In this document: piece by piece, positions 1 to 64,000 of the stretch
Layout: each line of letters begins with the position of its first letter
Position numbering within the stretch: the stretch's first letter is position 1
Assembly (NCBI GenBank): GCA_965178125.1
Contig: OZ237769.1
Coordinates: 496,001 to 560,000 of the forward strand
Reading direction: 5' to 3'
Origin: Bilabrum cf. latius
Taxonomy: Eukaryota
DNA length: 64,000 nucleotides
Notes under the pieces: model-generated
Told to the model about the DNA's origin: nothing
Database searches by the model: none
What the model saw: only the letters and a program-made list of their open reading frames with translations
Translations under genes and position numbers: made by a program

Positions 1-487
1 GCAGCAGCGGCCCGAGGCGCAGTCCCGTGGGCGGGCGGCAGAGAGCCCGCACGAGTCCATGCACGAGTGCCCGTGGTGCCAGCGGAAGCACCAGGGACAC
101 ACGGCTCGGGAGCGGCGACTCCATCTCCCCAGCCACAGCCAGCCGCAGTCTCTCGCGAGGGACACTGCGGGTGAGGGGCCAGCACACGATCGGAGGAACG
201 GAGGGTTCCGTAGCAGGGTATTATGGCAGCGATTGATATACATGTGGAATGAATAATTGTAAACGATGCGAAGATTCTTCTATGGAGCCGAACACCCAGA
301 CGAGGAAGAATCAAACTCCTGCTCGCCAAAGCGCCGCCGCCCTCTCCACACCGCACTCGTTCCCCCCAACCCTGCGCGAGAGTCCCTAGCTTGCACGCAT
401 ATGACTCAACACTATGCCTGCTCGCCCCAGCATGCCAGGACCAGCCGCTAGACGACACCCCGCCGCCACACCTATCCTAGCAGCAGC

Positions 488-1417
488 TCAGTACAGGCTC
501 TTCTTGGCCTGCTCTGCGCGCATCTTCTCCTCACGGATGCGCAGCTTCTCCTGGGTCTTGAGGCCCATGATGCCGCCACCGAACTTGCGGCGCGAGTCGG
601 TGTTGTTGTTGAACTTGGCCATGGCCATCTCCTTCACCTCCTCCAGTGCAGCAACGTCTCCCTCGTCCACCCTAGTGAAGCAAGCAACGGTGGTGGTCTT
701 CTGCTTGCCGCAGAACTCACCAAGGCGCGACTTGTTGTTGAAGATCACGTACGGGACGTCCATCTTGCGGCACAAGGCGGGCAGCCAGATCACGAGCTCG
801 ATGGGCTCCACATCGGCGGCGATCACAACCAGCTGAGCCTTCTTCTGCTCGATCAGGGTGGTCACATGCTTCAATCCGTACTTGATGAAGTTCTTGTACT
901 CCATCGTGCCGTTGCCGGTGCCGGCAGCCTTGGCGTCCGCGGCCTCCTTCATGCGGGCAGCCTTCTCGGCGCGGGTCTCTGCCTGGTACTTGGTCAGCAG
1001 CTTGACCAGACCGCGAGCCTCGGCCTTGTCAAGGGCCATACGGAACTGGTTCACAGACGGGGGAGTGCGCAGGCGCTGCTTGAGTACCTTCCGCTGGCGC
1101 TGCACCCTGATGTACCTAGGCCAGCGCACGAAGCGGCCGAGGTCGCGCTCGGGCTGCACATCGCCACCGATCCGGAAGTTCTTCGGGCGAGAAGGGAACA
1201 GGGCACTGCCTGCCTTCTTGCTCTTGCCGGTGCGCGCACGGGAGGACTGCAACGTGAAACCAATCAGGTGAAAAAGCATCGAACATTGAAGTGCAAGAGC
1301 GAACCGGGACGATATCACTGAATCCAATGATACTACAGGCACACAAGAGCAATGGGAGATTTTATGCATTATCTAGATATACCAAAAAGGGTAACATGCG
1401 CCGTTGAGGCTCACCAT
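488..1417 (-). CDS. RPL7A: 60S ribosomal protein L7a (eL8); exon 1 is the ATG alone (1417-1415), intron 1414-1247, exon 2 1246-488
   Basis: Translation has PKNFRIGGDVQPERDLGRFVRWPRYIRVQRQR and KKAQLVVIAADVEPIELVIWLPALCRKMDVPY, both typical of eL8. ATG|GTGAGC donor, GTTGCAG acceptor, TGA stop, no in-frame TAG. Confidence 0.96.
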
Positions 1418-1558
1418 AGCTCCGAAACAACCTTTTGTTAGCTGGTGGTGCTTCCATTGGCAACGATCGGATCATAACTCCGAATCATCACTGTACAATG
1501 ACCCTATTTGCAATTCTGGGCATTGGACAATCTTCCAGTTGACACTGAATACAGGACC
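1418..1558. promoter_or_regulatory. Putative bidirectional promoter/5'UTR region between RPL7A and the TOM22-like gene
   Basis: Only ~140 bp of lower-GC DNA separate two divergent start codons. Confidence 0.55.
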
Positions 1559-2180
1559 ATGGAAAGTACTTAGATGATTGCTGCGAGATAGGCTGGCGTA
1601 AAGGTTCAAGATTTACCCAAGGAAAAAGATGCTAAGGATGGTTTGTCGGTGAGTTGCACTATGGTCCAAGTTCCCCTGCGTTCTGAGTCGCTTGCAGCCT
1701 GTTGGCCGCAGTACGCGAGCTAATTTGTTACAAACACTCATAAATATCGTGCAGGGATGGGTGGATTGGGCTGTAGAATCGTATGACTATGTATACAAAC
1801 AGTCGCAACCGGTGAGGCTATTTCTTCGATTCTGGCCAAAGCAATTGCCTGAGTTTTCCATTGAAGTATGCGTAGAGTGCCTTTTGAAATACCATGTACT
1901 GTGCTCGCAGTGGCTTGGATACGGATAGAAGGCAGCCGGCTTTGCGATTGCGGCTGTGTTGCTGGTCGGCGTTCCGGTCATGCTTGAGAGTTCCCGAGAA
2001 GCATTGTTAGAGCACGAGAAGGCAAGACCAGCCATGCAGCGAGCAATGGAGGAGGATTTCCAGCGCAAGGCCATGGCCCAGCAGGAAGCGATGATGGCAG
2101 AGGCTAACCCGCTCAACATGGTCAAGGGCATCTTTGGCGGAGGAGGCAGCGGCGGCGGGGAGGCGGCCCCTCCTAAGTGA
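1559..2180 (+). CDS. TOM22: Mitochondrial import receptor TOM22-like; exons 1559-1648, 1755-1811, 1911-2180; in-frame TAG at 1571, 1589, 1926
   Basis: Spliced product has ...WLGYG(TAG)KAAGFAIAAVLLVGVPVMLESSRE..., resembling the Tom22/Tom9 transmembrane segment (G-K-A-A...V-V-P...E..RE) followed by a Gln/Met-rich tail. Introns are GTGAG..GCAG, stop is TGA. Start could be 1559 or 1574. Confidence 0.72.
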
Positions 2181-2709
2181 GCAAGGGAAGAGAGAGAGGT
2201 AATAGCAGAATAAAAGGATGAAGATAGGGATGCGATTCGTGTGCACAGCATATACAGGGATTCAATTCGTGTCTGTAGACCACATCACTTTGTGCCCACC
2301 CACTGGCACAGCCATTCGCCCGCCCCGCGCACAGAGAGCTATGCCCGTTCCACAACCAAGAGCTTCATCCGCCGAGTGACAACGGTTTTACTGCTCTGCG
2401 CGCTGTCCTGAACGCCCTGCCTAGCAGTCAGCCTTTCCTTGCTGCACAGCCCCGAGCATGACCGGCAGGTGCACGAGATTCAGAGCAAGCACCACCCGTC
2501 AACGCGGCAACACGGGCCTGGTACGAGAGATGGTAGACTGTGCTTAATGTATGTTAGGATACTCATTTCGTCCGGCAACTGCAGTTTCTGTGTACTAATG
2601 TGTGATGAGTGACACACGGGTCCTCGGGAACCTTCGGGCGTTGCCGCGCGTGCCACCGCGCGCAAGCGTGCGTGGGCAAACTCACCTAGAACAAGAGGTT
2701 TGCGAGTCC

Positions 2710-3901
2710 ATGGCAGCAATTGCACACCGGCAGGATGGTGCAATCAAAGATTCTCTGTACTACATGCTCGCCGAAACGTTTTACGACCTAGATCGGCTCC
2801 ATGGAGACGGGGACGGCGAGATTTCCATTGACGAGATGGAGCGGTATCCCGGTATTTCTCGGTTTGAAGCAGCCCAGCTATTCCGAGAAATGGACTTAGA
2901 CGGCAACGGATCAATTTCGTTAGAAGAGTTCTTACGAGTCCTGCTGCCTCGGATGCTCACCACCACAGGGGCAGAGCCCCCGGATTTGGACAACCTCACC
3001 ATCGAGACGACCACCAAGCTGCAAGAGGCGAGCAGACTGTTCTGTGGCGCCAGTAGCGGCGAGGCGCCAACAGTGGACAGCGCGATCAAAATGTTTCGAA
3101 GGCTCGACCGAGACGGCAACATGGTTCTGGATTCCGAAGAGCTCAAGGCGGGCTTGCGAGCAGTGGGCGCTGACGGCGAGTCGTTCTTGCGAGTGGTCGA
3201 CCGGAATAGGGATGGTGAAGTGAGTTTTGGAAGCTTTTCGGTGACATATTGCTCTAGAATACTAGCTAATGGGCCCTAACTCTAGAAGGAAGGGAGGGAG
3301 CAGGTATGCGCCGCCCAGCAAGCTCGGTCCCCTCAGGCTGGGACTCGACAGCGCGCAGTCATGCACTGGCAGGTCTGCATGGGGCACCGACCCTGCCACA
3401 ACTCGTGTGGACACGCGTTTCATCGCTCGATCCCCGCTTCTTGCCCTCCCCCCGCAGGTGTCTCTAGACGAGTTCCTGACGGTCCTGCTCGAGGTCACAT
3501 ATGGCCCCGTGGTGCCTGCTACTAGCAGAGGCAGAGCGCCTGAGCCCGGCAGGACCTACGGAGCGTGGGACTCTCGGCGTGCGACTGCGCCCGCCGGCGG
3601 GCATGGACCACTGGCAGGAGCATCGGGGAGCGGCGCACATCGAGCCATGCCGCCGCATGGGGCTGGGTTGGGTGGAGCTGGGACTCGGGCGGGTGCTGCC
3701 TCGTCGGGCGGGAGCTCCCATTCGCATGGGCTCGGGGCCTACCCAGGCCCACCCGGGGCGGTCCCCGATAGTACAGGTGGCATCGGCGGCGTTGGATTGT
3801 ATCCGCCACCAGCAGGTCTCGGTGGTGGCTCGTACTCGTCAGCGGGGGCAGGCGAAGGCAAACCAGCCAGCAACAAGGACAAGAAATGCATTGTATCTTG
3901 A
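2710..3901 (+). CDS. Calmodulin-like 4-EF-hand protein with a Gly/Ala-rich tail and C-terminal CaaX motif; exons 2710-3219, 3458-3901
   Basis: EF loops GDGDGEISIDEM, DLDGNGSISLEEF, DRDGNMVLDSEEL and DRNRDGE|VSLDEF (the last is restored by removing the GTGAGT..CCGCAG intron). Ends KDKKCIVS-TGA. Confidence 0.85.
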
Positions 3902-3966
3902 GCTTTAATGTCTCCAAGGGCAGAACTGCCCGTGGGTGTAACTAATGTTGAACTGCATACAAACCA

Positions 3967-6586
3967 AACAAGAGGGAAAGGACCTAAGCCCGCCCCCCAT
4001 GGGTTTGTAGATGGGAGTGGGTGGCGGGCCGGGTAGCGGGAGTGGAGAGCTGCCGTCGCGTGCCGGGGGGTCGCAGCCAGGCGCCAGCGATGCCGATGGT
4101 CGCAAGCAGGAGAGCGTCAGGCACAATGGGCGTGCCCGCCACGATGGAGGCAATGCAGAGTCAGGAGATGCATGAGAGCCGTAGGATGCCACTGGCTGCC
4201 GCCGTGGCGCTACGCGGTGCTGCTGATGGGGTGCTGGAGGCGCTAGTTCGCAGATGTCAGCATTGAATGAGCTCACGAGGTACAGAACGCCTGCCGGCGG
4301 TCGGCGGCGGCGATGCAATTTGCCATGAATAGCTTCATAGAGTCCATTGTGCCGGCGCGTCGTCGTCTTCCTGAAGCTTGGATTGCTCCCGCGGTCGGAT
4401 TCAGCAGCGGCAAGGCGGAGGGAGGGCGAGCCGGCCGCTTGGAGCCCTCCCTCCCCGATCAAAGCAGCAGCACACGCAGGCAATCGAATCTATGTCTTAC
4501 TTGATTTTGTTTAAAGCGCTCTTGCATCTGCGATGGGAACTGACTGGAGCGTGGACGCGTTGTGCCTCGAGGCTCGTGGCGTTGGAAGCTGCCGTTGGTC
4601 CGCTCACTCGACTCACCAATGCTCTGACGCCTATCACGCCATGGAATTGCATGTTTGGTATTCAATCAAGTAATATTTCGTTGCTCGTTGCATGGATGCT
4701 GCGGGGATTGGGCTCACGATTGGAGATGACAGCGTTTGCGCGCCACCTCAGTGCTCCTCCAGAGCCGGGCACGACATGGGCCGCCGATCGGCTAGCAGAA
4801 ATCATGATGTTATAATGCAAATCAAACAATGTTGTCGCTTACCGGCGCATTCGAGGGGTGGAATGAATCGGATCGAGTGGAGCGCGAAAGGGATCGGATC
4901 AGGGCGCGGCAGGGAGGAGTTTATCCGGGCGCGCGAATCCCTAAGGCTTTTTGTTTCGAGGGTGCATGGAAATTCCACCGGCAGCGTTTCATTTAACTGC
5001 TATCGGAGCGTAGCAATAAGCATGGAATAAGCGATCCCTTGCGTTTTAGTCGAGATACTTTTCGAAACGTGGTAGCCGAACGGACAACTCGGGGTGGCAG
5101 GCACTTCCCGCCGCCGCTCGCGCCCCGCGCGATTGCGATGGCGGCGCGCGCGCACATTCTGTATGATAGTAATGAACTAAACTAAGTTCTCCGCCCCGCG
5201 CCGGAGCGGGCCCCGGCCCGCAAGCCCCCGATCCCAGATCCCGCCCCGACTCGTTCTAATATTACTATTTATGTTAACAAGAGGGAAAGGACCTAAGCCC
5301 GCCCCCCATGGGTTCGGAGATGGGAGTGGGTGGCGGGCCGGGTAGCGGGAGTGGCGAGCTGCCGTCGCGTGCCGGGCGGTCGCAGCCTGCCGCCAGCGAT
5401 GATGATGGTCGCAAGCAGGGGAGCGTCAGGCACAATGGGCGTGCCCGCCACGATGGAGGCAACGCAGAGTTAGGAGATGCAGGTGAGCCGTGAGATGCAA
5501 CTGGCTGCCGCCGTGGTGCTTCGCGGTGCTGCTGCCGGGGTGCTGGAGGGCGGTAGCTCGCAGATGTCAGCATTACATGAGCTCACGAGGCACTGAACGC
5601 CTGCCGGCGGTCGGCGGCGGCGATGCAATTTGCCATGAATAGCTCCATAGAGTCCATTGTGCCGGCGCGTCGTCGTCTCCCTGAAGCCTGGATCGCTCCC
5701 GCGGTCGGATTCAGCAGCGGCGGGGCGGAGGGAGGGCGAGCCGGCCGCTTGGAGCCCTCCCTCCCCGATCAAAGCAGCAGCGCACGCGGGCAATCGAATC
5801 TATTTCTTACTTGATTTTGTTTTAAAGCGCTGTTGCATCTGCGATAGGAGCTGACTGGAGCGCGGACGCGTTGTGCCTCGAGGCTCGTGGCGTTGGAAGC
5901 TGCTGTTGGTCCGCTCACTCGACTCATCGATGCTATCACGCCTATCTCACCATGGAATTGCGTGTTTGGTATTCAATCAAGTAAGATTCCGTTGCTCGTG
6001 GCATGGATGCTGCGGGGATTGAGCTTGCGGTTGGAGATGACAGCATTTGCGCGCCACCTCAGTGCTTCTCCAGAGCCGGGCACGACATTGCCAGCCGATC
6101 GGCCAGCAGAAACCATGATGTTATAATGCAAATACAACAATCTATTGGCTTACCGGCGCATTCGAGGGGTGGAATGAATCGGATCGAGTGGAGCGCGAGA
6201 AGGATCGGATCAGGGCGCGGCAGGGAGGAGTTTATCCGGGCGCGCGAATCCCTAAGGCTTTTTGTTTCGTGGGAGAATCCAACAGGCACCGAGGGCTACC
6301 TTATTCCTTTATTGATGATCATACTAATTGGTCAGGGATAAGCGATCCCTTGCGTTTTAGTCGAGATACTTTCCGAAACGCGGCAGCCGAACGGACAACT
6401 CGGGGTGGCAGGCACTTCCCGCCGCAGCTCGCGCCCCGCCAGATTGCGATGGCGGCGCGCGCGCCCGTTGAATGTTATCTTGTAGAACTAAACTAAGTTC
6501 TCCGCTCGGTGCGGGAGCGGGCCAGGGCCCGCAAGCCCCCGATCCCGGATCCCGCCCCGACGCACCCTAAAATTACTGTTTATGTT
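3967..6586. repeat. Direct tandem duplication of a ~1.31-kb non-coding unit (copy 1 3967-5275, copy 2 5276-6586)
   Basis: Both copies begin AACAAGAGGGAAAGGACCTAAGCCCGCCCCCCATGGG and end ATTACT(A/G)TTTATGTT, with an offset of 1309-1311. Identity is roughly 85-90% by eye. Frame-breaking indels between the copies argue against a conserved ORF. Confidence 0.95.
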
Positions 6587-6663
6587 AATGTTAACAGCAC
6601 GTCACTAAGGTAGTGTTCCGGGCGGCGCTCGCGATTTGCACCCCAAGGCTCCCCTTGCAGGGA

Positions 6664-9173
6664 ATGCGAATACCCGCAGTACTGTTATGTTTATCGAGTA
6701 TAGCACTTGGGAAGCCCGGCGTGGTGCACGTTTAGCTCGGAAAGGCGTACCGGCAAGAGCGACCAGTGATCCGCTCGCGCACCCGGTTTCTGATCGGCCG
6801 TGAGGGCCATTCAGACAGCCGAGAGCTCGCAGAAGGAACATCTGAAAGCGTCCCTATATATGGAGACTTTAAATCGCTTGCGTGAGCAACTAAGTGGAAG
6901 ATGTGCGGCAGTTTGCCCCCTTGTGACTGCGAATCAGGTGCCTCCAATTGTGCCATCGTGTCACGCGCTTCCCTGTTCGCAGGTATTACTACGCGGATCT
7001 GTACTTAGGGACGGATAAACCCCAGAAGGTATCGGTCATCACGGATACAGGGTCGAGCCTGACCGCGTTTCCATGTGCGAACACGTGCCTGCCGGGCAAG
7101 TGCGGTCCCCACCAGAACGACAAGTTCGACTGCTCTAAGAGTTCCACTTGCCAGAAGAAGCACTGCTCAACAAGCTCCCAGTGCACGTACCGCTAGTCGT
7201 ACACTGAGGGCTCCCACCTGTACGGGGACATGTACACGGACCAAGCCTTCCTGGCCCCCCAGCAGGGGGACATTAGCGCCTACCAGCAGCTGGCCATCCC
7301 CTTCGAGTTCGGGTGCCACACGCAGGAGGGGGGGATGTTCACTTCACAGCTGGCGGACGGGATCATGGGCCTGGGGCAGGGCAGCAAGTCCTACACGGTG
7401 CACCTGTGGAAGAGCGGCATGCTCGCGTCGAACGTGTTCTCCCTGTGCTTCCACATGGATGGGGGGGCCATGTCCCTGGGGGGGTACGACCCCCGGCTGC
7501 ACGGGGGCAAGGACCAGGGGGGCGCGGGCCTCCAGTGGGCGAAGAACCCAGCCCCCAGCAGCGCCTTCTACCGCATCTAGGTCAAGGACATTCGGCTGGA
7601 CGGCGCCTCGGTGGGGTCCGCCAACCGCCTCAACCAGGGCCAGGGGTCCATCGTGGACTCCGGCACCACGTTCACCTACCTTCCCTCCCCGGTGTTCACG
7701 GCACTGAAGAAGAAATTACAGGCGTGGTGCAGCGCGGAGGGGGGCAGGTGCAAGGGCACGTCAGGCAGCGTGGAGGGGGAGTCGCTGTGCTGGCGGCTGA
7801 GCTCTCCCGCCGACCTGTCCACCTTCCCCTCCATGCAGATCGTGTTGGAGGGGCATGCAGGCGGGGCGGACGTGGTGGTGGATGTCAAGCCCGAGCACTG
7901 GATCATCAAGATGGACTGGGACGGGGCCTACTCGTGCATCGGGACCTACAGCAACGGGGGCGACGGCACGGTGCTGGGGGCCAACTCGATGCAGGGGTAT
8001 GACGTGGTTTTTGACAGGGCCGTGGGCAGGATCGGGTTTGCGCAGTCGGACTGCAAGCCGTCTGCCATGGGCCCGCAGCAAGACGGGGAAGACTCGTCCT
8101 CTCCGTCGCCGTCTCCTGAAGCAGACGTGAGTCCAGCGCGCGATGCCAGCCCTGCCGCCAGCACTGGGCCGGCTCCCACCTCAAGCTCGGCCGCGGGCCC
8201 AGGCGCCTCCCCTTCCCCCTCCCCTTTTAAGACCGGCAAGGACGAGGGCGAGGGCGCAGAGGGGCCTCTTCCAGGCGCCTCGCCCACTGCCTCGCTTGCC
8301 CCCACCGCGTCGCCTGCTTCCGGTATCCCGGCCCTGTCACCGCTGCCTTCCACGTTGCCCGCCCCGCAGGAGACGGGCGGCGTGGACGTGGGCGATGGCA
8401 CTGGGAGTGGGACCGGCACTGGGGGCGGCGGGGTCACGTTCGTGGCTGGGATGTTCGTGGGGGGGCTGGTGGTGGCGATGCTGGGGTTCGCGGGATTCGT
8501 GGCGCTGGCTCGGTTCGGGGGCGGGTTTGCGGTGCAGGTGGCTGGGGTGGAGGTTCGTGCTGGGAGGGGGCTGGGGGTGGGGGTGGGGGTGGGGGGCAAT
8601 GGGGGGTATGACCGTGTGGGGGGGCAGCGGGGGGCCGGTAGGGCGGCGGTGGGTCCGCTTGACGAAGAGGACGAGGTGTCGAGCGAGGTCGAGGCTAGTG
8701 ATGGCGATGTTGATGTCGATGCAGTGGATGGAGGACTAGGCAGGGGTGCGGCGGGTGTACCAGGCGCTTCTGCCTCCTCTGTGGGGAGAGGGACCTCTCG
8801 GCGGTATGTGGCGGAGGGTGTTCCATCGGGGCCCAGGCAGGAGGGCGGGGGTGGCAGGACCCCGCCTGCGTATTCTGACGTGGTGCGGAATAGGCAGGAG
8901 GGCCGAGGGGCCGACGAGGGCGTGCTGCTGGTGGGTGGGGGCAGGGGCATGGCAATGGACGACGGCGGGACCGACCCTCTGGGATCGGGCAGCAGCAGCA
9001 GCAGCGGGGACGAGGGTGGGCATGCCAACAGGGAGGGAAATGACGAGTAGGACGAGGACGAGGACAGCGGGTCTATTGGGGTGCCGGAGGGGGGACTCGA
9101 GGCAGCGGTGCGGGAGGCCGAGGCAGATGTGGAGGCTGGGCTGGAGGCGGCGGAGCGTGGGGAGAGAAGCTGA
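6664..9173 (+). CDS. Type-I membrane A1 aspartic protease, plasmepsin-V/ASP5-like; exons 6664-6881, 6983-9173; in-frame TAG at 6733, 7194, 7578, 9048
   Basis: Signal peptide MRIPAVLLCLSSIALG; IYGDFKSLAYYYADLYLGT..VITDTGSSLTAFPC; CTYR(TAG)SYTEGS; FGCHTQEGGMFTSQLADGIMGLG; second catalytic motif IVDSGTTFTYLP; VLGANSM..YDVVFDR..GRIGFAQSDC; Ser/Pro linker, TM helix, acidic tail; TGA at 9171-9173. Confidence 0.93.
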
Positions 9174-9419
9174 AGCGAGTCGTTCAATCGTGCTTTTTCT
9201 TCTTCTTTGCTTGCAGCTCATCATCAGGGTACGTGACACTCTCTTCAGGGACATCGTTCCCTTTCCCAAAATCAATTGGAATCTTGCCAAGGCGCCTTTC
9301 GTGTACCGCATCATACTTTGAGGCTCGTATCGCGTAAGACTCGAGCCATTTGTCCAACGCATACGTATCCATACTCGTAGGTTGAACGTGCTGCACGTGC
9401 TAGGTCGCATTGAAATTGC

Positions 9420-9878
9420 TCACCGGCCGGGCGGCGGCGAGAAGATCCCTCGCACAGACCCGGCCCGGCCATCGGGCCCAGGCGGGCTGAACACCCCAGG
9501 TGCAGTCTGAGGCGCGGCCCCCAGCGCCTCCGCGAAGTGTCTCTGCTCCTTGGGCCTGCTCAGGCTCGTGGCCACGGCCTTGACATACCCCGCGTCCAGC
9601 CCGCTGCCCTTGGCCTCCCCCGCCCTGGCCCTGTGGAAGAACCGCCGGAGCACCTCCTCGGCGGTGTGCCCCTGCATGGGGTGCACCTGGGCCCAGTCCT
9701 GCACGCTCTCGGCGCGGTGCATGCGGTACGCAGACATGCCCCCCTCCTCCTCGTCCTCGTCATCCTCGTCGTCCATGGCCAGGGCAGCCTGCATGAAGGC
9801 CTCCCCGCCCCCGTACATGGCCCCCTACAGAGCAGCCACCTGCTCGTCGGTCTCCGGCATCGGGGCGAACGGACTGCC

Positions 9879-9913
<35 letters not shown>

Positions 9914-12900
9914 CCCCAGCGTCATCCTCGTATATGACCCCATCCGCCCCACCAGGCCCCCCTCCCTCCTCTCCGTCCTCAGCGTCCCCCTGCAGGTCAC
10001 CCATGTCCACGTCCCCGTCCACGCCACCGTCCTCCCACTGCCCGCCCCCACCTCCTCCCATCCAATCGTCCCAGCCACCCTCACCGTCTCCCCCCTGCCC
10101 CTGTCCCCGCGCCCTCTCCCCCACCTCGGATGCGTCGATCAACGCCCGCGCCATGGACTGCCCCACCGCCACGGGAAGGGGCAGCTGCTGCTTCCTGGGA
10201 GGCCTCTCGCGGGCTGCTGTCCTCGTCCGCACACCCCCAGCTCCGCCCCCGCGTTCACCACCCCCACCACCTTCAAAGATCTCGTCGCCCTCCACGCGCA
10301 CCCCCCTCGCCGCCTCCACCACCCCGGGTACCTCCAGCAGAGCCGACACCCCAGCACACGCCAGCATCAGCGAAAAATCGCCCGAGATGTCCGGCAAGCC
10401 CTCCGCCGCGGCCACGAGCACGGCGGGCAGCAGCGGCCTGCACGCCTTGCCCGCCGCGCGCATCGCCGCCTCCATCGGGTCCTTCTCCCCGCGGCGCAGT
10501 GCCTCCTGCACCGCCCCCTCCGGCGGAACCACGGCGCCGCGAAGCAGGGACACCACCGCCTTGGGCCGCTGGGCCGCCGCCGTGAAGAGGATGGCCGCCG
10601 CGTACTGCTTGGCCAGGTGCATGCGGCACAGCACGAACTGACGGGCGGCCAGCAGCACCACGCTCGAGGCGGCCTCGGCCCCTACGCTGGGGAACAAGGG
10701 CCCGCCCACAGCCAGGCCCAGGGACCGCGCGGAGAAGAGCCGGTCCTGCTCCTACACGATCCTCGGGCGCAGCGAGCGAAGCACCCACCGAGCGGCCGTA
10801 GCGGGGAAGGGCGCTGCACCAGCGGGGGTGGGCAAAGTGGCCTTGGCGCAAGCCTCGGGAGAGGCATATGCGAGAGCTGCCACTGCATCCGCCGCCGCCC
10901 GATCGATGGAGGGGTCCTCCCCCGCCAGCGCAGGGCGCACCGCCTCGCAGACTGCCTTGGCCAGAGGACCCGGAGTGGGCCTGGGCCCGTGGTGCACGAG
11001 TCCTCGCAGGAGGTCGATGGCCTGCTGCCCGGGGCCCGAGAGGGTGGGGTCTGGCAGCCTCCGGACGATGGCCTGCACGGCCGGCATGAGGATGGGCGCC
11101 GCTCTACCCACCCCCTGCGGGGATGCCAGCACGATCAGCGCGGCGATGGCATAGCTGGACTCGCTCCCAAGGTCCGGGTCCTCCTGGAAGCGGGTCCACA
11201 CGCCCACGGCCGTGCGCATCAAAGGCTCCATCTGCTTCTCGGCCTCCTCTGGCGCGGCCTGGGCCGCCCGCGTGAGCGTGCTGACCAGCTGCGGCAGCGC
11301 CCCCCTCGCCGTCCTGGGCACAAGCGCGGTGAGCCTGCGGATGATCTCGGGCACCAGCGGCCGCATGCTCTCATCCCCCATGCCCTTGAGGAAACGACTC
11401 AGCGCCTCGGCCGCGCCCGCCCGCACCATCAGCGGCACTGTGGGGGCCAGTGCCCCAACCGCCTGCTTGGCGAACCGCTCGCTCTCGGCCTTGGGCAGGG
11501 CCCGCGCGTGCCTGGATGCGCACCAGAGCGCCCGCCCCCGCAGGTGGGCCAGCGCCGCGGGGCCGCGGGGGTCTCCCGGCGCCCTGTCCGTTGAGTCTCC
11601 TGCCGGTCCACCGGATGGGGGCTCCACCACTTTGGACACCCCGTCGATGCTGGCGGAGGCGGTGCATTTGAGTCGGGCGGGACCCGCCAGCGCCGCCTGC
11701 AGGTACCTGCTTAGGAGCGTGGGGGAGAGTGCGATGGGAGGCAGCCTGGGCCCTTTCCCATCCGGGGCCCCACCACTACCGCTGTTGCTACCGCTGGCCC
11801 CCTCGATCATGCCCCTGCGGCCCCACGCCCTCCGCAGCCGCTTGGCCACCGCCCCCAGGAGGAACATCCCGGCCTCGTGCACCTTCCAAGCCCGGCCCGC
11901 GGCGGCCATGGGCGCCCCAGGGGCCACCCGCTTGCCCACTGCCCCAAGCAGCGCGGCAGACCCCGCGTCCTCGCTGTACACCAGGGCCTGCTTCAGAGCA
12001 TCGGAGCACGCCTGCCGCACGGACCCGTCTCCCATCTGCTCCGCGTCGGAGGCGGCAAACTCGTCCGCGTCCCCGTCGGCCTCGAGGGACCCGTCCCGCA
12101 GCTGGGCGTACACCAGCAGCATCCCGCACAGGGGCTCCAGCTGGGGCCGGAGGGCAGCCTGCACGGACCGTCGGGGCAGCCCAGCCACCGTTGCAATGCA
12201 GTGCAGCCCCTGCGCGGCCAGCACGTCCACCCCGTCCGCATCCGCATCTGCGTCATATTCCACGTCCCACCCGCGGGCCTGCTCCGCCGAGGGAACACCA
12301 CCACCCGTGGTTCCCGATCCGGGGGGCGCGGTCCCTGAGGGAACAAATCGAACGTTCGCCAGTTCCTCGGGCCCCATCGCCCTGTCCTCCACCTCTAGTC
12401 GCACGTACAGGGGGGCAAGGCACCGCAAGAAGCCCACCGCCGCGGCGAGTATCCTGACGAGCAGCTTCTTCACGGAGCAGTGCTGCTCGAGCGAGTGCGC
12501 GGCGAACTGCAGAAAAGCCAGGGCGTCCCTCTTCTCCCCTGCCTGGGCGGGCAGCAGACCGGTGCACTGCAGGGACTGCGCCGCCTGGCCCGCCACCTCC
12601 ACCAGGGCCCTCCGTAGTAGCTCCTTCGCCTCCTTGTTCCCGCGTGCTCCCCCCGCTGCACCAGCACCCCCGCCGCCCATGCCCATGCCCATCTGCATGG
12701 CCTCCATGATCCCCCCGCTGGCCCTCAACTCCAGCTGGTCCAGCACGCTCCTCACGATGCGGAACACCCTGGCTCTGAGGCGGGGAGAGGCCGCCCCGGG
12801 GCCAGCACCCAGCACCTTGACGCACTCCGGGAGGAGGGCCTGCCCCGCCCGCAGTGCTGTGTCGGGGTCCATGTCCTGGGCGTAGTACTGCAGGCAGCGC

Positions 12901-13525
12901 CAGCCGCCGTCCTGTATGAGCCGGCGATCCATGGGACTGGCGCTCGAGGGGGCGGCCTGTCCTGTGGCGCAGCGCATTAGTTGTGGGATAAAGGTGGGCC
13001 ACTGCTCGGGCCACTCCTGGGCTCCGATGGATGCTAGAGCCCTGGCCTGCGAAGTGCAGCTCAAGAGCAAGGGCATGGCATGGCACGATAACGCGTTTCG
13101 GAGCGCATGTTCGCGCGCAGCAAAATAGCATTGGGCGTTTGGAAGTAGCACGTCCTCACTGCAGCAGTTCGAAGTCTTAACTGTGGGTCAGCAAGCAGCT
13201 TCGGTAGCGTCTACCGGATGTACTGCTTCGACGGCGGCGGGACCGGAACGACTTCTCCAGTCGTGGCTTCTTCGCTGCCGGGCAGAACCCCCCAACGCTG
13301 TGTCACAATTACATTCCGCAGCATAGATAGCGCTACTTGCTTCGCTTGCATCGGAACGGAAGGCTGTGCAGCGATTTCCATGAATACCCGGGCGCCGCCG
13401 TTCGAGGCAGCGAACCGCGTGAGTCGCTGTTCTGCTGCTTCTAATGGCTCGTCGATTGGATTTAAGAACTTCTTCATGGCATCTACGACCATTGGAATCG
13501 ATACTTGGCCCCCATGGCCCGCCAT
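9420..13525 (-). CDS. IPO9: Importin-9-like karyopherin-beta (HEAT repeats); exons 13525-13160, 13046-9420; in-frame TAG at 13211, 10752, 9825
   Basis: IBN_N-like start (LEAAEQRL..., KQYIR(TAG)TLPKLLADPQLRLRTAA|ARALASIGAQEWPEQWP), plus SVRQACSDAL, WKVHEAGMFLLG and LRGRALWCAS matching importin-9 motifs. Acidic C-terminal loop, TGA stop. Confidence 0.85.
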
Positions 13526-13906
13526 TCTCGGCCTGTTTGTGCAGTTGCCGTGGGCCAACACAATTCGCGGCTCCGGGTAGCGCAGCTCGACAAGGCCCGT
13601 GTGAGTTCTTACTGCAGCATCGCGTGCGGCACCTAGCCGCGAAATTGCAAGGCGGTGCATGGTGTCGCACTCTGTGCCCTGCGACACGAGTGCCGCATAG
13701 ATTTGCGACGAGTGCGTGGGTGGACGGTCTACAAATACATGCGCGCCGAGCAATCATCTGCCTCCATAGGTGCGAGACCCTTTCCCCTCACATTGAAGCC
13801 CCCGTAATCCCAAAATCCCCCACCCACACGGCCCGCTGCAGATTCAGAGACGGAATCGAAACACGACCCTACCATGACCACTGGCCCTGCGCTCCCACGG
13901 ATGCCA

Positions 13907-15207
13907 TCAGCAGGCGCACCCCCCTCCACCTCCCGCCTTGGCCCCCTTCTCCACCTTGACCTTGTCCCTGTCCTTGTCCCTGCTCTTGCCCCGCTTGCCC
14001 TTGCTTGCCGCGGGCATCTGGTCCATGGCCATGGTGGCCACGCACTGGAAGGCGGCATCCACGTTCACCCCCGTCTTGGCACTCGTCTCGAAGAAGGGCA
14101 CGTTGAACCTCTCCGCCAGCCGCTTCCCGTCGTCCGTGCTGACCGCCCTCCTCTCCGCCGGGAGGTCGCACTTGTTCCCCACCAGCACGATGGCCACGTG
14201 CTTCTCCGCCAGCGACTGGATCTCGCCCATCCAGTGCTGCACGCTGTCGAACGTCTCCTGGTTGGACACGTCGTACACCAGCACCACGCTGTGCGCCCCC
14301 CGGAAGTAGGATCGAGTGATGGTGCGGAAGCGCTCCTGCCCCGCCGTGTCCCACATCTGCATCTTGACTGTCTTCTGCTCCGGGGGCTCGCCCACCTGGA
14401 TGAACTTGATCTTGAAATCGATCCCGATCGTGGTGATGAACTGTGTGGCGAACTGGTCTTCGGCGTCTGCGAGTGCGAGAGTTGAGACGGGAGCTGGAGA
14501 CAGGCACGGGGTGGTGAGCAAAGACTGGCGATGATGCGTATGCGGCAGGCGTGATTACCAGCGAGTCGCACGGAGGAGGGAAGAGGGGGCATCTCCCGGC
14601 AGCGAGCGCCAGTGCTCCTTGCTCGCGCCTTAGAGACCAGCTGGACGTGCTGGTGCCACGCATTCTAAGGTATCTGTCTAAACAATCCAACTATGCTATC
14701 GCTCACATCGCATCAGCAAACAAGTCTTCCCGACAGCTGCGAGGAGAAACACAGCAAGCACCTGTTTGCACGGCGACGCGTCGGGGGGCGAGAAGCATCT
14801 GAAGACAGCGCTGGCGAACTCTAGTAGGTACGGTCTTAATAAATGCGCAAGTTTACACCAGTTGTAGCCACGACCTGCTGGACCCCACGACACAGCCGAG
14901 GGATATTCGCTGGGACTTCTGTGCAGTCACTCGCTCTGCCGAGGACCGCGGCCGGTGGCTCACCGCCTGCCGCTACCCGCACCAGCAGCCGGCACACCAG
15001 CAATCACGAGCGATGCAACCAAACGAACTCAGCTGAGGAGTACTTCCTGGTGCGTTCAACTCCAGGCCGCTGACCAGTCGAACGTTGACGCCGCGGCCAA
15101 TAGGCATCCAATCCCGAATCAAGCAAAGACTCACCGCTATCTCCAATTGTTAGTACCTTGATCAATGCATCGTGGTGTTTAGAACCACCGCCAGCGACGC
15201 CTGCCAT
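13907..15207 (-). CDS. RAB8: Rab8/RabE-like small GTPase; exons 15207-15135, 14736-14707, 14466-13907
   Basis: Spliced product has [65 protein letters not shown] and a C-terminal CAC geranylgeranylation motif. TGA stop. Confidence 0.93.
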
Positions 15208-15534
15208 AATCAACTACCTGTTCCAGACCTTTCCACGATATATTTACACAGCGAGCTTGGACCCTAACGGACCGAAACTCAAGATTTGTCTGCCCTACCC
15301 GGGCTAGCAAGTATGAATAGTTGCCGAATACCTGAGTTTATCGGGCACTGACCAGCTTGGTTCGAGATTCCAGCCCAAAGTACCAGTCTGCGCAAGCATG
15401 GTTTCGGGCGCCGCGCGTCTTGGAAAAAAGCGGAACTAGCTGGTTCGATTCGCGACGGTTTGGACGAGCACGAAAGGGCGACAAGTAATCGTTGATTTGC
15501 TGCGAATTCGCATCGAATACGCATTTTAAGTATA
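15208..15534. promoter_or_regulatory. Putative bidirectional promoter region between the Rab8-like and NPL4-like genes
   Basis: Divergent starts ~330 bp apart in lower-GC DNA. Confidence 0.45.
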
Positions 15535-17205
15535 ATGTCCGGGTCTCCGGGAGGGCTGACCCTTCGGTTCAGAACAAAGGTCGGTACATGGCGTGCTAAG
15601 CAGATTTCTATCGACAGGTCCATTGGTTCCATCAAAACGCAGCTTGCCGATGAGCATGGCGTGCCGGCAGACGCGATGGAAGTGGCAACGAGGCGCGGGG
15701 GAGATCCTGTGGATGACGCTGCCACAGTGTCTCAGCTCGGATTGCGCGACGGCCACATGTTTTTCGTGAAACTGAGCGCAGATCCTGCTCCCTCTGGCGT
15801 AGCACCCGGTGCTACCAGCGCGGCGGCTGCGCGACCCGGAGCATCCGGCCGTGCCGGTGATGCAAGCACCACTTCGGCCGCTGCCGGCAAGATGCGTCGC
15901 CGCATCGGCAAGGACGGCCGGGTGGAGATGGTGCCCGTGGACGAGGCCGACGGAGCACCCGCAGCTGCTAGCAGTGGACCCGCTAGCGGAGCCGGGGCGG
16001 ACAATCCACCTGGCGGTACGCCCGGCAGCTCCTCCGCCGCTCCCTCCGGCTCTGCCCCCTCCGGCAGCAGCGACGCCTCCTTCCGCCCCGGCATGAAGTC
16101 CCTGCGCGCCATCAAGAAGCACTGGACCCTCACGGAGATGACCGACCTGCAGAAGGCGCTAGAGTTCAAGGTGCAGCACCAGAAAGAGGCGGACTGCAAG
16201 AAGCTCTGGCTAGACGCGGAGGCTGCCGCGGGGTTCGTCGCGTACGCGCAGGGGCTCGCGTTCCAGCAGCGAAGGTTCGCCCACCTGTTGGGGTTCTTCA
16301 CGGATGACGACGAGGCCGTGGCGGTGGCCATGTACGAGCCCCCGCAGGAGGGGAGCAGCGAGCAGCTGGTGCTGCTGCCCGACCACAGGCAGGCCGCAGT
16401 CACGAGGACGGCCGACCTGCTGGGCATGCAGCGGATCGGGGTGGCGTTCACGCACCCACCCAGGGAAGCGAGCGGGATGCCCTTCACGGGGGAGGAGCTG
16501 TGCATGTGCGCGAGGGCGAGGGTGGAGGCGGGCAGCCCCGCGGGGTTCGTGGTGGCCCGCGTGACAGTGGAGACTGCACCCCCCCGGGCCGGTCAGGCGC
16601 ACCTGGACGCCTTCCAGCTGTCGCGGCAGTGCGACGTGATGTTCCGCAAAGGCGCCATCCGCCCGGTGGCGCCCTCAGAGATGGAGGCGGCCCGGGCCGA
16701 GGCTGCCAGGGCACAGGCTGAGCGGGAGGAGGAGGAGAAGAAGAAGGCGCTGCGGGGTGCGGCCGGGGCGGCCGACACCGAGATGCAGAAGAAGAAGAAG
16801 GGCGAGCTGGAGGTGAACCGCGCCCCCGAGTACTGCGTGCAGATGGACAGCCGCTTCAAGGCCATTGTGGAGGGCAAGTACTCGGAGAGGGTGCCCGTGG
16901 GATACCTCATCAAGCCCATCGCGGTGGGGCAGGAGACGTACTTCCTGCACTCCAAGTTCCCGGTCGCGGCCCGCAAGGCAGCGCAGGGGGCCTTGGTGGG
17001 CCTGCCTGACCTGCGGCGGCACCTTCGGGGCAAGAAGGGGGAGGCCCTCGTGGAGGCACTGAGAGACTTTGAGGCGCTCGTGTGCATGGCCACCACGGAT
17101 GTCGGGCCGGAGGTGCTGCCGGATCTCTGCGACTCTGTGCTGGACCCTGACAGGGCGCTGCAGGAGGGACACGAGCTGCTCATCCAGACCGTGCTGCAGT
17201 CGTGA
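15535..17205 (+). CDS. NPL4: NPL4-like Cdc48/p97 cofactor (UBL + MPN-like domain), intronless
   Basis: N-terminal ubiquitin-like fold (LRFRTKVGTWR...TVSQLGLRDGHMFFV); FQQRRFAHLLG, AMYEPPQEG, LLGMQRIGVAFTH and AFQLSRQC, as in plant-type NPL4. 556 aa, TGA stop. Confidence 0.88.
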   Translation: MSGSPGGLTLRFRTKVGTWRAKQISIDRSIGSIKTQLADEHGVPADAMEVATRRGGDPVDDAATVSQLGLRDGHMFFVKLSADPAPSGVAPGATSAAAARPGASGRAGDASTTSAAAGKMRRRIGKDGRVEMVPVDEADGAPAAASSGPASGAGADNPPGGTPGSSSAAPSGSAPSGSSDASFRPGMKSLRAIKKHWTLTEMTDLQKALEFKVQHQKEADCKKLWLDAEAAAGFVAYAQGLAFQQRRFAHLLGFFTDDDEAVAVAMYEPPQEGSSEQLVLLPDHRQAAVTRTADLLGMQRIGVAFTHPPREASGMPFTGEELCMCARARVEAGSPAGFVVARVTVETAPPRAGQAHLDAFQLSRQCDVMFRKGAIRPVAPSEMEAARAEAARAQAEREEEEKKKALRGAAGAADTEMQKKKKGELEVNRAPEYCVQMDSRFKAIVEGKYSERVPVGYLIKPIAVGQETYFLHSKFPVAARKAAQGALVGLPDLRRHLRGKKGEALVEALRDFEALVCMATTDVGPEVLPDLCDSVLDPDRALQEGHELLIQTVLQS

Positions 17206-18219
17206 GTATGTATTGTGGTACGACTACGGCTGGGGCAGCCCGTACCGAACGCAGAGAAAAATGAATACGTGAATTTAGCAAGGTAGTTGAAGAGCCGACG
17301 CTGCCGCACTGGTGGAGTTGGCCTGGGGCGCCCTATATGTGGGGCAGCTACCAGGTTCCAGCCCCCGTGCGGTATTCGCCCTTGTCCCGAGATGCTGTGG
17401 AAAAAGCCTGAGTAGGCCCGCAGCCACCGCGACGAGATGCTGCGTAATGGTTCTTTTTATTTTTTAACCCCAACCGAGCTTTTCTCGAGGGAAGCCGGCC
17501 CGGCGGAGGCACTTGTTGACAATGTAGAGCTAGAATCCTCCAGAAGTTCTCTTGATTCAATGATATGGTGAAATGGCATCGCCACATCCGTAACAATCAT
17601 GTTCAGCATAATTTATGTTGGTGCCAATCCCCCTCTAATCGTGCTTTGGATGGCACTGGAGGAATGCTGTGTTTGTGTCCCGCGCGTTGACTAGTAGCGT
17701 CGGGCATTGTCGCATGCGCTAGTTGATCAATAACTATGTCGTTGGTGCAGCTCAGGGGCTAATATATATCAATGTTAAATGATCGTGATGCCGTATGCTG
17801 CACTTTGGCGATGGTTTGATCGGTATGGTCGTCGAGAACAGGACGTTAGCGAGGCCAAGCAAATGAATTTCCGAAGCTCGCATGAGTAGCTGCCTGTGAC
17901 TCAAACACGACCATTTATATAGCGGGATACCATGATTTATTCTTCGCTGCATCGCCGGGCGTGTTTGTTGGGCCAACGCGCCCAGGGCATGGCGTTCCTC
18001 ACCGGCACTTGCAGCGGGTGCATTCAGCGCTCAGGCTGGCAGGGAGTCCGAGCTGGATCTACCAATCCGAATATAAGAATCCATCTCTCCATTCGAAGAG
18101 CTGGCACCACTGTGCTGGCGGGCCCAGCCCCATTTTCGAGCACAAATTCATAGAACTCGTGCTCCCGGGGTTGAGCCCGACACAAACTGGCACAGGGGTT
18201 TGGGAGCCAATGGGAGGTG

Positions 18220-18755
18220 TTAGTAGTGGCAGCTCCGCAGAAACGGGGCGCTTCTACCGCCACCCAGTCTCGGTTCCCTGGCCTCGAGTTCTTTTTGGAC
18301 CACACGGGCGATGACATGCACTGCCATCTACTAGAGGTAGTTCTTTAATTCTGGATTCTCTTGCAGTATTGTCCTATCATCATCACCCACCACCTCAGAT
18401 CTCGCCAAACCCTCTTCCAACGCTTGGACTCTGTGGCACTCATCGAGACTCCCGAGTTCACTGAGGATGATGACCCAGAAGTACCGATACCCCCGCCATG
18501 GTGAGAGTGTTGTGCAGCTAGGGCTCCTGGATCCTCGGGCTCGATCTCTTGAGGAGGTGCTTCGCCAGGGATACCAGCTGCAGCTGGTCCTTCCTAGGCT
18601 CCGTTCTGCGCGTTGAGTACGACCTGTATTACTACCTGTTGCTTGTCGGCTTCAGCGCTTCGGCCTGCTCGATGGCTGCTGAGAGTGCTGCGGTATCTCC
18701 CACTTCATGCCATCCTCCCTCGTTCTACGGAATCCTGTGGTGGTATTCTATGAAT
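18220..18755 (-). pseudogene. Possible degenerate coding fragment with at least two frameshifts
   Basis: Protein-like segments in shifting frames: EGGWHEVGDTAALSAAIEQAE / KQQVVIQVVLNAQ / DDDRTILQENPELKNYL(TAG)(TAG)MAVHVIARVVQKELEARE. No single intact frame and no confident family. Confidence 0.3.
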
Positions 18756-19314
18756 GGTTAAACTTCTAACTCGGGCCGAAGAGCCGACGGTACTGCATGC
18801 AAGGCAAGGAAGGACCTGAGCACTCCCCTCAGGGGGCGTTGACCCAGGTCCGAGCCTGTGTGTGGCGACACCCACCCGCCTCGTGCCAGAACAGGACTGT
18901 CGTGAAATGAAGCCCTAAAAGCTGCACGACCGGGTTTATCCTCTGGATACGTTAGCGTTCTTTTTGGTGCATTCCGCCGTTAGCCCGTGTTCTTGCATAT
19001 CCATCTCCGACGCCTGATTATGCACCGATGCCGTGGATTATGCCTCGATACCGTGGAAACTTGTGTATGTATTCAACTCGGCGTTCGCAGCTTTTTGTAT
19101 TAGACTTCGCTGGAGGGAGTGCTGGGATGACTAGTCTTGGAGCTAGGCATTTGTGATTTGGTGCAAATATATAAGAATTGGAGGTAAGGTGCACAAAAAT
19201 GACAGCAAAAGAACCTTCGCAAACGAGGTCGCTGAAGAAATTTTTGGATTCTGCTCGCTGAGATCTGTCGATTGGTGCCCTCAGATCGTATATATATACA
19301 TTTCCCTTAGAGAT

Positions 19315-19385
19315 ATCTAGGGTGCGCCTATGGGCCTATTTCAGAGGCCCGCGCACCCAAGGCGCACCCAAGGCGCACCCTAGAT
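19315..19385. repeat. 14-bp perfect inverted repeat with an inner stem and an 11-bp unit triplication
   Basis: ATCTAGGGTGCGCC (19315-19328) pairs with GGCGCACCCTAGAT (19372-19385). Inner GGGCCT/AGGCCC stem. GCGCACCC(A/T)AG occurs three times from 19351. Confidence 0.8.
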
Positions 19386-19894
19386 CGCTGTGAGGTCTGC
19401 AGCATCTCCTACCGCGGATGTGTTTTTCAGGGGTTCCGGAGTCCATCGAAAAGATCGAGCCCCTGACTTTGATAATCTCGGGGTGCTAAGGAAATGTCCG
19501 GGTTCTTTTATGGCGCAATGCCGTTCTTACCTGTGCACTCGGAACGAGTTTGGTCGACCTCCGGACCAAGCGCATGCTCTAATTTCTATTGCATTTAAGT
19601 AGTATGCGTCTTCTACCTTCACACCCGGCGCAAGAATATTGCCATTGGAATATATGATAATTAATTGCAGATGCCAGCTAGAAACTTGAGACGTGGCTTT
19701 TGCAGCTGTGGGCAGTGTAGTCTCCTGCCCAAGTAGGGATGCTCCAGAAATGTGGAGGCTCAATGGTCATGAGGCGTCGATCTCAACTAAGCCCGCAGAA
19801 TGTATCCGGTGCTCGCAGCTCGCCCGACTTCTGACTGATAGCCTCAAGCCATGCTAGCCCTGCTCGCACGGCATGCCCCAATCCCAATGCGCCC

Positions 19895-22153
19895 TCACAA
19901 GACCCTCAGCACCTCCACGTCGAACTCCAAGCCGGAATTGGGCGGCACGGGACCTGCCCCCGCCCTCCCGTAGGCCATGGACGGAGGGCACCGCACCGTG
20001 GCCTTGCCCCCCACTCTCAGGTGCTTGATGGCCTCGTCCAGCCCCTTGACCACGGCCCCCGCCCCAACCCGGAACTTGAGCGACTCACCCCGGTCTACCA
20101 CCTTGCCAGAGGGCAGCCGGGTCACGTACTTGATGGCCACCCGCCGTCCAGAGGCCACCTTGGCGCCCATGCCCACGGCCTTGTTCACCCACTTGACCCC
20201 CCCCCTGCCCTCGTGCTCCGGTGGCACGGCCGCGCCCCTGTCCTTCCTGGCCTTCTTGCTCGCCGGGGGCGCCTCCTGCCCTTGCTCCCCGTCCTTGTCC
20301 TTGCCCACCTTCTTCCCACGCTTGCTCTTCCTCTTTGCCCGGGCGTCTTCTTGTTCCCTGGCCCGCTCCGCCGCCCGCGCGTCCCTCTCCTCATTCGCCA
20401 GCCGCTGCTCCAGCACGGCTGCCTCCTCCTCCTGCTCGTCCCCGCCCGCAGACAGCTGGCCCCTTCCACGCTTCCTGCCACGCGCGGCCGTGGCTGCAGC
20501 TGCCGCTGCCCTGGCGCCTTCTAGTGCCTCCCTCTGCTTCGCCTCGTCTTCCTCTCTCTTCTTCTTCAGAGCTAGCAGCCTCTCTGCTTTCCTGAGGGCA
20601 AGCCGCTCCGCACGTGTGCGTTTCTTGCCAGCCCCCGCTGCTTGCTGCTGCTGCTGCTACTGCTGCTGCTCCTCACCATCCTCCTCGGCCCCCTTGCCCT
20701 TGCACTTGCCTTTGTTCTGCCCTCGTGTCTTGCTGACAGGGCCCTTGGCTCCCCTCCGACCCTTGCCCCCACTCGCCGGGGTGGGCGCCGCAGTGCTGGA
20801 ACTAGAACCGGCTGCCTGTCTCTGCCTTTGACTCTGCGATTGCCGCGCTGCCTGTTTTGCATTAACTTCATCCTCGTCCTCATCCTCATCCTCATCCTGA
20901 TCGCTATCGTCGTCACCTACACCCCCATCCCCATCGCTCGCGAATGCTGCCACCCAGTCCTGGTCCTCGTCTTCGTCCTCGTCCTCGTCGCCACGAGCAG
21001 GCCTGCCCTTCCCTCCACGGGCCCCCTCGCCCCCCCTCTATCTCTTGTTCCTCACTCCCCTCCCCCCCGAGGCCCGATCCACCTGGTCTTCCTCCTCCCC
21101 TTCAAGCAGCACGCCTGCCAGAGCAGCAGCCACGCCCTCGCCGAACTCTTCCCGGATGCTCGCTGCCAGATCCAGTCCGCCAGAGGCAGCGTCCAGCACC
21201 AGCACGTCCGTCGGGGACCCAGGCCCAGCGACAGCACCTGCCCCGCCCGCACCACCCTCCTCCTCCTCGTCATCCTCATCGTCGCTGCCCCCACCCACAG
21301 CGAGGACCCCCATCACGTCCACCTCCTCGTCCTCGTCCCCACCCACCATGCCCGAGCTCCCCTCCCCACCGCCCTTCTTCCCCGATCCAGTCCCCGCCCC
21401 CGCCCCCGCACCTCTAAGGTACTCGTCAAAGAACCGGTCCACCTTTTCCTCGGAGGCGGGAGGCCTGGCCAGGTGCATGATGCCACCCACCTCCTCCTTG
21501 TCTTGCTCATCGCTCGCCTCAGAGTCCGTGGCGTGGTTGTCCAATCCTTCTTCTTCTCCATCGTCGTCCTCGCTGGAAGTGGCTGGGGCACTGGCAAACA
21601 CGCCGTCTCCTGCCCCGCTGCTGCCCTCGGAATCGTCGGAGGACGAGGACGATGCCGTGGCGCTGCTGCTGTTGCTGCTGTTGCTGCTCGGGCTGCCCTC
21701 CTCGGCCTGCATTGCGACGCTAGCGCCATTTTCAGGAACATCGTCGTCGTCGAGCTCTGCCATTTTATTCAAATCAAGCGTGATGGTGCCCGTGATGTCC
21801 ACGAACGCCTTGCTGCGTGAGGATGCTGAGCCCTTGGCGCTGGGGATCTAGAGGGCAAACTCTACCCATTTGTCCTCCTCTCCGAATGATGCGCGAGAGG
21901 GAAACGACGGAGTGCCGGCAGTCAATGTGGCAATTACTCTGGGTGCTTCCTCCATCGCGGTTTCGGCGAACACATACGCGAGAGGGGGCAAGCTAGCGCT
22001 TGTGCTCTGCTTGCCGTCTGTTGCAATGGCGAGACACGCACTCTCCAATTGCAGCTAAACCCCATCGAGCGAGTACCGTTTGGTTTCACCATTAGTAAGA
22101 TGTAATCCAAAAAAATGTTCTTCTGCCGGAACGTCTTCATCCAGTCCTTCCAT
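19895..22153 (-). CDS. Nucleolar FKBP (FPR3/FKBP39/FKBP53 type): nucleoplasmin-like N-terminus, acidic and basic tracts, C-terminal FKBP PPIase; intronless, ~752 aa; in-frame TAG at 22055, 21848, 21038, 20657
   Basis: Starts MEGLDEDVPAEEHFFGLHL...(TAG)LQLESACLA and ends GRRVAIKY...FRVGAGAVVKGLDEAIKHLRVGGKATVRCPPSMAYG...PPNSGLEFDVEV. One continuous frame if TAG is sense; TGA stop. Confidence 0.88.
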
Positions 22154-22447
22154 CTCAAGCAATATGGTGGATTCCCAGCGCACTTGCAGTTGCTGTTCCT
22201 CCTTCGGGTTCGCTGTTTGTGCCGAAGGTTCGATTCAGGTTTGATTCGCCAAGCTGGCCTCCAACGACCCACTGCTGCTCTGGTTTGGAGATGTATAAAT
22301 GGCTTTTCTCGATCAATGCCAAATTTAATTGCCAGGTTTACAAAATCAGCGCAACAGTCTACAGATTCGCACCCGCACCCCCAGATCTCGTTCTGGCCGA
22401 CCGGCCGATTTCAAACATGCGAATCAGCAACCACATTTGCTCTGGAC

Positions 22448-24915
22448 TCACGCCTGCGTCAACGGCCTGGAAGAACCGGCCGTTTCGGCGGAAGAGCTGC
22501 GGCTAGCCGGAGCATCCCCCACGGCCTCCTTGCACTCGTCGTTCAGCCTCTTGAGCATGACCCGCCTTTCCTCGGACATCCTGGGCTCCCCCTTGCCCGA
22601 CTCCTCGAACACGTAGCACATGAGGATCGTGTCGATCGTCACACCGTACACGGCCATGAACATGGACCCGATCGCGTAGGCCAAAAAGAAGACCAGCAGC
22701 ACGGGCAGCATCGGGGCGCTGACTACGGTTTCCGACTCCGGGTTGGAGTACCGGTCGGCCCCGGTGAAGATGGCGTATGCGATGAGTGCCGAGATGGCCG
22801 CCACGAAGACCTTGCCCAGCCAGAGGAAGGGCGTGGACACCAGGGCCAGGGCGCCCACCCGTGCCCCGTTGGACACGATGGCCACCAGCGCGGCATGGGC
22901 CGACTGGCAGAATGGCTGCTTGGTGAGCGCCACCATGATGTAGGCATTCCTGTTGATGAACTTCATGCAGCACTCGAGGCACCAGAAGAAGGACTGGCAG
23001 CAGCACAGCACCCACTGGGCCACCCCCGACTTGTCAGCCTGCTGCAGCTTGTGGCGGGCGTACTCGATGCAGGCCCGGATGAACTTGATCACTGCGATGA
23101 CCCCAGCTCCGAACGCAGCCGTGCCCAGGTGGTACCAGAGCACGGTCCCGATGGCTGCCAGCGTGGGTGAGGCGGCGGGCAGCTCCTTGTACCCGCTGCT
23201 GCCGATGGGGGCGAAGTAGTACATGACAGCCACGAAGGCCACGGTCATCTCGGTGAGAGCCACCAGCAGCTGGGTCTCCCAGAAGAACCCGAACACGTGG
23301 AACACGAGGGCGCGCTGGGCCGACTCGTCCGTGTTGATGGTGTGCACCTGTCCGTTGGGGATGTACGAGGAAAGGGAGGGCACTGAGGTGGTGACCACCT
23401 CGCCGATGGAGTAGAGCTGCAGTGCAGTCGCGGACCAGATGGCCACCACGGCGATGCCGATGAGGATCATCACAACGGGGACGAAGACGATCCCCGGCGT
23501 GGAGGCCAGCTGGGTCGCAGCCTCCTCCACGAGCTCGATGGCCAGCATGATTCGGGAGCACAGGAAGGCGAGGAGGCAGGCGTACAGCCCCGCCAACACG
23601 AAGAGCGCGATGGCCCCGTAAAAGGCCCACTTCCAGTTGGGGTCCTGCTGGTAGGCGTCGTCCGCCCCCGCGTACTGGTCCTGGATGGTCCTCGCATGGG
23701 ACAGGAGGAACACGCCGCCCACCACGATGCCGACGAAGAACCCCACGATGCCGATGAGGGTCAGGGGGCGGGCGCAGCACCGCAGCACGAGCAGGTACAC
23801 GAACCCGAGAACCAGCGCGATCACCCCGCACGCCACGACGATCCAGATGCCGTTCCGGATCGAGTTCACTGCCTGCGTCCAGCTCTTGCTCGAGGTAATA
23901 GAGCTGCCAGTCGACTTGAAGGCCGCTGTCGCGTTGGCCGTGGGCAGGCAGTACCCGAAGAGGGGCTTGCTGTCAGCCACTGCGAAGGGGCCCCAGAGGC
24001 ACTCCCCCGACTCGGGGTCTGAGAGGAGGGTCCCGATGTCGATCAGCTGATCCGCATGCGTCGTACGGTTGGAGACATACAGGCCCTCCTCGCCGTAGCA
24101 CGCAACCATGACGTGCGACAGCCTGGCCTGCGCCTCGCTCGCGCGGGGGCACCCGCTGGAGCACACCTCCACGGCCCGGGCCCCGCTCGAGGTGCGGTCG
24201 TCCCACCCCACCGCGATGGAGGTGAACCGGCCCAGCTCCTCACCGGCGTCCCGGTCGCACGAAGACCCGTTCACGCGCGCGGGCATCCCAGTGACCCCGC
24301 ACGTGCCTGCGACAAGTAGTGGGGTTGGGTGATGACTGTCGGATGCTGGATGGGGTCCGTGGCGGGAGCAATAGGCTAAAAATGAGGCAGATGGTGGGAT
24401 TTATGACTATAGTGACCACTGCGGCAGCCGTTGCGTGGCTGGTGTGATCGTGCAGAGCCACTCGAGCGACGAGCACGGAGCGGGGGCACCGCGCGGGGAG
24501 CCTTCGGCAACCTGCCAAGCTTTACGCGACCAGGAACAATACCGCATGGCATGAGGTGCTTGATTTATCCCAGGACGATGAAGCTTCAGGGCATCTCCAC
24601 CGCCAGTTGTGGCAGCAGTCACTAGAGGCTCGCAGCCTACACCAAACGAGAGGGCACATGAATAGGGAAGCTTCAAGACCTCTCACATCCAGCAAAGTCG
24701 ATCCCATTGATGACTTGCCTGTAGTCACCTTCCGCAAACGCCCAAGACGTCACTCCAATGTGAGCAGCGATGAACAGAACAAAGATCAGTAGGCAAAGGA
24801 TGTCTGTGCAACCCCTCGTCTCCCCTTGCTGCAATGGGGCCTGCACCTGGTTCCAAACTGCATCTTCATCATCCTTGGTATACTGCGGCTTCTACTTCAG
24901 TGGGCTTGCAGCCAT
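22448..24915 (-). CDS. Choline transporter-like protein (CTL/SLC44 family); exons 24915-24687, 24306-22448; in-frame TAG at 24892
   Basis: N-terminal RGCTDILCLLIF and INGIDFAGCTCG; YHLGTAAFGA, CCCQSFFWCLECCMKFINRNAYI and IDTILMC family motifs; about 10 TM segments; TGA stop. Confidence 0.92.
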
Positions 24916-25034
24916 TGCACCAGACTTTGAACTGATTTCCAGTCAAGACATTGCTCGGACACTTCTTGATAGCGGAACCATTTTGCGCGGCGACTCGCTG
25001 CTGCCTGATCAACCACTTCGATACCCGCGCCAAC
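24916..25034. promoter_or_regulatory. Putative bidirectional promoter between the CTL and VTA1-like genes
   Basis: Divergent ATGs only 119 bp apart. Confidence 0.55.
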
Positions 25035-26743
25035 ATGCAGGTTCCTGAAGAGCTTAAAAAGACGTGTGGTAACTTCATGAAGCGTGCAGAGAATGGTGAT
25101 AAGCTCGCACAGCAGGAGCCGTCCGGTGCAAAGGTTGCTTATTACTGCAGGTGAATGAGAGCGCGGTTTCGTAGCGGAAGCAGTTCTGCACACAGACGCG
25201 TACGGTTGATCCCAAATTCGCTCGGACGGCCCAAGTCTTATTTTAAGTACGCTGGCAGCAAGCTTGCTCTCGTATGTCCACTTGATTGGCACGTTCTTTC
25301 AAGATCTATGCAGGTACATGGCGCTGCAGAAATCGCTGGATGCCGAGCGCACACCAGCTGTTGCGGCGTTCCAAGACGCACTATTTCAGAAATTATCAGT
25401 AGATAAAGAGCGCCTCTAGATCAGCAAGGCGACAGAGCCGCATGATAAGGAAGTGGTGCAGGGATTCGCAGACCGGGTAATGGCCCAGGCCATGAAGCAG
25501 GACAAAGAAGGGACCGCTAATAAGTGAGTCGTACAACGGTCACTGAGACGGCGCATCGTCTGTTTTGCATTGGCTGGTCGCCGCCCAACAAAGGGTATCT
25601 TCTGCCCGGGAGCTCGGCGGACTCAACTCTGCCACCCATCAGGCTGCTGCTGCGCCTCCCCCGGGCCCCACTGGCACAGTCCGTTGATTCCAAACCGCCC
25701 TCGCTCGCAGGATGACCGCTCGCAACTACAGCTTCGCAAGCCAGTACATGGAGCTGATGGAGCTCTTCGACGACCCCGCCAAGGGGATCGAAGACAAGAA
25801 CGCAAAGGGGAAGCGGCTCTTCTGCAAGGCCCGAGCCATGCACATCCTCAAGGCCGTCACAGAGGGCGTTCGTCCGGAGCCGTTAACTGATGACATGTCA
25901 GCGGGGTCAGTAGGGGGCGATGCGGGCGGTGGGGCAGCGGCAGGGGCAGGGGCAGGGGCAGGGGCAGGGGCAGGGGCAGGGGCAGGGGCAGGGGCAGGGG
26001 CAGGGGCAGGGGCAGGGGCGGGGTCGCACGATGACCCCATGGCGGGGCTGCCCTCCGTGCCTGGGTTTGGATCGGCCTCGGATGCGTCACCCGCGGGTGG
26101 TGGCACTTCCGGTGTGACGAGCGCGGCCTCGGTCAGCTCCGGGATGGGCCCCACTGCGGGCGGGCATGTGTACCCTGGCAGCAAGCCGAGGCCGGGGGAG
26201 GAGGGGTGGAGAGGACAGGAGGGGGAGGTCTAGCACAAGCAGTCGCCGTCGGGGGGCATGTCTGAGGCGGGCAGCTCGCACTACTCGGCTGGATCCGGAG
26301 CCGGATCCGGGGCGGGCTCGGGCTACGGCGCCGGAGCTGCGGCGGGCATGGGCATGGGAGGGGGCATGGGCATGGGAGGGGGCATGGGCATGGGAGGGGG
26401 CATGGGCATGGGAGGGGGCATGGGCATGGGAGGGGGCATGGGGCAGGCATACCCGCCTGCTAGTGCGCCTCCCGGACACGGCTACCCCGGCGATGGAGCC
26501 AAGGAGTATCCAGGCGCGAGCCACTCCGCCGGTGGATCGTCGTCCAGGTCTTTAGTGCAGCCGCCGGGCACCGGCCCGATCGCCGACTAGGCAACTCTGG
26601 CGGACGGTCGCTGGCGGCCGGAGCTGATCGCAGCCATGGGCGACGTGTCGATGAGCATGGGCGAGATGCGGGCGTGCCGCGTAGAGGACGCCAAGGCGGC
26701 CCTGCGCCGAGCACTTGCTCAACTGGAGAAGCTGACGGTGTGA
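25035..26743 (+). CDS. VTA1: VTA1/LIP5-like Vps4 activator (N-terminal MIT domains, C-terminal VSL-like helices); exons 25035-25150, 25314-25523, 25711-26743; in-frame TAG at 25417, 26231, 26588
   Basis: FMKRAE...VAYYCRYMALQK, FADRVMAQAMKQDKEG, TARNYSFASQYMELM, KRLFCKARAMHILKAVTEG and C-terminal VEDAKAALRRALAQL. TGA at 26741-26743. Confidence 0.82.
25940..26020 (+). repeat. (GCAGGG)n hexamer microsatellite encoding (AG)n in the VTA1 linker
   Basis: About 13 consecutive units seen directly. Confidence 0.95.
26345..26440 (+). repeat. 18-bp minisatellite encoding (GMGMGG)x5
   Basis: GGCATGGGCATGGGAGGG units seen directly. Confidence 0.9.
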
Positions 26744-27134
26744 GCCGGCCGACGGACACTCGTATTGAAAATTTCCGGGCATATTTCTGTTTCAGCAACG
26801 GTATTTAATCTGAATAAATATCTCCGTTGCAAGTAGACGCGGTTTTGGGCCTAGGACGCGCCACTGCCGTGCACGGAGCAAGTGTCCCGAACTTGCTCGT
26901 CAGCACCTCGCCGTCACAATCGGCGATCGGAACCAGTGCCACAAAGGCAGCGAGTCGCAGGCGTGAACGCCGCATTGGGGCAGACTTCTTGCGCAAAGAA
27001 ATCATATAGATTGAACTACAGGCACTGGTGCACCAGATAAGAGCTGCTCTAGCTGGTAATTTGAATCCAAGTGAACCACAAATCACCCGGTCGGCCAGCG
27101 AACACTAGTCCTCAGCTATCTAGCTGCAATTGCC

Positions 27135-29090
27135 ATGACTGCGGCACATACGTGCATGTACTGGTTTGAGTTGGAGTGGGCTGGGTTCATATGTCCACGA
27201 TCAAGACCGGGACCGGCCTCCAGCAGGTGGCAGCAGGGACCCGGTGGAATCGCGATGCGACTGCACTGCTCCACAGAGCATCCGAGCAGTGATCCAGCGG
27301 TAATGTACATGATACAAATATGTGGCGATATCAGGGTTGATCTAGAGCTGCATGCTGACTTTGGTGTCGTTCCACCAGAGCCGGACGATCGAGCGAAGGA
27401 TCAGCGGATCAGCAGCGATCGTCTCGAGCAGCTCCCTTGGTCTACGGCAGTACCATCAAGTAAATCAACACTACTGTCGACCTCGTGGGGTAACACGCCT
27501 CGCCATCGCTGTTACAGGAGGATCCCGTGAGATTGCCATAGGCGAGCACAACTTGAATGTTGCTCTCTGCGTTTCGATGCATCCCTGCACCCGCAGTGGC
27601 CCGCTGGAACCGCGGCAATCTTGAGAGTTGAATATTTAAATCTATTTCGCGTTCGCACTCGCAGTCTCTCACAGTCTTAGGATGCTCCGTTCCCAGCAAC
27701 CGGCCGAGCTCAGGTGCGCGTGGACATGCAGGGCGGCCCCAGGGCCCTCTGGGAGGATGGATACGTCAACAAAGCAGGGGTTGTCAAGGTATGGGCAAGC
27801 GTTACAGTGCTTAGCGCGCGACTGAATCGATTCCAGGCCAACAAAGCGGCTCTGCTCGCTTCCGACGTCCCTGCGGGCGCGGCCACGAGAGCAGTGGGCA
27901 TGCTGGCGTAGGCCTCAGAAGCCGCCGGAGCGGCGCATGTGCAGGCGAGAGAGGCACTGACCCCGAGTGACGCGCTCCGGATGGCCCTTGAGGCCGAGCC
28001 GGGCCACCCCCCGGGCCTGGCAGTGGCGAGGTCTCTCCCCTCCTCCCTCCATGCCCTCCTTGGCAGGACGGGCCCCGACCTGCGGAAGCTCCTGGTTGGG
28101 ATGAAGGGGTTGGCCAAAGCCGTGGGGCCCGAGGGGACCGCGCGTGCATCTGTGCTAGAAAAGTCAACGGATAGGGAGGTGGTGGACGTATCGATGGGTG
28201 ACGGCGGCACGGGCGGCGGAGCCAGCAGCGGACTGTGGGGCGGCTCGCAGCAGCAGCCCCTCTTCGGCTCGGAGGGCCAGGGAACAGCGCAGGGAACAAC
28301 AGGATTCGGCGGCGCCCAGCCTCCCATGCAGGGAGCACCCCCACCTGTGGGCCGAGCCGGGACCGCGGTTGGTCTGTTCGAATCGGGCCCCTTGCTGGGG
28401 TCCAAGGCGAGGAAGGGGGGGAAGATGGGGAGCGGGGGATAGCGGAAGTACGGTGACAGGGCAAAACGATCGCTCAACGGAAGCTCCCAAGCGGCAGGCA
28501 ACGACCCAGGATCACGACAGCGCGGGAAAGATGAGGACAAGAAGAAGTGGTACGACCTGGACTCCGAGGTGGACGAGGACTTGACCCCACCACGGGGCAC
28601 CTCGCCGTATTTAATGCCCCAGGTAGAGGGAGAGGGGGCCTCGGATCCGTTGAAACTCCCCATGCTGACGAACGGGAGCGCGGGCGGCAGCGGCGATAGA
28701 TCCGTTTAGTTCGATCCTCGCCAAGGCAGGCCCATGACCCCACCTTCTTCCGGGACGAATCGGAGAATAAAGGGTCGCCGGGGCACCCCCGACCACAGGA
28801 GCGCGGGAGGCAGGCCCGGCTCTACTAACTCCACCGTGGCTGTCACGTCGGGCGGGAGCCCCGTCGACTTGTCGCCCGTGGGAGGGGGCGGCCCAGCGCA
28901 GTCGACCTACGAGAAGGAGCTGCAGGAGGCCCTGCAGCGGTCCATGCAGGACGTCGGACCTACTTCTACGCTGCAGCCGGGCCCGCCCGCATTGGAAGAA
29001 GACTAGCCTCCCCAGGGGTCCGAGGGGAAGCAAGCCGGTGGCAAGTCTGGCTGCGCCCCATCTTCCTCTTCCTCTTCCTCTTCGTCGTCA

Positions 29091-29124
<34 letters not shown>

Positions 29125-32100
29125 GCAGCAGCTCCAAAGGCCCGCTGCGATCTGCGCCCTCTCCCTCCAGCGGACCCGAGGCAGCGAACGATGATGACAG
29201 TGACGAGGGCGGCACGCGGGGATCTGTCAAGGTGCTGTGCAACCGCAGGAAGAGGAACCAGCGCGCTCTGGTGAGAGGGGCAGCTGAAGCAGCAGGCAAC
29301 GGACAGGCGAATGGCGCTGCTGACTAGCCCAACCAAAAGGCAGGGGCAGCCCAAGGCGAGACACTCGCCGCAGCCATGGCCCCTTGTGCCAGAGATCTGG
29401 CCCAGCTCGCCCTCTCCACTATCGCCCGGTTCGGTGGGTGCTTGCCCGGCCCGCGGCCAGCCGACAGCGCTACCGGCAGCACAGATTCCGTCTCTACTGC
29501 TGCTGCGACAGATCCGTCCACGTTGCTGTACGACTTGCTGCAGCGGCCTCCTCTTGTTCCCCCACCTGGTGTGCCCTCTCTGGCCCGTTTGCCTTGGCTG
29601 AGCGCCGCGGCTGCCACGGGGGCCCGGCGGGCGCTGCAGGGGCAGGGAGAGGCGGCGCGGTGGTCCAGCACGGCCGGCTTTTAGCAGCGCCAGCAGTCCT
29701 TGCTGCAGCAGGGACGCACGGGCACTGGAATGGTGGGGATCGTGAACCAAGGCGCCACCTGCTACCTCAACAGCGTGCTGCAGGGGCTGTTCCACACCAG
29801 GCTGCTCCGCAAGGTTGTGCTGCAGGCCCCGGTGACCAAGGAGGACCTGAGGGCGGCGCTGGCGGCGGAGGTAGGGAGCGGAGTGGTCGGTGGAGTGGGC
29901 AAAGGCAGAGGGGGTGGGGGTGCTGCCGCGGGTGGGGAGGGCAGCGGGGGAGAGGACCGGCCGACGCATCGCGTGGTGCTTGCCCTGCAGTCGTTGTTCC
30001 AGTCGATGATGGAGAGCGATGGGGCCGTGTCAACGGCGCACCTCACGCGGTCTTTCGGCTGGGACAGGTCCGATTCGTTCACGCAGCACGACGCCCAGGA
30101 GCTCCTGAGGGTGCTGCTGGACCACGTGGAAGGCAAGCTGCAGGGGACACCGCTGGCCAGGTCACTGCCCTTGCTCATGCAGGGAGTGATGGCCACCACC
30201 ACGCGATGCACGGGGGTGGATTATGCCAGCAGGAGAGAGGAGCAGTACCAGGACATCCAGCTGGACATCAAGGGCTGCCACGACCTGCACGAGAGCTTCT
30301 GCAGGTACACGGCCCCCGAGCGGCTGGACGGTCCGAACAAGTACGCGGCGGGGAGGCACGGCAAGCAGGCGGCCACGCGGCAGACCCGGCTGACCCGTGT
30401 TCCCCCGGTGCTCTTCTTGCAGCTGAAGCGGTTCGACTACAACCTGCAGACCTGGCGCATGGAAAAGGTGAATTCTCCCCTTGCCTTCCCCGAGGCATTG
30501 GATCTGGGTCCGTTCATCGAGACGGAAGCGGAGAGACAGGCGGCCAGGGAACAAGACGCGAGGAGGAGAGAGGACGAGGGAGAGGACAAGCCCGTGTGGC
30601 TGGGAGACGAGACCGAGACCGAGGGTCAGAAGGCTCGGAGAGAGGAAGGTTAGAAGGACAGCAGTACGCAGCCGGAGGTGCAGGAAGTTGCGCCGTCTTC
30701 TGCGGCTGGATCGGTCGGCGAGGCGGCGAGGCCAAGCGGCACGGGTGCTGAAGCAATGCAAGACAGTGACGAAGACGAGGAGGAAGACGTTTCAACCACT
30801 GCCACTGCAGACGCAGTCCGGCGAGCAGCCCAGCAGGCGAGGAGCGGGAGCGGTCGCATGCGGCTGCACAGCGTGATGGTCCACAGGGGCAGCGCCACCG
30901 GAGGGCACTACTTCGCGTTCGTGAGGCCGGGGTTGGGTCAGTTGGTGAGGCAGGAGAGGCTGCTGCGAGAGGCGAGAGCGAGTGGGGCGAGGGCGAGTGG
31001 GGCGAGGGCGAGTGGGGCGAGGGCGAGTGGGGCTGTCTCGGATGATTCGACGCCAGCTGCTGCTGGCAAGCAGGCCACCGCCGCCGGTCCAGCTGCCTCA
31101 GTCGCGCCTGGAGCCTAGAGCGCACCGCAGCACTCAGCGACCCTGCCGCCCCTGCCTTTTGTGGCTCCCCTGATGTGCAGCCTGGGCAAAGTGGCGGGTG
31201 TACGGACTGCGGCTTGCATGGCAGCTCGAGTAGCGGCACGGCTGGGCAAGCTGGCCACAAACGAGAAGGGAACCGGGACGGACGTGGATCCCAAGGTGAA
31301 CTTTCCCGCCATCTTCGAGGCGCTGGGACAGGGGCCGCTCCCTGAGTCCATTGATGGCGTGGGCCAGGGAACAAGCGACACGGAAGACCACCACACCAAG
31401 GGCCCCTACTCGCCCAAGTCGCCGGACGAACCCCCACCCTCAGATGGCACGGGCAGTGCAAGCGGGTGGGATGCGCCTCTGTGGCCAACCGAGGACGATG
31501 CGGCCGATGCTGGTGCTAGTGCTAGTGCTGGTGCTGGTGCTGGTGCTGGTGCTGGTGCTGGTGCTGGTGCTGGTGCTGGTGCAGGTTCTCAGTCGCAGTC
31601 CATGAACGCAAAGGACCTCGCATGGGCCCGCACCTGGCTGATGGGTCTCCATGACTCAGCTCTCGAGGCAATGGACGCTGTGGTTGTTGAAAAAATGCTG
31701 CGGGAGAGGGTGCATGAGCACGTGAGGGCCGAGAGAGTGCGGATGCAGGCCCGGTCCAAGGGAAAGGAGGCGGAGAAGGCCTCTGCCAGCAGCAGCAGCA
31801 GCAGCAGCAGCAGCTCGCAGAGCGCCAGTGCAAGTGGCACTGCACCGGTGTTTGGCACGGCCAGGGCGTGGGCGAACAGCCTGCAGACCGGCACTGGCGG
31901 CCTCCACCTCCCGGCATAGGCAGCGAAGGGTACCGGTCCCATGGGCGGCGGCGAGTGGCAGCGAGAGCTCCGAAGGCCTGTGCTCGAGGCGGTGCAGGCG
32001 GCCAAGCAGACAGGAGCCGGTACTGGCACCGGTGCAGATGTCGCGACCGAGCAGGCCGAAGGCAGCACACGTGACAGCCAAGGGGCATCCATCCCCTCTG

Positions 32101-35100
32101 CATCCCCTGCGTCGGGGCCTGGTGCTGCAGGGCACGAGCAGGGCGGCGCCTCTTCCTCTCCCTCTCCCGAGCCTCAGGGCATTGACCCGGACTGCTTCGA
32201 GCACGGCAGCGTGATGACCCGGGCTGATCTGGAGGCGAGCGCGAATCCATTCGGGCAGTGGTTCCGCTTCGATGACAGCACAGTGGAGCCTGTGGCTGCC
32301 GGCGAGGCCATGGACGAGAACTTCGGGACTCGGCTGCGGCCGGACGGCAGCTGGGAGACGTACGGCCGCAGCGCCTACATGCTGGTGTATGTCAGCGAGG
32401 AGGCAGCCGAGGAGGTGTGCTTCGAAGGGGCCCTACGGGGGGAGGGAACCCCCGCGAATGCAGCTCCTGTGGAGGGGGGTAGCGGGCCTGCGTCTGCTGG
32501 GCAAGGGAACAGAAGCGTGCCGTAGAATGGCAGTTGCAGCAGCAGCAGTGCGGCAACTGAGACATCCGGGCCCATTAAGGGTGCATCGCACGATGGCACA
32601 CAGCAGGTGCCACCATTGTTCCAGGAGCTTGCGCGCATGGGGGAGCGATGGACCGGCAAGGCAGTGGAGGCAATGCACCGCGAGCTTAAGCAAGAGGCCT
32701 GGTCCGCGGTGGCAGTGGGTGCTGCGCTGCGACGGTTCCAGGAGCAGCTTCAGCGTGCTATGCAGAACAAAGACGAGGGCAGTGAGGGCGGTGCCGATGC
32801 CTAGGCGGATAGCGGGGTGGTTGAATCCACGGGTGGATCCACTGACAGCGTCAATGATGAGGAGAGGGAGAGGAAACGGAAGAGGCCGAGAGTGGAGGCG
32901 AGTCCCGCTGCGGCTGGGGATGCAGATGACATGGAAAGTATTGACGAGGAAGAGAAGGAGGAGGATCATAGGAGAGATGAAGGTGCTGGTGGGCTCATAG
33001 CCAGAGATGGGTAGAAAGGGCCCAAGGAGCAGGGCAAGTCTAAGCTGTCATCCGGATCTAGCCGCGACGAAGACGAAGAAGAAGGTCAGGACGAGGACGA
33101 GGACGAGGACGATGGCAGCAAGCCGCCACCCGTGCTTGCCAGGGGTGGATCCAGCGGGTCGCCTGTGCTGGACAGTCGCCATGTGATCGAAGCACCTATG
33201 GACTACAGCGACGAGGACGAGGACGAGGACGGGGACGAGGACGAGGACGAGGACGAGAAGAATGTAAGCAAGTCTGGGCGTGCCACCAGCAGTGACAGCA
33301 CGCGCGAGGGAGCGTCAAATTCTGCAGAAGGTCAGAGCCATGACCAAGCTCTTCAAGAGAGCTTCGAAGACGCTTCCCTTGGGCTGCAGAGGCTGGAACC
33401 CAGCGCTGAGGCACAGCCGAGGGCTCTGGGCTCCAAGCGGCCCAGGGGGGCTTCGAGTGGGGACGATGGTGTGACGAGTGGGTCGGTGGCCGGCTCAGGG
33501 TCAGTGGCTTTGCTGGCCGCGCCTGGTGGAGGGGATGTGGACGGGGCCATAGACAGGCAGGGCCGCGGGAAGCAGCCGTCAGCCAAACGGGCCCGGACGG
33601 ACGATGCAGAGCCCTGTACCAAGAGCAGCGGCGCAGCCGGCAAGGCTGCTACCGCATCCAAAGGACGCTCTAACGGACTATCCGCGGCTGGGAAATCCGC
33701 CCTCGTCATGGTGCGGGGGGGGTCCTGCGGTGCATCCGGCAGCCTCGCGGCCAGCTCTCCTGCCCCCGGCGTGACACCCGGCGCTGCTGGGGCAGGGCCA
33801 GGGCCAGGGATAGGCGGCAAGCGGAAGATGAGGCCCGAATCGTCGCTGATGGTGGTATACGGGCCCAAACGGAAGAAGAAAGGGAGCGGCAAGGGCAAGA
33901 GCGGACGGTCCGCTACTGCCCTGCCCTCCTTCCTCGGCGGCGGGCAAGCGGGACCAGCAGAGAATCCGTGGCGGTCGGTCGCACTCGTCACGCGAGCCCC
34001 GTCTCCCGAGGCACGATTGGCAGCCATTCGCGGCCTCCTGGGCTTGGTGGACGCCCCCGTGCATCCCGTGATCGTGCCGCTGCCCAGGCCCGTCAACGTC
34101 TGGATGCCGCTAGGGCTGCCCCGGCGCCGGGTCCTCCGGTGGCAGCGGGAGCTTGCCGAGGCCCTGAAGCGGGAGCAGAAAGAGGCCAAGAACCAGACCG
34201 CATTCGTGCTGCTGTGCCCCAGGGACCCCGCGGCGGTGCGCAGGGGCGAGCTGCCCGCCGTGCCGATGGCCTCCCACCCCACGTCGCAGGTGCCCTTCTG
34301 GCCCACTCGTGCGGTGGATCCAATCTGCATGCGGATGGCTGCTTTCATGGCTGTGGAGGCCGTGGCGCATTTTGCTAGGGTGGCGGGGCTCGACTGGGGT
34401 GCACTGCACGATGGTGCGATCAGGTTTGGCCTGGAGGCAGCGCTGGAGGACGGGTCAAAGGAGCTGCCGGCGCTGGCTGGGGTCAAGCACGCACCTGCCA
34501 CCAGCAGTGGTAACGGTGCGGCATTGGGAGCGAATGGGACGGCAGCAGGCAGTGGCGGTGGCGGCGGGTTCACGTCCCCGTTCCAGGCGGCCTCTGCGCC
34601 CAAGGCCAAGCTGGGCGGCAGCATGTACGGGAGCTCGTACTTGGCCAAGAAGAAGCAGAAGGAAAAGGAAAAGGAGACGAAGTAGTTGGATGGCAACCGC
34701 GCGGCCCAGATCATGATGCAGTCTCCTGAGGAGACCCGCGCCTCTGTATCCTCGCCAAGCATCCCTGGCCATGGAGCCAGTGGGGAAATGAGTGAAGAGG
34801 GCAAGAACAAGGACGGGAAGAGTGTCGAGTCCGCCGAGGCCGAGTCCGAGCTGGTGCAGGAGAGGTGGCGGGTGCTGCGCCGCCTATGCTCGGCCTGGCT
34901 GCCCAGCATCGCCGGGGGTGAGCTGACGGGCCGACAGCCAGACAAAGGGGAGGAGCGCCCGGCCTTTGCTGAGCACCGTAGCATTGGAGCCGCGACGTGT
35001 TTCCCCTCACAGATCGATGCGGTCGATCCGCTGGCGAGAGGGTGGAGGCTTGCGGCAGCTTCTGCGGGATCTGAAACTTCCGTTGAAGCCCTGTACCCGG

Positions 35101-38100
35101 CGATTGCTCGAACGACAGGACTGCCGGAGGCTTCGTTCAGGCTGTGGGCCGTCTCGAGAAACATCTCGGCGTGCACTGCCAGGGCCAAGATGCCCGTGCC
35201 TCGACCAAGGGTCTGTCCTGAGGCGAGGGACGAGCAACCAGGCAGCAAAGATGGAAGCGCGGGCGATCCAGAGCCTCTCTCAACTGAGCAAGCAGATCAA
35301 GACCCACCTGCTGCAACAAGGGCAGCAGAGGCCCATTGGGACTCGCTGCTCGCCCAGGAAGCAGCCATGGACCACCGTGGAGTCGTTGGCAGCATCAAGC
35401 AGGTCGTGTCACATTTCCACCTGCCGTCGTGGGCCATGCGACGGAGCGATGCACCAGCACCGTCATCCGCTTCTTCGTCCTCCTCCTCTTACTCGTCGTC
35501 ATCATCCTCGTCAGCAGCTGCAGGCACATCCCACTCCAAGGAGTCTCGCGACTCACCCGTCAAGCAGCCGACTGTGTCCGAGTACATCGCGACCCTCCGC
35601 GGCTTGGACCTGCAGGAGAAGCACCTGCCGGAGGGATTGCCCCCCTCCCTGCGAGGAGACGACGACGGGCAGCCGAAGGCCGTGCCGGTGCTGCTGCTGG
35701 AGGTGCTCGCAGGGGAAGGGAGCGGCAGTGCAGCCGACAGCAAAGGTTTCAGCAGCGCCAAGCTGGCTAAGCCATCGTCTGCTGCATCCTCCAGCACAAG
35801 CACAACCGCAGCAGCAGCGTCAGCGGACCAAGCAGGCACGCTCCAGGCTGGATCCGACCTGGCCATTCTGCAGCGGGCCGCTGCCTCGCTGCCTCCCCAG
35901 GCCTTCGTGCTGCAGGCAGACGATGACGTGGGCCGGGCCGGCGCTGCTGGCATGGCAAAAAGTGACCAGTCCACGGATGGATTGCCACCCGCAGCTCAGG
36001 CAGCGGGCATGACGATCGGATCAGCGGGGCGGGAAGCGGGTGGTCCTCCCGTTGCGGTGTCTCTGTCAACAGCCTGCCTCGAGGAGTTGGGACGGTCAAT
36101 TGCCAGTACTATGGCTGGGGCCGGGGCTGGTGGAAGTGCGATGGTGGGACCAAGTGGCATGTGGAACGTACACCCTGCGCTGCGACCGATGCTTCCGCCC
36201 GGCGGAATCAGTGGGCCTGATTTGGTGCCTGACGTGCCTCGGGGAATCGCGCCTAAGTGCGGCATGCTGCAGTGCTGCTTCGCGGCTCACGTGCCTCTTG
36301 CAGCCAGGTGCGCTGGGGGGACTCTCGCGTCTGCCTCCCCTGGTACCTGGGGCGCATCCAGCCCCCTGGTGCCCCTTGGCATGGGTGTGATCCATCCACT
36401 CGTCACAGGGGAAGACCTGCACGCAATGGGCGAAAGGCTGCTAAGCAGACACCCCGCCTGGGGACGTGGGTGGGGCAGGGTCGGCGTGTATGCGCTGGGC
36501 ACCAGCAGCTCTGCCAGGATCGAGTGCACTGCATGGCCAGTACTCATGCGGCTGCCTGGTCCGCAGAAGCCGGGGAGGGTCGGAGGTGACCTGCGGACCT
36601 CCAACGACCTGAGTGAGCTGGGGCTGGGCGAGGGGCTGGACACGCTGGCAGCGGTGGGCGTGGAGGAGACGAGGGTGAGGAGGAAGCGGGAGGAGAGAGA
36701 GGCAAAGGAGAAGAAGGCCCGAGAGGAGAAGGAGAAGCAGGAGAGAGTGTCGTTGTTCTTCCAGGGGAGCGGGCGGAAGGCGGGTGGGGGGACTAGTTCC
36801 AATTTCGGGTCGTCTGCTTGGTCGGGCAAGGGCGGCTTTCCTAACGGGAGCTCTGGTGGGGGCAGAGGCACGAAGCTTGAGTTGCTGGAAGTGGCGCGGG
36901 CGGCGAAAGCCAAGGCTCTGCGTGGCCTTGCGAAGGAACAAGCCAGGAACCAAGCCAAGGGGCATGAAAGCGGGGCCAAGGCAAAGAGGTCCGATGTGCT
37001 GGGCAAGAGTGACCCCATTGGAGCAGGGGACGCACCCGTGCCACCCCAGGGCGGGGGGCCCGCGGCACCGAGCGGGGCTCAGCCAAGCACTGCATCTACC
37101 AGCAACTGCGACACGGGCAGAGGCGGGGCTACGCCTCCGAAGGATGCGCCCGAGAAATCCGACACGCCGCCCATCGTCCGGCAGAACACAGGCATCGACG
37201 AGAATGCCCTGCAAGAGGTGGGCAAAGTAGACGACAAGTCCAAGCCGCCCGCGAGTGGCACTGCACCGGTGATCAAACCCGTGCTACCCCCTCCCGAGGT
37301 GCGCCCCTCCCCGGGCACAGCCACCAGCAAGAAGCAAGCACCCCCCGCCGCACAGGCCTCCCCCCGTGCTGGCAAAGGTGCTGGGTCACCAGCGAACAAG
37401 ACGTCCCGGAGCGGGGTCGAGAAGACAGCTGCAGCGCCTGCCACCGCCACCGTCGGCAAGCAACCAGGCCCTTTCCTCGGCAGGGGCGACTCACACATGA
37501 AGTTGGGTGCATCGCACGGTGGTGCAGACGGCCCCCCATCTCCCGAGCTCCCCAGCGGCAAAGACTTCAGGCAGAGGCTCCTCCGGTGGATCGGGCATGC
37601 ACGAGGGCGCAGCCAGGGATAGGGAACCAAGCAGGACCGTGCCGCCGCTGTATCCCGGGCCCGCGCCATGATGGAGCACCCGCCCTCCTTCCTCCCTGCA
37701 GAGTCGGGGCACGTGCTGGTCTTCGCGCTGGAGAGGGGAGGTGTGGCGAGTGCGCCTGAGGTCGCCAAGGAGCACCCACAGGAGGAGGCGCCAGCGGGGG
37801 AGACCCAGCGCAAGCCAGCAGCGGTGCTGGGTCGGAAGAGGAGCCGCAGAGGGTCCACACTGGGCCAGACCCGGGCATCGAACGGAGGGCCTGACGGCAG
37901 CACGCACGGGAGTGCCCCCGATGCTGCTACTAGGACGCCCGCATCCTCCGGTGCCTCGGCCGGATCCCCACTGGTGGACCAGAGCGAGGCCGCACTGGCC
38001 CTGCTGGAGGCCCCGCAGGCTTCCCTCGAGGAGTGGGACGGCAGAGGGGGCAAGAAGAGGCAGCGCATCGCAGGGAGTAAAGGCGCAAAATCAGAAGGTC

Positions 38101-41100
38101 GAGACGCATTGAAAGCCGCTGGGGCTGCTGCTGCTTCCACGGGTGCATCGGATTGGGCCCTCCCCTGTCTGGCGGCGGCGGCCCGGGCCGCAGTGGAGGG
38201 TGGGCTGGCCAACGCCCGTGATGGTGTGACGAGCGCCGATGTGACGAGTGATAATGACGTGGAGCACGGCCCTGTTCCTGCAGGCTCCTCTGCGGACTCA
38301 TTCCCGTCCTGGCTGGCGCGGTGCCTGGGCTCCCCCGTGATCAGGCTGGACCCGGTGCCAGCAGTGGGCAAGCGGCCCAAGCCCAAGCCGCAGTCAGAGA
38401 CGGAGACAGGCACAGGGGCTGGGAAGGGCTCCTCGGCAAGCCCCGCAAGCAGCGACGGCGGGCGGTAGTCAGTGGCGGGTGCGGGGCCCAGCAAGACCCC
38501 CGTCGCGGACTGGACCCCCCCGGGCGGGGAGGGCGTGATAGCGTGCGAGCGCGCGTGGGCTTCCATGGGCAAGGAGGAGAAGCAGCTGCTGAGGAAGAGG
38601 AGGGAGGCAGCCGTGATGATGGCCACTGCTGCCGGGCTGCTGGCCCCGCCCTCCGCATCCGCGCCCGCCCCCCTCTCGCAGGGCGCTGGGCTGGGATCGG
38701 GACCGGCGCGTGCCTCCCACTCGCAATCGCCGGGAGGAGCAGGTCCAAGCGGGGGCCCATTCGTTCTCGCGCCGCAAAACGTTCGCCTGTGGCTGGACCT
38801 GGAGGTTGCAACCGCCTGCGAGCTGGTGGCTGCGCTCTGCATGCTGCCAGTCCCCGCCAGCCACGTGAGGCTGGTGCACCTGGAGGGGCATGTCCCCACC
38901 ACGGGGACGAAGCAGCCCAAGGTGTAGGGCAGTGGCACCGTGATGCAGCGCACGGGGGACGGGCCCCCCACGGTGGGGACACCCGTGAGGTGCCCCCTGG
39001 AGATGCACCTGGCACAGCGGGGCATAGACCCGGCCTCGCCCGCCGCCAGGCTGGCTGCCCGCGGCGGCACGGTGGCCGGCAGCGCCAATGACACGTAGCC
39101 GACACCGATTCCATCCTCGTCTCAAGTCGCGCCGGGCCCCCGTCCTCTGGTGCTGCGTGACCTCTTGCCGGCGCCCCCCTTGCCTCAGTCCACAGCTTGG
39201 AGCAAGCCGCCCAAGGCCTGGCAGAACCCGCTGGCGCCTAGAACAGTGTACTTCGAGGTGCTGTCCCGGCCCCGCTGGCAGATCCAGAGGAGGGTCCGTC
39301 TGCCCGTGAGGTACCTGGGCTGGGACGAGGTGTGCCAGGCGTGCTATGAGAGGCACCCCCACTGGGCAAAGGCACTTGAGGACGCGCAAGCAGCGGGAGG
39401 GAATGATGAGGGGGGCACTGAGCAGGCGCTCCCTCCGAGGGTCCAGGGAACAGCGTCCCAGCCCACCAGTCTCCAGGTGAGCCCCGATATCCGTGGTTCA
39501 ATCGATGGCGAGGGCGGGCTGCTGGCAGAGGTCAGGAGGGAGCTGGGCCTGCCTGCCTTCGTGAGGCTGAGAGTGACGGTGCTGGACTGCCTGCAGGACT
39601 CCGCGGGGGTGGGCAAAGCGGCGCTGCAGAAGGCCGCTTCTCTGCACTTCCGCGCGGGTGCGTCGTCCTCGTCCTCGTCGTCTCTACCCTCGCCCACAGG
39701 GGGTGTGGGACAGGGCAGCGGGGCGGGGGCGACCGCCTTTATGCCGTCAGGCGAGACGAAGCAGCAGGCGGAGGCTCGGCTGGGCGTGCCACCGCTGGGG
39801 AAGTGGGGCATCGCGCCAGGTGCCGCGCTGGGGGGCAAGGGTTACTTCGGCTCCGGGTCCTCCGGGGGCGAGGGGTCCGAGCGTGTGCCTCTTGGGGGGC
39901 TATCGGGCGTGCTGCCGGGGCGCGTGACGGTGCTTGAGCTGGCCGAATGGATGCTGCAGCGGAGGAACAAGAGGGCTGGGGGGCACGGGCAGGGCGGGTC
40001 AGCGGGCTGGAAGGGATGGCAGAAATCGTCGATGCTGTCATCGTCTCGCTCGACCGATGCAGCGAACGCACCCTTGAATCGGACCCCTGGCACCTTCACG
40101 TACGAAAAATGGGACGAATACCGCAAGGAGAGGGTGATACAGCCCGGCAGTGCAGAGAACGGCGGGCACGTCGGCATAGGGGTGCAGTTTTCCGCCGAGG
40201 AGGCCATGACTCACGCGCTGGCAGGGCTCAACACCAGGCCCAGGGCCGGTCCTCGGCTGGATCTCCGGGCGAGCACTGATCCGATCCTCAGGGGACACAA
40301 GGCGTAGCTGCAGAGGGCAAGGAGGCTGGCACGCGCACTAGGTATTCGGCCCGGAGATTCAAGCCACAATTCGGGCCACAATTCGGGCCACAGCTTCGGG
40401 CAGCAGCCCCCTGCCAGCGCAGCTGCGGTTGCTGAGGGTGCCGCTGTGGCCGCGGCCAAGGCGTACTACGAAGGAGACAATGCGATGAGTGGTAGTGGTG
40501 TGACGAGTGGGGACTTGTCCAGTCAATGGGCTCGTCTGCTGGAGGAGAGGGTGGCGTACGACGAGGAGGAGTCTCCGGCCGTGAGCGGGACTGGGACCAG
40601 CCCTCCCCACGGTTCAAATGCAGCACAGGGCGTCCGCGCTCCTCCCCTGCCCCCCTCGCTCCCTGCTGCCCACGCCAATAGGCCCAGCGCTGCACCACGC
40701 CGACCCCCCGCACAGTTCAAAGCAGGGCCCTGGGACCAAGAGGCACTGGCTGCGATAGCCCAGGACGTGGATGCGGCAGGGTACCGCAGGCTGCAGGGGG
40801 CTGGGCTGCTGGTGCTGGTGGAGCCCGTGCCCTGGTGGGAGCCGGAGTGCCCCGGGGTGCTGGCACCTGCACCGCCGGCGTGGGCGAGGGCGAGGCAGGA
40901 GTGTCCTGCCGCAGAAGGCGGTCCCAAGACCGAGGGATCGAGCCAGCCTGCCGGCGAGGAGAGGCAGAGCTCAGGGGAGCAATCGGGAGCGGCAGCCATG
41001 GAGGATGAGGAGGGTGACGAGGATAAAGAGAATCGGTCACGTCAAAAGCAGGAAGAGGACGGGGGCCAGGACAAACAGAATGAGCAAGAACAACAGAGGA

Positions 41101-43994
41101 CGAAGGAGGAGGTGGAGGAAGAGGCCGCCGTCAGCGAGATTCTCTCGACCCCCAGGCCTCTTGTTCCCCGGGACCAGCCCTGGTCCTACCTCGCCGACGC
41201 ACTGGAGGGAGAGGCCCTCGAGTGGGTGTGCGTGGGTTGCCCGCCCAAGCCCTCCCACCAGGACGACGACAAGCAGGCGTGGCGCTGGCTGGACCCGGCC
41301 CCTGTCAGCAGGGATGGAGATGGCCAGGACAGCGGCGAGGGGGGCACCTCATTGGTGCAGCCTGCTGAGCTGACCGGATCTCTGCCACCCGTTGGGGATG
41401 GAAAGCGTCTCCACAGGGGGTATCAGCTGGCCAGGCCGGGTCGTGGGCTCAGCGGCAGGGCGGTGCTCGTGCCCGTCAGGCGGGGCGCATCGGCGGGCGA
41501 GGTCGTGGCCTATGCCGCCGCCAGGTTGGGCATCCCTGAGAACCACCTGAGCGGGATCGTGCCGCAGGTGCTGGCAGCGGGTCGGTGTCCCGGGAGCAAG
41601 GAGCAGGACGACGTGCCTGCGCATGTGAGGACGCTCGTGTGGAACGCGCCGGGGGGGCAGCTGGGTCATGGGGCAGCCGGTGAGAGGTCTACCAGCGTTT
41701 CGGAGCAGCGGGGTGGTGGGCAGCGAGACCGTGACGGGGATAGGCCAGGGAACAAGGAGACCATCCGGTCTTGGAGCTCCGGTGGGGATTTAACTGATCG
41801 GCTGCGCGAGCTCCGAGGCGCCTTTGGGCTGCAGCAGCAGGGCGGTGGCCAGGTGTCGCTGGGCGAGCTGAGTCCCATCGACTGGCACGCTGTTCCCTGG
41901 GAGGAGTGCTGGGACGCAGTGGCCCCTCTGGACCCGAGGGCCGCGGTGGATGAGATGCAGGAGCGGGCCGTGCTGCGATAGTGCATCGAGCACATGCGGC
42001 CACGCGAGGCAGAGGACAAAAAGGAGTATGCTGGAAAGCAAGGGGCTACAGCGACCGGCGATGGCAAAGTGGAGCAGACGAAGGGAGCGAGCGGCCAGGC
42101 ACCCGCTGCATTGGGCTAGTCGAGCAGGTGCAGGCAGCAGCCGCCGATGGAGACCGAGGACGGCGACAGTGCCGGCAATGCGGGAGCGATGCACGCCGCG
42201 GCAGACCCTGGCCAAAGCGGACCTAGTGGCCAAAGTCGCTTCGACGTGCTCCACCGCGCTGCTCAGCTTGCAGACCCCATGCAGGCTGGGCCCGCCCTCT
42301 TCTCCCTGTTCCTCACAAAAGAGGAGAAATCGAGGACAGGGGCTGGCACTGGCACTGGCACTAGCGGTGTGCGGGGCTCCACCGGTGGAGAGCCTGCGCC
42401 GGCCTTGCCACCAGAGGCCGCAGGATCTGATATCGGTGCCAGCAGTGGCTCGGGCGACGGCCGAGAGGATATCGTGCCGGTGAACGACCCCGTGAGCGGA
42501 TTCAGGCACGTTCCTCCCATGGGCAGCGACTCGTTCTCCGCCTCGTCCTCGCCGTGGCCTGCTTTTGCCGCCTCCTCCTCGTCTGCTCGCCCGTCCTCGG
42601 GGGAGAAGCTCAAGACCCTTCCGCCTATCGTGCGGTCCCAGCGCAGCTCCGTGGCCAGCCTTATCAGACGGCATGCGCCGAGCGTGCGCTTGCACCGTAC
42701 CAAAGGGATCATCGTTCCAGATCGCTCCGGGGCACAAGCCATGAAGGACCTCAGAGAGAAGCTGGAGGCGGTAGAGCTGCCCAAGGTGCTCCTGGGGTTA
42801 TTCATGCACCCGTCCGCGGCGGAGAAGGAGACCGAAGCCCGCTTCTCCATCGCTGAACTCAAGCACCACTAGAGGGTGAACAGAAACAACTTCCACACCG
42901 AGCCGGACGTGGCCGCTCTGTGGCACGCGGCCGATGTGGGCTGGGAGGATTTCCTCTGCATGCTGCGGGACAGGGGCAGGCGCGGGGCCCCGTGCAAGTC
43001 GCTCGATGAGGTGCTGGAGGAGCACCACACCAAGGGGATGAGCCAGGGTGCCGGGGCGTGGGCCCATGTCCCGTCCGGCTAGAGCGATGTCTTTGGCGCC
43101 TCCGAGGGGGGCAGCAGCACCAGCAAGGGGGCATTTGACGAGCTGCCCGCCCTGGCGCCGCACCGATCCACCGGTGGACGGATGGGGCCCCTCCCGAGCG
43201 GCCCCCATGCGGCAGGCCGGCCTCTCGCCGCGCCTGTGCCCATGCACCACAGCAAGCGCTGGGGCTGGCGGCAGCTGCTGGGCGTGGACAGCGCGGCGGG
43301 CGGGTACCGTGCGCAGATCATCACGGGGCACTCCTAGTCGGGGGGGTCTAGGGCGGGCCACGCCCCCCTGTTGGGGTCAGAGGGTGAGCTGCGGTACGGT
43401 AGCAGGCAGGGTGGCTGCAGTGGTGCTGTGATCGGGGGCCAGCTGTCCAGCGCCAGCGTGAACGTGGCCTCGCGCATGGTGCGGGAGGAGCTGGGCCGGG
43501 GTGTGGCGTGGCCTACCAGGGGTCCTCTGGTCCTGAGCGTGCTGCCTGGCCTGCCAGTGAGTGGTGCGGGGAACACGCAGATCCCCGTGGTGCAGGTCCC
43601 GGTGCTGCTGCTGAGCAGAGTGAGGGAGAGGGAGCCCGTGGCCGACGCGGAGGATCGGATCAGGGATCGGATCAAAGGGCCTCCTCAGGGGGGGTGTGCC
43701 GCTGGGGGTTAGGCTGACATGGAGAGCGACGGTCCCTCGCTGGACAGCAGCGGTATTTCCATGGGGAGTGCTCTGGCTGGTGGTGGTGCCGCTGGCCCCT
43801 TTGAGGATCAGGCCAGTGGTCGGGACTGGCCGGCGCTGCCCGCGTGGTTTGCGGCGGAGGATGAGGGGGCGGTCTTCGAGGCCTTCGCGGGGTGCTCCCG
43901 GGGCCGCATGCAGAAGGCCCCCGAGGTAGCGGGGGGCAAGGGGTGGTCCAGGGGAGGCAGGCAGCACCGGGGGGGCATCACCATCCGCGGGTGA
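27135..43994 (+). CDS. USP7: Giant USP7/UBP12-like deubiquitinase (~5,570 aa): divergent MATH-like domain, UIM, split USP domain, long C-terminal region; exons 27135-27526, 27665-43994; 25 in-frame TAG
   Basis: Cys box GMVGIVNQGATCYLNSVLQ, SFGWDRSDSFTQHDAQEL, LDGPNKYAAGRHGKQAA, PPVLFLQLKRFDYN, His box LHSVMVHRGSATGGHYFAFVRP, WFRFDDSTV, SAYMLVYV. UIM-like EKELQEALQRSMQD; terminal GGITIRG-TGA. All sub-ORFs from 27714 to 43994 share one frame and are separated only by TAG. The 5' exon is less certain. Confidence 0.87.
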
Positions 43995-44467
43995 CTCGGC
44001 TGGATTCATGGTTCGAATGATCGCGTGCTCGTGCAATTCATTACGGCGCACCCGTTTCATTGCCCGCGAAGTTCCGGGCCGACGACTCGGCGCTAGAGCT
44101 CTGCATCCGATCGGATCCTCTGACGTGCCTCACACATCAATGACGAACCAACATGTAGAGATATCTAAATTATTCGTTTGTTCTAGACGAACGACTTGTA
44201 GGCGTACCAATAATAAGGTCGCATTTACCATCGAGTCATGAACTTTAGATCAGATGATAGCCTCCGTGCGCAGAGATCTCTGTAGTCGGCTCTCGAGCGA
44301 AGAGACGATCGCAAGCTTCAGTAGCTGCTGTCCGCGCACCCCTACTTATACAGCTCGCCAAACATCGGGAGCGCTCTACTCCATGTCGCTGGTGAGATAG
44401 TTAATAAGTATTGCGCGTAAATGTACGTAGGCATATCGCAGGGTCGACTTTGGCATGGCTTCAATCA

Positions 44468-46519
44468 ATGTGCAGCTAGACGAGCACCAAACTCAAGTAT
44501 GCTGTGATTCATTTGCTTATCGCAGTTTCTATCGATTTTCCGTCCGGCTTGCAAATCATGCTCGGTGGCATGGCAGATGTTGATGCACGTGTTCTGGGTT
44601 CCACAGCGCTACAAGTCGCTTGTTTCTGCGGCAACGCAATGTGCGTTCGGGCGTTGTTGAAGGCAGGAGCGGGAGTCAATGATATGTCGGTATTAAGCGA
44701 TTCGCCACTTTTTCGAGCTTGCGTAAATGGGCACTTGGAAATCGCTGAGATCCTTATTGACGCGGGCGCAGATATGAACGCATCCAGAGACAATGAAATA
44801 TGCCCTCTTGACGCTGCAATCGCCAATGGTCACTATGATTGCGTGCGTCTGCTGTTAAATTCGGGCGCAGATGTTTATTCCAGGCATGAAAGTGCAGGAT
44901 TGGTGCAACGTGCCTGCGCAGGTGGTCGCACGAACTGTGCCCAAGTCCTGATCAGAAACGGGGTTGAAATAGACGACATGAGTCACCGCGGGCTCGCACC
45001 AATTAATATAGCTAGTGCTTTCGGGCACGCAGCCTGTGTGCGCATGCTCCTAGACGCAGGAGCCAGCCTGCATCCAAGAGACACTGACATCTAGACAGCG
45101 CTAGTGTTAGCTTGTAAGGATGGGCACAGCGAATGTGCGCGCACGCTGATCGACGCTGGTGCCGACGTAGATGTCAGTTTTGAGCGTGATCGATTTGTGC
45201 CGCTGTATCATGCTGCAATGGAGGGGCATGCAGACTGTGTTCGCCTGCTGCTGAAGGCCGGTGCTACCAGCGAGGCAACGTGTTTGGGTCACTACCCTGT
45301 GTATGCAGCGGCTGAAAAAGGTCAAAGCGAGTGCATCGCACTATTGTGTGCGGCTGGCGCAGATGCCAATATATTGCCCGGATGCTTTGGAAGCATGTCA
45401 GCTCTGATCGCTGCATCAGAACGCGGGCACGCAGACAGCGTGCGTGTGCTATTGCAGGCTGGTGCAAACGCGAACGTCAGGGGTTAGGACGAAATGACCG
45501 CGCTAGGTGCTGCTTCTCAACAAGGACATGCGGGTTGCGTGCAGGTGCTGCTGGATGCTGGTGCCGATGCGAATGCTACATTTGAGGACGATAGAACTCC
45601 ATTGCACGTTGCATGCGAGATCGGACACGCGGCGTGCGTGAGGCTGCTGGTCAAGGCTGGGGCAAGCGTTGATGCCTGTGATGATGATGGCGACCGGCCG
45701 TTGCACCATGCGTGTGAGCAGGGTTCCACTGAATGCGTGCGGATCCTGATGGCATCCAACGCGAAGTTGAAGACAAGCAATGCCAAAGGTGAAACCCCGC
45801 TGCATTTGGCTGCCGACGGAGGTCACACTGAGTGCGTGCGACTCCTGCTGGAGGCTTGGGCATTGGATGGCCTCGAACATTTAAGTGACGCTGTGCCCCT
45901 GCATATAGCCTGTCGTGGAGGCCACGTGGACTGTGCTCGTGTGATGATCGATGCCGGGGCCAGCGTGAATGCAAAAGGGCCCGGCGGGCACACGCATTTA
46001 GAAATCGCTGCAATCAACGGGAATGTGGATTGCGTTAGGCTGCTGCTGCATGCTGGGGCATTCGCGGACAACTTATCCTCGCAATCTATCATGGAGGATA
46101 GATCTATCAACTCTTGTGTTCTTCGCAGCAAGATCGTGCAAGCTTGCCGCCTGATTGAGCGATTCAGCAAGAGAGCGCATCACCTGGCAGCCTGGAGACA
46201 CGCCGCCGACGCGCACAGGGACGGGGCCATGGTCTTCAATGCGGCGGCATACGGCAGGCCTATGGAGCTGGGCAAGCGGCTGAGGCTGGGCAAGCTGGCG
46301 GGCGGGCTGCATCGAAGAGGCCAGGCCTAGAGTGGGAGTATGGTGTCTCCGCTGCAGGCTGCCATGCAGGGGGGGCACACTGACTGCGTGAAGGTGCTGC
46401 AGGCCCACGGGGCGCAGTTGGGAGAGTCGGAGATGAACTGGGTGCAGATGCAGAGCTGTCAGCTGCAGCAAGAGAGGGCTCGGGTAAAAAAGCTAGAAGC
46501 TCAATTGGCTGCATTGTAA
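44468..46519 (+). CDS. Ankyrin-repeat protein (roughly 16 repeats) with a C-terminal coiled coil; in-frame TAG at 44477, 45092, 45485, 46328; ends in TAA
   Basis: Repeated TPLH.A...GH..CV.LLL.AGA units continue in register across the TAGs, e.g. DTDI(TAG)TALVLAC, NVRG(TAG)DEMTALGAA, GQA(TAG)SGSMVSPLQAAMQGGHTDCV. Start position is uncertain. Confidence 0.88.
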
Positions 46520-46703
46520 CCGACTGTGTACGGCTAGCAAGGAGCTACGGGTTTAACCTGTGGATCTGTTCTTTTCAAAATCCGAGATTAAGGGTATCTG
46601 TACAGGATCCTTTGGGGGATTGTTCAGTCTGCATGACTGTGGATCTGAGATTTTGAATTAGCATAACCCTGTGCAGCCTATTCTAGACCGTGTATAATTA
46701 GGA

Positions 46704-49700
46704 TCAATCGCGCTTTCTGGGGGACCGCCGCCTAGCCTACGAACTAGAACCTGCCTGCACCGAGCCAGCACCTGTCGGCCCAGCGCCCACGGCTACTGGT
46801 GATGCACCTCCTGTTGGGGCCTCGGCTCCACTGCCAGCAGCCCTCGCCCTCGCTCTCGCTTCCGCCTGAGCCGCAGACCGAATGGGCGTGGCCCTGAGGC
46901 CACCCCTCCGCCCGGCGCTGATGCTGCCAGCAGGCGCATCTCCGCCGTGTCCTGCTGCTTGCCCGTCTCCACCAGTATCAGACCCCTCATCGTGCCCCTC
47001 GCGGGTACCCTCTGCCGCTGATTGCGCACCCGCCATGCTGCGTCCCGCGCTGCCCACGCTCCCTGCCGAAGACCTCCGCCTCCTCCTGCCCCCGGCCGCA
47101 CCTGACCCACCGTCTCCCCCCACGGCCCAGCCGGGTGGCAGCTGCAGCAGCCACTGCTCCAGCCGTGCCTTTGACGTGGTGCCCGGCTCGGCCTGCGGGG
47201 CCTAGCCTGCGCTGGCGGAGGCAGCTGAGGGCGACGAAGAGGAAGAGGAAGAGGAGGAGGTGGAGGCCCCCGCCGCTTCCGCTTGCTTCCTGGCGATTCT
47301 CGCCAGCCGTTTCCTCTCGTTCTCTCTCGCCCTCCTCTCTTGCTTCTTCCTCTTCTTTTCCTATTTTTTGAGCTTCTGCTTCTCCCAGCGCACCCTGTCC
47401 TTCTCTCGCTTCCTCTGCATCTTGGCCCTGTAGGCTTCTAGCTCCTCCCCGCTCAGCTCGGCCTCGATGTCCGCCTTGCGCTTGCGCTTCATGGGTAGGC
47501 TGAGCAGTGGCCCCGTGGACCGCTTCCGTGGAGGCCGCCTGCCAGCTGAGCCCAGCACTGGGGCGGGCGCATCCACGGCTGAAGCGGACTGGGAAGAGGG
47601 CGAAGACGGCGATGAAGGCGCAGCAGATGCACTGGATACACCCTTGCTCTTGCTCTTGTTGGATGATCTCACGTTGCTCTTGCTTGACTCTGAGGATGGT
47701 CTGGCCTCCTGGCCCTTGCTGGCCTTGCTCTTGCTGCCGCTCGATGACTTCTTCTTGCTGCTGCTGCTGCTGCTGCCGCCTGGCGACTTTTTGCTTGATG
47801 CTGCGGCGCTGCTGCTACTTCCCCCTTTCGAAGCCTTCCTGGCTTTCTTCTTCGCAGGTGAGGAGCCGCTTCCACCACCGCTGCTGCCGCTGCTGCTGCT
47901 GGCCCGGCTCCCGCCGCCCGCCGAAGCAGACAACTTCGACTTTGACTTCGATTTCGAGGAGGCTGTAGACGACGAAGGTGGTTCACCTGGAGACTCCGAG
48001 ATCGAACTGGGCCTTGCCCGCTTGCGGCCAACCTACTGCTGCTGCTGCTGCTGCTGCTATTGCGAAGACGAGGGGGAGGCGGACGAGGCCCCACCGGCAG
48101 CCCCTGCCCCTGCGTCCGCTCCGTTCTCGATCACCGAGCCATCCAGGCGGCGCTGGGCACCCCCGCGCCGACCGCCACTCTGCGCGGCGCCTCCCCGGTT
48201 CCGCTTGCGCCTGGACCCCGGTGGCGAGCCCCCGCTCCTCTGCAGCTGTTCCCTCGCGATGCCTCGGGCCTTCCTCTGCTGCGCCTCGGACCAGCCGAGG
48301 GGCCACCCGTCCCGGCCCAGCCTGAACCGGCGGATGACGTCCGGGTGCCACTGTGTTCCCCCGCAGCGGTGGCACAGCCAGTCGCCCTCAAGATCCATCA
48401 CCCTGCCCATGGGATCCACCGCGCTCGTGGGGGTGGTCTTGGTGACCCCCATGCACCTGAAGTGGTACCACTCGTTACACTTGTGGCAGCACACCATCTC
48501 GGAGGAGTCCTGCTCGAACGTGCGGCGGCACAGGCAGTACCGAGCGTTGTCCTCCTCCACCAGCTCCCACGACTCCTCCCCGTTCCCCGACACGCCACCG
48601 GAGTTCCGCACGACCCCGACGTTCCTCCCGGCGGCCTGGGCCAGCCGCAGCGCCTCCTCAGCGGACCCCACCACCACGCCCGACTGCCTCTCCCTCCTCT
48701 CGGGCGTCTCGGCTGCGAGGCTGCTGGGGGGCGCGCTGGGGAGGTCGAGCGCACCCACGCGGGGGCGCTTGCGTTTCGGCTCCGAATCTTCCGATCGATC
48801 GGCGCTGCTGGCCCCCGCGGCGGCACCCCTCGCAGCTGCACCACGGCGCCCGTTCCCCTCGCCACCGCCCCCGCCCTCCATGTCGAACGCGGCCTGCTAA
48901 GAGACAGCCCTGGCCCTGGAGGACGAGGCGCGGCCTGACCCGCTGCGGCGCGGCGAAACTGCACCGGAGACGGCGGCAGAAGCGGAGGCAGACGGGGTTG
49001 CGCTCGCTGCTCCCGCGGACTCGCCCAGCAACGGCCCGGTACCCGCCACGTCGCCCCCCTGCCCAAGCCCCATGGAGGAGCCTGCCGTCGCACTCGCCAC
49101 AGGGGCCGGGGCAGCCAAGCTCCTCTTGCGGGGCCTGCCCACGGGCCGCTTCCGCCCGCGGCTCTCAACTGCAGGTCCGCTCCCGCCGCCCCCCCGCCCC
49201 GGAGACCAGCCCACGCCCCACCTGCCGTTGGCCCCCTGTGTCACCAGCTGCACCTCCTCGTCGTCATCGTCATCATCGTCGTCGGGGAACATAGAGGTCC
49301 CGTGCAGCGCGATCCACCGGGGGGACAGGAGAGTGCGGGACAGGGCCCAGGACAGGCCATTTCCGGTTTCCAGGTGCCGCCCGTACACGGCCAGGGAGCC
49401 GGCCCCGTCCAGACACCTACCAGCCAGCGTGCGCCGGCCCTGCGGCCCCGAAAGCGCGGGGGCTCCCCCGGAGACTCCCCCCGCGCCCGCCCTGGCCCCC
49501 GCCGCCGCCGCGCTTGCCTTCGCCTCTGCCTCCACCTGCCTCCTCCTCCTCTTCTCCTTCCTCCTGAGCGCTCGCACCACGCGCCTGATCCCAGCCCTGG
49601 CCTTCAGCAACCGCCGGCGGGCGCCCTCGCTGACCCCCGCACCGGGGTCCATCGCGCCCCCGCCCGACAGAGGGGTGCCCCGAGCAGCACCGGGCCCGGC

Positions 49701-52700
49701 AGTACCAGCACCAGCACCAGCGCCAGCACCAGACGCACTCCCCACGGGCTCCCCGCCGCCCGCCACGACCAGCCTGTCCAGCGCCGCCAAGAGAACCTTC
49801 TGCTCCCGCTGCACCTGCCGCTCGGCATCTGCCAGGGCGCGCTGCAGTGCAATGTCCGCCGCAGCAGCAGCCTCGTCCTCCGCGCCCCCCATTCCCAGAC
49901 CCGCCCCCGCCCCGCCCACCGTCTTGAGGTGTCCCAGCGCCGCTTCCCCACCCCTGCCCCTGGGCCGCACCCCCGCCAAGTTCCCGTGCAGCTCCAGGCC
50001 GGTCGAGTCGATCCAGGGCTGGTCCCTTCGGCTGGCCCGCCCGCGGCGACCGCCTGCTTCGGGCCTCCACCCTGTGACGAGTGGAGGTCTCCGCCAGCGA
50101 CCACCCGCCCCCGCGTGCCCTGCCTCCTCGGCGGCACGGGCAGCCGCCTCCGCCGCCTCCCTCGCCGCTGCCGCCGCCTGGGCCGCGATGCCCTCCAGCC
50201 TCTCGGCGTCTGCGCTTCCCGCCTCGGCCGCATGCTCGGCCACCTGCATGGCCTGCTGCGCGGATGCCTGGGCCTGCTCCGAGGCGGTCTGTGCCCTGCG
50301 CGCGTCTTTTTCTTTCTTCTTCTTCCTCCTGTCCTCCTGCTTGCGCCAGGCCTCCACCCTCTCCCGCGCCCGCCTGGAAGTGTCCCTCACCTCTTCCTGC
50401 GGGGGCCGGCACTGAGGGCAGAAGACCACCACGTCGTACTGCCCAGCGCGGTGCACGGGTGACAGCGGCGGAAGCGGATCCACCGGTGGATCCCCGCAGC
50501 CCTGGCCGGATGCTGATCCTGATGCTGCAGTCCCGGCCGGAGAGGACGACGACCCGTCCTTGCCCGCACCACCGTGCGCTGCACCCTGCTGTTGGGACGG
50601 CCTCCAGTCCCTGCACTGCAGCCGGGCCTCCAGCCTGCCGAGGAGGTTGACGGCCGCCGCGTCCTCCTTGCTCGGGGGAGGTGCCTTGGGCTTGTTCCCC
50701 GCCACGGGCCCGTCGGGGTCGCTGAGTCCCAGGGCGATGGCCAGCCTTTGCGCGAGGTCCTCCACCTCCCTGTGCGGTGCCTTGGCCAGCTGGGCCAGCC
50801 GGGCGGGGGTGGGGCGCCTGGGGAGCAGCAAGGGGCAGTCCGGGGAGGTAGGAGGAGGGGGGGGAGCAGCAGAGGAAAGGGGGTGGATCCCCACCGGATC
50901 CCCGAGAGATGTCCCCGGGGGTAGATGATCCGCATGAGCCCCTGCCCCTGCCCCTGCCCCTGCCCCTGCCCCTGCCCCAGTCCCTGCCGCCGGCTCTATG
51001 ACCACGAGTCCCCTCTGAATGGCGCACATGGCGTGCACCCACCCCGTGCACCTGCGGAGGGAATGCGACTGCGAGTGCGCACCACCTCCCGCTGCTGTTC
51101 CCTGGCCCTGGGGCCCCGACGCATGGCACGCGCATGGCAGCACCACTCCATGGGCAGACCCGCAAGCCCCGCAAGATCGCCTCGCCAATAGACCCGAGAG
51201 CCACCCGGGCCCGCTTGCCACCTTGCCCTTGTCGTCCTCTTTGGCCTCGCCCTCGAGGCCGAGCAGGAGGGTCAGCCGGTCGGGTGCACCGAACTGCAGG
51301 TCGAGGGGCGGGGGCAGGGCAGCCGTGGAGGCCCCTTCGTTGGCACCGACAGCCACCGCCGCAATAGTAGCCAGCGGCCCCGAGCTCCTACTTCCACCGA
51401 ATGCCAGCGGGCCGTGCCCCTGTGCCCTGGCGTGCACCGCGGCGCACAGCCAGTGCACCCACCTGCCCGAGGGAACAATTTCCCCCTCCAGGCCCCGCAT
51501 GGCAAGGGGCTTGAGCGCACCCCCCCGCACGGGGCACATGGCGCACCTCACGTCCCTCGGCCGATGGGCATGCGCCGGCACCCTGGCCCCTGGCGCCCTC
51601 CTTCTCAGCGCCAGAGGGCCCAGCCCATGAGCGCACGCCTCGCAGAACCAGTCCCCCTCTGGGATGAAGGGGATGCCATAGCACTCCTGGTGCACCGCCA
51701 GGTCGCACGACTCGCAGAACACGATCTGGTTGCGGGGGTGGGACTCGCCCCCGCTGCACACAGCGCAGCATGCGTCCGCGTCCTCCTCCGCCTGCCGCTC
51801 AGCCGCCTCTCTCTCCTCCTGCGCGCGCCTGGCCTGCGCGAACTACCGCTGGGACAGTCTCCGCAGCCGCTCGTGCCGCAGCCCGTCCGCCTCCCTCGCC
51901 GCGGCAATCGCACCCACCCTGGCCGCCGCCAGCGCCAGCCCCCTGTCCGCCCTCACCACTGCCCTGGCGAGGCGCCTCCTCACCACGGCCAGCTCCTCGC
52001 TGATCTCGTCATCGGGCAGGGGATCCACCGGTGGATCGCCCTGCTGCTGCTGCTGCTGCTCGCTGTCGGAGGCTCCCTCGCCCTCACCCCCGCTGCTGCC
52101 GCTGGCATCCATACCCCGCTGGCCCTTGCCCCTGCTGCCCCTCCCCTTCCCCCTCTTGCTCCTCTTGCCCCTCAGTGGCGCCACCCCCTGGCAGATGGCC
52201 CGCTGCACCTCGTCCATCCAGTCCTCTTCCTCCTTCGTCCTCAGCCCGCGGATGAGCGCACGCACCGGGGATAGGGGCAGCAGACGGCCAGCACCGCCAC
52301 CATCGTTGCCCATGGCCCGCTGCCGCGAAACAGACCCGGAGCCGAAAACAGGCGAAGACCGCTTCCCGCCGCTGCCGTTGTTCCCCAGCCCGTCCCTGCT
52401 GGCCCCGATGGCCCTATAGAAGTCGTAGTCCTTCAGGTCCGCACGCATGGGGAAGTACCTTGCCCTGGGCCTGGCCCGCATGCACCGGAGGCCGTGCACC
52501 TTGCGGTAGTAGCCCACTGCCCCCGAGGTGGAGTCCAGCAGGGCCGCCCGCACGCCCAGGCTGGCAGCGTGTCTGCATGCGAGGGCGAACAGGACCGAGC
52601 CGGTCCGTGGCTCGCTGGCCACCAGCCGCATGGCGGGGGGCGCGGGGGGCGCGGGGGACGCGGGCTGTGGCATCGGGTCTGCGGGCACGTCGTGCGCTGT

Positions 52701-55700
52701 GCCGGGAGCGGTGAGGGAGTGCGCAGATGCCCCCGCAATGGGGGCGATGGGGGCGGGCCCCGCCGAGCCTGCTGATGGCTGCTTCGGCGCCCCGACCCCG
52801 GCCTCGGCGGATTCGGAGCCGGATGTAGCCGCGGGTGTCTACACCGAGGGTGTCTGCACGATGGGTGTTGCATCCCCCGCGCCTTGGTGCGTTGCGAGCG
52901 ATAGATGGGATCCTGTGTGACGAGTGTCAGCAGGGGCGGCCACCCGCAGCGGGTCCTGCCCTCCACCGCCCCCGTCGCCCTCACCCCCACCCCCGCTGCT
53001 GCCCCCACCACCACTGGTGTCCAGCAGATCCCCATGCGTGTCCGGTTTAACCGCCTGCAGCGTGGCCACGTAGAGCACCCTCTGGGGCCGGATGCCGGCT
53101 CGGCGGCGGCGGGAGGAAGAAGCAGAGGAGCCGCCCCCTCCCGCCGAGGAGCTGCGGTGGAGGGAGGGCGCACCCGCACCACCGTGCGATGCACCCGCGC
53201 CGTACCCCGGGGGGGACGACCTAAGCATGTCCCCCGGCTCACCGCTTGTTCCCTGCGTGGCGATCTGGGAAGCTCCCGCGAGTGCCGCACTCCCGTCCAC
53301 GGACAGAAGCCGCTGCAGACGGTCTCGCCTCGTGCCCCTGCCCCGGCCCCTGCCCCTGCCGCGCCCCCTGCCCCTGCCGCGGCCTCGTCCACGGCCCCTA
53401 CCTCTGCCTCTGCCTCTACCTCTGCCTCTGCCAGCCGCCGTAGGCACAAAGTCGGCGTCACTGCCGTCTTCGTCCGTGTCGTCCTCCCCCTGGTCTTGCT
53501 CGTCGCCCGACTCAACGATCTTGACGCTGCCGCTGCCGTCACCGTCACCCTCACTGGATGCTGCAGGGGTGCCCGGCTCCAGGGCATCCTCCCCGTCGTC
53601 GTCCTCGTCGTCCTCCCCCCTCCTCGCCCCCGCGCTGCTGCCCGCCGCCACGCCAGCCGCACCCTCAAGCCCCTCCTCCTCGTCCTCCTGCTGCTGCCCC
53701 GCCCTGCGCTTGGCCGCCGCCTCAGCCGCGCGGGCAGCCTCCGCCTCCTCCTCCTGCGGGGGCAGCACCGCCGTCAGCACCGGCACACCACCGTGCGCTG
53801 CACCCTGCACGGGCGCCAGCCCCTCGTCCCTCCCGTCCGGCTGGAACCACATGAGGTAGTAGTTCACGAACCCGACCAGTTTCCCGCCTTTCTCGGCCAC
53901 TAAGGTGAACTCGTTCTTCGCCCGGAGGCTCCTCTGGAAGTCCGCCTCCGTCGCGAAGGAGGGGTTCACCCGGTTCACCAGCAGGAGGGCCTTGGCGTCA
54001 CTCGGTTGGGCGAAGCGGAACGTCGTCCCTCCGCAGATGCCGCGGCGGGCGGCCGCGCGGGCAGAGGCAGCCAGGGCGGGGTTCTGCTCCATATCCGCGG
54101 GGTGGTCCAGCCGGAGGTGAGTGAACTCCTCCCCGCGCCACCACCCCCGGAACAGCAGCGAGGCGTCGCCCAGCGCCGCTGCCGATGCCCTGGCCGTGAT
54201 GGGGGCATGCGCATGGGCATGGGCATGCGCAGAGGCAGGTGCAAGGGGGGTACTGACGGGCTGGGCTCCCTGCTGGGGCTGCTTGTAATGGACAGCTGCA
54301 CCTGTCTGCGTGCCCGTGCCTGCCCCCGGTGTGGGGGCATGGGCCGGGGACCCCAGGGCCGCGCTTCCCATCGCTTGGGCTGCTGCTGCTGCCGTCTGCT
54401 CGGTGGCACCGATTTGGCCGCTGTTCCCCAAGGCCAGTTGGTTGGGAGCTGCGGTGGATACCGCGAGCATAGATGGAGACCCCTGGAGGGGTGACCCCTG
54501 GAGGGGTGACCCCTCCGGGGGGGAGGCCAGGTCGATGATCTCCGGGCTATCTCCTCCCTGCATGGGGGCACGGCCCAGGGAATTCCCCTGGCTCCCACCT
54601 AGCCACCCTCCCATCCGTGGGAAGGACGGCTGCATGGGCGTGGACGGTACTGCCGCAATCGCTGCCTCTACCCGTCCGCCTCCCAATCCCCCAGATGAAG
54701 AAGAAGAGGAGGAAGAGGAGGAGCCGATCTTGGCCCTCAGGTCTTCATCGGCCCACACCTCCTCGTAGAACCTGCCTGCAGGGGGGGTCCTCAGGGCCTC
54801 GTCGGCAGCCAGGGAACAAGGGTCTGACCGAGGCACCTGGAACGGCTCCATGAGCTCCCGCCAGCGGCTGTGCGCAGAGGGCGCCCCCAAGGCGGTGGAC
54901 TGCTTCTTCGGGGCTGCACCATCGCCATCACTGTCGTTCTTGCCCTGACCCACAGTGCTGCCGGAGCCGCGGCTACCGGCGGTCTCCTCGTCTTCGGTAT
55001 CATCGTCGTCGTCGTCATCATCCTCTTCCTCTTCGTCTTCTTCTTCCTCCTCCTCGTTGTCGTCGTCCTCGTCATCGTCCTGCCCACCGCCCTGCTTGCT
55101 GCCCCCCTCGCCCTCGGCCTCGGCCTTGGCTGCAGCTCTCCGCTCCGCTTGCCTCTTCTTCCTTCGCTTCTTCGCAGCTGCCACCGCAGTCGTCAGGTCG
55201 CAGGCAGCCGCGAGCGAGGGCCGCAGCCACGGCTGGGCCTCCTGCAGGATGCGGCGGCGGGCGGCCCTCTTGCCCAGCGAGGGCAGCTCGAGGACCATCC
55301 AGGCGGCCTGCCGCGCCACTTTGGCCAGGTGCGAGGGAAGCGCGCCCACGGCGGAGCGAAGGTTCGTCAGGCATTGTTCGATGCCGCTGCTCGTGGCAGC
55401 CTGGGCCCCGGCTGTCGCTGCGGCACCGCTGCTGCTGTTCTCTGCTCCTTCCTTCTCCTCTCCGACTGTTCCCTGCCCCGGGCCCTCGCTAGCAGGACTC
55501 GTGCTCTCCTGCAGCCATTCAAGGGAGGGCGCCCTGAATGCATCGGCCGAGTCCGGCTGGCTCCATCCCCAGGCCACCCCCTCGGGCGCAAGGGACTGCT
55601 TCATGGCGGATGGCAAGGGGGCGTCTGCGAGCGGCAGCTGCAGGGCGCCCGATCCCGCTCGTAAATCGGGCCCAGATCCACCGGTGGATTGGCGCGACGC

Positions 55701-58700
55701 CCCATCGAGCAGCCGAAGGAACGCGGTCGACTCGATGCTGCGGCTTTCACCCCTGCCGCCTGCTCTTTTTCCAGACCCAGCAGCCCCGCCCTCGCCCTCG
55801 CCCCCCCTGGCAGTCGCAGCAGCAGCTGCAGCCCTGCGCCCCGCCGCCTCGACCCTGGCCAGCAGCTCGGCAGGCTCGCCCCTCCTCCAGGTCCTGTGCT
55901 GCAGCAGTCCAGAGAATGCCTTCTCCACGGCCCCCGCCGCCACAGGCACGAAGTACGGAGCCACGAGGGGCCAAACGTCCTCGGCCTCGCGCGCCTTGAT
56001 GGCAGTTGACAGCATCCTGCCGGCAGAGGAACCCTCTCCCTTCTGCAGGGCAACGGCCTCCTCCCGGGCTTGTTCCCTGCGGCGGCGGCGCGCGGACATG
56101 CGTGCCCTCCGGGCCGTCCTCCGCGCTGCCCTCTCCTGGTCGTCCTCTTCCTCCTCCTGCCCGCCCTCTCTCTCCTCGTCGCCGTCCTCCTCACCCTCCG
56201 GCAGCAGAGGGAGCACACCGCCCATGCCGAGAGGCTGTTCCCCCGTCCACTCCTCCTCACCGTCGCCCCACTCGCCCGCGAAGGGAGCACCCCCGCCCCC
56301 CGCACCGTCCGCACCCCCGTCTTCCCCCACCCCCCCCGAGGGGTCAAGCCCGATACCCGCCCCCCCACCGATGCCACCCCCCTCCTCCTCGTCCCCGCTG
56401 CTGGCCAGCACCGACCCGCCTTCGTCCTCTCCCCCTGCACCCACCCCGCCCCCCTCCATGTCCCCCCCTTCCTCCTCGTCCTCGCTCTCCCCGTTCCCCA
56501 GCCGGAGCCGGATCTCGCGCCGCCGCACCCGCAGCGAGTTCCGCATGGCGCCGCGCACCGCCCGGGCGGCTCTTCTCCGCAGCCGCCCCAGCCTCCTCAT
56601 CTCTCGCACCCTCTCCCGCTCCCTGCCCTTGGCCCTGCGCTGGGCCGCCCGATCTCCGAGGGCCTTGGTGGGGCCGAGTCCAGCACTCGTCACACCACCG
56701 CTAGCGTCCACAATCGGCGCGCTTCCCCGGCTGCTTCCGAGCTAAACGCCTGCACCATCCCCGGCACTATTAGCAGCAGATCCGGCTGCCCCTGCCCCTG
56801 CCCCAGCCCCCGGCCCCAGCCCCTCACCTGGGTCAGCCCCCGCCTGCACCTCCCTCGCCCTCCTGCGACTGGCCCTCTTGTTCCTCCGCTGTTCCCTGTC
56901 CTCTCGACGGGCCGCCACCAGCATCTGCAGCCGCTGGCGATGCACCCTCGCCGCCTCTTTCCTCCTGGCCAGCCGCCTCTCGTCTGCTGCCTGGGCCCGC
57001 ATCACGGCGAGGGGCGGGGGCACCCCCGGGAGCAGGTTGATCTCGGCCTCGTGTTCCCCGACCGCCAGCTGCACGGCCGTGTGGGGGAACACGCGGGGGT
57101 CGTGCCGCCTGCAGTACAGCGCGAAGGACCCCAGGTCGGTTCCTTTCTGCCAGAGGAACCTTCGCTGGAACCCCGCCGCCTGCGCGCAACTGGCGTGCGC
57201 GGCATACCCGCACGCCCGGTACTCGCACTGGGTGATGGCGCCCCTCTGCGTGTGGCACAGCCTGCAGACGTACTGCCACCTCGAGGCATTCACGTCCTCC
57301 ACCCCCTCGATCGGGGTCAGCCGCCTGGGGTCCCCAAAAGATGCCCCAGGGACGTGCAGCCCGCACACCACGTGCGCCCACAGCAGGGGGGGGCTCCGGT
57401 CCGCGGGAACGCCCGTCCTCCCTTGTTCCCTGGCATGTTCCCTGGCCTCCAGCCCGTCCAGTGCGGGCTTCAGATCCTCCGGGGCCACGTACCCGTACTG
57501 GGCGGGCGCCCCGCAGCCGACGGGGTAGGGGGCAGTGGAGGCTCGTGCGGTGGCGGCCAGCATGCTGGTCAGGTCCCTCCAGGGGCGGCCGGCGGGGCGG
57601 GCGCGGCGGGGCCTGGGCAGTGGAAGCGGGGCCTGGGCCTGGGCCTGGGGCGGGTCCGTCCCTCCGGTTGCACTCGTCACACCCGCGCCGGCACCCGAGC
57701 CCCCTTCCTGTTCCTAGTCCCCTCCATCCACCTCTACCACTTCGTCATCCTCGCCCTGTTCCCCGTCGTCGTCCTCACTCTGTTCCCCGTTGTTCCCTCC
57801 CTGCCCGTTAGCGCCCTCGTCGTCTTCGTTTTCCTGCATTGACGCCTGCCCGTTGGACGACGGTGCTTGTGACAATGCTGACGATGACAGTGGCGGCTGG
57901 GCGCCAGTACCAGGGGTCTCCTTCGATTCGCTTGTTCCCTGGTTCGTTGTTCCCTAAAATCCAGCGGGTTGTCCCGGTTGCAGGGTCTGGATGGTGTCCT
58001 CTGGCGTGGGCAGCTTGAGAGGCGTCTTGCGCTTGTACCCTGTCTTTAGCCCACCCCGCCGTCGGCCCCCCCTGCCTCTGCCCCTGCCCCTGCCCCTGCC
58101 ACCCCCAGCAGCGGCCCCCCACCGCATGGAGGCTGCCTTCCTGAGGTCACCGCTCACTGGCTTGAGGGCGCCGCCCTGCCATGGACACAGGCAGCAGTCC
58201 ACCTGCGCAGAGCACAGCCCCGACTTGCAGGGAGCGCACAGCCAGAAGTAGCCCTGCGCCAGCGTCTCACGGCGGTCCAGGGAACCGGTGCCTGCACCAC
58301 CGTGCGATGCACCCGCGCCCGGCTGGGCAGAATGGTCCTGGGCCGCGGCACGGGCCGATGCCCTGTCCGCCCTTCCCTTGCTGTTGCTCCTCCTACTCCC
58401 CCCAGGTGTCCCCGCCAGGCCCAGGCGGTGCGGCCCCAGGTCCTCCTGGGGGGCCCCCGGCTCGCAGGGGACCCCATGCTGGGGAAGGTCGTCGGCGTCC
58501 ACCCTGGGGGTCGATGCCCCCATGAGGGGGGTGGCGCGGACGGCCCACGCGGGGAGGGCCTAAGCACCCCCAACTGTTCCCTGCCTGCTGGTGGGTCGGT
58601 CCGGGGTCGCCAGTGCCCCCCCTTCCCCTGCCGCTGGTCTCCCTGACGCGGCGCTCGAACGCGCGTCTGCGCCGGTGCCCTGGCCCCCAAGCGGTTGCAA

Positions 58701-60919
58701 CCTCCTCCACGCCGCCACCAGCTCAGCGTCCGCCACGCCGTAGCAGCGCTGGTGCACCGCCAGCCCGCACCCAGGGCCTCCGCACACGATGATCGGATCG
58801 TCCGCGAAGGACTCTGCCCGGCCGCACACTTCGCACGCAGGCAGCTGCCCCCCTCGCGCCCTGCCCCTGCCGCCGCCGCCGTTCTGGGGAACAACGGCAC
58901 CGGGGGCGTTGGCCTGGTTCGAGTGTGACCCAGCCACCGGGTCCGTGGGTGCGGCATGACCCGCGGCGGCTCCACCAGCTGCATTGCTGCTGCTGCTGCT
59001 GGTGGTGCTGGTGCTAGCCCCCCCTGATGGCATCCAGAGCACCCTCCGGGCCCTGGCCACCCCCTTCCTGTGACTCACCAGCAGCTCCCCGCCCACCCTC
59101 AGCCTGTCTCTAGAGGTCTGCGGCCCTTCCCTCGGGAGCGATAGCCCGCCCCTCCCCTGCTAGTGCCTGCCCTGCTCCCTCCTCCAGATCCCATCCACGT
59201 CCCAGTCCTGCAGACCGTCCCCCGCGCCCTCGTCGCTCGATGTCATGTCCCCGCAGCTGGAGGCACCACCGTCCACCACGGGACGAAGAGCCGCCGAACC
59301 TTCGCTGGGAGGTGCACCGTGGGATCCCAGTTCCTCCTTGCGGATGGATCCGAGTCCGTTGTTCCCCAGGACGGGCTCCTCCGCGTCCAGCACGCTGTCA
59401 AAGGAAGTGGACGAGTCGTAGGCAGGGCCCCTCACCCTGTGCCCCAGCAGCGTGCCTTGCCGCAGCTCCACACGGCGTCGAAGCAGAGCCAGCCGACGCC
59501 GCTCCATCCGCCCCGACTCTGCCGCAGCCCCCGCTGCCCCCCCAGGACCCCCACCGGCATTGACACCGTCGCCGCCGCCCGAAGTGGCGCCGCTCCTGCT
59601 CCTGCCGCGCCCCCTACCGCGCCCCCTTCCCCTTCCCCTGCCCCTTCCCCTGCCCCTGCCTCGCCCCCTGCCTCTTCGGCCGCGCGTGCTTCCAGTGTCC
59701 GGGCCCGCTGCCGAGCTGGAGGACGAGGAGGAGGCTCCCAGGGCGGAGGAGGCGGCGCTGCTGGACCGTAGCGGGCTGCGGCGCCTGCTGCTGCTGCGCG
59801 AGGTCTCGGGATCGTGTCGGTCCATCCACTGAGGCAGGAGGGACTGGGATGGCTCCGGCTGGGATTGCCCAATTGGCTGCCGCTCCTTTCTCAGTCTGGC
59901 TGCGAGCGGATAGAAATAGATTGTGTGGGAGAGGAGGACAGGAAGAGGGTGGAGAATGCCGAGAGTATGCTTAGAGAATTTCGAGCAAGGCATGATAATT
60001 CGTGGGTACGGAGATTTAGTGCGAACGCGAATCTGCTCGCCAGGAGCCGACCGCAGGGGATGATGCGGTCGCCCCCTGTGCCACTGGCCGGTGCAATTGC
60101 CACGCCACCACCGCAGACCGCACTGGCGCTCCGTTTCGCAAGCTTTTCTTACCGTCTTCCAGAGCAAGCTCTTTATCTAAAATGGACTTGGCTTTGGCTT
60201 TCATTTGGATGGCGAGCTTCGTCACGTCATTGTCGGGGCCATTGTACTCGACACAGTTGGATATGATCTGCTCGAAATCGGCGATTAGCTCCTTCACGCG
60301 GGTGTACTGACCCGCCGACACTTTCTGCGAGTGCGGCATGTAAACATAAATCATGGAAAATATGCGGGGGCCTGAGTTCGGGGCACGGAGCTTGCATGCA
60401 CCGTTTGCTGAGCGTGCCCGGGTGCCACCGAGGCGCAGCTGCATCGGCGGAGAGGCGCCCGCCCCAATGGGAGGCGCAGCGGCTGGCAGAGGCACGCATT
60501 CAACGCGTGCTTTTCGAAGGGAGCGGCGCATGGGAGCTGCATGGAAGCGGCATGCGTGATACGCAATGACGTCACTGGCTGGCTGGGAGTCGCGCGGCGG
60601 CTGACTGCCGCGAGTCCCCGGGGTGCAAGGCGGTTCCTGCCCTCGCTCCTTCGGCGAGGCGAGGGGCCTGATGACGCCCCAGGGAGCGTAGGCGATTGCA
60701 CGAATTACATTGAATACACACACTTGATTGCGGTGCCAAGCGCACTCTCACCTTTCGCATGTCGTCGAAGCACATGGGCTTCGAAATGACCTGGTAGTAG
60801 TCGGGCACTTGAGCCGTATCAACTGGCTGCTGAAAAAAGCTGTAGTAGTCATGCTGAGACAAGCGTGCAATTAGTTTGGGCAGCCTCTCTTGCAGCTGTC
60901 GTGCGGCCAGCGCGCTCAT
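46704..60919 (-). CDS. Giant chromatin reader/writer (~4,510 aa): bromodomain, PZP, GNAT-like acetyltransferase, PZP, PHD; exons 60919-60752, 60324-60153, 59899-46704; 13 in-frame TAG
   Basis: Bromodomain FFQQPVD...VPDYYQVISKPMCFDDMRK|KVSAGQY...IISNCVEYNGPD. BRPF-type PHD [46 protein letters not shown] with C..CP..GGALKP, and a second such module. PHD YCLCRR...MVCCHKCNEWYHFRCMGV...WLCHRC. One frame broken only by TAG; TGA at 46704-46706. Confidence 0.87.
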
Positions 60920-61513
60920 GCTGCACGGCGCACCACCAGCTGCGACGCAAGGATGATCTGAGCGAGCTGGGCAGGTGAATGTCCGGACAGCCAGATCGGC
61001 TCAGCGTGTGGTACTTTGTGCATTAGTTTGCATTAATACGGTCGATATCGTGTCGAGTATTGCACCAGGCAGACCAGCGTCTGCATGCAAATCTGCATTG
61101 AGCGACGCAGTTGCCAAGAATACATCTAATCAACCGCCAGGATCCTGCTTCACTCGAGCAGGTATTTTACTATAACCTGTTTCAGCCTCATCGAAGTTAA
61201 AGAGCTGAAAAACCCCATACAGGCGAGAAATATCGAACCAAGGCACCTAACCAGAGTCTAGTGCGCCTCCGAAGCCAATTGGGACGATAAGATTGCTCGA
61301 CTATGCAACAAACTGGAATCAATGCAACTCACGTATGTCGAATAGATCAGGTAGACACCTATATGATCGAGTGATCGAGCGCAATAAGACAATTTCGCTC
61401 GATCACTTTTGGATTCAACCTCCAAATCAGATTTCCGACCAGAAACTATACGCTACCCAGAAGCGAAGCGAACCGAATTGAAGAATCCAGCGCATATCGT
61501 ACCCCCTGAAGCA

Positions 61514-62857
61514 ATGAAGGTTGTATCTACCGTGCTATTGTACGCGGCTGCATCATTGGCTTGCTGTGCCTGGGCTCAATCTGATGACCACGACCTGCCT
61601 CACGCCAACGATGACGATGAATTGGAAGGAATGTGCCGTGAAGGTGAGCATTTGGACAGTGACTAGGCGTGCTTGCGCACTGCACGTATCATTTTGATCA
61701 TGCATTCGTTTATTTGAGACGGTATGAAAGCGCAAGCCACGTGACGATTTCCTTGCATCATGGCATTGCGAAGTGTTGCTATTTCATGTGCAACCCGTTT
61801 TTTGCCATTCTGCTCGTTAGAATCTCGCAGAATTCGAGTGCAAGTACCAGCACGTGGATGCTGCAAACGGAAAGTACTACGGTTTCGATTTGAGGCCCTT
61901 GTGCCAGGACTCGATCCCGAACATGTACAAGATCTGTGAGAGGGCGGTTTGGGTCCGTGTCGAGTGGCGGAGAGCCTTGTGCTCCCATCCTCGGCGATTG
62001 GACGCTCTGCTACCTCCCGCACTTTATATTTGTAGTACTGGTGTTCATGTTTTACACGTTCTTACCTCTAAATCGCAGAGGATGAATCCGGCCACACGTA
62101 CCGCTTCAACATCTGCGGCGACGTCGGGCTCAAGTGCGCCCCCAAGGAGTGGGTGAGCCTCTACGACCACGGATCGGCCATGCAGACATGGGGAGACGTC
62201 CCCGAGTGCGACCTGACGGACCCCACGACGTACTGCACCGACATCGAGGACGGGCAGGCGCAGTGCTGCTCGTCTCCCTGCCAGATCCTCGGGGTGGGCG
62301 AGCCCTACTTTGAGCTACTCGACCGCAAGAACCCAGAGACCGGCGGGATCCGGGTGCTGCACCAGACCGTCCCCGCCCACGCGGACGACCCCTACAACTG
62401 CCCCTATGACCCCGACACGGGGGGCTTCTACCAGCGCGAGATGAAGATCGAGATCAGGTGCAACCCAAAGGAGAAGGGCCTCCAGGTCCAGTCCGTGGTC
62501 GAGAACCCCAACCGCCCCTGCTCGTACACGATTGCGGCCCAGTCCAAGTACGGCTGCGGCGCCAAGGTGACGAGCGCAAAGTCGGCAGGCAAGAGCGGCG
62601 GCAAGGTGGCCGGGGCCTTCTTCGGGGGCGTCTTCGCGACCCTCATCGTGGGCGCCGTCGGGTTCTACGTGTACCAGAGGCAGCAGATGGGCCTGCCCCT
62701 CCTCCCCTTCGACAACGCCCCCATCGGCAGCGGCGCGGCGGGCAGCGGCACCAGCAGCGGGTCCAGCGCAGGTGCCCCGGACGCCTCGTTCACCGGAGGG
62801 GCCGGCTCGGGGAGCGGCGAGGGCGCGGCCCAGGCAGGCACCTACTCTTCCCTCTGA
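61514..62857 (+). CDS. MRH-domain type-I membrane cargo receptor (M6PR/ATG27-like); exons 61514-61643, 61831-61935, 62079-62857
   Basis: Signal peptide, FDLRPLC, YRFNICG, IEIRCNP, CSYTIAAQSKYGC, TM helix and cytosolic tail ending in YSSL (YxxPhi). One TAG is formed across the exon 2/3 junction. TGA stop. Confidence 0.83.
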
Positions 62858-63552
62858 TCCGATCTCTGATCCGATCACGAGGAGTGTGACGAGTACGTGT
62901 GTTGCGATGCGTGTGATGAGTGCGGTTGAGGCGATTCGCGTAGGAGGTGAGGTGAAGTGAAGTGAAGTGTGGTTCGCCCCTCCCCGCCCCCGATAGCAGC
63001 GTGCTGGGCCTTGTCTCTGGTTCCTCTCGCGGCCGCGCCCGGTCGCTCCCTTGCTCCGAGTTTTCTCCCGCGAGTCAGCCAGGCAGAGTCTTTGGGCGGG
63101 CCTCGTGCCCCCCGCCCTCTCCCCCCGCTTGCGTCCCGCCCCGCCGCGCACCCTGGAAACAGCGGTGCATCGGCGTGGCAGGGCACAGAAGGGGGATGGG
63201 GGGGCTGTACTCGCGGGCTGATCCGATCCTCTCTGCCCCCCTTGTGGGGTCAGGGGGGCGCTCGACCATGGGAGCGGAGGGGCTGCCGCAGGAGGAGACG
63301 GGGGTGTGCCTAGTGGGGGGCACGGGCAGGGTGCTGGAGGTGATTGTGGTGGCCGTGGTTGTTGGGGAGACGGTGGTGATGCAGTCTCATCCGTGACTGC
63401 GTAACCACTTGAGGCTGAGGTTGGGCTGCCCGTGCACTTGTCAGGTGGACCTGAGTTGAACACAGATTATAACGCAACAATGATCCGACCAATCTTGGCC
63501 CAGACTACATAAAGGTTAATTACCCCCTTCCCCCCCCCACTCCTTCTCCCCC

Positions 63553-64000
63553 TCACACGATCCCGTCGGGATCAACGTCGGGCAGACCAGGCGAGCTGTT
63601 GCCGTCCATGTCGGCTCCATCCGGATCCACTCCTGCACCACTGGACGCGTCCCCGTCGACCTCAGCCCCTTCGACCTCGACCTCACCCCCAGAAGCCTCA
63701 TCCCCAGAAGCCTCACCCTCACCAGCCCCCTGTGCCCCACCATCCGCACCAGGCCCAGCTGCACCCTCACCAGCCCCCTGTGCCCCACCATCCGCACCAG
63801 GCCCAGGCCCAGGCGCAGGCACCGGTCTCCACAGTCTCTTCGACTCCTCCTCGAGCATGCCCAACAGCTCGTGCTCCTTACACTCCGCAAGATCATCGAT
63901 GAACGCTCGATCCAGGACGGGCGCCGATGGCTCGTTGTCCTTGTCGTGCAGCTCGGCCAGGTAGGGGTGCGCCAGGGCCTCTTCTGCGGTGATGCGGCGG
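63553..64000 (-). CDS. MAP kinase (CMGC) C-terminal part; the 5' end lies outside the window
   Basis: RRITAEEALAHPYLAELHDKDNEP matches the MAPK subdomain XI/CD region. Acidic Gly-rich tail with a 48-bp duplication; TGA at 63553-63555. Confidence 0.8.
   Translation of the reverse strand, partial: RRITAEEALAHPYLAELHDKDNEPSAPVLDRAFIDDLAECKEHELLGMLEEESKRLWRPVPAPGPGPGADGGAQGAGEGAAGPGADGGAQGAGEGEASGDEASGGEVEVEGAEVDGDASSGAGVDPDGADMDGNSSPGLPDVDPDGIV

What the first reader, a model, noticed from the sequence alone, without database searches (positions are those of the whole stretch)
1559..62857. Variant nuclear genetic code: UAG reassigned to a sense codon (Gln) while UAA and UGA remain stops
Seen in the sequence: about 61 in-frame TAG codons in 10 genes (TOM22 3, aspartic protease 4, IPO9 3, FKBP 4, CTL 1, VTA1 3, USP7 25, ankyrin 4, Bromo-PHD 13, MRH 1). 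Conserved domains continue in frame across them, and no internal TAA or TGA was found in these CDS, including single exons of 16.3 kb and 13.2 kb. Genes end in TGA (14) or TAA (1), never TAG. Established knowledge: in most eukaryotic variant codes UAA and UAG are reassigned together. Uncoupled UAG-only reassignment (NCBI table 15-like) is rare, reported for example in the fornicate Iotanema spirale and some ciliates, and as UAG=Leu in a rhizarian. Inference: this GC-rich, stramenopile-looking genome may be an independent, possibly undescribed case. It would need a tRNA-Gln(CUA) and an eRF1 that ignores UAG but still reads UAA and UGA.
Basis: partly seen in the sequence, partly recalled or inferred. 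Interest (0 to 1): 0.97.

Follow-up and report, generated by a model that had tools for sequence, protein, structure and literature searches.

The report
Eukaryote reading UAG as glutamine
This GC-rich stretch of nuclear DNA comes from an unplaced microbial eukaryote that very probably reads the stop codon UAG as glutamine while still ending its genes with UGA or UAA, a rare change of the genetic code that a related species shares.

Summary
In 14 coding blocks from 13 genes (15,671 codons) the reading frame holds 53 TAG, no TAA and no internal TGA. The two other frames hold 56/62 TAG, 17/28 TAA and 212/211 TGA. TAG is therefore tolerated in frame like any triplet, while TAA and TGA are excluded.

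All 13 gene ends I modelled are TGA (12) or TAA (1). No run from four studies differs from the window over 27000-46999. Two spliced, hence RNA-derived, contigs keep TAG.

The meaning is glutamine:
- One TAG lies in a column that is Q in 115 of 145 aspartic-protease homologues.
- Three TAGs lie inside or at the edge of CAG runs.
- In ten codon-to-residue comparisons with a relative, five pair TAG with Gln, two of them read in DNA as TAG/CAG and TAG/CAA.

The relative's contig L001 has a 902-codon frame with 11 TAG and no internal TGA or TAA.

No tRNA-Gln(CUA) or eRF1 could be examined, because no genome is held. The lineage is unplaced: RPL7A is at most 60% identical to any named organism.

This code type (UAG=Gln only) is already known from Iotanema, Protocruzia and some phyllopharyngean ciliates. 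I rate this a new member of a known kind, apparently unreported.

The parts
1559..2180 (+). It has about 3 exons, TAG codons at 1571, 1589 and 1926, and a TGA stop at 2178.
   Evidence: It is conserved in relative L001. Our TAG 1926 pairs with the relative's CAG, and the relative's TAG pairs with our CAA. No Pfam hit.
488..1231 (-). RPL7A main exon: 0 TAG, 0 CAA, stop TGA directly after the conserved C-terminal Tyr.
   Evidence: Pfam L7Ae, 5e-24. Homologues end at the same Tyr. Codon counts.
6987..9173 (+). Plasmepsin-V/BACE-like aspartic protease with TAG at 7194, 7578 and 9048; stop TGA.
   Evidence: Pfam Asp, 1.4e-28. TAG 7194 aligns with Q of plasmepsin V and with Q in 115 of 145 homologue representatives. 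The column at 7578 is variable.
9420..13495 (-). Importin-9-like gene: main exon 9420-13187 with 2 TAG, and the IBN_N exon with TAG at 13211-13213; stop TGA.
   Evidence: Pfam IBN_N 2.1e-8 and a weak Xpo1 hit. TAG positions.
19895..22234 (-). Nucleolar-type FKBP with 4 TAG. One, at 20657-20659, lies inside (CAG)3-TAG-(CAG)4-CAA. Stop TGA three codons after the FKBP domain.
   Evidence: Pfam FKBP_C, 4e-20, reaching profile end 94/94. DNA of the run; coordinate.
25688..26743 (+). Vta1-like last exon with 2 TAG, the last one 51 codons before the TGA stop.
   Evidence: Weak Pfam Vta1 hit. TAG positions.
27726..43994 (+). Giant single-exon USP/UCH deubiquitinase gene (5,422 codons from the first ATG) with 24 in-frame TAG; stop TGA.
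   Evidence: Pfam UCH, 3.8e-46. Frame counts; ATG. The relative's fragments give Q at TAG 31917, 38925 and 39096, H at 37620 and A at 41979. X6 contigs with 0 differences cover 11 of these TAGs; a twelfth (40305) lies on a contig with 1 difference at a place not reported.
44392..44525 (+). 134-nt GT..AG intron of the ankyrin gene; it contains the TAG at 44477.
   Evidence: Runs X6 and X7 carry the joined form, while X1 runs straight through the intron. Ends read.
44526..46519 (+). Ankyrin-repeat gene, second exon: TAG at 45092, 45485 and 46328; stop TAA.
   Evidence: Pfam Ank_2, 2.6e-142. The spliced X6 contig covers 45092 and 45485, and the spliced X7 contig covers 45092, each with 0 differences.
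46704..59993 (-). Giant single-exon PHD-finger protein gene with 13 in-frame TAG. These include 48057-48059 and 48033-48035, which flank a (CAG)7 run. Stop TGA.
   Evidence: Pfam PHD, PHD_2 and zf-HC5HC2H. DNA reads CAA TAG (CAG)7 TAG. ATGs at 59993 and 59825.
13907..14554 (-). Rab GTPase exon: 0 TAG, C-terminal CAC prenylation motif followed directly by TGA.
   Evidence: Pfam Ras, 2.3e-47. Stop.
15535..17205 (+). NPL4-like gene: 0 TAG, stop TGA.
   Evidence: Pfam NPL4, 6.1e-11. Counts.
22448..24400 (-). Choline-transporter-like main exon: 0 TAG, 0 CAA, stop TGA.
   Evidence: Pfam Choline_transpo, 1.8e-80. Counts.
62072..62857 (+). MRH/ATG27-like last exon: 0 TAG in this exon, stop TGA.
   Evidence: Weak Pfam ATG27 hit. 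Counts.

Best explanation
The window is nuclear DNA of a GC-rich microbial eukaryote whose genetic code has lost UAG as a terminator. It uses UAG as a third, rare glutamine codon: about 8% of Gln codons here, and about a third in one gene of a less GC-rich relative. UGA is the main stop and UAA a minor one.

Shown here:
- UAG is translated through in at least nine genes.
- It stands where homologues have Gln.
- It is kept in mRNA.
- It carries no special downstream context.
- It is avoided in the most codon-biased genes, exactly as CAA is.
- The trait is shared by a second species.

Inferred, by analogy with Iotanema and phyllopharyngean ciliates: decoding is by a cognate tRNA-Gln with anticodon CUA, which cannot read UAA. 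That explains the uncoupling of UAG from UAA. It would work together with an eRF1 that no longer recognises the G of UAG; in Iotanema the GTS motif of eRF1 is mutated. UAG codons then arise from CAG by ordinary C-to-T transitions.
For: 1. Frame statistics. There are 53 in-frame TAG against 0 TAA and 0 internal TGA in 15,671 codons. Off-frames hold 56/62 TAG, 17/28 TAA and 211/212 TGA.

2. Meaning of the codon.
- TAG 7194 sits in the motif C.Y.Q.Y.EGS, where 115 of 145 covering representatives (150 listed) have Q. Plasmepsin V has Q there as well.
- TAG lies inside or at the edge of CAG runs in FKBP and in the PHD protein.
- Q occurs within +-2 residues of TAG at 19/208 = 0.091, against 0.086 around Q itself and at most 0.058 around any other residue.

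3. The relative (RPL7A 88% identical).
- Our TAG pairs with its Q at four sites: USP 1463, 3799 and 3856, and the small TM gene at 1926, where the relative's codon is CAG.
- Its TAG pairs with our CAA at one site.
- The other pairings are H, A, V, K and P, once each.
- Two of its truncated protein fragments end exactly at our TAGs 1665 and 5394, and one ends at our Q 3936.
- Its contig L001 carries a 902-codon frame with 11 TAG, 0 TGA and only a terminal TAA, while the off-frames hold 17/39 TGA.

4. Stops. Gene ends are 12 TGA and 1 TAA here, and TGA, TGA and TAA in the relative. Four ends are fixed by homology or motif: RPL7A, FKBP, Rab and the small TM gene.

5. Reads. No differing letter was reported in four runs from four studies over 27000-46999. 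X6 and X7 carry the spliced ankyrin transcript with TAG 45092 retained, and X6 also retains 45485.

6. Context. The base after TAG is distributed like the base after CAG, and no read-through motif appears.

7. Codon bias. The four most codon-biased genes of the 11 counted (RPL7A, NPL4, CTL and MRH) have 0 TAG and 0 CAA. TAG occurs in the genes that also use CAA.
Against: - No tRNA gene lies in the window or in L001, and no genome is held. So neither the decoder nor eRF1 has been seen.
- There is no peptide evidence.
- Five of the ten TAG-to-residue pairings with the relative are not Q (H, A, V, K, P), although all five lie in variable stretches.
- 'TAG never ends a gene' is partly circular, because I defined gene ends by TGA or TAA. 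In the PHD gene the last TAG is only 11 codons before the TGA.
- X6 is flagged by the tool as 'probably DNA', so only the spliced contigs are certain RNA.
- The search behind the Asp column used Q at the TAG. That is one residue in 358, and the later alignment used X.
Confidence: 0.88

Rival explanations
1. Ambiguous code. UAG is both sense and stop, with termination decided by context such as nearness to the poly(A) tail, as in Condylostoma, Parduczia or karyorelict ciliates.
For: - My gene ends were defined by TGA or TAA, so a real terminal TAG followed by a short open tail would be missed.
- The PHD gene's last TAG lies 11 codons before its TGA.
- Only 13 gene ends here and 3 in the relative were seen.
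Against: - None of the 13 ends here or the 3 in the relative is TAG.
- Four ends are fixed by homology or motif (RPL7A Tyr, FKBP domain end, Rab CAC, the small TM gene in two species), and all four are TGA.
- In the other eight TAG-bearing genes the last TAG is 41 to 254 codons before the stop.
Confidence: 0.06
2. UAG is read through but not as pure glutamine. It could be another amino acid, or a mixture inserted by near-cognate tRNAs (Gln, Tyr, Lys, Trp) without a dedicated tRNA.
For: - Five of ten pairings with the relative are non-Q.
- The column at TAG 7578 is variable.
- No tRNA(CUA) has been seen.
Against: - The conserved column is Q in 115 of 145 homologues.
- TAG sits inside or at the edge of CAG runs.
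- The codon-level pairs are TAG/CAG and TAG/CAA.
- The neighbour profile matches Q best.
- No other residue recurs among the pairings.
- Twenty-four read-throughs in a single 5,422-codon protein would need near-complete efficiency.
Confidence: 0.04
3. Artefact or non-coding explanation: assembly or sequencing errors, RNA editing of UAG to CAG, unrecognised introns, or decaying pseudogenes.
Against: - Four runs from four studies show no differing letter.
- Spliced contigs keep TAG.
- The frame runs on across 24 and 13 TAGs with no TGA or TAA.
- The relative conserves these genes and has TAGs of its own.
Confidence: 0.01

Closest known systems
Iotanema spirale (Fornicata) nuclear code: UAG=Gln, UAA still a stop (Panek et al. 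2017, seen only as described in PMC9161772 and PMC11687900)
   Same: Only UAG is reassigned, to glutamine, and UAA is kept as a terminator. The proposed mechanism is an eRF1 that no longer reads the G of UAG; in Iotanema its GTS motif is mutated to GGS (PMC9161772, passages read).
   Different: - RPL7A of our organism is at most 60% identical to any named sequence, and its best named hits are stramenopiles, not metamonads.
- Our data are genomic, with 16-kb exons and 65% GC.
- eRF1 and the tRNA were not seen here.
- In Iotanema the change is confined to one lineage; here two species share it.
Phyllopharyngean ciliates and Protocruzia tuzeti: UAG=Gln only (PMC11687900)
   Same: The codon table is the same, like NCBI table 15. 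A tRNA with anticodon CUA cannot read UAA, which the paper offers as the reason UAG can evolve on its own (Discussion passages read).
   Different: This is not a ciliate-like genome. It has 65% GC, giant exons, and no affinity to ciliates in the RPL7A hits apart from one MMETSP Tiarina record at 58%.
UAR=Gln codes (NCBI table 6): many ciliates, Hexamita, Streblomastix, ulvophycean green algae, Amoeboaphelidium
   Same: A stop codon is turned into glutamine.
   Different: UAA is not a sense codon here. There are 0 in-frame TAA in 15,671 codons against 17/28 in the off-frames, and one gene ends in TAA. The relative has 0 internal TAA in 902 codons, where CAA occurs 9 times.
UAG reassigned to other residues: Rhizaria sp. 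exLh and some phyllopharyngeans (Leu), Scotinosphaera (Ser) (PMC11687900)
   Same: UAG is reassigned on its own, uncoupled from UAA.
   Different: The residue differs. The evidence here points to Gln, not Leu or Ser.
Viruses with TAG=Gln: code-15 phages (PMC9523058, abstract seen) and giant-virus MAGs best called with alternative codes (PMC13524828, passages read)
   Same: The codon change is the same.
   Different: Those are viral genomes. This is a cellular nuclear genome with ribosomal-protein, importin and Rab genes and a spliceosomal intron.

Membership tests
Nuclear code with UAG=Gln only (NCBI table 15-like) | In-frame UAG inside conserved protein-coding genes, at about the frequency of a neutral triplet | tested here: met
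   53 in frame against 56/62 in the off-frames over 15,671 codons. The genes are confirmed by Pfam.
Nuclear code with UAG=Gln only (NCBI table 15-like) | UAG aligns with glutamine in homologues | tested here: met
   Q in 115 of 145 homologues at TAG 7194. Five of ten pairings with the relative are Q, and two of those are read in DNA as TAG/CAG and TAG/CAA. TAG occurs in or beside CAG runs.
Nuclear code with UAG=Gln only (NCBI table 15-like) | UAA and UGA are not sense codons and do terminate genes | tested here: met
   0 TAA and 0 internal TGA in frame against 17/28 and 212/211 in the off-frames. Gene ends are 12 TGA and 1 TAA.
Nuclear code with UAG=Gln only (NCBI table 15-like) | UAG is not used as a terminator | tested here: inconclusive
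   0 of 13 ends here and 0 of 3 in the relative. Only four ends are fixed independently of the stop definition.
Nuclear code with UAG=Gln only (NCBI table 15-like) | UAG is present in the mature mRNA (no editing) | tested here: met
   The spliced contigs of X6 and X7 keep TAG 45092, and X6 also keeps 45485. No differing letter was reported over 27000-46999. Other TAGs are covered only by contigs that could derive from DNA.
Nuclear code with UAG=Gln only (NCBI table 15-like) | A cognate tRNA-Gln with anticodon CUA | not testable with these tools
   No tRNA in the window or in L001. No genome is held.
Nuclear code with UAG=Gln only (NCBI table 15-like) | eRF1 altered in its stop-codon recognition motifs (GTS, NIKS, YxCxxxF) | not testable with these tools
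eRF1 is not in the window and no genome is held.
UAR=Gln code (NCBI table 6) | UAA is also a sense codon | tested here: not met
   0 in-frame TAA here and 0 internal TAA in the relative's 902-codon frame.
Ambiguous stop/sense codes (Condylostoma type) | The same codon also ends genes | tested here: inconclusive
   No TAG terminator among 16 gene ends. The sample is small and the definition partly circular.
Programmed stop-codon read-through | Rare sites with a specific downstream context | tested here: not met
   52 sites with a +4 base distribution like that after CAG and no recurrent downstream codon. A single gene holds 24 sites.
Pyrrolysine decoding of UAG | UAG at Pyl-specific sites, together with the pyl genes | tested here: not met
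   UAG stands at Gln positions. Whether pyl genes exist could not be tested without a genome.

The most novel reading that the evidence does not exclude
The window and its relative belong to a deep, so far unsampled eukaryote clade. No named organism is closer than 60% in RPL7A, and the nearest aspartic-protease homologues are all environmental. In this reading the clade evolved the UAG=Gln-only code independently of Iotanema and the ciliates. Cells of this kind would then be candidate natural hosts of the giant viruses that earlier findings of this scan describe as reading TAG as glutamine with no decoder of their own (e1-5306704, e1-5306705). The host link is pure conjecture; my one scan of viral contigs, with the Rab protein, found only generic hits of at most 52% identity.
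Probability: 0.45. Interest if true: 0.82.

Novelty: new member of a known kind. Interest (0 to 1): 0.7.

Why it matters
Nuclear genetic-code changes are rare. Cases where UAG and UAA have parted ways are rarer still; PMC11687900 lists Iotanema, Protocruzia, a few phyllopharyngean ciliates, one rhizarian and Scotinosphaera.

- **Comparative value.** A further, non-ciliate lineage would give an independent replicate for asking how eRF1 and a tRNA(CUA) evolve to split UAG from UAA. This one has genomic DNA and spliced (RNA-derived) contigs in public runs of several studies, and a second species sharing the trait.
- **Mutation-pressure models.** The genome is GC-rich, so UAG is the stop codon least disfavoured by composition. 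That bears on models of codon capture under mutation pressure.
- **Practical consequence.** Standard-code gene callers cut this organism's proteins at every TAG. The database fragments P0122 to P0126 are examples. Its proteome in public collections is therefore fragmented, and any annotation of this assembly should use a table-15-like code.
- **Host candidates.** It also provides a cellular candidate type for the unknown hosts of TAG=Gln giant viruses.

Tried and rejected
- **Whole genome.** None is held, so no Codetta-type inference, tRNA(CUA) search or eRF1 check was possible.
- **tRNA and RNA families.** No tRNA (ARAGORN) in the window or in L001. No Rfam match in the window at gathering thresholds.
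- **Sequencing runs.** No listed holder is on record as RNA. X6 and X7 are treated as RNA only because they carry the spliced form.
- **PDB searches.** The Vta1 C-terminus gave only chance matches (HIV protease, E about 0.4), and the importin N-terminal exon gave none.
- **Ankyrin repeats.** The TAGs fall at variable repeat positions, so they do not reveal the residue (read).
- **ESM Atlas.** A search with the choline transporter only confirmed the family and gave no usable taxonomy.
- **RPL7A tree.** The careful tree did not finish. The quick IQ-TREE tree of 121 rows leaves the clade unplaced on a stem of 1.1 changes per column. The rows were the top hits only, so there are no broad outgroups.
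- **Names of the closest aspartic-protease homologues.** All are environmental and unnamed, apart from one bin labelled 'archaeon'.
- **Viral-contig scan with the Rab protein.** It returned 80 loci, all at most 52% identical, so there is no sign of a virus linked to this lineage.
- **First wide search with the 5,000-residue USP region.** It found only 2 fragments, because low-complexity words filled the candidate list. A narrower region found 3 more.
- **Earlier findings.** None exist for this genome or for look-alike stretches.
- **Explanations rejected.** Editing, sequencing error, hidden introns, pseudogenes, pyrrolysine, and context-driven read-through (see rival explanations and membership test).
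- **Supplementary files of papers.** Tables of genetic codes in PMC13524828 and PMC11687900 could name further UAG=Gln lineages that I could not see.

Full report
**What the window is.** The 64-kb window is 64.6% G+C and carries ordinary eukaryotic nuclear genes. Pfam supports:
- RPL7A (488-1231, minus strand)
- an EF-hand protein (2599-3276, plus)
- a plasmepsin-V/BACE-like aspartic protease (6987-9173, plus)
- an importin with an IBN_N domain (9420-13495, minus)
- a Rab GTPase (13907-14554, minus)
- NPL4 (15535-17205, plus)
- an FKBP (19895-22234, minus)
- a choline-transporter-like protein (22448-24400, minus)
- a Vta1-like protein (weak hit)
- a giant USP/UCH deubiquitinase (27726-43994, plus)
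- an ankyrin-repeat protein (44526-46519, plus)
- a giant PHD-finger protein (46704-59993, minus)
- an MRH/ATG27-like protein (weak hit)

The label 'TOM22' for the small membrane-protein gene at 1559-2180 got no Pfam support. No bromodomain was found in the PHD protein. No whole genome is held for this window.

**The observation.** With only TAA and TGA as stops, two frames stay open for 5,487 and 4,498 codons. They hold 25 and 14 TAG. In the first frame the counts are:
- reading frame: 0 TAA, 25 TAG, and only the terminal TGA
- the other two frames: 6/12 TAA, 16/23 TAG, 84/85 TGA

Over 14 coding blocks of 13 genes (15,671 codons) the reading frame holds 53 TAG, 0 TAA and 0 internal TGA. The single TGA counted is the small gene's own stop at 2178, which my range overshot. 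The off-frames hold 56/62 TAG, 17/28 TAA and 212/211 TGA. TAG is thus as common in frame as out of frame, while the other two stops are excluded. Chance, hidden introns and pseudogene decay cannot produce this pattern.

The 13 gene ends are TGA 12 times and TAA once. Four ends are fixed independently of how I defined ends, and all four are TGA:
- RPL7A stops right after the C-terminal Tyr that its homologues share.
- FKBP stops three codons after the end of the Pfam profile.
- The Rab gene stops right after a C-terminal CAC motif.
- The small membrane-protein gene ends within a few residues of its orthologue's end.

I count 53 in the blocks, plus 2 in the small gene's N-terminus.

**Are the TAGs real, and are they in the RNA?** Runs from four studies hold the stretch. 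I laid four of them on 27000-46999, and none shows a differing letter, insertion or deletion.

X6 and X7, from two different studies, carry a joint that skips 134 nt with GT..AG ends (intron 44392-44525). X1 runs straight through it. So these two contigs derive from spliced RNA.
- The spliced X6 contig covers TAG 45092 and TAG 45485 with no difference.
- The spliced X7 contig covers TAG 45092 with no difference.
- Further X6 contigs with no difference cover 11 TAGs of the USP gene. A twelfth (40305) lies on a contig with one difference whose place is not reported. The tool flags X6 as possibly DNA, so I count only the spliced contigs as certain RNA.

Editing and sequencing error are therefore excluded for the covered sites.

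**Which amino acid?** Four independent lines point to glutamine.

1. *A conserved column.* I searched the aspartic-protease domain against 1.84 billion cluster representatives and re-aligned the 150 best hits with X at the TAGs. TAG 7194 falls in the motif C.Y.Q.Y.EGS. Of the 145 hits that cover it, 115 have Q; the rest have I 7, V 6, E 4, R 4, L 3, M 2 and K, A, T, Y one each. Plasmepsin V has Q there too. The second TAG, at 7578, lies in a variable column (R 17, Q 16, T 15 and others) and says nothing.
2. *Repeats.* FKBP has (CAG)3-TAG-(CAG)4-CAA, and the PHD protein has CAA-TAG-(CAG)7-TAG.
3. *Neighbours.* Q or TAG occurs within two residues of a TAG in 19 of 208 positions (0.091). The value around Q itself is 0.086, and around every other residue it is at most 0.058.
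4. *A related species.* RPL7A has a 99% identical copy from another strain and an 88% identical one from a relative.
   - The relative's protein fragments (77-89% identical, cut by standard-code gene calling) put Q opposite our USP TAGs 1463, 3799 and 3856, H opposite 3364 and A opposite 4817.
   - Two fragments end exactly where we have TAG (1665 and 5394), and one ends where we have Q.
   - The metagenome contig L001 is syntenic with window 487-2170. There our TAG 1926 (GYG-x-KAAGF) faces the relative's CAG, and the relative's TAG (SKS-x-PV) faces our CAA.
   - In the poorly conserved N-terminus, our two TAGs face P and K.
   - A further fragment puts V opposite TAG 7578.
   - In all, five of ten pairings are Gln and no other residue recurs. 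Gln makes up only about 4-5% of these proteins.

**The relative shares the code.** L001 carries a 902-codon frame, open at the contig end. It has 11 TAG, 12 CAG, 9 CAA, no TGA and only a terminal TAA. Its off-frames hold 17 and 39 TGA. Its RPL7A and small membrane-protein genes both end in TGA. The trait therefore belongs to a clade, not to one strain.

**UAA is not reassigned.** If TAA followed TAG in the ratio CAA:CAG (89:555), about 8 in-frame TAA would be expected here. About 8 would also be expected in the relative's frame, where CAA:CAG is 9:12. None is seen in either.

**How it probably works.** TAG has no special context. The base after it is A 0.23, C 0.25, G 0.37, T 0.15, against 0.16, 0.29, 0.44, 0.11 after CAG. 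It is absent from the four most codon-biased of the genes counted, which also lack CAA, and present where CAA is used. It behaves as a rare synonymous Gln codon.

By analogy with the described cases, I infer a tRNA-Gln(CUA), which cannot pair with UAA, and an eRF1 that has lost recognition of UAG. In Iotanema the GTS motif of eRF1 is GGS (PMC9161772, passages read). In phyllopharyngean ciliates the CUA-anticodon argument is made in the Discussion (PMC11687900, passages read). Neither molecule could be looked for here: no tRNA lies in the window or in L001, and no genome is held.

**Who is it?**
- After its own strain and the relative, the best RPL7A hits are only 60% identical or less. The named ones are mostly stramenopiles (Bicosoecida sp. 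ms1, diatoms, a pelagophyte, oomycetes), plus dinoflagellates.
- A quick maximum-likelihood tree of 121 rows puts window, strain and relative together (support 100) on a stem of 1.1 changes per column, with unresolved placement.
- The nearest aspartic-protease homologues (43-50% identical, plus a 69% identical fragment that is probably the relative's own) are all environmental and unnamed.

The 'stramenopile' label is thus unproven. The genome is clearly not ciliate-like, and the RPL7A hits give no sign of Iotanema or other metamonads.

**Known or new?** According to PMC11687900, UAG=Gln with UAA kept as a stop is known from Iotanema spirale, Protocruzia tuzeti and two phyllopharyngean ciliate lineages. 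UAG=Leu is known from a rhizarian and other phyllopharyngeans, and UAG=Ser from Scotinosphaera.

Six full-text searches found no report of this code in any other eukaryote lineage. I therefore file this as a new member of a known kind.

Earlier findings of this scan describe giant viruses that read TAG as Gln and lack a decoder of their own. A cellular lineage with exactly this code is the kind of host they predict. I have no evidence of a link; a scan of viral contigs with the Rab protein gave only generic hits.

**Verdict.**
- Confidence that UAG is a glutamine codon here, with UAA and UGA as the stops: 0.88.
- Main remaining rival: a dual sense/stop use of UAG (0.06).
- Interest: 0.7.

Noticed in passing
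window 27000-46999: The same DNA, at 95-100% identity, is held by public runs of four studies filed under four different organism labels. Depth is about 150 in one study and about 2-20 in the others. The organism may be a frequent associate or contaminant of other cultures or samples, or it may be labelled inconsistently.
   Followed up: no
window 33003-33669: Summed contig depth in X1 jumps to about 6,500, against about 150 elsewhere. Many false joints and loose ends cluster at 33088-33112 and 37504-37527. These look like acidic low-complexity (GAG/GAC-rich) coding repeats shared with many other loci.
   Followed up: no
window 27726-43994 and 46704-59993: Two neighbouring genes are single exons of about 16.3 kb and 13.1-13.3 kb. 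They encode proteins of about 5,400 and 4,400 residues that are mostly Ala/Gly/Ser/Glu-rich low-complexity sequence around small catalytic or PHD domains. The relative conserves long stretches at 77-89% identity, so the 'spacer' sequence is under some constraint.
   Followed up: partly
L001 3248-5956 (minus strand): In the relative's less GC-rich contig (54% G+C), TAG is about as common as CAG and CAA in one gene (11:12:9). In the window TAG is about 8% of Gln codons. So TAG usage tracks base composition. The gene also has a tandem repeat, VNIPxHEAHAS, with TAG in both units.
   Followed up: partly
proteins P0061 and P0141: Two NCBI proteins labelled '[archaeon]' (locus prefix EON62_) are eukaryotic: an RPL7A (60% identical to ours) and an aspartic protease (47% identical). 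That bin seems to contain contigs of an unsampled eukaryote somewhat related to this lineage.
   Followed up: no
window 488-1471 (minus strand): The RPL7A frame stays open upstream of the conserved part and holds one TAG (residue 32 of the frame). That stretch differs between the two strains and is probably intron or 5' sequence, so this TAG is not counted as coding.
   Followed up: partly
proteins P0122-P0126: Public protein collections hold this clade's giant proteins only as fragments of 112-742 residues. The fragments start at internal Met codons, and three of the five end at or next to positions where we have TAG or Gln. This is the signature of standard-code gene calling on a TAG-recoded genome.
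   Followed up: yes

Follow-up and report, generated by a model that had tools for sequence, protein, structure and literature searches.

UAG is probably read as glutamine in GC-rich nuclear DNA of a eukaryote with UGA and probably UAA as stop codons

Introduction

The nuclear genetic code has rarely changed, and a parting of UAG from UAA is rarer still; each further case adds to what is known of how such codes come about. In the parts of the articles cited here, the nuclear code of Iotanema spirale (Fornicata) is described as using UAG for glutamine and UAA and UGA for termination (PMC5304391), and the assignment of UAG alone to glutamine is also described in phyllopharyngean ciliates, with two origins, and in Protocruzia tuzeti (PMC11687900). 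Both UAR codons specify glutamine (NCBI table 6) in many ciliates, ulvophycean green algae, Hexamita, Streblomastix and Amoeboaphelidium, again according to the sections drawn on (PMC11687900, PMC2984419). The same sections of two of these sources report UAG as leucine in a rhizarian and as serine in Scotinosphaera, and one ciliate that splits the two stops, with UAA for lysine and UAG for glutamate (PMC11687900, PMC5304391). In other codes with only UAG reassigned, a tRNA with a CUA anticodon is stated to read UAG and not UAA, and the stop-recognition motifs of eRF1 are changed (PMC5304391, in part).

Here we analyse a 64-kb stretch of DNA (referred to in its entirety as the window), for which the original prediction had proposed, from TAG codons embedded in a poly-glutamine tract, that TAG is translated as glutamine. 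Our analysis indicates that the window is very likely nuclear DNA of a GC-rich (~65%) eukaryote in which UAG encodes glutamine and UGA and probably UAA are stops, which corresponds to the code of NCBI table 15.

Results

TAG as a sense codon

The window contains two giant ORFs that would be interrupted were TAG not a sense codon. One of these is the USP/UCH-type deubiquitinase ORF (Table 1); the other, on the minus strand at 46704..60200, spans 4498 codons, and its longest piece under the standard code would be 1300 codons. The latter ORF has 14 TAG, no TAA and no TGA in frame. Its two off frames carry 81 TGA, 9 TAA and 25 TAG, a stop load that places an open frame of this length far beyond chance. 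Taken together, the two giant ORFs (4498 and 5487 codons) contain 39 TAG, no TAA and no internal TGA in frame, and 64 TAG, 27 TAA and 250 TGA in their four off frames summed. Because TAG is not avoided in frame and TAA and TGA are wholly absent from it, both chance and gene decay are ruled out.

This pattern extends over the 14 coding ORF pieces of the window, where 16,103 codons include no TAA, no TGA and 55 TAG, some of which perhaps lie in non-coding ORF margins and one of which (60179) is out of the true frame. In addition to the two giant ORFs, TAG is found in frame in the ankyrin, FKBP, importin and Vta1 ORFs. In the aspartic protease a single Pfam match (ORF residues 21–373) covers two TAG codons, so the protease could not be made unless both were read. 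Based on these observations, we regard it as practically certain that TAG is a sense codon in the window.

No TAG occurs in the 2,177 codons of the six ORF pieces with the highest conservation, namely those for RPL7Ae, EF-hand, Rab, NPL4, choline transporter and ATG27; at the average frequency of TAG in the window, about seven would have been expected. The long low-complexity proteins have approximately one TAG per 250 codons. TAG looks like an avoided, rare codon, and its absence from conserved genes fits a less efficient decoding.

Both giant single exons (16.5 and 13.2 kb, encoding ~5,400 and ~4,500 residues) are mainly of low complexity, with known domains accounting for less than 10% of their length. 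Their repeats comprise GR, poly-S, poly-A and poly-E/D stretches as well as GA/GM dipeptides.

Table 1. Positions and strands of the features discussed in the text, numbered from the first letter of the window.
Feature	Position	Strand	Remarks
RPL7Ae	491-1258		no TAG
EF-hand ORF	2599-3276		no TAG
Tandem duplication	3967-6588		unit ~1.31 kb
TAG in aspartic protease domain	7194..7196	+	column motif C-x-Y-x-Q-x-Y-x-E-G-S
TAG in importin-9-like gene	9825..9827	-	relative's ORFs on 4 contigs all end here (4/4 cluster members)
CAG (Gln) in importin-9-like gene	11232..11234	-	relative's fragment P0249 ends here
Rab	13910-14554		no TAG
NPL4	15496-17202		no TAG
Second poly-Gln tract, FKBP gene	20642..20668	-	(CAG)3 TAG (CAG)4 CAA
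Choline transporter	22451-24400		no TAG
USP/UCH-type deubiquitinase ORF	27531..43994	+	5487 codons, 25 in-frame TAG, ends TGA
TAG in USP ORF	43710-43712	+	relative's USP ORF fragment ends exactly here
Ankyrin gene	44408-46519	+	ends TAA
Exon 3, bromodomain/PHD gene	46704..59899	-	13,193 coding bases plus TGA stop at 46704-46706
Poly-Gln tract, bromodomain/PHD gene	48033..48062	-	CAA TAG (CAG)7 TAG; TAG at 48059-48057 and 48035-48033
Exon 2, bromodomain/PHD gene	60153..60324	-	bromodomain second half (Pfam profile 44-82)
Exon 1, bromodomain/PHD gene	60752..60919	-	probable ATG at 60919; bromodomain first half (Pfam profile 3-44)
ATG27	62072-62854		no TAG
MAP-kinase-like ORF, C-terminal part	63556-63999	-	runs off the end of the window

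The poly-glutamine tract and the bromodomain/PHD gene

The tract on which the original prediction was built was described as CAA-TAG-(CAG)7-TAG, in frame on the minus strand, within a gene labelled as Bromo-PHD. Direct reading of the sequence and its placement in the 4498-codon ORF, where it corresponds in frame to residues 4047–4056, confirmed the first of these statements. The label proved correct as well: the Pfam bromodomain (PF00439) is split across two small upstream exons, and the large third exon (coding part 59899-46707), with 13 in-frame TAG, encodes PHD fingers and an ePHD (zf-HC5HC2H), matched by PF00628, PF13831, PF13832 and PF13771. The three exons would be joined in frame across GT..AG introns, with the acceptor CAG| preceding position 59899. 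Of the 14 TAG in the long ORF, 13 belong to the coding sequence of the gene; the remaining one, at 60179, falls within exon 2 in a frame other than the true one. The predicted protein comprises ~4,511 residues, mostly of low complexity, with an N-terminal bromodomain.

The combination of a bromodomain with PHD and zf-HC5HC2H (ePHD) modules resembles chromatin readers of the BRPF/JADE type, which we take to be the nearest family; the likeness is one of Pfam domains only. The protein encoded here differs from that type in its length of ~4,511 residues, in its mainly low-complexity sequence and in the N-terminal position of the bromodomain.

The bromodomain/PHD gene could also be compared with Logan contigs from two studies (X4 record 1 and X5 record 6), which show no differences in the flanks and covered parts of the gene, with the provision that the window itself may derive from X4. 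These contigs span the repeat-masked stretch 48027-48122 at the correct length. They look DNA-like; many apparent joints at low-complexity repeats had short sides and were disregarded. An origin of the run by slippage, as originally suggested, is plausible and fits a pure (CAG)7.

Evidence that TAG specifies glutamine

Because interruptions of a CAG run may be missense, the argument from the poly-glutamine tract is by itself suggestive. The proposal that TAG stands for glutamine gained support from further sites, namely a second CAG run that contains TAG, in the FKBP gene, a protease column occupied by glutamine in most homologues, and a CAG at which an ORF fragment of a relative ends. No GT..AG pair surrounds the TAG codons of the CAG runs. 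With TAG counted as glutamine, the window has three glutamine runs of at least five residues, two of which carry TAG. Runs of at least four identical residues are made up of S (18), G (17), A (11), E (5), R (4), D and Q (3 each), K (2) and P (1), and glutamine provides 18 of the 343 residues in runs. We carried out on the window a tally of homopolymers of the kind suggested with the original prediction: among four TAG touching runs of at least three residues, three are at glutamine runs and one is at the end of SSS. Within the window no TAG was found in or at the five poly-E or three poly-D runs, or in the two poly-K runs.

The aspartic protease offers the one strongly conserved column that lies under a TAG (7194-7196). 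Across 82 homologues this column is occupied by Q in 64, V in 10, E in 3, R in 2 and L in 1, with a gap in the remaining 2. Of the 12 nearest homologues, 11 cover the site, and all of these have glutamine. The second TAG of the protease falls in a variable column (K 27, N 8, R 8, T 7 and Q 7 of 82), where the closest relative has V. When the log-likelihood was computed over both columns, glutamine ranked first, 2.7 units above V and ~5 units above E.

The TAG columns of the importin are gapped or variable in distant homologues and hence uninformative, and a PDB search matched importin-9 in residues 548–754 only, away from the TAG sites. No match was obtained in a PDB search with the Vta1 exon. 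The TAG codons of the ankyrin gene fall where the repeats of the protein itself vary, as checked by eye. The glutamine reading, which rests on one strong column and two glutamine runs, is well supported by these comparisons of sequence, and we consider it highly likely that TAG encodes glutamine.

The ankyrin gene lies between the two convergent giant genes and encodes ~15 repeats. Its GC content is 0.54 and its GC3 0.57, as against 0.72–0.89 in the neighbouring genes, and its TAG codons are at residues 229, 360 and 641.

TAA and TGA

For 13 ORFs of the window the end could be read, and these ends comprise 11 TGA, two TAA and no TAG. The TGA ends include those of RPL7Ae and of Rab, which has its C-terminal Cys motif, and UGA is a terminator and not a sense codon. 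The two TAA ends belong to the ankyrin gene and to the EF-hand ORF, the latter of which may end at an intron.

Codons that end in A are used less than their G-ending counterparts, at ratios of 0.17 for CAA/CAG, 0.21 for GAA/GAG, 0.19 for AAA/AAG and 0.22 for TTA/TTG. If TAA were synonymous with TAG, 9–12 in-frame TAA would be expected; none was observed in the 16,103 codons of the 64-kb window. Each giant ORF has TGA at its bounds and gains no length when TAA is read as well, so that the absence of TAA from the two is not circular. UAA appears to have kept its role and probably still ends translation; we judge with good confidence that TAA is not reassigned.

A related species in public assemblies

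ORF fragments of a relative, 68–89% identical to those of the window, are present in public assemblies, several of them metagenomes. Fragments from this relative end exactly at a TAG of the importin-9-like gene and at a TAG of the USP ORF (Table 1). One fragment ends at a position that corresponds to a CAG here. Two other ORF ends of the relative fall opposite AGG (Arg) and ACG (Thr), not Gln, if the alignment is taken without small indels. At USP TAG 4817 the relative shows A. Judging from where its ORFs stop, the relative would share at least two TAG positions with the window, those stops presumably being TAG, and the code is probably common to both.

Scanning of JGI metagenomes with the protease alignment retained 80 loci, with a best identity of 42–43%, and the ORF lengths that alternative codes yield in this set gave no clear signal of TAG as sense. 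A scan of GTDB contigs with the importin alignment found no relative.

Origin of the DNA

The window carries ordinary eukaryotic genes, including those for RPL7Ae, Rab, NPL4, FKBP, Vta1, an importin-9-like protein, a choline transporter, the C-terminus of a MAPK and ATG27. In other assemblies RPL7Ae was found with 99% identity (same species) and with 88% identity (the relative). Among named records it comes closest to Bicosoecida sp. ms1 (60%), to a transcriptome entry for Tiarina (59%) and to diatoms; for the protease the best such matches are Pinguiococcus, Aureococcus and Tribonema (36–37% identity), all of them stramenopiles. A protein atlas search with the choline transporter confirmed the family and gave no useful taxonomy. 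The collections searched contained no close named relative, and the best named matches were stramenopiles at 36–60% identity, which hints weakly at a stramenopile affinity.

Homologues of two of these proteins are also filed at NCBI as "archaeon" records with EON62_ locus tags, namely P0011 (A1 aspartic protease) and P0189 (RPL7Ae), which are 46% and 60% identical, respectively, to the proteins of the window. Both are clearly eukaryotic in an archaeal metagenome bin and probably represent eukaryotic contigs that were mis-binned.

Two further features were noted in the window. The tandem duplication consists of copies that are 87–94% identical in four collinear blocks, and no Pfam domain was found in its ORFs. 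The MAP-kinase-like ORF has an acidic, G/A-rich tail with an internal repeat of 14 residues.

Discussion

Proposed decoding of UAG

The TAG codons within and beside (CAG)7 would be synonymous C-to-T variants of CAG in the poly-glutamine tract of a chromatin protein. By analogy with the UAG-only codes treated in the cited part of PMC5304391, UAG would be decoded by a tRNA-Gln with the anticodon CUA, which would leave UAA unread for lack of wobble, and recognition of UAG by eRF1 would be lost or weakened. ARAGORN identified no tRNA genes in the window, which does not include the eRF1 gene either. As TAG is a rarely used stop, a tRNA with this anticodon could capture UAG and leave UAA untouched.

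Alternative readings

A code of the NCBI table 6 type, in which TAA also specifies glutamine and is nearly absent through GC-rich codon bias, is in our view unlikely. In the known nuclear codes UAA and UAG nearly always change jointly, as stated in the sections used of PMC11687900 and PMC5304391, and TAA would be the rarer synonym at ~80% GC3. Even so, the probability of finding none where 9–12 are expected is ~1e-4 to 1e-5, the off frames of the giant ORFs have 27 TAA and no ORF is lengthened by reading TAA, and the ankyrin ORF terminates in this codon. Very unlikely is a sense TAG that specifies another residue, such as Glu, Leu, Ser, Tyr or Lys, as it does in other lineages. Most TAG are located in unconserved, low-complexity protein, relatives have A (USP) and V (protease) at two of the sites, and interruptions of poly-glutamine may be missense. 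These points are opposed by the protease column, with E in 3, L in 1 and S, Y or K in none of 82 homologues as against Q in 64, by the presence of TAG in two separate CAG runs, and by its absence from five poly-E, 18 poly-S and two poly-K runs, save for the one that ends SSS.

More improbable again is an ambiguous code or programmed read-through, in which TAG would stop some genes and be read elsewhere as glutamine by a near-cognate tRNA, depending on context. The lack of TAG in the six conserved ORF pieces fits the costly codon that such a mechanism implies. On the other hand, TAG is found at none of the 13 ORF ends (a small sample), it is equally frequent in and off frame (39 as compared with 64 in two frames), and 25 read-through events per protein would yield almost no full-length product unless decoding were efficient. 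Close to nil is the probability that TAG escapes translation as such because the genes are decayed pseudogenes, the assembly is in error, tiny in-frame introns remove it or U-to-C RNA editing turns UAG into CAG. Decay would also have produced TGA and TAA, of which there are none as against ~140 expected per frame-equivalent, and an assembly error is opposed by contigs of two studies that are identical base for base (one of them may be the window's source). Tiny introns would not account for the TAG in CAG runs, which have no flanking GT..AG, and the TAG sites appear to be kept in the relative, whose own TAG are assigned from its ORF ends.

Significance and comparison with known codes

A code in which UAG encodes glutamine is itself already known; the window would add a case, apparently of independent origin, from a GC-rich organism that is not a ciliate. 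Tentatively, and with the balance leaning slightly to the other side, we suggest that it represents an independent and undescribed origin of a change of UAG alone to glutamine, in a deep-branching, GC-rich and probably stramenopile lineage with at least two species in environmental assemblies. If true, no such code would have been known before beyond ciliates and metamonads, and this one would have arisen under GC and not AT pressure. In the full texts searched, among which there were few subscription journals, we found no report of UAG as glutamine for any stramenopile, nor for any GC-rich organism other than a ciliate. In practice, annotation of this genome or of its metagenome relatives under the standard code cuts genes at each TAG. 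That such cutting already happens is indicated by the relative, whose ORF fragments in public assemblies stop exactly at TAG sites.

Among the described systems, the ambiguous codes of the Condylostoma/Blastocrithidia type are those in which the reassigned codon also terminates; in the window TAG is found at 0 of 13 ends, a sample in which occasional use of this kind could easily be missed. The rhizarian and Scotinosphaera codes, in the parts of the sources cited, are alike in that UAG alone is reassigned and UAA is a stop; they differ in the residue, as leucine occurs once and serine never among the 82 homologues at the conserved protease column. The UAR code shares with the present case a stop read as glutamine and TAG in glutamine-rich tracts, as far as these sources describe it, but in that code TAA is glutamine as well, and here no TAA occurs in frame in 16,103 codons.

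The phyllopharyngean ciliates and Protocruzia tuzeti, as presented in the cited section of PMC11687900, resemble the window more fully, with UAG assigned to glutamine and UAA not reassigned. In contrast to ciliates, the genes analysed here are long, intron-poor and GC-rich, and RPL7Ae and the protease have their best matches in stramenopiles. Iotanema, to judge from the part of PMC5304391 drawn on, shows the identical change of codon and amino acid, and UAA is apparently kept out of coding sequence there too. As an anaerobic metamonad studied through its transcriptome, Iotanema is unrelated to the present organism, whose DNA has its best named matches in stramenopiles, a GC content of ~65% and TGA as its main stop.
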